Below are positions 1 to 64,000 of a stretch of DNA of 64,000 nt, piece after piece. Made by a program: the position numbers and the translations under genes. This DNA is from Mobula birostris. Lineage: Eukaryota. The stretch lies in assembly GCF_030028105.1 (NCBI RefSeq), contig NC_092371.1, forward strand, positions 14,095,884 to 14,159,883. The letters run 5' to 3'. Numbering within the stretch: position 1 is the first letter of the stretch; each line of letters begins with the position of its first letter. The notes under the pieces are model-generated. The model saw only the letters and a list, made by a program, of their open reading frames with translations. It ran no database searches and was not told the DNA's origin.

Positions 1-1033
1 GAACAGGACCTGACTAGAAGCAGGGACGTGACTGAATACAGGCAAGGAGCAGGGACAAGAACGCAGTCTTGAGCTAGGACATGGACAAGACACGGAACCC
101 GGACAAGTAACAATGCACTAGGAGCCTGGGCTTGGGCTCCGAGCCAGAAACTGGACAAGGACCCATAACCTGGGTCTTGTCTCGGGCTTGGGCCCCAGAA
201 CCAGGCAAGGACATGACATGAGTACAGGGCAGGACGTGGTTGCGGTCTAGAGCCTTGAACTGAGGGACAGGCTGGGGTCTTGAGTTTGAGCTGGGAGACG
301 GGCTGGGGTCTTGAGGTTTGAGCTGGGAGACAGGCTGGGGTCTTGTGGCTTGAACTGGAAGACATCTTGTGTCTCGTGGCTTCAGCTGAGAGACAGGCTG
401 GGGTCTTTTGGGTTCAGCTGGGAGACAGGCTGGGGTCTTGTGGCTGGAGCCGGGAGACAGACTGGGGACTTGAGGCTTGAGCTGGGAGACAGGCTGGGGT
501 CTTGGGTCTTGAGATGCGGAGGATGTTAACTCGGAGGCTGGAATTCGCAGACAGACTGGGAGCTGTACATAAACATAGAGCCGGGACTTATCCTTCGAAA
601 TGCCATGACTCATCTTTAATATGACACCAACATGAGACTGGACAGAACATAGCCATAGAGCCGGAAATTATCCTTAGACAAGCCGGGACTCAACTTCACC
701 TCCACACCAAGGTGGGACAGGTCCCTCCGTCGGGTAACGGCAGAATGGCCGGAATGACAAGGTTCCATGAAGCGATGGTTCTCTAACGCTGCTTAAAGAT
801 GGCAAGTGGCCGCTCTAGCCTTCCAGCGGCAGGTTGCTCCCAGGGAATCTTGACAAGACCAACCAGCAGCCCACAGTCGTCCACAAGGCTACTTATATTC
901 CAAGCCCCAAGATGGGAATCAGGTACCTATGTTTAACTCAACCAAAACAAGGGACAGCTGGAAGACCCGGAGTCCTGAGTCCACGGACCGGACCGTGAAC
1001 CGGAATGCGGACCTCACGGACCGGACGATGACA
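1..1033 (-). mobile_element. Gypsy-type solo LTR, copy A (cut by the window start; internal deletion of about 355 bp versus B)
   Basis: Ends TGACA followed by AGTAA and the CR1 RT continuation (KAFDKVPH); homologous to 30783-32226. Confidence 0.75.
257..510. repeat. 32-bp minisatellite inside the LTR (about 8 units; consensus gagctgggagacaggctggggtcttgaggctt)
   Basis: Unit starts near 257, 288, 320, 352, 383, 415, 447, 479. Confidence 0.9.
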
Positions 1034-2213
1034 AGTAAGGCCTTTGACAAGGTCCCTCATGGAAGATTGCTTCGACAGGTTCAATTGTTAGGTATTAAAA
1101 TTGAAGTAGTAAAATGGATTCAGCAGTGGCTGGATGGGAGACGCCAGGGAGTGGTGGTGGATAACTGTTTGTCAGATTGGAGGCCGGTGACTATTGGTTT
1201 GCCTCAGCGATCTGTACTGGGTCCAATATTATTTGTCATATACATGAATGATCTGGATGATGGAGTGGTAAATTGGATGAGTAAGTATGCAGATGATATG
1301 AAGATAGGTGGAGTTGTGGATAATGCAGTAGGTTTTCAAAGCTTGCAGAGAGATTTAGGCAAGTTAGAAGAGTGGGCTGAAAGATGGCAGATGGAGTTTA
1401 ATTCTGATAAATGTGAGGTGCTACATTTTGGTAGGACTAATCAAAATAGGACATACATGGTAAATGGTAGGGCATTGAAGAATGCAGTAGAACAGAGGAA
1501 CAGGAATTAGGAATACTGGTGCATAGTTCCCTGAAGGTGAAATCTCATGTGGATAGGGTGGTGAAGAAAGCTTTTGATATGCTGGCCTTTGTAAATCAGA
1601 GCATTGAGTATAGGAGTTGGGATATAATGTTGAAATTGTACAAGACATTGGTGAGGCAAAATTTGGAGCATTGTGCACAGTTTTGGTCACCAAATTCTAG
1701 GAAAGATGTCAAGAAATTAGAGAGAGTACAGAGAAGATTTACTAGAATGTTACCTGGCTTTCATCACCTAAGTTGAAGTCGGGTCTTTATTCCTTGGAAC
1801 GTAGAAGGTTGATGGGTTGGGGGGGGGGGTTCTTGATAGAGGTATTTAAAATTATGAGGGGGATAGATAGAGTTAAGTTCGATTGGCTTTGTCCATTGAG
1901 AGTGGGGGAGATTCAAACAAGAGGACATGAGTTGAGAGTTAAAGGGCAAAAGTTTAGGGGTAACTTAGGTGGGAACCTCTTTACTCAGAGAGTGGTAGCT
2001 GTGTGGAACGAGCTTCCAGCAGAAGTGGTTGAGGCAGGTTCGATGTTGTCGTTTAAAGTTAAATTGGACAGCTATATGGATAGGAAAGGAATGGAGGGTT
2101 ATGGGCTGAGTGCAGGTCAGTGGGACTAGGTGAGAGTAACAGTTCGGCACGGACTAGAAGGGCCGAGATGGCCTGTTTCCGTGCTGTAATGGTTATATGG
2201 CTATATGTTTATA
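1034..2213 (+). mobile_element. CR1 LINE, 3' RT part and tail (degenerate)
   Basis: AFDKVPHGRL..GLPQRSVLGP..KYADD..MEFNSDKC..; frameshifts; atggttatat-type tail. Confidence 0.92.
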
Positions 2214-3629
2214 TTATGCTGCGGGTAGCTTCAGAGATGGAGAGAGATACCGAACCCATGATCACCCTCTGGGCTATTCTCAAACCCTTATGTTCCTGAA
2301 GTGAGTTTTTCGTTCCTCACTCTCAAAACTATACATAAACCAGACACAGAGCTTAATCACCATCTCCTCCACCCCTCTTCTTTCTCTCTCTCTTTCTGAG
2401 ACACACACACACCTTCCCTTCTCTCCTCGCGCTTTCCCCCTCTCCGTTCTCTCTCTCCCACTCTCCCCTCCTTCCATCTCTCTCCTCTCTGTCTCTCCCC
2501 ATCTCTCACCACACTCTCTCCGCTCACATTCTTATCTTACTCATTCTGCCTAGCTTGCCAGTGCTTTTTCTTTCATCCCATCCCCTTCTCCCATCTCGCA
2601 CTCACCGTTTCACCCTCTGTCTCTCTTGTTTCCCATTACTCATGCTACCTCTCTGTTACCTGTCCCTGTGGCGCCCCATTCATCGCTTGTCAGAACTAAT
2701 TACAACTGTGTAAGCTTTTATTTTAGGAATTAGTTTCAGAATGTGTCTCTTCTTATCATTGCAGTTTCTAAGATTGAGACAATTTTAAAAAGTTCTGTCG
2801 TATCTCATCAACGCCCCCACCTTCCCGGGACCACGTGACCGCGCCACCTGCACCACATCACAAACAGGACAGAAACAGCAGCAATTTGTGTAACTGTCGC
2901 TAAATAAAGACTGTGCAAACCCCGTCTCCGTCCCGCGGGGGGATGACGCGGTCCGCAGCTGCATCGGTGCCGCTCACAACACAGACAGTTGGACCCTATC
3001 CATCTATCCGTCCCATCCTCGACTGTGGTCAGCGACTAAAAAAATCATGGGGCCCTGGGAGAGAAAATTGAAAGCCTCTGACTGAATGAGGGAGAGGTTA
3101 ACTGGACTGACCAGTGTCCTACGGTCAGGACGGGCTTGAGGGAGAATTACCATATCCCAGGTTATGAACGGCACGTGGTCATACTTTAATCACCATCTCC
3201 ATTTATCTAAAAAGAGGTAATCAATAGAACAAGCCTTACACAACCCAAACTGCGGGATAACATTCCACAAATAACAACGGCCGACATTTCACGGTGGCGT
3301 TATTAGATAAACGTTGTTATCGCCTCACATAGATCGAACTTTTAATTGGACCAAATTTCTTTTCATCTATTGTACAGTTTCCTAAGACGGTGGCAGAATG
3401 AAGGCTGGGTGGTGATGAAGTAAATCATGGACAAGAGAACGGAGATTTGATGTCCCACACGTGACTCACTTAATAACATCCTTCATTGAGTGAGGATCAG
3501 CAACAGAATCAGGTACAATATCACTGCCATATGTCCTGACATTTGTTGTTTGTTCCCCAGAGTGCTGAGGACCCGATTAAAATAAACATTGAATGTCATA
3601 AAGTAATAGAGCACCACAACACCGAATCA

Positions 3630-3900
3630 CGCCTTTCGGTCCATTTAGTCTGTTCCGAACTATTAATATGGTTAGTCCCGTCATTCTGCACCCGGACCAT
3701 CGGCATGCATACCCCTCCCTCCATCCAAGTTTCTCTTAAGTGTTAAAATCGACCCTCACCCATCATAACTGCTGGTAACTCTTTCTACACTCTCACCATC
3801 CTTTGAGTGAAGTAGATTTTCCCGATGTTCCCTTTAAACATTCCAGATTTTACCCTTATATCATATCTCCGGTTGTAGTCTCACCCTATATTATTGGAAA
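3630..3900 (-). mobile_element. Old CR1 3' fragment
   Basis: Resembles the reverse complement of a CR1 3' end; also near 34835-35100 and 61000-61260. Confidence 0.55.
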
Positions 3901-4284
3901 ATACTCTGCTAATATTTTACCCTTGCTATATCCCGCTGGAGTGGCGTAGTTGGGGACATGAAGATCCACCAGGACTGCCACTATAAGTATGTTAGAAAAA
4001 GGATAAAATGGAATGTTAACTTGGATGAATTTCACATTCAGAATAGAAACAGTCGACAGTAAATAAATAAAGCGTCTGTAAACGAAAGGCCGACGTGACA
4101 CTCTATCAACCTTTGCACGCGGTATGACTAAGAAGGTGTTTTTGGTCAGGAAAAAGGCACCGAAATCCAATACCGAAATATATATGTAGTCAGAGAGAGA
4201 GATAGAGAGAGAGAGGAGAGGAGAGGAGAGAAGCAGGCTAGAAGACATGTTTTTAGGATCTTTGTCATGGAGGAATGGCTAAAT

Positions 4285-6350
4285 CTATTATTAAGACCAT
4301 AAGTCTATATGACACAGGAGCAGAATTAGGCCATGGGGCCCGTCGAGTTTGCTCCGGCATTCAATCATGGCTGATCCTTTTTTAAATCTCCTCCTCAACC
4401 CCAACAAAAAACCTGTCAATCTCTGCCGTAAATACACCGAACGACCCGGCCTCAACAGCTGCATATGGAAATAAATTCCACAAATCCAACACCCTTTGTC
4501 GAAAGAAATTACTCCGCATCTCTGTTTTGAAAGGGCGTCCCTCTATCCTGAGGCTGTGCCCATTTGTCCTAGATTCTCCCAGCATGGGACACGTCCTGTC
4601 CACTATCTCTAGGCCTGTCAACATTCGAAAGGTTTCAATGAGATTTCCCCTCATCTTTCTGAATTCCAGTGAGTGCAGACCCAGAGCCTTCCACGTAGGA
4701 TAACCCTTTCATTCGTGGAATCCTCATTGTGAACCTCCTGTGGATCGTCTCCAATGACAGCACATCCCTTCTGAGACGAAGAGCCCGCGCTCTTGTATTC
4801 TAGACCGCTTGAAATAAATGCCAACGTAGCATTTGCCGTCTCTCATCACCGACTGAAACTGAGAGTAAACTTCAGAATGTTCTGCTCAAGGACTTCCAAG
4901 TCCCTCTGCATCTCAGATTCTTTGATTTTCTCCCCGTTTAGACAATAGACCGCACGTTTATTTCTACTACCCAAAGAGCATGACCATGCATTTCCCAACA
5001 TTGTATTTCATTTGCCACTTTCTCGCCCATTCTCCTAACCTGACTAAGTCCTTTGCTCAACACTACCTGTCCCTTCCTCAATCTTTGTATCATCTGCAAA
5101 CTTGGTACCAAAGCCATCAATTCCATCAACTAAATCATTTATATACAGCATAAAACGAAGTGGTCCCAACGCCTACCCCTGCGGAACACCACTAGTCACT
5201 GCCAGCCAACCAGAAAAGGATTATTGTATTCCTACTCACTGTCTCCTACAAATCAGCCAATATTCTAACCATGTTAGCAACTTTCCTGTAATACCATGGG
5301 CTCTTAAATTGGTAAGCAACCTCATGAGTGGCACCTTATCAAAGGTCTTCTGAAAGTCCAAATATACAACATCTATTGCATCCCCTTTATCCTACCGCCA
5401 ATCTCAAAGAATTCCAACAGGTTCTTCAGGCAGGATTTTCCCTGAAAGAAAGGACACTGATTTTGTCCTATGTTGTCCTATGTCACCAAGTAGTCCATCA
5501 CCTCATCCCTAACAATTGACTCTGACATCTTCCCAACCACTGAGATCAGGCTAACTGGTCTATAATTTCATTTCTGCCGCCTTCCTACTTTCTTAAAGAG
5601 TGGAGTAAGATATGAAATTTAACAGTCGTCTGGTACCATGTCAGAGTCCAATTATTTTTGAAAGATCATATTTCATGCCACCATAAACTCTAACACTACC
5701 TGTTTCAGAACACTAGGGTGCAATTCCTCTGGTTCGGGTGACTGATGTATATTTGGCACCTTCTCTCTTCCTTTACACACTACAACATCACTTACACTGC
5801 TTGCTTACTTGCTAGCTTGCTTTCATAATTCATCTTTTCCCTTCTAATAATTCTTTTACGTTGCTCTCTGTAGGATTTTTAAAACTTTCCAATCCTTTAT
5901 CTTCCCACTAATTTTTGCATTGTTGTATGCCCTTCCTTTTCTTTTTACAATAGCTTTGGCTTTCCTTATCAGCCATGCTTGCACTATTTTATCATTTGAG
6001 TATTTCTTCATTTTTGGAATATAAATGTCCTGCACCTTCTTCATTTCCCCCCAGAAACACATGTTATTGCTGGTCTCCCTGTTCCCCTCTCTATTGAGTT
6101 CCCTATCACTACCGCGCCTTTCTTCTCTCTCTTTCCTTTCTGCACCACGGACCCATGCGAAGTTCCTGCAACCCGGTCGCCGTGGCGTTCTCTCGGCTGG
6201 TCTTCCTCCACAAAAGTATCCAAAGCGGTATACTTGTTTTTGAGGGTTATGGCTACAGGTGGCTCTGCTCGAACTGCCCATTTCCATTTCTCCTGACAGT
6301 CACACAGCTACTCGCCTCCTGCAACTTCGGGGTGACTACTTCCCTGTAAC
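4285..6350 (-). mobile_element. CR1 LINE, internally deleted (tail, RT/EN pieces, ORF1 esterase fragment)
   Basis: MRGNLIETFRML..GHSLRI, SLQMIQRL, KREKKGAVVIGNSI motifs on the minus strand. Confidence 0.9.
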
Positions 6351-7079
6351 CTTGATCAATTATATCCTCGCTCTCCTCACATTAAGGAAGCGCCTGCAGA
6401 TCACCCGGGAAACAGGGTTAGAAAACGTCATCGGCAAATCTCTTGGTGATCTCTTGGTAATCATGTCATAACTTACGCAGTGGATCGATTCGCAATCAGC
6501 GGACATGGTGCATGTTGATTATCAGCAGGCCGTCTGTGAAGTGATTCTCAAGAGTTGGCTTTAAAAAGAAATGCAGCTGTTCACAGTGTACATCCAAACA
6601 AATGGACAAGGGAACGAAGTGTAATATTGCCATGTTTGTTGGTTATCAGGGTTATCAGGACAGTGCAGAGTGACTGCGTTGATGTTCACAGATCAGAACA
6701 GGCAGGGATACGAAATACCGAATAAAATGTGGAAAACGTGTGGTCACGTGTAGAAAAATGTTCTAAATTGGAGTCTCTTACAATGGCTAAAGGGTGAGGT
6801 TATGTGTACAAGTTCATGTTGAAGTTTATTGCCAATTAACCTTTCACATGTAAACAAGCGAAACACCTTTCCTCTGAGGCCAAGGTGAAAAACACAGTAG
6901 ATAAAGCCATACACATTAGATACAGTAACGATCCAACACATGGAGTTAGAAAATAGACATTTGCTCAAGTGCCTGAGTGACATGGCCTGAAGATCGACCA
7001 GTTGACATAAAGTGTGAAGTGAATGTTTACGTAAGGCAAAATAAAGTTTATTTATCCATCTATTTATGTATGTATGCAT

Positions 7080-7275
7080 TTATTTGTTTGTTTGTATTTG
7101 CACAGTTTGACTTATTTGGCACATTGGCTGTTTGTTCGTCTTAGTATTTAGCTTTACATTGCTTCCATTGCATTCCTTTCTATGTACTTTGAATGCCCGC
7201 AAGTCAATGAAATTCATGGTTGTGTATGATGACTTACCGCACTTTGATAGTAAATTTATTTCGAACTTTGAATTT
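7080..7275 (+). mobile_element. Rex1/Babar-type LINE 3' UTR/tail remnant
   Basis: Ends 'ctttgatagtaaatttatttcgaactttgaa', the tail type seen on the other Rex1-like pieces; copy near 39200-39390. Confidence 0.55.
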
Positions 7276-7544
7276 TATAATCCGAAGCCTGTGACCACGG
7301 ACTAATTTATAAGCCTCAATTTAATCAATCCAGTGGTTTCTGATCAGTGGTCCTCCCCAGATGTTGATGGCGAAGTAACGTTATGGAACGTCACGGTCTA
7401 GTGGTCAGGTCCTTTCCTGTTGACAGAGCCCATTGCTGGAACTAATGTAGCCAGACTGAAGTTTGCTCCTACCAGCCTTGTATGACTGTTTTCGGAGTCT
7501 TGTTCCATGCCTCACTATCTCGCTGTCGGAAAATTACATGAATG

Positions 7545-7675
7545 GGGTTTCAGATGAACGTTCTCGGACGTAATCGGCGACCGTCTATTTCCCTGCATAG
7601 ATGCTACCTCACTCGGTCAGGCCATCCAGCTCTTTCTGAGTTGCTCCATATTCCAGCATCTGCATCCGTTTGCAT
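7545..7675 (+). mobile_element. Decayed Penelope-like terminal repeat remnant
   Basis: gatgct...ttccagcatctgca with a degenerate hammerhead-like upstream segment; copy near 39675-39800. Confidence 0.5.
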
Positions 7676-8290
7676 CACCGGTGCAATTATTGCTAAACAT
7701 CCCTAATTCCGATCTAATATTACCCGTAATATTCACTGCCGAGAGGAGCACTCCTCATATCTTGCTCCGTTGATTGCGTTCCACTGCAACCCCTTTGCAC
7801 AATGACTGACCCCAATGTCTGACGTTAAGTGAAATTCTGCCCAGGCCCGCTTTAGAGACTACAGAGAACAACACTTGTCGGTTGTGAGTTACGCATTTTA
7901 GCAACAAACTTTATTCTCTGATAAGCAGAGTAGCGACATGCTTTCTGCAGGAATGGGATATGCAGATAGGAGCCAATGCATTGTCGAGGTAATTTTGGCA
8001 TGTCATAGAGACCTTGTAGAAATTTGATGTGACCTTGAAAAGTTTTTTGTTCTCATTAGCCATTCTGAGCAGAGAATCGGGGCCGAGTGCCAACACCACC
8101 CACACCTACTGTTCCAGAGAGAAGCAGCCGAAACAATGCCTAAAATAATTTTAGCCTGAGTATTCGCCAAGGTTCTACAAGCCTGGATATGTAATACAAC
8201 CGAAGATGAAACAATCTTGAAATTCGGGGTTAAGGTTTTAAAAATCAACAAGGTGGCCATTCAAAGTTATTGAAGGTGAGCTAGTCTATC

Positions 8291-8345
8291 TCCGCCCACA
8301 TTCTTTCTGTGGCGCCGCCCACTCATTTACATCCCAATTAATAAA
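8291..8345 (+). promoter_or_regulatory. IgL cluster 1 promoter: GC boxes, variant octamer ATTTACAT (8325-8332), TATA-like TTAATAAA (8338-8345)
   Basis: Motifs lie about 120-170 bp upstream of the leader ATG and are retained in copy 2. Octamer plus TATA is the standard Ig V promoter layout. Confidence 0.7.
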
Positions 8346-8463
8346 CGGACCCGAAGACCCCAGTATGTTGGCTCTGAAAGCGGAGGGGTTCCCGAAGTGT
8401 GCAGAACAACGCATGGTTCGGTCGGAATTTTTGGGCGCTCGCTGTCTGCACCTGTCCGGAGGA

Positions 8464-8512
8464 ATGTCCCCAGCGCTGCATCTCCTGTGGGTTCTGCTGG
8501 TTCATTTACCAG
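8464..8512 (+). CDS. IgL: Ig light chain cluster 1, leader exon (MSPALHLLWVLLVHLP-)
   Basis: Hydrophobic signal peptide ending at a phase-1 donor G|GTGAGA; 107-bp intron to acceptor TTGCAG at 8619. Confidence 0.92.
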
Positions 8513-8619
8513 GTGAGAGTCGGATCGGTTTACGCACAGATTATCCGTTAAAATTGGGATGACTGCTGATTTTTATTTTGCTCTAAGTCACCCAGTGGTT
8601 TTATTCTGTTTTATTGCAG

Positions 8620-8973
8620 ATATTCACGCGGCCCCAGTGCTCAACCAGACCCCAATGTCTGGACCTGTTTCCGCGGGACAAACTGTCCGCTTAGAGTGTC
8701 GGATGCAGAACGGTAATGTTGGAAGTTACGAGATGTACTGGTACCGACAGCGCCCCGGGGAGAGACCGGAGTGGCTGGTAGAACATGAGACGGACAATGA
8801 TATATACCGAGGGCCAGGGATCACAAACCGTTTTCAACCGTCCAGAGACACCTCCAGTAACAGTCACATCCTGACCATCAGCAGTCTGGAATCCCGGGAT
8901 TCCGCCGTCTATTACTGTGGAGCGTGGGATAATGGAGTTATCTTCGGTCCAGGCACCATCCTAGGTATTAAAA
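8620..8973 (+). CDS. IgL: Ig light chain cluster 1, germline-joined VJ exon (sigma-cart/type I/NS5-like)
   Basis: APVLNQTP..C23..WYRQRPG..DSAVYYC-GAWDNGVI-FGPGTILGIK. V and J are contiguous with no RSS between them; long CDR2 typical of sigma-type chains; donor A|GTAAGT. Confidence 0.95.
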
Positions 8974-9239
8974 GTAAGTGGATTCCTCATTCTGTTACAA
9001 AGAATTCCTACTGCAGCCACTCTCATTCCCCACAGCTGGATAAAATCCCGGCCAGGGAGGGCAGGTTCCATCTGTATCAGTCTGGCATAAGCGCCGTTCA
9101 GCCCATCGATTCAGCCCCAACAATCAAAAATGACGGCTTGAATTGTGACAAGTTTTTTGTTGGACACTTTTGATCAACCTCAGTATGTTTAGTAGAATTC
9201 AATAATTTCTGACATCTCTTCTCTTTAACACATAATATT

Positions 9240-9720
9240 GGTTTAATTTTGCTACTTTTCACAAGATGCAATGAAAAATTTGTCTTGCATACTGTCCATA
9301 AAGATCGCATGATGACGGTGTATTGAGTTAAGCACAGCTTAATGCAGAATAAAAGTTAACAGCCACAGAGGAAGTGCAGTGCAGGTAGATAAGTTACAAG
9401 ATCATAAGGAGGTAGATTGTGAGGTCAATCGTCCATCTTATCGTACAAGAGAACCATTGAATAGACTTATTACAACGGCCCCTCTATGATGTCAAATTAA
9501 AACAATCCCTGCTGTCTACACATACTCCATATCCCTCCATTCTCACCACACTGATGTCTCCATCTAACAGCTTCTTAAACGTCCCTGTCGTATCTACCTC
9601 CTCCAGCTCATGCACCCATCACTCTGTATAAAAAGTAAAAATTCAGGGAACTCTCCCTTCAAAATTTTCTCCTCTCGGCTTAGCTTTCTGCCCTGGGGGA
9701 ATCAATCTTGACTACAGATC
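9240..9720 (-). mobile_element. LINE 3' fragments (Rex1/L2-like and CR1-like) in the J-C intron
   Basis: Resembles reverse-complemented LINE 3' UTRs; present in both clusters (about 41390-41850). Confidence 0.5.
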
Positions 9721-10660
9721 CTATCGCTATCTCATATACTGTCTTGAATGATGCTCACACCTAATTCTGAGTCCCTACCACAAGCATGACATCTACCCCT
9801 CTTCATTCACCATCTCTGAGAACACGTTTGTCGCGAATATTCCATACTTTTGCTGGGTGCGGTAAATCCTGGACCACAGGGCACAATGTTGACCACTACA
9901 AGTTAACGCAATTCTCAGTTTCTGATTAAGAACCGTGTCATTATGATTGTAGAAAACACAGGAGAGAAACGTCAGAATTAAAATAATACATGCTAGGGTA
10001 AGGTGCTGGGCAGACAACAGACTGGTTACAGAGTCGTGCGGCAATAGGCGGGTTACTACGGGTTCGGAATTAAATCTGGATCTGAATGAGTCGTTTCGCC
10101 TTTTCCCGCTTCTCACCGGTTCACAGACCAGCTCTTTTTTCCCGTCATTTTCTCTTCAGCCATTGGGTACCGAGTCTTATGGTTCTATGGTTCTTGGATA
10201 TCCAGTAAGATTTCCCGACCTCGGGGCATCCCAGATAACTTTCTTTCGATAATTAACTGAAGTGTAATATTCTCAGTTATTGTTCTAAGAGTTCAAGATT
10301 TGGGGAGTTATTGGAGAACAACAAGGAACTGGTCTCACTAGAGGGACCAATCATATAGGCACGGTGTGGGCAATTAGAGAGGAGATTGAGTAGTGTTGAA
10401 GTTATCTTCTAACACAATGCAGTACCGAGAGCAGGGTGGATTCAAAAACATTTTTCTTAAATAAATGATGTCACGTCGTAGCCGCACAAGGCTGCGAATA
10501 ATCTGGGCAACTCTTCATTCAACGGTTTGTACCCGAGCAGTCAAATGTGCCGTTTACTGTGTTCCAATGCCTGTGTTAATTTCGGCGCTGCTGTTTCTAT
10601 CTTTGAAAAGCCCATGAAATAATATTGTTTCTATTCCCCTTCGTCTCCTCTCTCACACAG

Positions 10661-10989
10661 GTAGCGATTCCCGGAAGCCCTCAGTTCTCCTGCTCCCTCC
10701 CTCTCCGGAGGAGACCGGCACGGGTTCGGCCACTCTCTCCTGTCTGGTGAATGGTTTTAAGCCGGGCTTGGTAGCGCTGCGCTGGAGCGTGGATGGAGTC
10801 GAGACGGAGAGCGGGGTGACGACAGGCGCCGTGGCCCTGGACAACGATCAGACCTACAGGTTGAGCAGTTACCTGCGGGTAACCACCGCTGCATGGAACA
10901 AGGGCTCGAGTTATTCCTGCAGCGTGAGCCACAGCTCACTGAGCTCGCCGCTCCGCAACACAATCTCGTCGTCCGCCTGTGCGCAGTGA
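10661..10989 (+). CDS. IgL: Ig light chain cluster 1, constant exon (C1-set)
   Basis: Pyrimidine tract + CACAG acceptor; SSDSRKPSVLLLPPSPEE..ATLSCLVNGFKPG..WSVDG..YSCSVSH..SSACAQ*; phase matches the J donor; C-terminal interchain Cys. Confidence 0.96.
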
Positions 10990-11279
10990 GAGTGCGTTGG
11001 CTGGCAGCACACGCAGATTGTTTGTTCTTGTTTAATTCAGTGAAGCAATTACTGTGTCTGTGCAGCAGCCCATTGCAATGTAATTGTGTAGTCATGTTCG
11101 CTTATGGAAACAATCAGAATGTTTAATAATTTCAGAACAGTTGGCAAAAATAATCCATCTTTTGCGAAGGATAATTTTGTGTAGAATTGTCCCCATTGTG
11201 CTGTTTCTGAACTACCACTCTGTGTAGATTCAGGAGCGATCTCCTCTGCTGTGATTGGAATTTGTGTAACACATCTCTA

Positions 11280-11285
11280 AATAAA
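11280..11285 (+). terminator. Probable polyadenylation signal of IgL cluster 1
   Basis: AATAAA about 290 nt after the stop, followed by GT-rich sequence; conserved at 43390-43395. Confidence 0.6.
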
Positions 11286-11751
11286 GGAGGAAACGATGGT
11301 AGATTTATCGTGTCTTGCATTTACTGGGCTGCTGCAAGTATGTTGTGATGAATGGTCGTGGACAACATGCCGTATAGGAGCCTCAATCAGAATTACAGCT
11401 ACATCGACTCCGACATCTTATTCCGCATACTTCTCTCTGTGTCCTGAGCATTCTTTGTCCGTCGCACTCACCCCCGCATTCACCGGAACCTTCTGTTCCT
11501 CGTCGTCCTGCACTTCTGCTCTTCATTTACAATCATCCCCGTGGGAGGGAGATCAACATTCTTACTGCCTTTTGGCCAATGTCTTACCATCATTGAGAGT
11601 GTTACACTGTAGGGATGTTTCCCCGTGACGTGACCATTCTCTCCATCGATTCCGTTAGTTCCTGAATGAAGGCCATCGGCCTCACTTCCCGCCCTGACAG
11701 CACCGTCACCACCCGCCACACCCGCACACTAGCTTCTGTAACTCATAGTTA

Positions 11752-12500
11752 TCTTCAAAGTTTAAGGTAAATTTGTTATCAAAGTCTGTATACGTCTTCA
11801 TATGCGACCCTGAGTTTCATGTTCTTACAGATATTCACAGTAGAATAAAAATGTAGAATAGATGCAGTGAAAAACTACACACAATGACTGAGAAACACAA
11901 AGACAAATAACCGCAAATAAATAAATGGATAGATTGAAAGATAGATAGATAAATAAATAAAACACACATGAATAGATAAACCAATTAAACTCAATCAATC
12001 ATAAATAGATAAACAAACGGATAAAGGTATAATGGATAAATACATAAATAATACTGAGTGCACGACTTTGAAAAGGAGAGTATAGATCATGAAATCATTT
12101 CAGACATGTGGTGATTAAAGTTATCCACTTTGGTTCAGGGGCCTGATGGTTGAACTCTTCCTGACACTTGTCGTGCTGGATCTAAGACTGTAATTGTAGA
12201 TGGGAGAGAGTTGCCTCAGCGCAAAACATATGTAAGATGACTGCAGAGACCGTTTAATTATATTAAAGTTATATCTTGCTTGACCAATAGCGTGGTCTTT
12301 ATGGAAGGTGTGACTGATAGGACGACTGCGAGTTTTAGTTCTTTGTACACACAACGAATTCAGTAACATTTCACACAAGTTACTTACGGTTACCTGACCT
12401 GCTGATTTCTTCAAGAATTTGGTGTAGAAATCTGACTTCGTCATTAATGAGGTTTTTCATGCTGGTTGGGTGGTGTTAACCTGTGCCTGGACTTCCACTG
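11752..12500 (-). mobile_element. Rex1/Babar-type 3' remnants with a degenerate GATA/TAAA-rich stretch
   Basis: Starts 'tcaaagtttaaggtaaatttgttatcaaag' (reverse tail); copy at about 43865-44600. Confidence 0.55.
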
Positions 12501-12829
12501 ACTATTAATGACCATATTAATCACTCTATTTATGGACAATAGAGAGCAACATGAGCTACAATAGAGGAAATAAATCCTTTCCATAAGGTAGAAATCCAAT
12601 GAACAATCGGGCAAATGAAGCCACTCTTGATTTACTGGAACAATTAACATTTTTAACGTTTTAAAGCATCTTTGAAAGTACAAACACTGTCAATCTGATT
12701 ATAAAATACTAAAACAGAAAAATCAATTAACATAAAGTGAATACATTAAATATTACAAAAATTAGCTTTATTTGTCATACTTGGAAATAAACATAGACAG
12801 CTGTGTGGCATCTTGTCAAATGCTTTCTG

Positions 12830-13790
12830 AAAATTCAAGTAAATGACGTCCACTGCCTCTCTTTTGTCCACACCGTTCGTTACTTCCTCGAAGAACTAAC
12901 AGAGTAGTGCAAGATTTCCTTTTGTGGAAACCATGCTGATTTTAACTTAGTTTATCATTAGTCTCCAAGTATCCCGAAACCTTATCCTTCGTCATAGACT
13001 CCAGCAATGCCCAAACACTGAGGTTAGGCTAACAGGCATGCAATTTCATTTCCGAAAGAGTGAAGTAAATTTGTAATTTTGTAGTCCTCCGGGACGATGC
13101 CAGAATGAAGTGATTCCTGAAAAATCATGACTAATGCGTCCGTTTGCTCTTCAGTAACCTCTCTCAGCCACCTTAAGACCCTTTAGTTTGTCTAGCACTT
13201 TTTCCTTTGTAATAACCGTAACATTCACTCCTGCTGCCTGACACTCACGGACCTCCGGCATAACGCTAGTGTCATCCACACTGCGGACAAATGCAATGTA
13301 CCCATTACGATCATCTGCCAGTTCTTTGTCCTCCATTACTACGTCACCAACATTATTTTTCAGTGGTCCAATATAAACTCTCAGCTCCCTTTTACTCTAC
13401 ATGTAACTGCTGATTATTCCATATCATATCATGCCTCTCCAAATATTCATAAATCCTGCCTCTAAGGATTTTCTCCATAAGCTTACCGACTGCTGAAGTA
13501 AGAGTTACTGGTCTATAATTTCCTGGGCTATCTCTACTCCGTTTCTTGAATAATGGAATAACATCCGCAAACCTCCAATCCTCCGGAACCTCTCCCGTCC
13601 CCATTGATAATGTAAAGATCACCGCCAGAAGCTCAGCAATCTCCTCCCTCGCCTCTTGCATTAGCTTGAGGTACATCTCGTCCGGGCCCAGTGACTTATC
13701 CAGCTTGATGCTTTCAAAAAACTCCTGCACATCCTTTTTCTTCGTATCTACATGCTCAAGCTTTTCAGTCCGTATTACCATCCAAACTAG
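12830..13790 (-). mobile_element. CR1 ORF2 fragments
   Basis: DKSLGPDEMYLKL..TGEVPEDWRFADVIPLFKK..GNYRPVTLTSAVGK; copy at about 44935-45880. Confidence 0.88.
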
Positions 13791-13977
13791 CAATGACCAG
13801 CTGAACTGAAATACCTGTTTCCGTGCTGTGGGATTCTGTAATTCTATGAATCTTCTTATTTGATGCCGGTTTAATAGTTCACAGTCATTTTTAATATTAT
13901 CTATGCGAGGTGGTTTGAGCTTGATGACAATTTCTATGCAACCTTTCTGAAAATGTGGGAAACGATGCGATGAAACG

Positions 13978-14130
13978 GTCTTGCATTTCTATAGCGCCTT
14001 TCATGCTCTGGATGCTGCCCAGAGGCTTTTCTTTCCCATTGCGTTTTCTGAGAAGTGCCAGTCAATGGCAAGATCATGACTGAGTGACTGTTAGGAGAAA
14101 GATAAATGTGAATAGACAGTTAGCACAGAG
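13978..14130 (-). mobile_element. L2/DeuSINE-like 3' end remnant
   Basis: Reverse complement reads tgaaaggcgctatagaaatgcaa, resembling the L2-type tail; copy at about 46070-46240. Confidence 0.45.
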
Positions 14131-14164
14131 CACCTCTGTGGCCATTCCCCTTAATAATAACTAT

Positions 14165-14645
14165 ACTGCTTTGGATACCGTTGTGGGTTGACCTCACAGG
14201 AGAACCACGGAGACCGGGTTATTGGCACTGAGCATGTATCCATGGTCCAGAAGGTAAGGAGGAAGAAGAGGGAATCGGGAGTGACAGGGGACTCAATAGT
14301 CAGAGGAACAGACAGGAAATTCAGTGGACGTGAATAGGACACCCGCATGGTATTTTGCCTCTCAGGTGCCAGAGTCAGGGACGTGTAAGATCGCCTCCAC
14401 AAAATTTTGGAGATGAAGGGAGAGCAGCCAGACATCTTGGTACATATTGGTACCAATGACATAGGAAGGAAAAGTAGAGAGGTCCTGAAAAGAGAATATA
14501 GAATGCTAGGCCTAATTTCTGGATTTCTGCCCGTGCCATAGCGCCAGTGAGGTTAGAACGAGGATGATTTGGCAAATTAAGGAGTGCACGGAGCAGGGCT
14601 TCAGGGACATTGCGATCTCTTCTGGAGGAGGCATGACCTGTTCAG
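14165..14645 (+). mobile_element. CR1 ORF1 (esterase-like) fragment
   Basis: GDSIVRGTDR..DTRMV.CL.GARV.DV motifs; copy at about 46255-46655, resuming 48080-48155. Confidence 0.8.
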
Positions 14646-14659
14646 AATACTATTGCGAG

Positions 14660-15790
14660 CTGGATCACACGGTAGCACTCAGATCTGCAGTGATGAAATA
14701 CTTGAAGAGCTTGACCATGACCAGACTGAACTCCTGCCTCAGCAAGGACCTGGACCCATTGCAATTTGCCGATCGCTGCAATAGATCACTGGCAGATGCA
14801 ATCTGAATGGCTCTTCAGACGGTTTTAGACCAGCTGGACACCACAAACAGCTACGTCAGGATGCTGTTCATTGACTACAGCTCAGCATTTAATACCGTTA
14901 TTCCCACAATCCTGACCGAGAAACTGCAGAACCTAGGCCTCTGTACATCCCTCTGCAACTGGATCCTCGACTTCCTAACCGGAAGACGATGATCTATGTG
15001 GATTGATGATAACATCATCTCTTCGCTGACGATCAGCACTGGTTGACCTCAGAGGTGTGTACTTAGCTCACCGCTCTACTCTCCATATACCCATGACCGT
15101 GTGGCTATGCATAGCTCAAATACTATCTATAAATTTGCTGATGATGCAAAAATTGTTGGACGAATTTCAGGTGGTGTCGAGAGGGCGGACAGGAGTGAGA
15201 TATGCCAACTTCCGGAAGGTAAGACGAAGGAACACACACCAATCCTCACAGAGGGATCAGAAGTGGTGAGAGTGAGCAGCTTCAATTTCCTGGTTGTCAA
15301 GATCTCTGAGGACCAAACCTGGTCCCAACATAGTAACGTAGCTATTAATAGTAAAGAAGTCAAGACAGTGGTTATGCTTCATTGGGAGTTTAAAGAGATT
15401 TGGTATGCCAAGAAATACACTCAAAACTTCGATAGATGTACTGTAGAGAGCATTCTGACAGGCTGCATCATTGTTTTAGTATGGGGTAGGGGTGGTTGTG
15501 CTACTGCACAGGACCAAATAAAGCTGCAGAAGGTTATAAATTTAATCGGCTCCATCTTGGGTACTAGCCTACAAAGTATCCAGGACATCTTCAAAGAGCG
15601 CTGTTTCAGAAAGACAGCGTCCATTATTAAGGTAGGCTAGCACCCAAGGCATGCCCTTTGCTCACTGTTACCATCGGATAGGAGATACAGAAGCTTGAAG
15701 GCGTACACTCAGCGATTCAGGAACATCTTCTTCCCCTCTGCCATCCCATTCTTAAATGGACATTGATCCCTTGGACACTAACTGATATTT
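14660..15790 (+). mobile_element. Rex1/Babar LINE RT fragment inserted in CR1 ORF1
   Basis: [45 protein letters not shown]; stops and frameshifts. Confidence 0.88.
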
Positions 15791-17454
15791 AGCTATTATT
15801 ATTAAAGTGTTCTATGACCCAATGAATCTCTTGTTGAATCCCCAAATTAGGAATGCATTGAAGTCAGCGGTATTGACAGGTTAGTGGAGGGTAACAATAT
15901 AAGGGGTTTGGCAAATTGCATTGGTGGAGTAGGTGCATTTTCATACATGCAGTGCGACAGTATTGCACTGCTAAATCGTACAATAATCTCAAAACTTCTC
16001 TGCCGAAAGCATATTGGTTTACATAATCCCACGGTCAAACAATAGCGATTCCTTCCCAGTGTATAGAGGTGACAGTGGTCACTCAAATAACCGGAGGAAA
16101 ATCGATGACCCAGTCTGTTTATTTGACTACTCTGTTCCATTCATTACAGAGTTTATTGATTTTTCACTCTTGTTGTAATGTCAGCAATTGTGACATGCGA
16201 TACGGAAATGAAAGCTCATTATTTGCTTGCTTATCGTGTCTCGTTTGATACACTTCCTTTGTATTCTCTGCTACCGCTGCATGGTCGCTCGTGGAACTTC
16301 CAGCAGCTGCTTTTCCCGCTTCTATGCCGCTTACCCACCGCCGGCTAGGCCTGTGCCCATATCCTGACCAATACATTTTAATTTATACAACTGACAAACC
16401 ACTTGGTTTCAGAATTTGCTGGGTATTATTGGGAATAGAGCTTTACATTACTCTGAGATGCTGAAACATCATCAGTATTCTGCGCATAATGTTCATATAT
16501 TTCCAAAATTCAATTTTGCCGGTGGAGTAATTCATTGCCTGAAAAAAAAACAAATCAGCTCCGCAGATTATCCAGAAGCGTTTGCACATTCGGCTTAATA
16601 ATACTTCAGAAAAATTGTGAAGACTCCCATCACGTTCTTTTCCAGAGATCTTAAACCCGCAGGTTTCTTCAGTCGATTTATTTGTGCTTCTGGCCTTAAT
16701 GTTATGTGTCAGCGGAATTTCAGTCTTTGCACCTGTTTAGGCCGTGAGCTTTTCGGCTGCGTATTTGCCGCACGAAAACCAGCAATGTGGAAGTTTCATA
16801 AAATAGGTTTAATTTCCCTACAAGTTTGAAGTTTCAACGCTGATTTTAATGTGGAAATTAAGGTGATCTGAAATGTGGTTCTGATGACTGGTTAGAAAGA
16901 AGGCGAAAACTATTGCTGCTGTTCTTGGTGACGGTTGAGGTGAGTTATGGGAAAGTTCAGAATGAGGCAGAAAACCTTGAAAACATAGACAGACTGTTCA
17001 GCAGTGGCCTTATGCAGACCCCTTCCTCAATTTCACAGACTGTAATGCGAACAAAATTAGAGGGAAAAGAAAACAATAAACGCTAGGCCAAACAGGACCG
17101 TCAAATAAAACTCTCAAATGGAAAACGAAGCCTACACTGCGGCTGGAAGGAATGACTAAATATAAAACGAATACTGCCAGTCTTCAGAGTTAGTTGACTG
17201 GACAGTCCGATTTCTTAGGCAAGGCCGAAGGTAAGCAGGCAGCCAAGCGTTGCTGTGCTGGGTTCAAATCTCGACAAGCACCATGATGGAAAGAATGGAG
17301 TCAAATATTATCACGATAAGATAATAATTAGCTGACACGTGCATATCCAGGAGATCAATTGCGTATCTTCTGCGCTGCTGAATGCGTGGTTATGAAACTA
17401 GTTGTATATGTCAGCGTGGCGATTGCTTAAATACTCCAAATTAAAGATATTTGG

Positions 17455-19445
17455 GATCAAATTTCAAAGTTCAAGGTAATTTTATTATCAAAATACACAT
17501 ATGTCACCATATACAAAGCTAAGATTCGTCTTCTTACGGGCATCGTCAGTAAGTCCACGAACCAGAACAGAATCAATGAAAGACCACACCCAATAGAATA
17601 GAAATACACTCTGTGTGCGAAAGACAAAAAACTGTGTAAATACAAAATATAAATAAAGAACTACTAATAAATAAATAACGGATACATAAAGAATATGAGA
17701 AAAGAGAGCATGGTCTGTGTGGTGGGAGTGCTCGATGATTGATGCTGCTTTCCGGGGACAGCCCCTCCTTCCGGATGTCTCAAATTGTGGGAACGGATTG
17801 AACGTGATGGACTGGACGTTAGCCGCTACTTTTTATCGGATATTCCGTGAAAGCGCATTGGTGCGTCTCCATGCCAGGCCGCGATGCAAACAGTCAATAC
17901 ACCCTCTAGTACACATCTATGGACGTTTGTAAAAGTTTTAGATGTCATGCCGATGCTTCGTAAGTTTCTAAGGAAGGAGAGACGGCACCGTGCTTTCGTT
18001 GTAACTGCACTTTCGTGCAGAGCCCAGGACAGATTCTCTGAAACAGAAACGCCGAGGATTTAATAATTGCTGACCCTCTCCACCCCTGATCGTCGAAGTA
18101 GGACTGGTTCTTGGACCTCCAGTTTCCTCCTCCTGAAGCTAATATTCAGCTCTTTCTTTTGTTTACCTTGAGTGAAAGGATGTTGTTGTGGCACCATTGA
18201 GCCAGATTTTCAATCTGTTGATTCGTTACCAGCTTTGATTGGGAAAACAACAATGGTGTCATTAGCAAACTTATTTATGGCTCGTAGCAGTGCTTAGCCT
18301 CACCTTCATAAGTGTACAGCGAGTAAAGTACACGTCCTTTTCCTGCAGACGTGCTGATGAAAATTGTGTAAGAATTGTTTTTGCTAATCCAAACGGGCTG
18401 GGGTCTAGAATTGAGGAAATCGAGGATCTAATTGCACAAGGAGGCATTAAGGCCAAGCTCCTGAAGCTTATTGGTTTAGATTTCGGGGGTGATGGTGCTG
18501 AATGCCGAACGGTCGTTGATAAAGACCAACCCGTTGTATGCATTCTTGCCGTCCAGATGCTCCAGGGGTGAGTGAGAAGGCAATGAAAAAGTACTTGATA
18601 CGCTTCTGTTATGCCAATAGACAGATTGGAGATGATCCAGGTCGTTTCTCAGGCAGCTGTTGATATGTTTCATCACCAACGTCTCAAAGCGCTTAAAAAC
18701 GGTGGATGCAATTATGCGACTGAGCGAGAGTCACTGAGGAAGATTCCGACGATCTTCGAAGGCACCGGTATAATTGAAGCCTGCTTGAAGATTGCGAGTA
18801 CATCACACTGCTAAGGCATGAGATTAGAAACATAGGCGAACACTCCAGCCAGTTCATTAGCACAGGTATTTTCATACCCGGCCAGGTACTCCATTTGGGC
18901 CCGATGCTTTCCGTGGGTTCACTCGTCTGAAGGATGCTCACACTTCAACTTCAAGACTGAGATCACAGGGCCATCATGCGCTGTAGAAGTTCCTGAACGT
19001 TCCTCCTTGTTTTGACAGTCAAATCAACTTTAGAAGGCATTGATCTCATCTGGCTCCGAAGCCCTGCTGTTGCCTATGTAACTTAGTTTCAGTTGGTAAG
19101 AGGTAATGACATTCCAGCCTTCCCACAGCTGTCAAGCATTCTCCAGTGATTGAATATTTGTCCGGAATTGCTGCATCGCCTGTGAGATGGCTGTCCGGAG
19201 ATCGTACCTGGACGTCTTGTATCTTACTGGCTTACCAGATCTGAAATCCAGTGAGCTAGCCCTCTTCAGATTGCGGATCTCATAGCTCAACCAGGGTCTC
19301 TGGTGGGGAAAGATTCTGAATGATTTTCGAAGTACTCACTCATGTACGGTTGTTTTTAGACACTCCGTGACAACCGTTCGGTGTTCATTCAGATACTCAG
19401 GTGTGGCCCAGTCCACCGACTAGAAGCAGTCCAGGGGCGATCGTC
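17455..19445 (-). mobile_element. Rex1/Babar LINE, decayed (tail at 17455)
   Basis: Reverse tail 'ttcaaagttcaaggtaattttattatc'; RT-like MVMKHINSCLRNDLD..F.D.RSAFSTI. Only the distal about 190 bp survives in B (48165-48360). Confidence 0.8.
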
Positions 19446-19499
19446 CCTTTGTTGTCCCTTTGTTGGGTACGAGGCGAGAAAACCCATCCTGTAAAAACC

Positions 19500-19845
19500 T
19501 AGAGCCAGAGCGTGGATCAGCACTTGAAGCTATGATGTTGTGTCCATCGCAGAGACTTGGATGGTGCAGGGGCAGGAATGGCTACTTCAAGTGCCAGGCG
19601 TTAGATGTTTCAGAAAGCACAGGGAGGGAGGCAAAAGAGGTCGGAGCGTGATTAGAGACAGTGTCACGGCTGCAGAAAAGGAGGAAGCCAAGGAGGGGTT
19701 GTCTACAGAGTCTCATATGGGTGGAAATTAGCAATAGGAAGGGGTCAATAACTCTACTGGGTGTTTTTTATAGACAGCCCAACAGTAAAAGGGACATCGA
19801 GGAGCAGATAGGGAAACAGAGTCTGGAGAGGAGTAATAATGACAA
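19500..19845 (+). mobile_element. CR1 endonuclease fragment
   Basis: YDVV.I.ETW, WVEI.NRKG..TLLGVFYRQPNS; copy at about 48435-48770. Confidence 0.8.
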
Positions 19846-19849
19846 GGTT

Positions 19850-20430
19850 AACACGAGGAAATCTGCAGATGCTGGAATTTCAAGCAACACACATAAAAAA
19901 ATGCTGGTGAACGTAGCAGGCCAGGCAGCATCTATAGGAAGAGGTACAGTCGACGTTTCGGTCCGAGTTCCTTCGTGAGGACTAACTGAAAGAAGAGATA
20001 GTAAGACAGTTGGAAGTGGGACGGGAGGGGGAGATCCGAAATGATAGGAGAAGGCAGGAGGGGGAAAGGATGGAGCTAAGACCTGGAAAGTAGATTAGCA
20101 AAAGGGATATGAGAGAATCATGGGACGGGAGACCGAGGGAGAAAGAAAGGGGGAGGGAGGAAGCCAAGAGAATGGGTAAGGAGTATAGTGAGAGGGACAG
20201 AGGCAGAAAAATGAGAGAGAGAGAGAGAGAGAAAAAAAATAATAATAAATAAATAAATAAATAACGGATTGGGTACGGAGGGGAGGTGGGGCATTCACGG
20301 AAGTTACTGAAGTCAATGTTCATACCATCAGGTTGAAGGTTACCCAGACGGAAAATTAGGTATTGTTCCTCCAACCTGAGTGTGGCTTCCTCTTGACAGC
20401 AGGGGAGGCCACGGATAGACATATCAGAAA
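19850..20430 (-). mobile_element. Penelope-like element fragment (terminal repeat + GIY-YIG C-terminus)
   Basis: EATLRLEEQYLIFRLGNLQPDGMNIDFSNFR; terminal repeat 'gatgctggaatttcaagcaacacac..cagcatc'. Confidence 0.88.
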
Positions 20431-20761
20431 GCGCACCAGTCAGTTGCTGAGTATATTCATGAACGCGGTTGAGAGATTTTGGATGTGAGGACAAATAATT
20501 TTTATCAAGTCAAGTCAAGTCACTTTTTATTGTCATTTCAACCATAAATGATGTGTCGGTATTGCAGTGGAGTAAAGGAAATTATAGTGGCATGAGAGAG
20601 GAATTGGCCAAAGTTGACTGGAAAGGGAAACTGGCGGGAAGGAAGGCAGAGCAGCAGTGGCTGGAGTTTATGCGAGAAGTGAGGAAAGTGCAAGACAGGT
20701 ATATTCCAAAAAAGAAGATATTTTCGAATGGAAAAAGGATGCAACCGTGGCTGACAAGAGA

Positions 20762-21225
20762 CGTCTCCTTATTCCCTTTGATGGCGACACACCTGGTTCA
20801 CATCAAGACCTGCAGCTTAAAAACCCAGGTTTTGCATCCACTAGTTGCCAGATCGTTGTTTAGCCAGTGTGGTAATTAACGTCCCGGGCCGCTTAGGATC
20901 GTGTATTCTAAGTTCTACTTCAGTACCGAGGTTTACTTGTGTAACTCTGTCTTTCCGTGTCAAGATAAGTATGATAAGTTTTACTTCAGAACTGAGGTTT
21001 TCCTGTGCAACTCCGTCTTTCCGTGTCAAGAACAACATTGTCTTCCGCTTGCGTTTCTACGCATCGTGTCAAGATAAGGGTTGCCTGCCGCCTGCTTTTC
21101 TGTTTGCCGTTCAACTCCAACAACGCTTCGTGTCAGGTTCCGGCTACGGTCACGCCCTCGTCTGCACCCTAACCCTATCTCCGTGCCAGTGTCCTGCGTT
21201 TGGGTTCGCCCCGCTCCTTGTAACA
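20762..21225 (+). mobile_element. Gypsy-type LTR remnant interrupting a CR1 fragment (CR1 about 20550-20760)
   Basis: Ends 'gtgtcctgcgtttgggttc..tgtaaca'; internal direct repeat of about 65 bp; left TG end not identifiable. Confidence 0.55.
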
Positions 21226-21269
21226 GTTAAAGGCAGGGAGAAAAGATTTAAAACCACTGTGAAACTTCC

Positions 21270-21405
21270 TTATTAGTTTGGTCCTGAAGAAGGGTCTTGG
21301 CCCGAAACGTTGACAGTTTATTAATTTCCATAGATGTTACCTGTCCTGCTGAGTTCCTCCAGATTCTTGTTTGTGTTGCTTTGGATATCCAGCATCTACA
21401 GAATT
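21270..21405 (+). mobile_element. Solo Penelope-like terminal repeat
   Basis: Hammerhead motif followed by 'tagatgttacctgtcctgctgagttcctccag..ccagcatctacaga'. Confidence 0.75.
21281..21314 (+). ncRNA. Minimal type I hammerhead ribozyme motif (PLE-associated)
   Basis: GUC-CUGAAGA-A-GGG UCUUGG CCC-GAAA-CGUU/GAC: core intact, stem I 3 bp, loopless stem III, one extra A before stem II. Confidence 0.65.
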
Positions 21406-23049
21406 TATTTTGTTCATAATTCTGGTGCTGTAAAGATCTCTGATTTGTCCTCAGCTCTTTATATTCCATTTAAATATCAGGCACATTCTCAGGGGTTATA
21501 TATCAAGTATAATGTATCCAAAGCTGCTGACTGTAGAAAAACGGGCAGGAACGTGACTGGGAAATTGAATTATCCATAAAAAGGATATCAATCCGTCATA
21601 AGAGGAAACTTAGGTATCATATGGACAACTATAAGATTGTTGACTGCATAATTCACACGCAGCTTGGGGCTTTCGGGTAGAAAACTTCTCTTTCATGGTC
21701 CTGCGTGTTTGTGCACTGCATTTGCGAATGCTTTTCGTATTTGGTATCGTTAACTTTGTGATTTCTGTTTCATCTTGTCAAGTTTATGTTGATTGGCACG
21801 GGTTTTCTGCGTATTGATGCTATTTAAGGCGGATTCCTCATTTGCACTTATGGTGGTGTCCTGGTTTTTCGCGAATGATTCATCTCGGTGGTGCTCAGAC
21901 AAGACATCAATGTTCTGTTGGAATTACTATGAATACGCTCTTGTTTCAGTCTCTACATGAGAGTATGTAGTTCCTCCGCCCCCGATTCAGTCGTTTGTCA
22001 GCGTACACAGTGGCAGTCGCTTCCTGAGCCACAAATGAACACAGCGGAGTTTCAGCAGCCGCTTGGATAACGGTTAGCTGGAGGCGATCGTCCCTTATAT
22101 TCTCAGTTCTCGTGTCGAGTCTCTGTTACAAGTTTTCCTATGACTTCCACTGACCGACAGGTATCCGAGGAATATTCCATATTATCGAGATAATGCCATG
22201 TTACTGATGTTATCGAGAGCATCAGGTCTGTCTCGAGTTTATCAGTCCAGTCTCCAAAGTATCCGCTCTGTCTCAAGTTTCCCAGCGCATTCTCGAGAGC
22301 ATCCTGTCTGTTTCGAATTCACAAGCCCTGGATCGAGTAACCTAGGGCTCCTTGGGACGGCAGATGCCGGCCTTGGGGAATGATGTATTGCCATCAGCCA
22401 TACGGGGCTGTGAACGTGTCTTTGTTAATTGTTGTTTTATCTAGAGTCATTAGCCCATTTTGCCTTCTGTTTAATCTTGTCAAGTTTTTTTTTGACTGAC
22501 ACGTGTTTTCTGTGTACTATGGTTCTTGAAAGTAGATTCTGGTGTGTCGAGAAAGTTAAATGCCCTTGGTGCTCAAACACTTTATCAGGGCAGTATCAGT
22601 TTTCTTTTTCGAGGATTGAATTATTCCATCAACATGTCCGATAAGATAGTGGGGGCGGCTTGTGGTGGGGTGGGGGTTGCAACTGAGAACTCCGGGTGCT
22701 CGAAGTTCCGCTGGTGAACATGTGGTGGCGGTAGAGAGCTATCGAGGACCCGAGTTGATCGTAACCTTCCAAAGCAGCGTCAGCAACGCAAAATAGGGTG
22801 AGGTTTGCACTTCGATTGCGCCAAGCCGAATTTCAGCAGCACAACAGGAGCTTTACACCAGTTAATTCATTGATGTAGTCATTCCTGTAATATATTAAGC
22901 AGGGAATCACGTTCCTAACCGGATGATCAATTTTGCTAAAGTTTTTGTGGGATCGTTGTTAACACTGGTCATAATGCTCTACTTTCCTTAAGGGTTGAAT
23001 ACAATTGAGTGATATAGGAATTAAATTCTTTCACCTTACAGAAATACAC

Positions 23050-23590
23050 CCAGTGGCCACTTACTTTGTACACCAATATACCCGATCATTAATGCAAATA
23101 TCTAATTAGTCAATCAAGTGGCAAGAACGCATTGTATCAATGTAGGCATATATAATCAAGAGGTTCAGTTGTTGGATGGACCACACAACTGAATGGAGAA
23201 GAAAAGTGAATTTGATCGGGATAATATTTGGTGCCAGATGGAGCGGTTTGAGTATTTCGGAAACCGCTGCTCTCCTGGAATTTTCACACACAGCTGTTAC
23301 TAGATTTAACAGAGAATGATGCCAAAAAATATACAATGAAACAATTAAAGAAAAACATCCAGTGATCAGCAGCTCTATGGGCTGAAACGCCTTGTTAAAT
23401 AGAGAAGTCAGTGGAGAATAGTCGGACAGGTTCAAGCTGACAGCAAGGTGACGGTAACTTGATTGTATTAACACTGTTGCGCACGCAAGGGGTTTCAACA
23501 GTGATGAAGAAGAGGAGCTCTGAACGAAAAATATGTCGAACAGCAGCAGGCCATGAACATGCAGGAGGTACCTGATAAAGAGGTAACAGT
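23050..23590 (+). mobile_element. Tc1/mariner-type deletion derivative
   Basis: Starts 'cagtggccactta..tacacc'; transposase N-terminal remnant ('ggtgccagatggagcggtttgagtatttcggaaaccgct'); degenerate 'gtacctgataaag' right end; unit A only. Confidence 0.7.
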
Positions 23591-24034
23591 AGAGATTACT
23601 ATTATTTTTCCTCCATTGCCTCTTCCCAATCCGCCTAATTACCGCTGACATCGAATAACTCGCTGATTTCGTTACATTTTGGATATGCTGGTGGGAGCAT
23701 ATTCATACCTTAACAGTTCACGTGAGTCAAGTGAAAGAGGATACCCAGAACTGATACACAGGTGCAGAAAATTAACAACACACGAGACCTGTTACAATGG
23801 GGAGTAGTAAAGACATTCGGCTACTTCAGCCTGCAACGGAGGAAAACACGGGGGCGTTCGGTTCGACAAGCACAGTGTAGAGAGGAAATATTTGAGCCCC
23901 TTCCGTCACCATCATTACTGGGGAATAGTAGTAGGAGCTTTTTCCATCATAGGCATCAAAACTAGATGTGCAATTCATTGCCACAGACAGCTATGAAAGC
24001 TTCGTCATTGGGTATATTTAAAGCGGAATGCGAT

Positions 24035-25340
24035 GGGTGAGATGTTTCGGGCTGAGACCCTTTATCAGGTCTAGAGAAAATGTTGAGTATTCAGAGTCTG
24101 AAGGATAGGGGGAGAAAAGTAGAAACACAACCTGATGGGTGAATCCGGGGGGTGGGGTGGGTGGGGAGGTGATGTGTAGTTAAGAGCTGGGAAGTTGATT
24201 GGTGATAGAGATAGAGGGTGGGAGAAGTGGTAGTGTGACAGGAGAGGAGTGAAAACCATGGAGGGAAGAACAGTGGTAGGAGCACTAGAGGAAGATGATG
24301 GACCGATAAAGTGAGACAGGGAAATAGGAATGGGGAATGGTGAAGGAGGGGTTGAGGGCAGTGGGCTTCTGGAAGTTCAAAAAATCGACGCTCACGCCAC
24401 CAGGTTGGAGGGCCCTCGGACGGAAGATAAAGCGTTGCTCTCTAGCCTGGGTGTGGCCTCATCGTGACAGTAGAGGAGGCCATGGACTGACATGTCGAGA
24501 TTGGAATGGGAAGTGGAAATAAACTGCGTGAACATTGGGAGATCCCGCTTTTTCTGGCGTAGGAGCACGGCGAAGGGGTCTCCGAATCTAACTTGGGTGT
24601 CACCGACATTCAGGAGGCTGCACCGGGAACAACAGATACAGTAAATGACCGGAACAGTCTCACAATTGAAGCATCGCCTCACCTGGAAGGACTGTTTGGG
24701 GCCCTGAATGGTAGTGATGGAGGAGGTGCAGTGGCCGGCGTAGCACTTGCCGCTCGCAAGTATAACTACCCGGAAGGAGATCAGTGTGGAGGGTTGAATG
24801 ATCAAGGAAGTCGCATACAGCGCCATAACTGCTGGAAACCAGAAATTTGAGAGGGGAAGAGGGAAAGGTGCTTGGCGCTGGGATCCCGTTGGGGATGGCG
24901 GAAGCTACAGAAAAGCGTGCTGGACGCCAAGGCTGGTCGTGTGGTAGGTGAGGACAAGCTGAACCCTATCCCTGATAGGGTGGCGGCGGAATGGGGTGAG
25001 GGCCGACGTGCTTGAAATGGAAGTGATGCGGTTGAGGGCAGCGTCGATGGTGGAGGATGAGAAGCTCCTTTCTTTGAAGCAGGACGACATCTTCGTTCTC
25101 ATCCTGAGAAGAGATGTGGTGGAGACGGAGGAATCGAGAGAAGGTGGTGGCACTTTTACAGGTAACTGCGTGAGAAGAGCTATTGTCCAGGTAGCTGTGA
25201 GAGTCAGTGGGTTTATAGTAGACATCAGTAGATAAGTTTGTCTCCAAAGATTGAGAGAAAGAGATTGAGAAAGGAGGCGGAGGTGTCGGAAATAGACGAA
25301 GTAAATTTGAGGGCACCGTGGAAGTTGGAGAAAAGGTGAT
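24035..25340 (-). mobile_element. Penelope-like element fragment (RT C-terminus + GIY-YIG)
   Basis: TDVYYKPTDSHSYLD..H...CK, TTIQGPKQSFQVR..F.C....VIYCI.CSRC.LL.VG.T..R.GD.F; degenerate hammerhead at 24041-24071. Confidence 0.9.
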
Positions 25341-25479
25341 GAGGTCGGCGTGCTCCCTAATCACGAAGTATGTCTGAATTAGCAGAAGACGACAAAGTGT
25401 GATAACCCTTCAGGCAGGAAAGAAATAAACAGTCAATGAATGTCTGAAAGAATGTGTCGAAGTGAAGGATGGCACCAGT

Positions 25480-25870
25480 CGAGAGTATGGCCCTTTTGGT
25501 AAACTCAGATTTGTGAATGAACCTCTTGGTGTTTACGTGAACTTTAGCAAAATCTTTGTCAAGGATCCGCATGGTAAGCTGGTTCGGAAGCTTGTAAAAC
25601 ATAAGGCACGGGATGAGGGAGCCAATTACCTAAAAAGTGTTTGCGTGGCATTGGATTGAGAGCGGTAGTGAAGCATTCTTTTACGCACTGGAGGACTGCT
25701 ACCAATTGTGTAAAACAGCGACATGTGCTGACTCTACGATTGCTCGGCTATAATAACCATTTGGATGCGAAAGTAGTTGGAATACTTGGCATCTTGCACT
25801 CTGGGATGATAAGCTACAATAACTTCCGCGTCAATTTGCAAGAACCTGGGGAGTGTTGTAGAACAGATAG
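25480..25870 (+). mobile_element. Ancient CR1 RT remnant
   Basis: VYVNFSKIFVKDPHGKLVRK is a decayed VYMDFSKAFDKVPHGRLVRK; copy at about 51970-52370. Confidence 0.7.
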
Positions 25871-26189
25871 AGCGAAGGACGCCAGTGGCAAAATGAATGA
25901 TCCTGAATCACGTTATGCCCATACATATATCAATTCCAGCCTGGAATCTGGCGAGGCTATTAGAGAGTGAACTTCATCAGCTGTCAGTTCCTGACTGAAC
26001 AGGGTGATATCACATTTTCTCATCCTGTCCACCATCGCTGAATCCCCACATCACCACCCCCAGCTCAACAGAGGAGGCAGACTTTGCATCCCTTTTGCTT
26101 TCAATTCAGTAATGTGTAATGTGATCGTCTCTCATTTCCCTAAACTTCAGAGAGCTTGACGTCTTCTTCTCAGCCTGTAAGGAAAAGTA

Positions 26190-27010
26190 AGTTCGGCATC
26201 GAAGTTCATACATGTCATCATATACTCCTACGGGATTCATTTTCTTGTGGACATTCAGAGTAAATAAAAAAAAAAGAAGCACAAATGAATCAATGAACAA
26301 CGGCAGGCAATAAAGAGGGACAATGAACCAGCAATGAAATAGCAATAATAATTAAGAACATGAGTTAAAGAGCTCTTGATAGTGTCCATAGGTGGTGGAA
26401 TCATTTCCTTATTTTTGTGAATGAAGTTGAGTGAACTTGATCTCTCTGTTTCAAGAATCTGATTGTAGAGGGTGATAACTGTTCCACAACTGTTCATAGC
26501 GTTGTGGGACCTTGGGCTCATGTACATCCTTCTCATGGCAGCAACGTGAAGAGAGAAAGGCTTGCATAGTGGGGTTGGTGGGGGGGGGGGGCGGTCCTTG
26601 ATGATGGTTGCTGCTTTCATGCGACTGGTCAGCTTTAGGTGTGCTTAATAGTGAGGAGGGCTTTACCTGTGATGGACTCGGCTTTATCCACTACTCTCAA
26701 GGGTACTGGTGTTACCATAGCAGGGAGCGATACAGGCCGTCAATATAGATCAATCGCGCATCTATGGAAGTTTGTAAGAGTTTTAGATATCATATCAAAG
26801 CTTTCTAAACTTCGATGAAAGTGGGAACCCTGCAGTTACTTCTTTGTAATGACGGTTGTGGGTTGGACCCTGAACAGAAATGATAACTTCTCTGATCTCC
26901 TGATGAGGTCTGGCTGAAGGATCTCCGACTTCCTCCCCCAGTAGTCAATAATCTGTTCTTTGTTTTTGCTGATATTTAGTGAGAGGTTGTTGGTGTGGCA
27001 CTCTTCAGCC
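26190..27010 (-). mobile_element. Rex1/Babar-type 3' remnant
   Basis: Reverse tail plus 'KAATIIKD..HP...LFSL..' motif; copy at about 52690-53530. Confidence 0.65.
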
Positions 27011-30000
27011 AGATAAGGTCATGTGTTTGAGTCAGCCCTCTCCCCAAGGGAAGCAATGTTTGCACGACCAACATGGAGACTTAGATCCGAAGACCAGTGG
27101 TAGATATGTTCAACAATCTGCCAGAGGTAGCGGTAGACGGAAGTAAAATTGTGCGGTTTAGAAGAAATCCGGGCAGTTAGACGGATATTATCATTTTATG
27201 GTGACATTAATCAAACGCATACAAATGGGATGAGCGCAGTTAGGAAACTTGGCCGGCATGGACAGGTTCGGCAGAAAGGCCTATTCCTGTGCTGTATAAC
27301 TCTGTAAGTTTAAATATCGCGGTTGTCAAGGACAGAGAATTAGTGTCATCTTTGGTTGTCAGTGATGCTCAACAAAAACGACTTATATGGCTTATAATAA
27401 ATATTAATTATTTTATGGACTGACATGTAAGGAGAAAATATGTTTGAAGTTAGTAACAAGGAATAAACCTAAGGATCAATTATATCCTTCGCAGGTTAAT
27501 AACATCAAAGTACAATAAGCTTTCAGGGAACTATTGTTGGCTTTTTCCAAGGAGTTTGAGGACGGGCCATTTTGTTTGGATGACAATTGTTCAGTACAGG
27601 AAACAGGTGTGTCTTCGGATCGAATTGCCTCAGGCTGATCATGCTCTCTGACCCGTAATGACAGCTGGGAAAGGGAAACCCAAGAAGTTCGGGGAACTGA
27701 AAGGTGAATACATCGAAAGACAGGATAATGAGTCGATTATAAAGAGGACGCAAAATCTCTTCCCTCTGGATTGGTGATGGGGGAATAGGATGAACAACGA
27801 TGACGTAACTCAATTCAGTCAGGGCCGGTCAATTTTCTCTCCAAATGCCCGTGCATTTTCAGTCGCCGACCATAGTCCAGGATGGGATGGATAGATGTGA
27901 TTCGCCGTGATTCAGTGCTGCGGATATCGGCTCGGCAGTGCTGGGGTTATGACCATTTCAGATCTTGGATAACAGCGAGGCAGGTGCGCGGGGTCCATGC
28001 GTGATCTTACATATTCCCCTGTATGTCCGGTATTGAAATATTTATCGGTTTTCTCAGATCCGTTTGCAGGATGTGGGAAGTCAGGGCGAGCACAAACGTC
28101 CCGAATAACTACACCTGCGAAAGGTGCATCCAGCTGCAGCTCCTGACAAACCGGGTTAGGGAACTGGCGCTGGAGCTGGATGAAATTCGGATCATTCGGG
28201 AGGTAGAGGCAGAAATAGAGAGGAGTTACAGGGAAATAGTCACCCTTAGGAGTCAGGAGACAGGTAGCTGGGTGACTGCCTGGAGAGGGAGGGGAATTGA
28301 CAGAATGAGCAGAGAACCCCTGAGGCCGTTCCCAGCAATAATAAGTACATCGTTTTGGATACTGTTGATAGGGACGACCTACTAGGGACAAGTTGCAGTG
28401 GTTGCGTCTCTTGCACCGATATGGGACCCTCAACTCAGCAGGGAAAGAGGGAAAAGAAGCGAGCAGTAGTAATAGGGAATTCGATAGTTCGGGGGACAGG
28501 TAAGAGGTTCTGTGGAAGAGATAGTGAATCCCGGATGGTCTGTTGCCTCCCTGGTGCCAGGCTCCGCGATATCTCGGATCGAATTCTCGGTATTCTCAAG
28601 TGGGAGTGTGAGCAGCCGGATGTCGTGGGACCAATGACGTGGGTAGGAAAAGTGAGGAAAACCTGAAAGGTGAGTCCAGGGAGTAAGGAGCCAAGTTAAA
28701 GGGAAGGACCTCCAGGAACTCCAGGACAGCAATCTCAGGATTTCTACCAGTGCAACTTGCAGGCGGGTTAAGAAATAGTAAGATAGCGCAGATCAACACG
28801 TGGCTGAAGACATGGTGCAGGAAGGAGGGCTTCAGATTTATAGATAATTGTGCAGTTTTCCAGGGAAGGTGGGACCTGTTCCGGCGGGACGATCTACAGC
28901 TGAACTGGAGGGGGACAAATATTTTTGCAGGTCGGTTTGCTAAAGAGGTCCGGTAGATATAAACTACATACGAGGGGGTAGGGGAACCAGGACGTAGGAA
29001 CAGATGCAGGGAAGAAGGAAGAAAAAGAAAATAGTAAAGTTATTTCAACAATTAGTGATAAACCGTGTGTAAGTGGTTAAACATTTCTTAAATACGTTCA
29101 TTTGAATGATAGGAGCATTATAAGAAAGGTGGATGAGCTTAAAGCCTGGATTGATACCTGGAAGTATGATGTGGTAGCTATTAGTGAAACATGGATACAG
29201 GAGGGGTCTGATTGGCAACTAAATATTCCTGGATTTAATTGCTTCCCGTATGTTAGAATCGGAGGGACAAGAGTGGGAGGTGTTGCATTGCTTGTCAGAG
29301 AAAATACTACAGCGGTGCTCTGGCAGGATAGATTAGAGGGTTCGTCTCGGGAGGATATTTGGGTGGAATTGAGGAATGGGAAAGGTGTATTATAGACCGC
29401 TAAATGGGGAGCAAGTATTGGAGGAGCAAATTTGTAAGGAGATAGCAGATATTTGTAGTAAGCACAGGGTTGTGTTTGTGGGAGATTTTAATTTTCCACA
29501 CATAGACTGGGAAGCCCATACTGTAAAAGGGCTGGATGGTTTGGAGTTTGTAAAATGCGTGCAGGACAGTTTTTTGCAGAAGTCTATAGAGGTACCATTG
29601 ACAGAAGGGGCAATGTTGGATCTCCTTCTAGGGAATGAGATAGATCAGAAGACGAAGGTTTGTGTTGTGGAGCACTTCGGGTCCAGTGATCACAATGCTA
29701 TTAGTTTCAATATAACTTTGGAGAAGGATAGGTCAGGACCCAGGGTTGAGATTTTTGATTGGAGAAAGGTTAACTTTGAGGAGATGCGAATGGATTTAGA
29801 AGGAGTGGATTGGGACAATTTGTTTTATGGGAAGAATGTAATAGTGAAATGCAGGTCACTTAAAGGCGAAATTTTGAAAGTACAGAATCTTTATGTTCCT
29901 GTTAGGTTGAAAGCAAAAGTTAATCGTTTGAGAGAGCCATGGTTTTCAAGGGATATTGGAAACTTGGTTCGGAAAAAGAAAGATATCTACAATAAATATA

Positions 30001-30782
30001 GGCAGCATGGAGTAAATGAGGTGCTCGAGGAATGTAAAGAATGTGCAAAGGATCTTAAGAAATAAATTAGAAAAGCTGAAAGATGATATGGGGTTGCTTT
30101 AGCAAGTAAGCTGAAAATACATCCCAGAGGTTTCTACCGTTATATTAATAGCAAAAGGATAGTGAGGGATAAAATTGGTCCCTTAGAGAATCAGAGTGGG
30201 CAGTTATGTGTGGAGCCAAAACAGATAGGGGAGATTCTGAATAATTTGCTTTATTCGATATTCACTAAGTAGAAGGATATTGAATTGTGTAGGATAAGGG
30301 AAACAGGTCGGGAAGTTATGGAAACTATGATAATTAAAGAAGAGGAAGTACTGGAGCTTTTAAGGAATGTAAAGGAGGATAAGTCTCCGGGTCCTGACAG
30401 GATATTCCCTAGGACCTTGAGGGAAGTTAGTGTGGAAATAGCAAGGGATGACAGAAATATTTCAAATGTCATTAGAAACTGTGATGGTTCCGGAGGATTG
30501 ACGTGTTGCTCATATTGTTCCATTGTTTAAAAAGGGTTCTAAGACCAAACCTAGCAATTATAGACCTGTGAGTTTGACGTCAGTGGTGGGAAAATTAATG
30601 GAAAGTATTCCTAGAGATGGTATATATAAATAACTGGATAGACAGGATCTGATTAGGCACAGTCAACATGGATTTGTACGAGGAAGGTCACGTTTGACAA
30701 ATTTTATTGAATTTTTTGAATAAGTTACTAGGAAAGTTCACGAGGGTACAGCGGTGGATGTTGTCTATATGGACTTCAGTAA

Positions 30783-32226
30783 TGTCACACTGGAAGGCCT
30801 TGATGCCGACCCAAATGCAAGACACAGACACTGAAGTACACGGAACAGGACTTGACTAGAGTAAGGACGTGACAGGATACAGGCAAGAAGCAGGGACAAG
30901 AATGCACTCTTGGGCTAGCACATGGACAAGACAGGGAACCCGGACAAGGAATTATGCACTAGGAGCCTGGGCTTGGGCTCCGAGCCAGAGACTGGACAAG
31001 GACCCATAACCATGGTCTTGTCTCGGGCTTGGGCCCCAGAACCAGGCAAGGGCATGACATGACCACAGGACAGGACGTGGCTGGGGTCTAGAGCCTTGAG
31101 CTGGGAGACAGGCTGGGGTCTTGAGGCTTGAACTCGGAGACAGGCTGGGGTCTTGAGGCTTGAGCAGGGAGACAGGTTGGGGTCTTGAGGCTTGAGCTGG
31201 GAGACAGGTTAGGTTTTTGAGGCTTGAGCTGGGAGACAGGCTGGAGCATTGAGGCTTGAGCTGGGAGACAGGCTGAAGTGTTGAGGCTTGAGCTGGGAAA
31301 CAGGCTGGGGCCTTGAGGCTTGAGCTGGGAGACAGGCTGGGTCTTGGGTCTTCAGATGCGGAGGCTGATAACTCGGAGGCTGGAAGTCGGAGACAGACTG
31401 GGAACTGTACATAAACATAAAGCCGGGATTTACCCTTCGAAAAGCCGGGAATCATCTTTAATATGACACCAGCATGAGACCGGACAGGACATAGACATAG
31501 AGCCGGGACTTATCCTTAGACACGCCGGGACTCAACTTCATCTCCACACCAAGATGGGACAGGTCCCTGCGTCGGGTAATGGCAGAATGGCCGGACTTAC
31601 CCAATAGAAGCAAAGACAAGACAAACAGGCTCCCCCGCAGGGCAACCGCAGAACGCACTGACTTACCTCACGGAGGCGAGGACAAGACAAGAGAGATCCC
31701 CCTGCAGGGTAACTGCCAAACGGCCTGACTAACTCAACGGAGGCGAGGACAAGAAGAGAAAAACACCAAAGAACGACAGACAGTCCCATCTCTGCACCGG
31801 GGTTGCTCCGAGTCACAGTTATGGCCAGCAACCTAGGCTGTCTATGGAAACAGCCGGATCCCTACCCAGCTCGGAGTGGCTGACGGCCACTCAGCTAGCC
31901 CGGCAAACGGCCAAATCCATATCGCCAAGACGGCTCCGACTACCGACAGCAAGGTTCCATGAAGTGATGGTTCTCTCACGCGGCCTAAAGGTGGCAAGTG
32001 GCCTCTCTAGCCTTCCACCGGCAGATTGCTCCCAGGGAATCTTGAGGAGACCAACCAGCAGCCCACAGTCGTCCCCAAGGCAACTTATATTCCAAGCCAT
32101 CAAGATGGGAATCAGGTACCTATGATTAACTCAACCAAAACAAGGGACAGCGAGAAGACCCGGTGTCCTGATTCCACAGGCCGGAGCGTGAACCGGAATG
32201 CGGACCTCACGGACCGGACCATGACA
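30783..32226 (-). mobile_element. Gypsy-type solo LTR, copy B
   Basis: TGTCA...TGACA termini; flanked by AGTAA (30778-30782) and AGAAA (32227-32231, one mismatch); no internal coding region. Confidence 0.8.
31098..31345. repeat. 32-bp minisatellite, 8 units
   Basis: Unit starts 31098, 31130, 31162, 31194, 31226, 31258, 31290, 31322. Confidence 0.92.
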
Positions 32227-33582
32227 AGAAAGACCTTTGACAACGTCCCACATGGAAGGTTGGCTAGGAAGGTTCAATCTTTAGGGATTAATATTAAAGT
32301 AGTAAGATGGATTCAGCAGTGACTGTGTGGAGACGCCAGAAAGTGGTTGTGGATAATTATTTGTCAGATTGGAGGCCGGTGATTAGTGGCGTGCCTCAGG
32401 GATCTGTACTGGATCCACTGTTATTTGTCATATACATTAATGATCTGGATGATGGGGTAGTAAATTGGATGAGTAAGTATGCAGATGATACGAAGATAGA
32501 TAGAGTTGTGGATAATGTAGTCGATTTTCAAAGCTTGCAGAGAGACTTAGGCCAGTTAGAAGAATGAGCTGAAAGATGGCAGGTGGAGCTTAATGCTGAT
32601 AAATGTGAGGTGCTACATTTTGGTAGGACTAATCAAAATAGGATATACATGGTAAATGGTAGGGCATTGAAGAATGCAGTAGAACAGAGGGATCTAGGAA
32701 TATTGGTGCATAGTTCCCTGAAGGTGGAATCCCATGTGGACAGGATGATGAAGAAAGCTATTGGCATGCTGCCCTTTATGAATCAGAGCATTGAGTATAG
32801 GAGTTGGGATGTAATGTAGCAATTTTAGAAGGCATTGGTGAGGCCAATTTTGGAGTTTTGTGCACAGTTTTGGTCACCGAATTATAGGAAGGATGTCAAC
32901 AATTTAGAGAGAGTACACAGAAGATTTACTAGAATGTTACCCGGGTTTCATCACCTAAGTTACAGAGAAAGGTTGAACAGGTTGGGTCTTTATTCTTTGG
33001 AACGTACAAGGTTGAGGGCGGTCTTGTTAGAGGTATTTAAAATTATGAGGGGGATAGATAGAATTAACGTTGATTGGCTTTTTCCATTGAGAGTGGGGGA
33101 GATTCAAACAAGAGGACATGAGTTCTGAGTTAAATGGCAAAAGTTTAGGGGTAACTTGAAGGGGAATTTCTTTACTCAGAGAGTAGTAGCTGTGTGGAAC
33201 GAGCTTCCTGCAGAAGTGGTTGAGGCAGGTTCGATGTTGTCATTTAAATTTAAATTAGACAGCTATATGGACAAGAAAGGAATGGAGGGTTATTGGCTGA
33301 GTGCAGGTCAGTGGGACTAGGTGAGAGTAAGAGTACGGCACGGACTAGAAGTGCCGAGATGGCTTGTTTCTGCGCTGTAATGGTTAAATGGTTATATTAT
33401 GCTGCGGGTTGATTCAGAGATGGAGAGAGATACCGAGCCCACGATCACCCTCCCGGCTACTCTCAAACCTTTATGTTCCTGTGGTGAGTATTCTGTTCCC
33501 CACTCTCAAAGCTATACATTTATCAAACACAGGGCTGAATCATCATCTCCTGCACCCTGCTCTTTCTCTCTCTCTTTCTGAG

Positions 33583-33614
<32 letters not shown>

Positions 33615-36600
33615 CCCTCCCTCCTCACGCTCTCCTTTCTCTCTCTGCTTCTGCCTCTATCTCCCCTTCCTCCGTCTGTCTCCTAACTGTCTCTCCCTAT
33701 CTCTCACACACAGTCTCTCCGCTCACATTCTTATCTTACTAATTTTGCCTCACTTGCCAGTGCTTTTCCTTTCACCACATCCCCGTTTCCCACCCCGCTC
33801 TCACCGACTCACCCTCTGTCTCTCCGATTTCCCATAACTCATTCAACCTCTCTGTTTCCCTGTCCCTCTGGCGCCCCATTCATCGCTTGTCAGAACTAAT
33901 TACAATTGTGTAAGCTTTTCTTTTCAAGAATTAGTAACAAAATGTGTCTCTTCTCATTACTGCAGTTTCTCAGATTGAGAGAATTTTAAAAAGTTCTGTC
34001 GTATATCATCAACGCCCCCACCTTCGCGGGACGTCGTGTCCGCGCCACCTGCACCACTTCACAAACAGGACAGAAACAGCAGCAATTTGTGTAACTGTCA
34101 CTAAATAAAGGCTGTGCAAACCCCGTCCCGGTCCCGTGGGAAGATGACGCGGTCCGCAGCTGCATCAGTGCCGCTTACAACACAGACAGTTGGACCCTAT
34201 CTATCTATCCGTCCCATCCTCGACTCTGGTCAGCGACTAAAAAAAATCATGGGGCCCTGGGTGAGAAAATTTAAAGCCCCTGACTGAATGAGGGAGAGGT
34301 TAACTGGACTGACCAGTGTCCTACGGTCAGGCCGGGGTTGAGGGAGAATTACCATATCCTAGTTTATGAACGACACGTGGTCATACTTTAATCACCATCT
34401 CCAATTATCTAACAAGAGGAAATCAACAGAACAAGCCTTACACAACCCAAACCGCAGGATAATATTCCACAAATAACAAAGGCCGATGTTTCACAGTGGC
34501 GTTATCAGATAAACGTTGTTATCGTCTCACATAGTTCGAACTTTTAATTCGATGAAATTTCTTCTCATCTATTGCACAGTATCCTAACATGGTGGCAGAA
34601 TGAAGGCTGGGTGGTGATGAACTAAATCATGGACAAGAGAACGGAGATTTGATGTCCCACACGTGACTCACTGTTAATAACATCCTTCATTGAGTGAGGA
34701 TCAGCAACAGAATCAGGTACAATATCACTGTCAAATGTCGTGAAATTTGTTGTTTGTTCCCCAGAGTGCTGAGGACCCGATTAAAATAAACATGGACTGT
34801 CATAGAGTAATAGAGCACCACAACACCGAATCACGCCTTTCGGTCCATCTAGTCTGTTCCAAGCTATTAATATGGTTAGTCCCGTCATTCTGCACTCGGA
34901 CCATCTGCATGCATACCCCGCCCTCCATCCAAATTTCTCTGAAATGTTAAAATCGACCCTCATCCATCACAACTACTGGTAACTCTTTCTACACTCTCAC
35001 CATCCTTTGAGTGAAGAAGATTCTCCCGATGGCCCCTTTAAACATTCCAGATTTCTCCCTTATACCAGACCTCTAGTTGTAGTTTCACCCTATATCATTG
35101 GAAAATAGCCCGCTAATATTTTACCCTTCGTATATCCCGCTGGAGTGGCGTAGTTGGGGACACGAAGATCCACCAGAACTGCCAATGTAAGTACGTAGGA
35201 AAAAGGTTAAAATGGAATTTTAATTTGTGTCAATTTCAAATTCAAAATAGGAACAATCGGTAGTAAATAAATAAAGCGTCGGTAAACGAAAGGCCAACGT
35301 GACACTCTACACTCTTTGCAGGCGGTATGACTAAGAAGGTATTTCCGGTCAAGAAAAAGGCAGAAAGAGAGAGAGAGAGAGGAGAGAAGAAGACTAGAAA
35401 ACATGTTTTTCGGATCTTAGTCATGGAGAGATGCCTAAATCTATAAGTAAGACCATAAGACCATATGACACAGGAGCAGAATTAGGCCATCGGGCCCGTC
35501 GAGTTTGCTCCGGCATTCAATCATGGCTGATCCTTTTTTAAATCTCCTCCTCAACCCCAATAAAAAACCTGTCAATCTCTACCGTAAATACACCGAACGA
35601 CCCGGCCGCAACAGCTGCATATGGAAACAAATTCCACAAATCCAACACCCTTTGTCGAAGGAGAATACTCCACATCTCTGTTTTGAAAGGGCGCCCCTCT
35701 ATCCTGAGGCTGTGCCCATTTGTCCTAGATTCTCCCACCATGGGACACGTCCTTTCCACTATCTCAAGGCCTGTCAACATTCGAAAGGTTCAATGAGATT
35801 CCCCCTCATCCTTCTGGATTCCAGCGAGTACAGACCCAGAGCCATTAAACCTTCCACGAATGATAACCCTTTCATTCCTGGAATCATCATTGTGAACCTC
35901 CTGTGGATCGTCTTCAATGACAGCACATCCTTTCTGAGATGAAGGGCCCGCGCTCTTGTATTCTAGACCGCTTGAAATAAATGCCAACGTAGCATTTGCC
36001 TTCCTCATCACCGACTCAAACTGAAAGTAAAGTTCAGAATGTTCTGCTCAAGGACTTCCAAGTCCCTCTGCATCTCAGGTTCTTCGATTTTCCCACCGTT
36101 TAGAAAATAGACCGCACGTTTATTTCTACTACCCAAAGAGCATGACAATGCATTTTGCAACATTATATTTCATTTGCTACTTTCTTGCCCATTCTCCTAA
36201 CCTGACTAAGTCCTTTGCGCAACACTACCTGTCCCTACACCAATCTTCTTATCATCTGCAAACTTGGCAACAAAGCCATCTATTCCATCAACTAGATCAT
36301 TTATACACAGCATAAAACGAAGTGGTCCCAACACCGACCCCTGCGGAACACCACTAGTCACTGGCAGCCAACCAGAAAAGGATTATTTTATTCCTACTGT
36401 CTGCCTCCTACAAATCAGCCAATGTTCTAATCGTGTTAGTAACTTTCCTGTAATACCATGGGCTCTTAACTTGGTAAGCAGCGTCATGTGTGACACCTTG
36501 TCAAAGGCCTTCTGAAAGTCCAAATATACAACAGCTACTGCATCCCCTTTATCCTATCGCCAATTTCAAAGAATTCCAACAGGTTCGTCAGGCAGGATTC

Positions 36601-36908
36601 TCCCTGATTTTCTCCTATGTTGTCCTGTGTCACCAAGTAGTCCATCACCTCATCCTTAACAATTGACTCTGACATCTTCCTGAACACTGAGGTCAGGCTA
36701 ACTAGTCTATAATTTCATTTCTGCTGCCTTCTTAATTTCTTAAAGAGTGCAATAAGATTTGAAATTTCATGGTCGTGTGGTGCCATGCCAGAGTCCTATT
36801 AGCTTTGAAAGATCATATTTCATGACACCACAGTCTCTAGCGCTACCTCTTTCAGAACACAAGGTTGCAATTCCTCTGGTTCCGGTGACTCATGTACATT
36901 TAGCACCT

Positions 36909-38167
36909 AACATCAGGAATTCTGCAGATGCTGGAAATTCAAGCAACACACATAAAAGTTGCTGGTGAACGCAGAAGGCCAGGCAGCATCTCTAGGAAGA
37001 GGTACAGTCGACGTTTCAGGCCGAGACCCTTCGTCAGGACTAACTGAAGGAAGAGTGAGTAAGGGTTTTGAAAGTTGGAGGGGGAGGGGGAGATCCAAAA
37101 TGATAGGAGAAGACAGGAGGGGGAGGGATGGAGCCAAGAAATGGACAGGTGATAGGCAAAAGGGATACGAGAGGTTTATGGGACAGGAGGTCCGGGAAGA
37201 AAGACAAGGGGGGGGGGGGGGAGGATCCAGAGGATGAGCAAAGGATATATTCAGAGGGACAGAGGGAGAAAAAGGAGATTGAGAGAAAGAATGTGTGTAT
37301 AAAAATAAGTAACAGATGGGGTACGAGGGGGAGGTGGGGCATTAGCGGAAGTTAGAGAAGTCGATGTTCATGCCATCAGGTTGGAGGCTACCCAGACGGA
37401 ATATAAGGTGTCGTTCCTCCAACCTGAGCGTGGCTTCATCTTTACAGTAGGGGAGGCCGTGGATAGACATGTCAGAATGGGAATGGGATGTGGATTTAAA
37501 ATCTGTGGCCACTGGGAGACCCTGCTTTCTCTGGCGGACAGAGCGTAGATGTTCAGCAAAACGGTCTCCCAGTCTGCGTCGGGTCTCGCCAATATATACA
37601 GGGCCACATGGGGAGCACGGGACGCAGTATATCACCCCAGCCGACTCACAGGTGAAGTGTTGCCTCACCTGGAAGGACTGTTTGTGGTCCTGAATGGTGG
37701 TAAGGGAGGAAGTGTAAGGGCATGTGTAGCACTTGTTCCGCTTACACGGATAAGTGCCAGGAGGGAGATCAGTGCAGAGTGATGGGGGGGAGGGGGGACG
37801 AATGGACAAGGGAGTTGCGTAGGGAGTGATCCCTGCGGAATGCAGATGGTGGGGGGGGAGGGAAAGATGTGCTTAGTGGTGGGATCCCGTTGGAGGTGGC
37901 GGAAGTTACGGAGAATAATATGTTGGACCTGGAGGCTGGTGGGGTGTTAGGTGAAGACCAGGGGAACCCTATTCCTAGTGGGGTGGCGGGAGGATGGAGT
38001 GAGAGCAGATATACGTGAAATGGGGGAGATGCGTTTAAGAGCAGAGTTGATAGTGGAGGAAGGGAAGCCCTTTCTTTAAAAAAGGAAGACATCTCCCTCG
38101 TCCTAGAATGAAAAGCCTCATCCTGAGAGCAGATGCGGCGAAGACGGAGGAATTGCGAGAAGGGGAT
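36909..38167 (-). mobile_element. Young Penelope-like element fragment, unit B only (GIY-YIG domain with open frame + terminal repeat)
   Basis: ORF 37342-37809: YPCKRNKCYTC..VIYCVPCSPCGPVYIGETRRRLGDRFAEHLRS..GMNIDFSNFR; absent from A and C. Confidence 0.93.
37006..37041 (-). ncRNA. Minimal type I hammerhead ribozyme motif (PLE-associated)
   Basis: Minus strand AGUC-CUGACGA-AGG GUCUCGG CCU-GAAA-CGUC/GACU: perfect core, 4-bp stem I, GUC cleavage triplet, palindromic loopless stem III. Confidence 0.75.
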
Positions 38168-40413
38168 CCTCATTTCCCCCAGAAACACACATTATTGCTG
38201 CTCTCCCTGTTCCACTCTCTATTGAGTTCCCTGTCACTACTGCTCCTTTCTTCTCTCTCATTCGCTTCTGCACCACGGACCCATGCGAAGTGCCTGCAAC
38301 CCGGTCGCCGTGGCATTCTCTCGGGTGGTCTTCCTCCACAGAAGTATCCAAAGCGGTATACTTGTTTTTGAGGGTTATGGCCACAGGAGTACTCTTCTCT
38401 AACTGCCCATTTCCATTTCTCCTGACAGTCACGCAGCTACTCTCCTCTTGCAACTTCGGGGTGACTACTTCCTTGTAACTTTGATCAATTATATCCTCGC
38501 TCTCCTCACATTAAGGAAGTGACTGCAGATCACCCGGGACACAGGGTTAGAAAACGTGATCGGCAAATCTCTTGGTGATCTCTTGGTAATCGTGTCATAA
38601 CTTACGCAGTGGATCGATTCGCAATCAGCGGACATGGTGCATGTTGATTATCAGCAGGCCACATGTGAAGTGATTCTCAAGAGTTCGCTTTGAAAGGAAA
38701 TGCAGCTGTTCACAGTGTACATCCAAACAAATGGACAAGGGAACGAAGTGTAATATTGCCATGTTTGTTGGTTATCAGGGTTATCAGGACAGTGCAGAAT
38801 GACTGAGTTGATGTTCACAGAGCAAAACAGGCAGGGATAAGAAATACCGAATAAAATGTGGAAAACTTGAGGTGATGTGCAGAAAAAATGTTCTAAATTG
38901 GAGTCTCTTTCAATGGCGAAAGGGTGAAGTCATGTTTGCAAGTTCATGTTGCAGTTTACTGCCAATTAACCATACAGATATAAACAAACGAACCACCTTT
39001 CCTCTGAGGCCAAGGTGAATAACACAGTAGCTAAAGCTAGACACATTAGATACAGTAACGATCCAACACAGGCAGTGAGAAAATAGATGTTTGCACAAGT
39101 GTCTGAGCGGCATGGCCTGAAGATCGACCAGTTGACATAAAGTGTGAAGTGAATATTTACGTAAGGGAAAATAATGTTTATTTATCCATCTATTTATGTA
39201 TGTCTGTATTTATTTGTTTGTATTTGCACAGTTTGACTTATTTGGCACATTGGCTGTTTGTTCGTCTTAGTATTTAGCTTTACATTGCTTCCATTGTATT
39301 CCTTTATATGTATTTTGAATGCCCACAAGTCAATGAAACTCAGGTTTGTGTATAATGACTTACCGCACTTTGACAGTAAATTTATTTTGAACTTTGAGTT
39401 TTATAATTCCAAGCCTGTGACCACCGACTGATTTATAAGCCTCAATTTAATCAATCCAGTGGTTTCTGATCAGTGGTCCTCCCCAGAGGTTGATGGCGAA
39501 GTAAGGTCATGGAACGTCACGGGCTGGTGGTCAGATCCTTTCCTGTTGACAGAGCACATTGCTAGAACTAATGTAGTCAGGCAGAAGTTTGCTCCTACTA
39601 GTCTTGCATGACTATTTTCGGAGTCTTGTTTCATGTCTTGATATCTCACTGTCGGAAAATTACATGAATGGGGTTTCAGATGAACGTTCTCGGACGTAAA
39701 CGGCGACTGCCTATTTCCCTGCATAGGTACTACCTGATCAGTTCAATCCTTCCAGCTTTTTCTGACTTGCTCCAGATTCCAGCATCTGCATCCGTTTGCA
39801 TCACCGGTGCAATCATTGCTGAACATCCCTAATTCCCATCTAATGTTACCCGGAAGGTTCACTGCCGAGAGGAGCACTCCTGATGCTCTGCTGCGTTGAT
39901 TGCATTCCACTGCAACCCCTTTGCACAATGACTGACCCCAATATCCGACGTCGAATGAAATTCTGCCCAGGCCCGCTTCAGAGACTACAGACAAAAACAC
40001 TTGTCGGTTGAGAGTTACGCATTTTAGCGACAAACTTTATTCTCTGATAAGCAGAGTAGCGACATGCTTTCTGCAGGAATGATATATGCAGATAGGAACC
40101 AATGCGTTGTCGAGGTAATTTTAGGATGGCATAGAGACCTTGTAGTAATTTGATGTGATCTTAAAAAGTTTTGTTCGAATTAGCCATTCTGAGGAGAAAC
40201 GAGGCGTCGAATGCCACCACCACCCACACCTACTATTCCAGAGGGAAGCAGCCAAAATAATGTCTAAAATAATTTTAGCCTGAGCATTCTCCAAAGTTCT
40301 GCAGGCCTGGATATGTAATACAACTGAAGATGAAACAATCTTGAAATTCGGGGTTAAGGTTTTAAAAATCAGCAAGATGGCCATTCAAAGTTTCTGAAGG
40401 TAAGCTAGTCAAT

Positions 40414-40469
40414 CTCCGCCCACATTCTTTCCCTGGCTCCGCCTACTCATTTACATCGCAATTAATAAA
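40414..40469 (+). promoter_or_regulatory. IgL cluster 2 promoter: GC boxes, ATTTACAT (40449-40456), ATTAATAAA (40461-40469)
   Basis: Homologous to 8291-8345. Confidence 0.7.
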
Positions 40470-40587
40470 CGGACCCGAAGACCCCAGTTTGCTGACTCTG
40501 AAAGCGGAGGGCTTCCCGAAGTGTGCAGAACAACGCATGGTTCGGTCGGAATTTTTGGGCGCTCGCTGTCTGCACCTGTCCGGAGGA

Positions 40588-40636
40588 ATGTCCCCAGCGC
40601 TGCATCTCCTGTGGGTTCTGCTGGTTCATTTAGCAG
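40588..40636 (+). CDS. IgL: Ig light chain cluster 2, leader exon (MSPALHLLWVLLVHLA-)
   Basis: Phase-1 donor G|GTGAGA; 106-bp intron ending TTTTAG at 40742. Confidence 0.92.
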
Positions 40637-40742
40637 GTGAGAGTCGGATTGGTTTACGCCGGATTTTCTGTTAAAATTGGGATTACTGCTGATTTTTATT
40701 TTGCTCCAAGTCACCCAGTGGTTTTATTGTGTTTTATTTTAG

Positions 40743-41096
40743 ATATCCAAGCGGCCCCAGTGCTCAATCAGACCCCAATATCCGGACCTGTTTCCGCGGG
40801 ACAAACCGCCCGCTTACAGTGTCGGATACAGAACGGTAATGTTGCAAGTTTACACATGAGCTGGTACCGACAGCGTCCCGGGGCGAGACCGGATGGGTTG
40901 CTAGTACATGAGACGGACAATGACATATACCGAGGGCCAGGGATCACAAACCGTTTTCAGCCGTCCAGAGACACCTCCAGCAACAGTCACATCCTGACCA
41001 TCAGCAGTTTAGAACCCCGGGATTCCGCCGTCTATTACTGTGGAGCGTGGGATAATGGAGTTATCTTCGGTCCAGGCACCATCCTGGATATTAAGA
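40743..41096 (+). CDS. IgL: Ig light chain cluster 2, germline-joined VJ exon (sigma-cart/type I/NS5-like)
   Basis: 354 nt as in copy 1; open frame, both Cys and the Trp retained; YYC-GAWDNGVI-FGPGTILDIK; donor A|GTAAGT. Confidence 0.95.
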
Positions 41097-42778
41097 GTAA
41101 GTGGATTCCTCATTCTGTTACAAACAATTCCTACTGCAGCCACTCTCATGCCCCACAGCTGGATAAAGTCCCGGCCAAGGGGGGCAGGTACCATCTGTCT
41201 CAGTCTGGCATAAGGGCCGTTCAGCCCATCGAGTCAACCCCAACAATCAAATTAATGACCGCTTGACTTGTGAACAAATTTTTTGTTGGACACTTTTGAT
41301 CTACTTCAGTCGGTGTAGCAGAATTCAATACTTTCCGACATACCTTCTCTTTAACACAATAGGCTCCGTGCATTGTATTATTAGTATTGGTTTACTTTTG
41401 CCACTTTTCACAAGATACAATGAAAAATTTGTTTTGCATACTGTCCGTAAATATCACGTGATGACGGTGCATTGAGTTAAGCACAGCTTAATGCAGAATA
41501 AAAGTTAACAGCCACAGAGGAAATGCAGTGCGGGCAGATAAGTTGCAAGATCATAAGGAGGTAGATTGTGTGGTCAATCATCCATTTTATTTTATCAGAG
41601 AACCATTTAATAGTCTTATTACAGCGGCCCCACTATGATGTCAGATTAAACCAATCCCTGCTATCTGCACATACTCCATATCCCTCCATTCTCAGCACAC
41701 TCATGTCTCCGTCTAACAGCTTCTAAAACGTCCCTATCGTGTCTACCTCCTCCAGCTCGTGCACCCATCGCTCTGTATAAAAGGTAAAAATTCACCGAAC
41801 TTCTCCTCTCGGCTGAGCTTTCTGCCCTGGGGAAAAAATCTTGACTGTCGATCCTATCGCTATCTCACATACTGTCTTGAATAATGTTAACACCTAATTC
41901 TGGGTCGCTACCACAAGCATGACATCTACCCTTCCCTCTTCATTCACCACCTCTAAGAACATGTTTGTCGCGAATATTTCATAATTTTTCTGGGTGCGGT
42001 AAATCCTGGACCACAGGGCAGGACGTTGACTGCTCTAAGTTAACGCAATTCTCAGTTTCTGATTAAGAACCGCGTCATTATGATTGTAGAAAACACAGGA
42101 GAGAAACGTCAGACTTAAAAAAAATACACTATGGGAAGGTGCTGGGCAGACAACAGACAGGTCACAGAGTTGAGCGGCAACAGGCGGGTTAGTACCGGTT
42201 CGGAATGATATCTGGATATGAACGAGTCGTTTCGCCTTTTCCCGCTTCTCTCCGGTTCACAGACCAGCTCTTTTTTCCATCATTTCCTCTTCAGCCACTG
42301 GGTACCGAGTCTTGGATATTCACTGAGCTTCCCCGACTTCGGGACATCCCAAAGAACCTTCTTTCTATCATTAACTGAAAGTGTAATACTCTCAGTTATT
42401 TTCCTAAGAGTTGAAGATTTGGGGAGTTATTGAGAACAACAAGGAACTGGTCTCACTAGAGGGACCAATCATATGGGCACGGTGTGGGCAATCAGCAAAG
42501 AGATTGAGTAGTGTTGAAGTTCTCTTTTAGCACAATGCAGTACCGAGAGCAGAATTGATTCAAAAACATTTCTCTTAAATAAACGATGTGACCTCGCAGC
42601 TGTGCAAGGCTGCGAATAAATCGGGCAACTCGTCATTCAAAGCTTTGAGCCTGAGGGGTCAGATGTGCCGTTTACTGTGTCCCAATGACTGTGTTAATTT
42701 CTGCGCTGGTGTTTCTGTCTTTGAACAGTCCATGAAATAATATTGTTTCTATTCCCCTTCGTCTCCTCTCTCACACAG

Positions 42779-43104
42779 GTAGCGATTCCCGGGAGCCCTC
42801 AGTTCTTCTGCTCCCTCCCTCTCCGGAGGAGACCGGCACAGGTTCGGCCACTCTGTCCTGTCTGGTGAGTGGATTTAAGCCGGGCTTGGTAGCGCTGCGC
42901 TGGAGCGTGGATGGAGTCGAGACGGAGAACGGGGTGACAACAGGCGCCGTGGCCCTGGACACTGACCAGACCTACAGGCTGAGCAGTTACCTGCGGCTAA
43001 CCACCGCTGCCTGGAACAAGGGCTCGAGTTATTCCTGCAGCGTGAGCCACAGCTCGCTGAGCTCGCCGCTGCGCAACACCATCTCTTCATCCGCCTGTGC
43101 GTAG
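42779..43104 (+). CDS. IgL: Ig light chain cluster 2, constant exon
   Basis: Acceptor CACAG; 20 nt differences from copy 1, mostly synonymous; ends SSACA*. Confidence 0.96.
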
Positions 43105-43389
43105 TGAGAGTGTGCCGGCTGGCAGCACACGCGGATTGTTTGTTTTTGTTTAATGCAGTGAAGCAATGATTGGGTCAGCCCATTGCAATGTAATTGTGTA
43201 GTTATGTTCGCTTATGGAAACAATCAGAATGTTTAATAATTTCAGAACAGTTGGCAACAATAATCCATCTTTTGCGAGGGATAATTTTGTGTAGAATTGT
43301 TCCCACTGTGCTGTGTATCAACCACCGTTCTGTCTAGATTCACGATCGATCTCCCGTGCTGTGATTGGAATTTGTGTAACATATCTCTA

Positions 43390-43395
43390 AATAAA
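43390..43395 (+). terminator. Probable polyadenylation signal of IgL cluster 2
   Basis: AATAAA homologous to 11280-11285. Confidence 0.6.
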
Positions 43396-46300
43396 AGAGG
43401 AAACAGCGGTAGATTTATCGTGTCTTGCATTTACTGGGCTGCTGGAACTATGTTGGGATGAATGGTCGTGGACAACATGCCGTCTAGGAGCCCCAATCAG
43501 ACTTACAGTTCAATCGACTCCGACATCTTAATCCGCTTACTTCTCTCTGTGTTCTGAGCATTCTTTGTCCGTCGGCACTCACCCCCGCATTCACCGGAAC
43601 CTTCTATTCCCCGTCGTCCTGAACTTCTGCTCTTCATTTACACTCATCCCTGTGGGAGGGAGAGCAACATTCTCACTGCCTTTTGGCCAATGTCTTACCA
43701 TCATTGAGAGTGTTACACTGTAGGGATGTTTCCCCGTGACGTGACCATTCTCTTCATCGATTCCGTTAGCTCTTGAATGAAGGCCATCGGCCTCACTTCC
43801 CGCCCTGACACCACCGTCACCACCCGCCACACCCGCACACTAGCTTCTGTAACTCATAGTTATATTCAAAGTTTAAGGTAAATTTGTTGTCAAAGTTTGT
43901 ATACGTCTTCATATGCGACCCTGAGTTTCATGTTCTTACAGATAATCACAGTTGAATAAAAAGGTAGAACAGATGGAATGAAAAACTACACACAAAGACG
44001 AATAACAGCAAATCAATAAATGGATAGATTGAAAGAGAGATAGATAACTTAATAAAACACACATGAATAGATAAATCAATTAAACTCAGTCAATCATAAA
44101 CAGTTAAACAAACGGATAAAGGTATAATGGATAAATACATAAAAAATACTGAGGACATGAGTTTGAAAGTGAGTCTATAGATCGTGGAATCAGTTCAGAG
44201 ATGTGGTGATTAAAGTCATCCACTTTGGTTCAGGGGCCTGATGGTTGAACTCTTCCTGAAACTTGTCGTGCTGGATCTATGACTGTAATTGCAGACGGGA
44301 GAGAGTTGCCGCAGCGCAAAACATGTGTAAGATGACAGCAGAGATCCGTTTAATTATGTTAAGGTTATATCTTGCTTGACCAATAGCGTGATCTTTATGG
44401 AGGGTATGACTGATAAGACGACTGCGAGCTTTAGTTCCTTGTACAAACAACGAATTCAGTAACATTTCACACAAGTTATTTAAGGTTGCCTGACCTTCAG
44501 ATTTCTTCAAGAATTTCGTGTAGAAATCAGACATCGTTATTAATGAGGTTTGTTATGTTGGTTGGGTGATGTCAACCTGTGCTTGGACTTCCACTGATCA
44601 TTAATAACCACACTAATCACTCTATTTATGGACAGTACAGAGCAATGCGCGCTACATGAGAGAAAATAAATCCTGTCCATAAGGTAGAAATCCAATGAAC
44701 AATCGGGCAAATGAAGCCCACACTTGGGTTACTGGAACAATTAACTTTTTTCATGTTCTAAAATATCTTTGGAAATACAGGGACTGTCAATCGCATTATA
44801 AAATACTAAAAACAGAAAAATCAATGAACATAAAGAGAGTACATTAAATATTACAAAAATTAGCTTTATTTGTCAGACGTAGAAAGAAACATACAGCGCT
44901 GTGTGGCATCTTATCAAACACCTTCTGAAAATTCAAGTAAATGTGTCCACTGCCTCTCTTTTGTCCACGTTGCTCGTTACTTCCTCGAAGAACTAACAGA
45001 GTAGTGCAAGGTTTCCTTTTGTCGAAACCATGCTGATTTTAACTTAGTTTATCGTTAGTCTCCAAGTATCCCAAAACTTCATTCTTACTAATAGACTCCA
45101 ACAATGCCCAAACACTGAGGTTAGGCTAATGGGCATACAATTTCATTTCTGAAAGAGTGAAGTAAATTTGTAATTTTATAGTCCTCCGTGACCATGCCAG
45201 AATGAAGTGATTCTTGATAAATCATGACCAATGCCTCTGTTAGCTCTTCAGTAACCTCTCTCGGCCAGCTTAAGACCCTTCAGTTGTCTAGCACTTTTTC
45301 CTTTGTAGTAGCCGTAACATTCACTCCTGCTGCCTGACACTCGCAGACCTATGGCATACTGCTAGTGTCATCCACAGTGCAGACAAATGCAATGTACCCA
45401 TTAAGATCATCTGCCATTTCTTTGTCGCCCATTACTACGTCAACAGCATTATTTTCCAGTGGTCCAATATCAACTCTCAGCTCCCTTATACTCTTCATGT
45501 AACTGCTGACTATTCCTTATCATATTATGCCTCTCTAAATTTTCATAAATCCTGCCTCTCAGAATCTTGTCCATCAACTTACCGACCGTTGAAGTAAGAC
45601 TTACTGGTCCATAATTTCCTGGGCTATCTCTACTTCGTTTCTTGAATAATGGAATAACATCCGCAAACCTCTAATCCTCCGGAACCTCTCCCGTCCCCAT
45701 TGATAATAAAAAGATCACCGCCAGAGCTCAGCAATATCCTGCCTCGCCTCTTACATTAGCTTGTGGTACATCTCGTTCGGGCCCTTAGACTATCCAGCTG
45801 GCTGCTTTCAAAAAGCTCCTGCACATCCTTTTTCTTACTATCCACATGCTCAAGCTTTTCAGTCCGTATGACTATACAGACCAGCATTGACCAGCTGAAC
45901 TGAATACCTGTTTCCGTGCTGTGGGATTCTGTGACTCTATGAATCTGCTTATTTCATGCCAGTTTAATAGTTCACAGTCATTTTTAATATTATCTATGTG
46001 AGGTGGTTTGAGCTTGATGACAATTTTTATGCATCCATTCTGAAAATGTTGGAAACGATGCGACGAAACGGTCTTGCATTTCCATAGCGCCTTTCATGCT
46101 CTGGATGCTGTCCAGAGACTTTTCTTTCCCAATGCGTTTTCTGAGAAGTGCCAGTCAATGGCAAGATCATGACTGGGTGACTGTCAGGAGAAAGACAAAT
46201 GTGAATAGACAGTTAGCACAGAGCACCCCTGTGGCCATTCCCCTTAATAATAAGTATAACGTTGTGGGGTGACCTCACAGGAGAACCACGGAGACCGGGT

Positions 46301-46659
46301 TTTTGGCACTGAGCATGCATCCATGGTCCAGAAGGGAAAGAGAAAGAAGTGGGGATCGGGATTGACAGGAGACTCAATGGTCAGAGGAACAGACAGGAGA
46401 TTCTGTGGACGTGAATGGGACACCCGCATGGTATGTTGCGTCTCAGGTGCCAGAGTCAGGGACGTGTCAAATCGCGTCTACAAAAATTTTGGAGATGAAG
46501 GGAGAGCAGCCAGTCGTCTTGGTACATATGGTACCAATGACATAGGAAGGAAAAGCGGAGAGGTTCTGAGAATTAAGTAAGAGAATTTAGAGAGAGGGGC
46601 CTAATTTCTGGATTGCTGCCTGTGCATCTGGAGGAGGAGGTATGACCTGTTCAGAATAA

Positions 46660-48075
46660 TAATGCGAGCTGGCTTAATGAATAGCGCCCGGTAGCACTTA
46701 CATCTACAGTGATGAAATACTTGAACAGCTTGGCCATGACTAGCCTGAACTCCTGCCTCAGTAAGGACCTGGACCCATTGCAATTTGCCGAGCACTACAA
46801 TAGGTCGACGGCAGATGCAATCTCAATGGCTCTTCACACGGTTTTAGACCAGCTGGACACCACAAACACTACAGCTCAGCATTTCATACTGATATTCCCA
46901 CAATCATGACCGCGAAACTGCAGAACCTGGTCCTCTGTACTTTCCTCTGCAATTGGATCCCCGATTTCCTAATCGGAGGACGACGATCTGAGCGGATTAA
47001 TGACGAAATCATCTCTTCGCTGACGATCAACACTAGTGCACGTCAGGGGTTTGTACTTAGCTCACCGCTCTACTCTGAATATACCCATGACAGTGTGGCT
47101 ATGCATAGCTGAAATAACATCTACAAATTTGCTGATGATACACCCATTGTTGGCAGAATCTCAGGTGGTGATGAAAGGGCGGGCAGGAGTGAGATATGCC
47201 AACTAGTGGAACGGTGTCGCAGCAAAAACCTGACATTCAACGTCAGTAAGACGAAAGAGCTGATTGTGGACTTCCAGAAGTGTAAGACCAAGGAATACAT
47301 GCATAGCAATCCTCACAGAGGGATCAGAAGTGGAGGGAGTGAGCAGTTCCAAGTTCCTGGGTGTCAAGATCTATGAGGATCAAACCTGGTCCCAACATAT
47401 TACTGTAGCTATTAATATTAAAGAAGGCAAGACAGTGGTTATGCTTCATTGGGAGTTTAAAGAGATTTGGTATGCCAACAAATACACGTAAAAACTTCGA
47501 TAGATGTACTGTAGAGAGCATTCTGACAGGCTGCATCACTGTTTCGTATACGGGGTGGGGGAGGGGTTGGTGGTGGTTGTGCTACTGCACAGGACCGAAT
47601 AAAGATGCAGAGGGTTATAAATTCAGTCGGCTCCATCTTGGGTACTAGCCGACAAAGTACGCAGGACATCTTCAAGGAGCGGTGTTTCAGAAAGGCAGCG
47701 TCCATTATTAAGGTCCTCTAACACCCAGGGCATGCCCTTTGTTCACTGTTACCATCGGATAGGAGATTCAGAAGCCTGAAGGCTTACACTCAGCGATTCA
47801 GCAACATCTTATTCCCCTCTGCCATCCCATTCTTAAATGGACATTGATCCCTTGGATACTACCTGAAATATTAATATAAACTATTTCTGTTTTTTTTTTG
47901 CACGATTTTTAATCTATTCAACACACGAATACTATAATTGATTTAGCTATTATTATTGTTATTTTATTTTTTATTATTTTTTCAATATTATGTGTTGCAT
48001 TGAACTGCTGTTGCTAAGTTAACAATTTTCACATCACATGCCGATGATAATAATCCTGATTCTGATTCTGATTCA
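46660..48075 (+). mobile_element. Rex1/Babar LINE fragment with intact 3' tail
   Basis: DLDPLQFA..NRSTADAISMALHT; ends 'gataataatcctgattctgattctgattc'. Confidence 0.88.
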
Positions 48076-48777
48076 AAAGTGTTGGGTTGCACGTAAACAC
48101 GAGGGGGACCAATATTCTCGCCAGCAGGTTTTCGGGAATATTGACACGGTTTAAAAGAGGGTCCTTCTAGCTCTCTTCAGATTGCGGATCTCATAGTTCA
48201 ACCAGGGTCCCTGGTGGGAATAATTCTGAATGATTTTCTGAGTACTCACTCATGTACGGCTGTTTTTAGATACTCCGTGACAACGGTTCCGTGTTCATTC
48301 AGATACTCAGATGTGTCATTGAACGCGGCCCAGTCCACCGAGTAGAAGCAGTCCCGTAGCCCATCCCCCGCTTTCTGCGACCGTCCCTTTGTTGGACACG
48401 AGCCGAGAAAACCCATCCTGTGAAAACCCAGAGCCAGAGCGTGGATCAGCACTTGGAACTATGATGTTGAGTCCATCACAGAGACTTGGATGGTGCAGGG
48501 GCAGGAATGGCTAGTTCAAGTGCCAGGCTTCAGAAGTTTCAGAAAGCACAGGGAGCGAGGCAAAAGAGCTGAGAGCGTGATCAGAGACAGTGTCACGGCT
48601 GCAGAAAAGGAGGAGGTCATGGAGGGGTTGACTATGGAGTCTCTATGGGTGGAAGTTAGGAATACGAAGGGGCCAATAACTCGACTGGGTGTTTCTGATA
48701 GGCTACCCAATAGTAAAAGGGACATCGAGGTGCAGAAAGGGAGACATATTCTGGAAAGGAGTAATAATAACAGGGTT

Positions 48778-51700
48778 AAAACGAGGAATTCTGCAGATGC
48801 TGGAATTTCAAGCAACACACATAAAAAATGCTGGTGAACGCAGCAGGCCAGGCAGCATCTATAGGAAGAGGTACAGTTCAGATTTCGGGCCCAGACCCTT
48901 CGTGAGGACAAACTGAAAGAAGAGATAGTAAGAGATTTGAAAGTGGGAGGGGAGGGGAGATCCGAAATTATAGGAGAAGGCAGGAGGGGGAAGGATGGAG
49001 TTAAGTGCTGGAAAGTTGATGAGCAAAAGGGATATGAGAGAATCATGGGTCGGGAGGCCTAGGAAGAAAGAAAGGGGGAGGGGGAAGTCCAGAGAATGGT
49101 GAAGGGGGGCGGTGGGCATCTGGAAGGTCAAGAAATCGATGCTCATGCCACCAGATTGGAGGGTCCTCGGACGGAAGATAAGGTGTTGCTCCTCCAGCCT
49201 GGGTGTGGCCTCATCATGACAGTAGAGGAGCTCATGGACTGACATAAAAAACCATAAACCATAGTAATTACAGCACAGAAACAGGCCTTTTGGCCCTTCG
49301 TGGCTGTGCTGAAACATTTTCTGCCCAGTCCCACGGACCTGCAAATGGACCATATCCCTCCATACACCTCCCATCCATGTATCTGTCTAATTTATTCTTA
49401 AATGTTAAAAAAAGAACCCGCATTTACCACCTCATCTGGCAGCTCATTCCATACTCCCACCACTCTCTGTGTGAAGAAGCCCCTGCTAATATTCCCTTTA
49501 AACTCCCCCCCGCCTCACCCTTAACCCATGTCCTCTGTTTTTTTTCTCCCCTTGCCTCAGTGGAAAAAGCCTGCTTGCATTCACTCTATCTATACCCATC
49601 ATAATTTTATATACCTCTATCAAATCTCCCCTCGTTCTTCTACGCTCCAGGGAATAAAGTCCTAACCTATTCAACCTTTCTCTGTAACTGAGTTTCTCAA
49701 GTCCTGGCAACATCCTTGTAAACCTTCTCTGCACTCTTTCAACCTTATTTATATCCTTCCTGTAATTTGGTGAACAAGACTGAACACAATACTCCAGATT
49801 CGGCCTCACCAATGCCTTATAAAACCTCTTCATAACATTCCAGCTGTTATACTCAATACTTTGATTAATAAAGGCCAATGTACGAAAAGCTCACTTTACG
49901 ACCCTATCTACCTGTGACGCCACTTTTAGGGAATTTTGTATCTGTATTCCCAGATCCCTCTGTTCCACTGCACTCCTCAGTGCCTTACCATTAACCCTGT
50001 ATATTCGACCTTGGTTTGTCCTTCCAACTTGCAATACCTCACATTTGTCTGTATTAAACTCCATCTGCCATTTTTCAGCCCATTTTTCCAGCTGGTCCAA
50101 GTCCCTCTGCAGGCTCTGAAAACCTTCCTCACTGTCTACTACACCTCCAATCTTTGTATCATCAGCGAATTTGCTGATCCAATTTACCACATTATCATCC
50201 AGATCATTGATATAGATGACAAATAACAATGGACCCAGCACTGATCCCTGTGGCACACCACTAGTCACAGGCCTCCACCAGAGAAGCAATTCTCTACTAG
50301 CACTCTTTGGCTTCTTCCGTTCAGCCAATGTCTAATCCAATTTACCACCTCTCCATGTATACCTAGCGACTGAATTTTCCTAACTAACTTCCCATGCGGG
50401 ACCTTGTCAAAGGCCTTACTGAAGTCCATGTAGACAATATCCACTGCCCTCCCTTCATCCACTTTCCTGGTAACCTCCTCGAAAAACTCCAATAGATTGG
50501 TCAAACATGACCTACCACGCACAAAGCCATGTTGACTCTCCCTAATAAGTCCCTGTCTATCCAAATGCTTGTAGATTCTGTCTCTTAGTACTCCTTCCAA
50601 TAATTTACCTACTGCCGACGTTAAACTTACTGGTCTATAATTTCCCGTATTACTTTTCGATCCTTTTTTATACAACGGAACAACATGAGCCACTCTCCAA
50701 GCCTCCGGCACCTCACCTGTTGACAGCGACATTTTAAATATTTCTGCCAGGGCCCCTGCAATTTCAACACTAGTCTCCTTCAAGGTCCGAGGGAATACCC
50801 TGTCAGGTCCCGGGGATTTATCCACTTTAGTTTTCCTGAAGACAGCAAGAATCTCCTCCTTCTCAATCTGTACCGTTTCCATAATCTCACTACTTGTTTC
50901 CCTTAATTCCATAGACTTCATGCCAGTTTCCTTAGTAAATACAGAGGCAAAAAACCTATTTAAAATCTCCCTCATTTCATTTAGTTCCGCACATAGCCGA
51001 CATGTCGAGATTGGAATAAGAAGTGGAATTAAAATGCGTGGACAGTGGGAGATCCCTGTTTTTCTGGCGTAGGTGCTCGGCGAAGGGGTCTCCGAATCTA
51101 CGTTGGGTTTCACCGACATTCAGGAGGCTACACTGGGAGCACCAGATACAGTAGATGACCGCAAAAGACTCACAGGTGAAGCATCGCCTCACCTGGAACG
51201 CCTGTTTGGGGCTCTGAATGGTAGTGATGGAGGAGGTGCAGGGGCCGGCGCAGCACTTGCCGCTCGCAAGTATAACTACCAGGAAGGAGATCAGTGTGGA
51301 GGGACGAATGGTCAAGGAAGTCGCATACAGCGCGTTAACTGCTGGTAACCAGAGATTTGAGAAGGGAAGAGAGAAAGGTGCTTGGCGTTGGGATCCCGTT
51401 AGGGATGGCGGAAGCTACAGAGAAGCGTGCTGGACGCGAAGGCTGTTCGTGTAGTCGGTGAGAACAGCCTGATAGGGTGGCGGAGGAATGGGGTGAGGGC
51501 CGACGTGCTTAAAATGGAAGTGATGCGGTTGAGGGCAGCGTTGATGGAGGGGGATGGGAACACTTGTCTTTGAAGAAGGACGACATCTTCGTTCTCATCC
51601 TGAGAAGAGATGTGGTGGAGACGGAGGAATTGAGAGAAGGTGGTGGCACTTTTACAGGTAACTGCGTGAGAAGAGCTATTGTCCAGGTAGCTGTGAGAGT

Positions 51701-51845
51701 CAGTGGGTTTATAGTAGACATCAGTAGATAAGCTTGTCTCCAAAGATTGAGAGAAAGAGATTGAGAAAGGAGACGGAGGTGTCGGAAATAGACGAAGTAA
51801 ATTTGAGGGCAGCGTGGAAGTTGGAGGAAAAGATCATGAGGTCGG
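48778..51845 (-). mobile_element. Chimeric Penelope-like fragment (A 19850-20175 joined to A 24335-25340) split by a CR1 insertion
   Basis: 48778-49099 matches the first A PLE; 49094-49245 and 50999-51845 match the second. Confidence 0.85.
49246..50998 (-). mobile_element. Young 5'-truncated CR1 LINE, unit B only
   Basis: Long well-preserved RT (DKSPGPD, NYRPVSLTS, QHGF, YMDFSKAFDKVPH, GVPQGSVLGP, KFADD) with one frameshift and one stop; flanked by GACAT at 49241-49245 and 50999-51003. Confidence 0.95.
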
Positions 51846-54600
51846 CGTCCCCCGCAATCACGAAGTATGCCTGAATTAGTAGAAGACGACAAAGTGTGAT
51901 AACCTTTCAGGCAGGAAAGAAATAAACAGTCAATGAATGTCTGAAAGAATGTGTCGAAGTGAAGGATGGCACCAGTCGAGAGTATGGCCCTTTTGGTAAA
52001 CTCCGATTTTGTGAATGATCCTCTTGGTGTTTACGTGAACTTTAGCAAGATCTTTGTCAAGGATCCACATGGTAAGCTGGTTCGGAAGGTAGGAAATCAT
52101 AAGGCACGTGATGAGCGAGCCAATTACCCAAAATATGTTTGCGTGGCATTGGATTGAGAGCGGTAGTGAAGCATTCTTTTACGCACTGGAGGACTGCTAC
52201 CAATGGTGTAAAACGGCGACAAGTGCTGACTCTACGATTGCTCGGTTATAATAATCATTTGGATGCGAAAGTAGTTGGAATACTTGGCATCTTGCACTCT
52301 GGGATGATAAGCTGCAATAACTTCGGCGTCAATTTGCAAGAACCTGGGGAGTGTTGTAGAACAGAGAGAGCGAAGGACGCCAGTGGCAAAATGTATGATG
52401 CTGAATCACGTTATGTCCATATATATATATCAATTCCAGCCTGGAATCTGGCGAGGCTATTAGAGAGTGAACTTCATCAGCTGTCAGTTCCTGACTGAAC
52501 AGGGTGATATCACATTTTCTCAGCCTGTCCACCATCGCTGAACCCCCACACCACCACCCCCAACTCAACAGAGGAGGCAGACTTTGCATCCCTTTTGCTT
52601 TCAATACAGTAATGTGTAATCTGATTGCCTCTCATTTCCCTAAACTTCAGAGAGCTTGACGTCTCCTTCTCAGCCTGTAAGGAAAAGTAAGTTCGGCATC
52701 GAAGTTCATACATGTCATCATATTCTCCTACGGGATTCATTTTCTTGTGGACATTCAGAGTAAATAAAAAAAAAGAAGCACAAATGAATCAATGAACAAC
52801 GGCAGGCAATAAAGAGGGTCAATGAACCAATGTGCAAATACCCAAAATAATGACAAATAAAATAGCAATGAAGATTAAGAACATGAGTTAAAGAGCTCTT
52901 GAAAGTGTCCATAGGTGGTGGAATCATTTCTTTGTTGTTGTGCATGAAGTTGAGTGAAGTTGATCTCTCTGTTTCAAGAGTCTGATAGTAGAGGGTGATA
53001 ACTGTCCCACAACTATTCATAGTGTTGTGGGTCCTTGGGCTCATATACATCCTTCTGATGGCAGCAACGTGAAGAGAGAAAGGCTTGCATAGTGGGGTTG
53101 GTGAGGGACGGGGGTCCTTGATGATGGTTGCTGCTTCCATGCGGCTGCTCCGCTTTAGGTGTGCTTAATAGTGGGGAGGGCTTTACCTGTGATGGACTAG
53201 ACTTTACCCACTACTTTTTGCAGGTCTTTCTGTTCAAGTGTACTGGTGTTACCATAGCAGGGAGCGATAGAAGCCGTCAATATAGATCAATCCTGTATCT
53301 ACAGATGATTGTAAGAGTTTAGATATCACGTCAAAGCTTTGTAAACTTCGAAGAAAGCGGGGGCCCTGCAGTTACTTCTTTGTAACGGCGGTTGTGGGCT
53401 GGACACTAAACAGAAATGATAACATCCCTAATCTCCTGATGAGGACTGGCTGAAGGATCTCCGACTTCCTCCCCCTGTAATCAATAAACTGATCCTTGGT
53501 TTTGCTGACATTCAGTGAGAGAGTGTTGGTGTGACAGTATTCAGACAGATAAACTCATGTGTTTGATTCAGTCCTCTCTCCAAGGGAAGCAATGTTTGCA
53601 CGATTAACACGGAGATGTAGATCCGAAGACTAGTGGTAGATATGTTCAACAACCTGGCAGAGGTAGTGGTAAAGGGAAGCAAAATTGTGCAGTTTAAAAG
53701 ACATCCGGGCATTTAGACGGATATTAACATTTTATGGTGACATTAGTCATACACATACAAATGGGATGAGCGCATTTAGGGAATTTGGCTGGCACGAACA
53801 GGTTCGGCAGGAAGGCCTATTACTGTGCTGTATAACTCTGTAAGTCTAAATGTCGTGGCTGTCAGGGACAGAGAATTAGTGTCATAGTTGGTTGTCAGTG
53901 AGGCTCAAAAAGAATGACTCCTATGGCTTCTAATATATATTATTTATTGTAGGGACTGACATGTAAGGAGGAAATATGTTTGAAGTTAGTAACAGCGAAT
54001 AAAACTGAGGATCAATGATATCCTTCGCAGGTTAATAATATCCGAGGACAATAAGCTTTGAGGGAAATATTGTGACCTTTTCCAAGGAGTTTGAGGACGG
54101 GTCATTTTGTTTGGATGACAATTGTTAAGCACAGAAAACAGCTGCGTCTTCGGATCGAATTGCCCCAGGCTGATCATGCTCTCTGACCCGTAATGATAGC
54201 TGGGAAAGGGAAACCAAAGAAGTTCGGGGAACTAAAAGGTGAATACACCGAAAGACAGGATAATGAGTCGATTATAAAGAGGACGCAAAATCTCTTTCCT
54301 CTGGGTGGGCGATGGGAGAATAGGATGAACAACGATGAGGTAACTCAATACAGTCAGGACCGGTCAATTTTCTCTCTAAATGTCCCATGAATTTTTAGTC
54401 GCCGACCATAGACCAGGATGGGATGGATAGATGTGATTCAACGTGATTCAGCACTGCGGATATCGGCTGGGCAGTGCTGGGGTTATGACCATTTCAGGTC
54501 TTGGATAACAGCGAAGCAGGTGTGCGAGGTCCATGCATGATCTTACATATTCCCCTGTGTGTCCGGTATTGAAATATTTATCGGTTTCCTCAGATCCCTT

Positions 54601-57600
54601 TGCAGGATGTGGGAAGTCAGGGCGAGCATAATCGTCCCTAATAACTACACCTTGGAAAGGTGCACCCAGCTGCAGCTCCTGACAAAATGAGTTACGGAAC
54701 TGGAGCTGGAGCTGGATGAACTTCGGATCATTCGGGAGGTAGAGGCAGAAATAGAGAGGAGTTATAGGGAGATAGTCAGCCCTAGGAGTCAGGAGACAGG
54801 TAGCTGGGTGACTGTCTGGAGAGGGAAGAGGAATAAACAGAATGCGCAGAGCACCCCTATGGCCGTTCGCACCAATAATAAGTTCATCGTTTTGGATACT
54901 GTTGATAGGGACGACCTACTAGGGACAAGTTGCAGTGGTTGCGTCTCTTGCACCGAGATGGGACCCTCAACTCAGAAGGGAAAGAAGGAAAGGAGGGGAG
55001 CAGTAGTAATAGGGAATTCGATAGTTAGGGGGACAGGTAAGAGGTTCTGTGGAAGAGATCGAGAATCCCGGATGGTCTGTTGCCTCCCTGGCGCCAAGGT
55101 CCGCGATATCTGGGATCGAGTTCTCGGTATTTTGAAGAGGGAGTGTGAGCAGCCGGATGTCGTGGGACTAATAACGTGGGTAGGGAGAGTGAGAAGGTCC
55201 TGAAAGGTGAGTTTAAGGAGTTAGAAGCCAAGTTAAAGGATAGGATCTCCAGAGAAGGTGGGACCTGTTTCGGCGGGACTGTCTACATCTGAACTGGAGG
55301 GGGACAAATATCTTTTCGGGTAGGTTTGCTAGAGAGGCTCCGGTGGATTTAAACTAGATACGAGGGGGTAGGGAACCAGAGCGTAGGAACTGATGTAGGG
55401 AAGAAGTAAGAAAAAAGAAAATAGTAAAGTTGTTTGCACAATTTGCACAATTAGCGATAAACAGAGTGTAAGAGGTGGAAAATTTCTTAAATACATTTAT
55501 TTAAATGGTAGGAGCATTATAAGAAAGGAGAATGAGCTTAAAGCATGGATTGATACCTGGAAGTATGATGTGGTAGCTATTAGTGAAACATGGATACAGG
55601 AGGGATCTGATTGGCAACTAAATATTCCTGGATTTAATTGCTTCAGGTATGATAGAATCGGAAGGACAAGAGTGGGAGGTGTTGCATTGCTTGTCAGAGA
55701 AAGTACTACAGCGGTGCTCTGGCAGGATAGATTAGAGGGCTCATCTAGGGAGGCTATTTGGGTGGAATTGAGGAATGGAAAAGGTGTAGTAACTCTAATG
55801 GGGGTGTATTATAGACCAGCAAATAGGGAGCGAGAATTGGAGGAGCAAATTTGTAAGGAGATAGCAGATATTTGTAGTAAGCACAGGTTTGTGACTGTGG
55901 GAGATTTTAATTTTCCACACATAGACGGGGAAGCCCATACTGTATAATGGCTGGATTCTTTGGAGTTTGTAAAATGTGTGCAGGATAGTTTTTTTGCAGA
56001 AATCCAGAGAGGCACCAACTAGAGAAGGGGCAGTGTTGGATCTCCTGTTAGGGAATGAGATAGATCAGATGACGGAGGTTTGTGGTGGGGAGCACTTCGG
56101 GTCCAGTGATCACAATGCTATTAGTTGCAATATAATTATGGAGAAGTATAGGTCTGGACCCAGGGTTGAGATTTTTGATTGGAGAAAGGCTAACATTGAG
56201 GAGATGCGAAAGGATTTAGAAGGAGTGGATTGGGACAATTTGTTTTATGGGAAGAATGTAATAGTGAAATGGAGGTCACTTAAAGGTGAAATTTTGAGAG
56301 TGCAGAATCTTTATATTCCTGTTAGGTTGAAAGCAAAAGTTAATCGTTTGAGAGAGGCATGGTTTTCAAGGGATATTGGAAACTTGGTTCGGAAAAAGAG
56401 AGATATCTACAATAAATATAGGCAGCATGGAGTAAATGAGGTGCTCTAGGAATATAAAGAATGTAAAAAAGGATCTTAAGAAAAAATTAGAAAAGCTAAA
56501 AGAAGATATGGGGTTGCTTTGGCAAGTAAGGTGAAAATAAATCCCAAAGGTTTCTACCGTTATATTAACGTTATATTACCGTTATAGCAAAAGGATAGTG
56601 AGGGATAGAATTGGTCCCTTAGAGAATCAGAGTGTGTAGCTATGTGTGGAGCCAAAAGAGATAGAGGAGATTCTGAACAATTTGTTTCATTCGGTATTCA
56701 CCAAAGAGAAGGAATTTGAATTGTGTAAGATAAGGGAAACAGGTAGAGAAGTTATGGAAACTATGATGATTAAAGAGGAGGCACTGGAGCTTTTAAGGAA
56801 TGTAAAGGAGGATAAGTCTCCGGGTCCTGACAGGATATTCCCTAGAACCTTTGGGCAAGTTATTGTGGAAATATCAGGGGCTTGACAGAAATATTTCAAA
56901 TGTCATTAGAAACTGTGATGGTGCCGGAGGATTGACGTATTGCTCATATTGTTCCATTGTTCAAGTCAACATGGATTTGTACGAGGAAGGTCATGTTTGA
57001 CAAGTCTTATTGAATTTTTTGAAGAGGTTACTCGGAATGTTGACGAGGGTAAAGCGGTGGATGTTGTCTATATGGACTTCAGTAATGTCTCAAAGGAAGG
57101 CCCTGATGCGGACCCAAATGCAAGACACAGACGCTGAAGTACACGGAACAGGACTTGACTAGAGCAGGGACGTGACAGGATACAGGCAAGGAGCAGGAAC
57201 AAGAATGCAGTCTTGGGCTAGGGCATGGACAAGATAGGGAACCCGGACAAGGAACTATGCACTAGGAGCCTGGGCTTGGGCTCCGAGCCAGAGACTGGAT
57301 AAGGACCCACAACCTGGGTCTTGCCTCGGGTTTGGTCCCCAGAACCAGGCTAGGGCATGACATGACTACAGGACAGGACGTGGCTGGGGCCTAGAGCCTT
57401 GAGCTGGGAGACAGGCTGGGGCCTTGAGGCTTGAGCTGTGAGACAGGCTGGGGTCTTGGGTCTTCAGATGCGGAGGCTGATAACTCGGAGGCTGGAATTC
57501 GGAGAGAGACTGGGAACTGTACATAAACATAGAGCCGGGACTTACCCTTCGAAAAGCCGGGACTCATCTTTAATATGATACCAACATGAGACTGGGCAGA

Positions 57601-59515
57601 ACATAGACATAGAGCAGGGACTTATCCTTAGACAAGCCAGGACTCAACTTCATCTCCACACCAAGGTGGGACATGTCCCTGTGTCGGGTAACGGCAGAAT
57701 GGCCGGACTTACCCAGTAGACGCAAAGACAAGAAAAACAGTTTCCCCCGCAGGGCAACCGCAGTACGCACTGACTTACCCCACGGGGCGAGGACAAGTGA
57801 AGACAGATTTCCCCACAGGGCAACGGCCAAACGGCCTGACTAACTCCACGGAGGCGAAGCCAAGAAGAGACAAACACCAAAGAACGACAGACAGTCCCAT
57901 CTGTGCATCGGTGTTGCTCCGAGTCACAGTTACGACCAGCAACCTAGGCTGTCTATGGTAACAGTCGGATCCCTACCTAGCTCGGAGAGGCAGACGGCCA
58001 CTCAGCTCGCCCGGCAAACGTCCGAATCCATACCGCAAAGACGGCTCCGACTACCGACAGCAAGGTTCCATGAAGCGATGGTTCTCTAACGCGGCCTAAA
58101 GATGGCAAGTGGCCGCTCTAGCCTTCCACCGGCAGATTGCTCCCAGGAAATCTTGAGAAGACTAGCCAGCAGCCCAAAGTCGTCCCCAAGGCTACTTATA
58201 TTCCAACCCTCAATATGGGAATCAGGTACCTATGAGTAAATCAACCAAACCAAGGGACAGCTAGAAGACCCGGAGTCCTTATTCCACAGACTGGACCGTG
58301 AACCGGAATCCGGACCTCACGGACCGGACCATGACAAGTAAGGCCTTTGACAAGGTCCCACATGGAAGGTTGGTTAGGAAGGTTCAGTCTTTAGGTATTA
58401 ACATTGAAGTAGTAAAATGGATTCAGCAGTGGCTGGATGGGAGACGCCAGAGAGTGGTGATGGATAACTATTTGTCATATTGGAGGCCGGTGACTAGTGG
58501 TGTGCCTCAGGGATCTGTACTGGGTCCAATGTTATTTGTCATATACATTAATGATCTGGATGATAGGGTAGTAAATTGGATGAGTAAGTATGCAGATGAT
58601 ACGAAGATAGATAGAGTTGTGGATAATGTAGTCGGTTTTCAAAGCTTGCAGAGAGATTTAGACCAGTTAGAAGAGTGGGCTGAAAGATGGCGGATGGTGT
58701 TTAATGCTGATAAATGTGAGATGCTACATTTTGGTAGAACTAATCAAAATAGGACATACATGGTAAATGGTAGGGCATTGAAGACTGCAGTAGAACTGAG
58801 GGATCTAGGAATAATGATGCATCGTTCCCTAAAGGTGGAATCTTATGTGGATAGGGTAGTGAAGAAAGCTTTTGGTATGCTGCCCTTTATGAATCAGAGC
58901 ATTGAGTATTGGAGTTGGAATGTAATGTAGAAATTTTACAAGGCATTGGTGAGGCCAATTTTGGAGTTTTGTGCACAGTTTTAGTCACTGAATTATAGGA
59001 AAGATGTCAGCAAATTAGAGAGAGTACAGAGAAGATTTACTAGAATGTTACCTAGGTTTCATCACTTAAGTTACAAAGAAAGGTTGGACAAGTTGGGTCT
59101 TTATTCTTTGGAACGCAGAATGTTGAGGGGGGACTTGACAGAGGTATTTAAAATTATGAGGGGGATAGATAGAGTTAACGTTGACTGGCTTTTTCCATTG
59201 AGAGTCGGGGAGATTCAAATAAAAGAAAAAGAGTTCAGAGTTAAAGGGCAAAAGTTTAGGGGTAACATGAGGGGGAACTTCTTTACTCAGAGAGTGGTGG
59301 CTGCGTGGAACGAGCTTCCAGCAGAAGTGGTTGAGGCAGGTTCGATGTTGTCGTTTAATTTTAAATTGGACAGCTATATGGACAGAAAAGGAATGGAGGG
59401 TTATGGGCTGGTGCAGGTCAGCGGGACTAGATGAGAGTAAGAGTTCGTCAGGGACTAGAAGGGCCGAGATGGCCTGTTTCCGTGCTGTAATGGTTGTATG
59501 TTTATACGGTTATAT
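54601..59515 (+). mobile_element. Degenerate CR1 LINE (homolog of 28065-33397), split by a solo LTR
   Basis: Same motifs; additional deletion of about 130 bp near 56962. Confidence 0.95.
57086..58336 (-). mobile_element. Gypsy-type solo LTR, copy C (only 2 minisatellite units)
   Basis: TGTCT...TGACA with a perfect AGTAA duplication at 57081-57085 and 58337-58341. Confidence 0.82.
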
Positions 59516-59698
59516 TATGCTGTGGGTTGATTCAGAGATGGAGAGAGATACCGAGCCCATGATTACCCACCGGGCTATTCTCAAACCCTTATGTTCCTGT
59601 AGTGAGTCTTCTGTTCCCCAGTCTCAAGCTATACACTCATCAAACACAGGGCTGAATCATCATCTCCTGCACCCTCCTCTTTCTCTCTCTCTTTCTGA

Positions 59699-59716
59699 GA
59701 CACACACACAGACACA

Positions 59717-59747
<31 letters not shown>
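59699..59747. repeat. (CA)n microsatellite within a CT-rich low-complexity tract
   Basis: Longer than the homologous runs near 33585-33607 and 2401-2411. Confidence 0.85.
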
Positions 59748-59749
<2 letters not shown>

Positions 59750-61649
59750 CTTCCCCTCGCTCCTCGCGCTCTCCCTTCTCTTTCTCCCTTTCTCTGATTC
59801 TGTTTCTATTTCCCCTCCTTCTGTCAGTCTCCTAACTGTCTCTCCCCATCTCTCACACACACTCCCTCCGCTCACATTCTTATCTTACTCATTCTGTATC
59901 ACTTGCCAGTGCTTTTCCTTTCACCCCATCCCCCTCTCCCACCCCGCTCTCACCGACTACCCTCTGTCTCTCCTGTTTCCCATAACTCATTCTACCTCTC
60001 TGTTTCCCTGTCCCTCTGGTGCCCCATTAATCGCTAGTCACAACAATTCCAATTGTGTAAGGGTTTATTCTTAAGATTTAGTTTCAGAATGTGTCCCTTT
60101 GTATTATTGCAGTTTCTCAGATCGAGAGAATTTTTAAAAATCTTCAGTCGTGTGTCATCAACGCCCCCACCTTCCAGAGACCTCGCGATCGCGCCACCTG
60201 CACCACTTCTCAAACAGGACAGAAACAGCAGCAATTTGTGTTACTGTCGCTAAATAAAGGCTGTGCAAACCCCGTCCCGGTCCCGTGGGGAGCTGACGCG
60301 GTCCGCAGCTGCATCGGTGCCGCTCACAACACAGACAGTCCGATCCTATCCATCTATCCGTCCCATCCTCGACTCTGGTCAGCGACTAAAAAAAATCAAG
60401 GGGGCCTGGAAGAGGAAATTGAAAGCCCCTGACTGAATGAGGGAGAGGTTAACTGGACTGACCAGTGTCCTACGGTCAGGAGCAGTTTGAGTGAGATTTA
60501 CTATGTCCTATGTTATGAACGACACGTATTCGAAATTTTAATCACCATCTCTAATTATCCAATAAGAGGCAATCGATAGAACAATCCTTACGTAAGCCAG
60601 ACTGCAGGATATTAAGCAATAGAATTTTACAAATAAAAACAAGCCAATGTTTCACAGTGCTGTTATTAGGTAAACATTGATACCGTGTCACTTAAGTCGA
60701 GCGTTTAATTGGATGAAATTTTTTCTCATCTGTTACACAATATCCAACAGATCGTGACAGAAGGAAGGCTGAGTGGTGATGAACTAGATCATGGACAAGA
60801 GAAGGGAGATTTGATGTCCCACACGTGACTCGCTGTTAATAACGTCCCTCACTGCAGTGATGATCAGCAACAGAATCAGGTATAATATCACTGTCATATG
60901 TCGTGAAATTTGTTGCTGGTGCCCCAGAGTGCTGAGGACCCGATTAAAATAAACATGGAATGTCATAAAGTAATGGAACACCACGACACCGAATCACGCC
61001 TTTCGGTCCATCTAGTCTGTTCCGAACTATTAATATGGTCAGTCCCGTCATTCTGCACCCGGACCATCGGCATGCATACCCCTCTCTCCATCCAAATTTC
61101 TGTTAAATGTTAAAATCGACCCTCACCCATCACAACTGCTAGTAACACTTTCTGCACTCTCACCATCCTTTGAGTGAAAACGATTCTCCCGATGTTCCCT
61201 TTAAACATTCCAGATTTTACCCCTATACCGTATCTCCAGTTGTAGTCATACCCTATATCATTGGAAAATACTCTGCTAATATTTTACCCTTGCTATATTT
61301 CGCTGGAGTGGCGTAGTTGGAGACATGAAGATCCACCAGGACTGCCACTATAAGTATGTAGGAAAATGGTTAAAATGGAATGTTAACTTGGATCAATTTC
61401 ACATTCAGGGTGGTAACACCCGACAGTAAATAAATAAAGCGTCGGTAAACGAAAGGCCAACGTGACACACGTGACACTCTATCACTCTTTGCAGGCGGTA
61501 TGACTAAGAAGGTGTTTTTGGTCAAGAAAAAGGCACCGAAATCCAATACGGAAATATGTATAGTGAGAGAGAGAGAGAGGAGAGGGGAAGGCTAGAAAAC
61601 ATGTTTTTAGTATCTTAGTCATGGAGGGATGGCTAAATGTATTATTAAC

Positions 61650-63700
61650 ACCATAGGACCATAAGACACAGAGCAGAATTAGGCCTTCTGGCCCGACGAG
61701 TTTCCTCCGGCATTCAATCATTGCTGATCCTTTTTTAAATCTCCTCCTCAACCCAAATAAAAAAACCTGTCAATCTGTGCCTTAAATACACCCAACGACC
61801 CGGCCTCAACAGCCGCATATGGAAACAAATTCCACAAATTCAGCACCCTTTGTCGAAAGAAATTTCTCTGCATCTCTGTTTTGAAAGGGCGCCCCTGTAT
61901 TCTGAGGCTGTGCCCATTTGTCCTAGATTCACCCACCATGGGACACATCCTTTCCACTATCTCTAGGCCTTTCAACATTCGAAAGGTTTCAATGAGATCC
62001 CCCCTCATCCTTCTGAATTCCAGCAAGTACAGACCCAGAGCCTTCCACGTATGATAACCCTTTCATTCCTGGAATCATCATTGTGAACCTCCTGTGGATC
62101 GTCTCCAATGACAGCACATCCTTTCTGAGATGAAGGGCCCGCGCTCTTGTATTCTAGACCGCTTGAAATAAATGCCAACGTAGCATTTGCCTTCCTCATC
62201 ACCGACTCAAACTGAAAGTAAACTTCAGAATGTTCTGCTCAGGGACTTCCAAGTCCCTCTGCATCTCAGGTTCTTCGATTTTCCCACCGTTTAGAAAATA
62301 GACCGCACGTTTATTTCTACTACCCAAAGAGCATGACAATGCATTTTGCAGTATTGTATTTCATTTGCTACTTTCTTGCCCATTCTCCTAACCTGACTAA
62401 GTCCTTTTCTCAACACTACCTGTCCCTACACCAATCTTCTTACCATTTGCAAAATTGGCGACAAAGCCATCTATTCCATCAACTAAGTCACTTATGTACA
62501 GCATAAAACGAAGTGTTCCCAACACCGACCCCTGCGGAACACCACTAGTCACTGGCAGCCAACCAGAAAAGGATTATTGTATTCCTACTCGCTGCCTCCG
62601 ACAAATCAGCCAATGTTCTAACCATGTTACTAACTTTCCTGTAATACCATGGGCTCTTAACTTGGTTAGCAGCCTCATGTGTGGCACCTTGTTAAGGGTC
62701 TTCTGAAAGTCCAAATATACAACATCTATTGCATCCCCTTTATCCTACTGGCAATCTCAAAGAATTCCAAGAGGTTCGTCAGGCAGGATTTTCCCTGAAG
62801 GAACGGATACTGATTTTGTCCTATGTTGTCCTATGTCACCAAGTAGTCCATCACCTCATCCTTAACAATTGACTCTGACATCTTCTCAAACACTAAGGTC
62901 AAGTTAACTAGTCTATAATTTCATTTCTGCTGCCTTCCTCCTTTCTTAAAGAGTGGAGTAAGATTTGAAATTTAACAGTCGTCTGGTACCATGTCAGAGT
63001 CCAATTATTTTTGAAAGATCATATTTCATGCCACCATAAACTCTAACACTTACCTGTTTCAGAACACTAGGGTGCAATTCCTCTGGTTCGGGTGACTGAT
63101 GTATATTTGGCACCTTCTCTCTTCCTTTACACACTACAACATCACTTACACTGCTTGCTTACTTGCTAGCTTGCTTTCATAATTCATCTTTTCCCTTCTA
63201 ATAATTCTTTTACGTTTCTCTCTGTAGGATTTTTAAAACTTTCCAATCCTTTATCTTCCCACTAATTTTTGCATTGTTGTATGCCCTTCCTTTTCTTTTT
63301 ACAATAGCTTTGGCTTTCCTTCTCAGCCATGCTTGCACTATTTTATCATTTGAGTATTTCTTCATTTTTGGAATACAAATGTCCTGCACCTTCTTCATTT
63401 CCCCCCAGAAACACATGTTATTGCTGGTCTCCCTGTTCCCCTCTCTATTGAGTTCCCTATCACTACCGCGCCTTTCTTCTCTCTCTTTTTCCCTTCGGCA
63501 CCACGGACCCATGCGAGGTGCCCGCAACCCGGTCGCTGTGGCATTCTTTCGGGTGGTCATCCTCCACAAAAGTATCCAAAGCGGTATACGTGTTTTTGAG
63601 GGCTATGGCTACAGGTGGCTCTGCTCTAACTGCCCATTTCCATTTCTCCTAACAGTCACACAGCTACTCGCCTCCTGCAACTTCGGGATGACTACTTCCC
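61650..63700 (-). mobile_element. CR1 (homolog of 4285-6350)
   Basis: MRGDLIETFRMLKGLE..; colinear with A. Confidence 0.88.
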
Positions 63701-64000
63701 TGTGACTTTGATCAATTATATCCCCGGTCTCTTCACATTAAGGAAGTGCCAGCTGATCATCCGGGAAACAGGGTTAGAAAACGTGATCGGCAAATCTCTT
63801 GGTTGAGCTCTTGGAAATCGTGTCATAACTTACGGAATGGATCGATTCGCAATCAGCGGACATGGTGCATGTTGATTATCAGCAGGCCGCCTGTGAAGTG
63901 AATCTCAAGAGTTGGCTTTAAAAAGAAATGCAGCTGTTCACAGTGTACATCCAAACAAATGGACAAGGGAACAAATTGTAATATTGCCATGTTTGTTGGT

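What the first reader, a model, noticed from the sequence alone, without database searches (positions are those of the whole stretch)
8464..43104. Tandem array of germline-joined sigma-cart IgL clusters amplified from one pre-rearranged VJ joint
Seen: two complete L-VJ-C genes 32,124 bp apart, head-to-tail, with no RSS. They are identical for 70 nt across FR3 end, CDR3 and J (8893-8962 vs 41016-41085; CDR3 GAWDNGVI), although the surrounding units differ by about 5-10%. Established: cartilaginous fish organise Ig genes as clusters, and type I/sigma-cart light chains can be germline-joined. Inference: one germline V-J joining event was fixed and then multiplied with about 30 kb of flanking TE DNA, giving a family of non-rearranging light chains with a shared invariant CDR3.
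Basis: partly seen in the sequence, partly recalled or inferred. Interest (0 to 1): 0.85.

Follow-up and report, generated by a model that had tools for sequence, protein, structure and literature searches.

The report
Germline-joined manta ray light-chain gene array
The window holds two intact, highly expressed antibody light-chain genes of the giant manta ray whose V and J parts are already fused in the genome; skates have been known to have such genes since 1995, so this is a new example of a known arrangement.

Summary
Two complete L-VJ-C immunoglobulin light-chain genes lie head-to-tail 32,124 bp apart (ATG 8464 and 40588). Neither has an RSS, and they share an exact 70-nt run, 8893-8962 = 41016-41085. 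The window is Mobula birostris chromosome CM057557.1, and both genes are already RefSeq models (XP_072139804, XP_072139820). They are type I (sigma-2, formerly sigma-cart) light chains, 74% identical to the Leucoraja erinacea type I chain. RNA contigs cover only the exons, at very high depth, and carry GT..AG splice joints specific to each unit.

The 70-nt run is just the fifth longest exact run in the 8.5-kb aligned block. The CDR3 is not invariant in the family: six paralogs spread over more than 0.5 Mb all have the joint at the same position and an 8-codon CDR3, but they differ by replacement substitutions (29 nonsynonymous, 0 synonymous pairwise differences). The same 8-codon joint sits in a single exon in Hemitrygon and Pristis, while the Heterodontus homologue is split by RSSs. 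The joint therefore predates this array by far.

[quoted passage not shown] This is a new member of a known kind. Other notes of this scan report similar germline-joined clusters elsewhere in the same genome.

The parts
8325..8345 (+). Unit 1 promoter motifs: octamer-like ATTTACAT (8325-8332) and TATA-like TAATAAA (8339-8345)
   Evidence: Motif scan. The same pair occurs in unit 2. RNA coverage begins at about 8381-8400. Promoter function is inferred, not shown.
8464..8512 (+). Unit 1 leader exon (CDS part), MSPALHLLWVLLVHLP
   Evidence: Translation. GT donor at 8513. RNA joint 8512>8620 in run X6.
8620..8973 (+). Unit 1 fused VJ exon. CDR3 GAWDNGVI at 8919-8942, J motif FGPGTILGIK, no RSS.
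   Evidence: V-set domain, E 4.9e-16. No heptamer. 100% match to XP_072139804. An exact RNA contig at 8702-8769 is specific to unit 1 among the six paralogs compared.
10661..10989 (+). Unit 1 C exon with C-terminal Cys and stop TGA at 10987-10989
   Evidence: C1-set domain, E 1.4e-23. RNA joint 8973>10661 with GT..AG ends in three RNA runs.
40449..40469 (+). Unit 2 promoter motifs: ATTTACAT at 40449 and TAATAAA at 40463
   Evidence: Motif scan.
40588..40636 (+). Unit 2 leader exon
   Evidence: Translation. RNA joint 40636>40743 in X6, X7 and X8, including the unit 2-specific leader variant TTAGCAG.
40743..41096 (+). Unit 2 fused VJ exon. CDR3 GAWDNGVI at 41042-41065.
   Evidence: V-set domain, E 5e-15. 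Identical to XP_072139820. An exact 246-nt spliced contig in X8 covers 40741-40954.
42779..43104 (+). Unit 2 C exon, stop TAG at 43102-43104
   Evidence: C1-set domain, E 1.4e-23. Exon-only RNA depth.
1..30842 (+). Repeat unit A of the tandem segmental duplication. It starts before the window.
   Evidence: Self-BLAST: 1-753 = 30843-31595, 758-4159 = 31950-35362, 6038-14536 = 38167-46625, at 88-91% identity.
30843..57145 (+). Repeat unit B, about 26.3 kb
   Evidence: Self-BLAST: 31283-36908 = 57394-63115 and 38167-38772 = 63392-64000.
57146..64000 (+). Start of repeat unit C. By extrapolation its VJ exon would lie about 2.5-3 kb beyond the window end.
   Evidence: Self-BLAST. The extrapolation is inference.

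Best explanation
These are two functional, expressed, germline-joined type I (sigma-2, formerly sigma-cart) immunoglobulin light-chain miniclusters of Mobula birostris. They are neighbouring members of a head-to-tail tandem array. Its 26-32 kb units consist of one L-VJ-C gene plus LINE-rich spacer, and related paralogs lie over at least 0.5 Mb of chromosome CM057557.1.

The fused VJ exon is transcribed from its own promoter and spliced L-VJ-C without any RAG step. Each gene therefore contributes one fixed light-chain V domain with no combinatorial or junctional diversity.

The joint itself is ancient. Its position and 8-codon CDR3 are shared with other Myliobatiformes and with a sawfish, so it predates the local duplications. 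It most likely arose from a RAG-type V-to-J joining in germ cells of an early batoid, because shark homologues are split and both introns are retained.

Later segmental duplication multiplied the joined cluster. The paralogs then diverged by point substitution: replacements concentrate in the CDRs, CDR3 included, while the frameworks and the C domain are under purifying selection.

The identical 70 nt of the two units reflects common descent, constraint on FR3 and FR4, and some chance, possibly with some gene conversion.

Shown here: gene structure, absence of RSS, isotype affinity, expression and splicing, the same joint in six paralogs and in two other genera, and the split control. Inferred: a RAG-mediated germline origin, a single origin, and function as a germline-encoded repertoire.
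For: - Structure and intactness.
- No RSS and no other V or C exon.
- Species and RefSeq identity.
- Isotype: 74% identity over 225 aa to Leucoraja erinacea 'type I immunoglobulin light chain', and 62-66% to the Heterodontus chain.
- Tandem repeat. LINE RT and endonuclease fragments in the spacer.
- Further paralogs at 14.207, 14.299, 14.397 and 14.623 Mb, against 14.104 Mb for unit 1. All are joined at the same nucleotide position with an 8-codon CDR3.
- A joined single exon with the homologous junction in Hemitrygon (L006) and Pristis (L007), versus Heterodontus (L008) with V-12RSS ... 23RSS-J.
- The batoid genes form one clade (SH-aLRT 99) apart from the shark genes.
- pN/pS is 0.32 in the frameworks, 0.16 in C and 2.7 in CDR1; CDR3 has 29 nonsynonymous and 0 synonymous pairwise differences.
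- RNA: exon-only depth of 10^4 to 10^5 against about 0-20 in introns, GT..AG joints and unit-specific exact contigs for both genes.
- Literature: at least 89 type I clusters in Raja, all joined, expressed, with CDR-biased replacements (PMC2192082). [quoted passage not shown]
Against: - The tissue behind the assembly and the DNA runs is unknown, so the joint in germ-cell DNA is shown only indirectly, through many paralogs and three genera.
- Only 6 M. birostris paralogs plus 2 foreign loci were examined as DNA. The other CDR3s come from Gnomon protein models, which can splice V to J across an RSS spacer. The Heterodontus model P0021 did exactly that.
- A second batoid subfamily (YGPG J motif, CDR3 of 8-10 residues) and the skate chain (CDR3 two codons longer) could stem from separate joining events. 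DNA for that subfamily could not be retrieved.
- The RNA evidence is short Logan contigs, so no single record spans L-VJ-C.
- One J-C joint laid on unit 2 carries G where the genome predicts A. It probably comes from another paralog.
Confidence: 0.85

Rival explanations
1. One reading: one recent germline V-J joining in this lineage was fixed and then amplified with its 30-kb flank, producing a family that shares one invariant CDR3.
For: Units 1 and 2, and a third gene 519 kb away (P0003), all encode GAWDNGVI. All six paralogs have the joint at the same position.
Against: Other array members differ in CDR3 by 1-3 replacements. CDR3 diversity of 0.10 equals that of intron 1. The homologous joint is present in the DNA of Hemitrygon and Pristis, so joining long preceded the amplification. 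M. hypostoma genes interleave with M. birostris paralogs in the tree.
Confidence: 0.08
2. Gene conversion or unequal exchange between array members keeps the FR3-CDR3-J tract, and also the promoter and leader, identical between some units. On this view the 70-nt identity is recent homogenisation rather than retained ancestry.
For: Five exact runs of 70 nt or more were seen against 0.47 expected. The distant P0003 shares the CDR3 while nearer paralogs do not. Another first-stage note calls unit C a mosaic of A-like and B-like tracts.
Against: The long identical runs also lie in non-coding DNA, and the longest is the promoter and leader, so rate heterogeneity or constraint is enough to explain them. 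FR3 upstream of 8893 has pS of about 0.2 between the two units. No formal conversion test was run.
Confidence: 0.15
3. The fused VJ exon is primordial: a light-chain V exon that the RAG transposon never split.
For: The gene has no RSS and an intact single VJ exon.
Against: The batoid clade nests among elasmobranch type I genes. The Heterodontus member is split, with canonical 12- and 23-spacer RSSs. The junction has the layout of V end plus J start. The published view favours joining after the batoids diverged (PMC2193156).
Confidence: 0.03
4. An artefact: a somatically rearranged lymphocyte allele was captured by the assembly.
For: None beyond the unknown tissue source of the assembly.
Against: Six loci in one assembly and loci in two other genera carry the same joint with no N or P diversity. 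DNA-run contigs match exactly.
Confidence: 0.01

Closest known systems
Type I immunoglobulin light-chain clusters of the little skate Raja/Leucoraja erinacea (Anderson et al. 1995, PMC2192082)
   Same: Same isotype, at 74% amino-acid identity over the mature chain. V and J are fused in the germline and there is no RSS. The family is multigene, expressed, and has replacement substitutions concentrated in the CDRs. [quoted passage not shown]
   Different: The species and order differ (Myliobatiformes). The manta CDR3 is two codons shorter than that of the skate cDNA compared. This report adds the chromosomal layout: head-to-tail units of 26-32 kb, with paralogs over at least 0.5 Mb. The 1995 work could not see that layout.
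Horn shark Heterodontus francisci type I light-chain clusters (split V-J-C)
   Same: Orthologous isotype (V 62%, C 66% identity) with the same L-V ... J-C minicluster plan.
   Different: In Heterodontus, V and J lie about 370 bp apart and are flanked by 12- and 23-spacer RSSs. In the manta they are fused.
Nurse shark germline-joined NS4 (kappa) and NS5 (sigma-2) genes (Lee et al. 2000, PMC2193156; review PMC5192425)
   Same: Germline-joined light-chain genes that are attributed to RAG activity in germ cells and are expressed without somatic rearrangement.
   Different: In the nurse shark only a minority of clusters are joined, the joints are recent, and expression is mainly neonatal. Here every gene examined in the array is joined and the joint is ancient. 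The developmental stage of the RNA samples is unknown.

Membership tests
Cartilaginous-fish Ig light-chain minicluster (L-V-J-C) | A leader exon, a V-set domain with Cys23, Trp and YYC, a J motif FGxG, a single C1-set domain with a C-terminal Cys, and canonical splice sites | tested here: met
Type I / sigma-2 (sigma-cart) isotype | Closest sequence affinity to reference type I chains (Leucoraja type I, Heterodontus type I) | tested here: met
   74% identity to the Leucoraja erinacea 'type I immunoglobulin light chain'. All 53 database hits belong to the same family, including the Heterodontus chains. The equivalence of type I, sigma-2 and sigma-cart is taken from PMC5192425.
Type I / sigma-2 (sigma-cart) isotype | Placement inside the sigma-2 clade, excluding kappa, lambda and sigma, in a tree with all four isotypes | not tested
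   No kappa, lambda or sigma reference sequences were fetched. The tree holds type I relatives only.
Germline-joined Ig genes | V and J contiguous in one exon, with no RSS heptamer or nonamer | tested here: met
   The split Heterodontus control behaves as expected.
Germline-joined Ig genes | The joint is present in germ-cell or non-lymphoid DNA | not testable with these tools
   The tissue of the assembly and of DNA runs X1-X4 is not disclosed. Indirect support comes from six paralogs and two other genera with the same joint.
Germline-joined Ig genes | The joined gene is expressed as a spliced mRNA | tested here: met
   Exon-only RNA depth, GT..AG joints and unit-specific exact contigs for both genes.
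Raja-type 'all joined' type I system | No split member of the isotype exists in the genome | tested here: inconclusive
   All 6 M. birostris genes seen as DNA are joined. The other paralogs were seen only as protein models. DNA for P0004 and P0048 was not retrievable.

The most novel reading that the evidence does not exclude
All batoid sigma-2 light chains descend from a single germline V-J joining more than about 200 Myr ago. The joined cluster then became the only form of this isotype and expanded into long tandem arrays. CDR3, having lost junctional diversity, is diversified in the germline by positively selected replacement substitutions. The result would be an inherited, RAG-independent light-chain library whose physical array structure can now be read from chromosome-level assemblies.
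Probability: 0.5. Interest if true: 0.35.

Novelty: new member of a known kind. Interest (0 to 1): 0.25.

Why it matters
The finding extends the skate 'all joined' type I light-chain system to a myliobatiform ray at chromosome scale.

- The joined clusters sit in a head-to-tail array of 26-32 kb LINE-rich units.
- The junction is homologous across at least two batoid orders.
- CDR3 still evolves by replacement substitution even though it has no junctional diversity.

A 2025 paper notes that the genomic distribution of Ig miniclusters in cartilaginous fish is not well known (PMC12227049), so a full census of this array would be useful descriptive immunogenetics.

It does not overturn anything. 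The genes are already annotated in RefSeq, and the principle has been known since 1995.

Tried and rejected
- I tested whether the 70-nt identity is exceptional. It is not: it ranks fifth among exact runs, and the shuffle test points to general rate heterogeneity.
- I tested 'invariant CDR3' against paralogs and rejected it.
- I considered a processed retrocopy as the origin of the fusion and rejected it, because both introns are retained.
- I considered somatic-rearrangement contamination and rejected it.
- I tried to fetch DNA for the M. birostris paralogs P0004 and P0048 and for Hemitrygon P0025, to check the second subfamily. The look-ups returned no DNA.
- A first motif-based exon extraction failed because one paralog has the donor GTGACA. 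I replaced it with alignment-based extraction.
- A megablast of the VJ exon against L003 returned nothing, although the exon is there. A longer query resolved this.
- A search of the held paper library found no description of Mobula Ig light-chain loci.
Full report
**What is in the window**

On the + strand there are two three-exon genes.

| Part | Unit 1 | Unit 2 |
|---|---|---|
| Leader exon | 8464-8512 | 40588-40636 |
| VJ exon | 8620-8973 | 40743-41096 |
| C exon | 10661-10989 (stop TGA) | 42779-43104 (stop TAG) |

All donors and acceptors are GT..AG. Each VJ exon is a V-set domain that runs straight into the J motif FGPGTIL(G/D)IK. Each C exon is a C1-set domain ending in a C-terminal cysteine.

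The window holds no RSS-like heptamer-spacer-nonamer and no other V or C exon. The ATG-to-ATG distance is 32,124 bp. An octamer-like ATTTACAT and a TATA-like TAATAAA lie about 125-140 bp upstream of each ATG. Their promoter role is inferred.

**Origin of the window**

The unit 1 protein is 100% identical to XP_072139804.1 and the unit 2 protein to XP_072139820.1. Both are named 'immunoglobulin lambda-1 light chain-like' in Mobula birostris and lie on the 250.7-Mb chromosome CM057557.1 at about 14.10-14.16 Mb. The RefSeq models start at upstream in-frame ATGs. The hydrophobic leader starts at the ATGs given above.

**Isotype**

The best informatively named relative is the Leucoraja erinacea 'type I immunoglobulin light chain', at 74% identity over 225 residues. 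The Heterodontus francisci chains follow, at V 62% and C 66% identity. Type I, NS5, sigma-cart and sigma-2 are names for one isotype (PMC5192425). I did not build a tree with the kappa, lambda and sigma isotypes.

**The repeat**

Self-comparison shows a head-to-tail segmental repeat at 88-91% identity. Unit A runs to about 30,842, unit B covers 30,843-57,145, and the start of unit C covers 57,146-64,000. The period is 30.8 kb and then 26.3 kb. The difference comes from insertions in unit A.

The spacer holds degenerate non-LTR retrotransposon pieces, with RVT_1 and Exo_endo_phos matches. It also holds one 32-bp minisatellite per unit.

The family continues well beyond the window. Paralogs lie at 14.207, 14.299, 14.397 and 14.623 Mb. 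The DNA between them was not read, so I cannot say the array is continuous.

**The 70-nt identity**

The run is exact and maximal. It is only the fifth longest exact run in the 8.5-kb block, which is 89.8% identical overall. The promoter and leader share 120 nt, and non-coding stretches share 102, 84 and 79 nt.

Shuffling the mismatches predicts 0.47 runs of 70 nt or more, against 5 observed. The rate heterogeneity is therefore general rather than a property of the junction. Identity of the 24-nt CDR3 alone has p of about 0.08.

**Is the CDR3 invariant?**

It is not. Six M. birostris genes aligned as DNA all have the joint at the same nucleotide position and an 8-codon CDR3. They read GAWDNGVI (three genes), ATWDNGVI, AAWDNGAI and AAWDNAVV. 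Further RefSeq paralogs read QTWDNGVI, QTWDNGLI, AGWDNGFI, AVWDDEYI and AAWDSGYI.

Nucleotide diversity by region across the six genes:

| Region | Diversity |
|---|---|
| CDR3 | 0.10 |
| Intron 1 | 0.09 |
| FR4 | 0.03 |
| Leader | 0.02 |
| C exon | 0.05 |
| CDR2 | 0.22 |

Nei-Gojobori counts give pN/pS of 0.32 for the frameworks, 0.16 for C and 2.7 for CDR1. CDR3 has 29 nonsynonymous and 0 synonymous pairwise differences.

This is the pattern Anderson et al. reported for Raja: differences fall preferentially in the CDRs, and replacements exceed neutral changes (PMC2192082). The two units in the window differ mainly in CDR1 and FR2, as another first-stage note says. The 'frozen CDR3' holds only for this pair and one distant gene.

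**Age of the joint**

In Hemitrygon akajei (L006) and Pristis pectinata (L007), the VJ region is also a single exon with the homologous 8-codon junction, AAWDSGVI and AAWDSGCI. In the control Heterodontus francisci (L008), V ends in CACAGTG, a 12-nt spacer and ACAAAAACT. J lies about 370 bp further on, behind a 23-spacer RSS.

Gene models of M. hypostoma and Hypanus sabinus show the same 8-residue pattern.

In a protein tree the batoid genes form one clade (SH-aLRT 99) apart from the shark genes. M. hypostoma, Hemitrygon and Hypanus sequences interleave with the M. birostris paralogs. The joint therefore predates the split of Myliobatiformes and Rhinopristiformes, and the subfamilies predate the Mobula species.

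This agrees with the published view that joining followed the divergence of the batoids (PMC2193156).

One caveat applies. A second batoid subfamily (YGPG J motif, CDR3 of 8-10 residues) and the skate cDNA (CDR3 two codons longer) might reflect indels or separate joinings. DNA for that subfamily could not be fetched.

**Expression**

Three RNA runs of the same species cover only the exons. Summed word depth is 10^4 to 10^5, against about 0-20 in the introns.
- The joint 8973>10661 (GT..AG) appears in three runs, and the leader-VJ joint in one.
- An exact contig at 8702-8769 spans the CDR1-FR2 stretch that distinguishes unit 1 from the other five paralogs.

For unit 2, laid at 99% likeness:
- The leader-VJ joint appears in three runs and includes the unit-specific leader variant.
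- A 246-nt spliced contig matches 40741-40954 exactly.
- One J-C joint laid on unit 2 has G where the genome predicts A. It probably comes from another paralog.

The DNA run shows no such joints. The contigs are short, so no single record spans the whole mRNA. Tissue and age of the samples are not disclosed.

**Mechanism**

Each unit is a self-contained gene that needs no RAG step; this is shown by its structure and its spliced RNA. The fusion is not a retrocopy, because both introns are kept. The joined state is most simply derived from a split ancestor through RAG-type joining in germ cells. This is inferred from the tree, the split control and PMC2193156.

Segmental duplication then multiplied the joined cluster together with its spacer (shown). 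Germline point substitution diversified the CDRs under selection, which the pN/pS values support. Gene conversion may contribute to the long identical tracts, but I did not test this formally.

**Comparison and verdict**

This is the manta counterpart of the Raja type I system: at least 89 clusters, all joined, expressed, and without junctional diversity (PMC2192082, PMC5192425).

The result is a new member of a known kind, and the genes are already annotated in RefSeq. Its value is descriptive, because it gives the array architecture at chromosome scale. The held paper library has no description of Mobula IgL loci, and a 2025 paper notes that the distribution of miniclusters is poorly known (PMC12227049). 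Other first-stage notes of this scan report similar germline-joined clusters elsewhere in the same genome.

Noticed in passing
window 244-521, 31079-31346, 57382-57453: A 32-bp minisatellite (consensus GGCTGGGGTCTTGAGGCTTGAGCTGGGAGACA) occurs once per repeat unit, with 8.7, 8.4 and 2.2 copies. The copy number therefore varies between units.
   Followed up: partly
window 854-2126, 29081-30062, 49501-51119 (- strand), 58265-59431: Degenerate non-LTR retrotransposon ORFs (RVT_1, Exo_endo_phos) make up much of the spacer between the light-chain genes. One copy, at 49267-50420, is inverted relative to the others.
   Followed up: partly
window 15800-24500 versus unit B: Unit A is about 4.5 kb longer than unit B (30.8 kb against 26.3 kb). 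Parts of 15.8-24.5 kb have no counterpart, or a rearranged one, in unit B (19256-20175 matches 48167-49099, and 19849-20429 matches 36908-37477). This points to insertions or rearrangement after the duplication.
   Followed up: no
P0056 (M. hypostoma XP_062925920, 1151 aa): This RefSeq model fuses two sigma-2 light-chain clusters with a third, unrelated V-like domain (...YFCAAQFYGEFGNGSKLVVT...). It is probably an annotation chimera. It hints that another Ig- or TCR-type gene lies next to the array in the sister species.
   Followed up: no
L008 (Heterodontus francisci CM071081.1) 3481-3960: The RefSeq model P0021 joins V to J by treating the RSS-flanked spacer as an intron. Protein models alone therefore cannot show that a cluster is germline-joined.
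   Followed up: yes
P0026 (Squalus acanthias light-chain cDNA): A squalomorph shark type I cDNA cluster has the same 8-residue CDR3 pattern (AVWDSGYI) as the batoid joined genes. Whether Squalus type I loci are joined or split was not determined.
   Followed up: no
window 41095/42778 joint in RNA runs X5, X7: A J-C splice contig reads ...ATTAAG-GGTAGCG, where unit 2 predicts ...ATTAAGA-GTAGCG. It differs from the genome by one letter and probably comes from a paralog not examined.
   Followed up: partly
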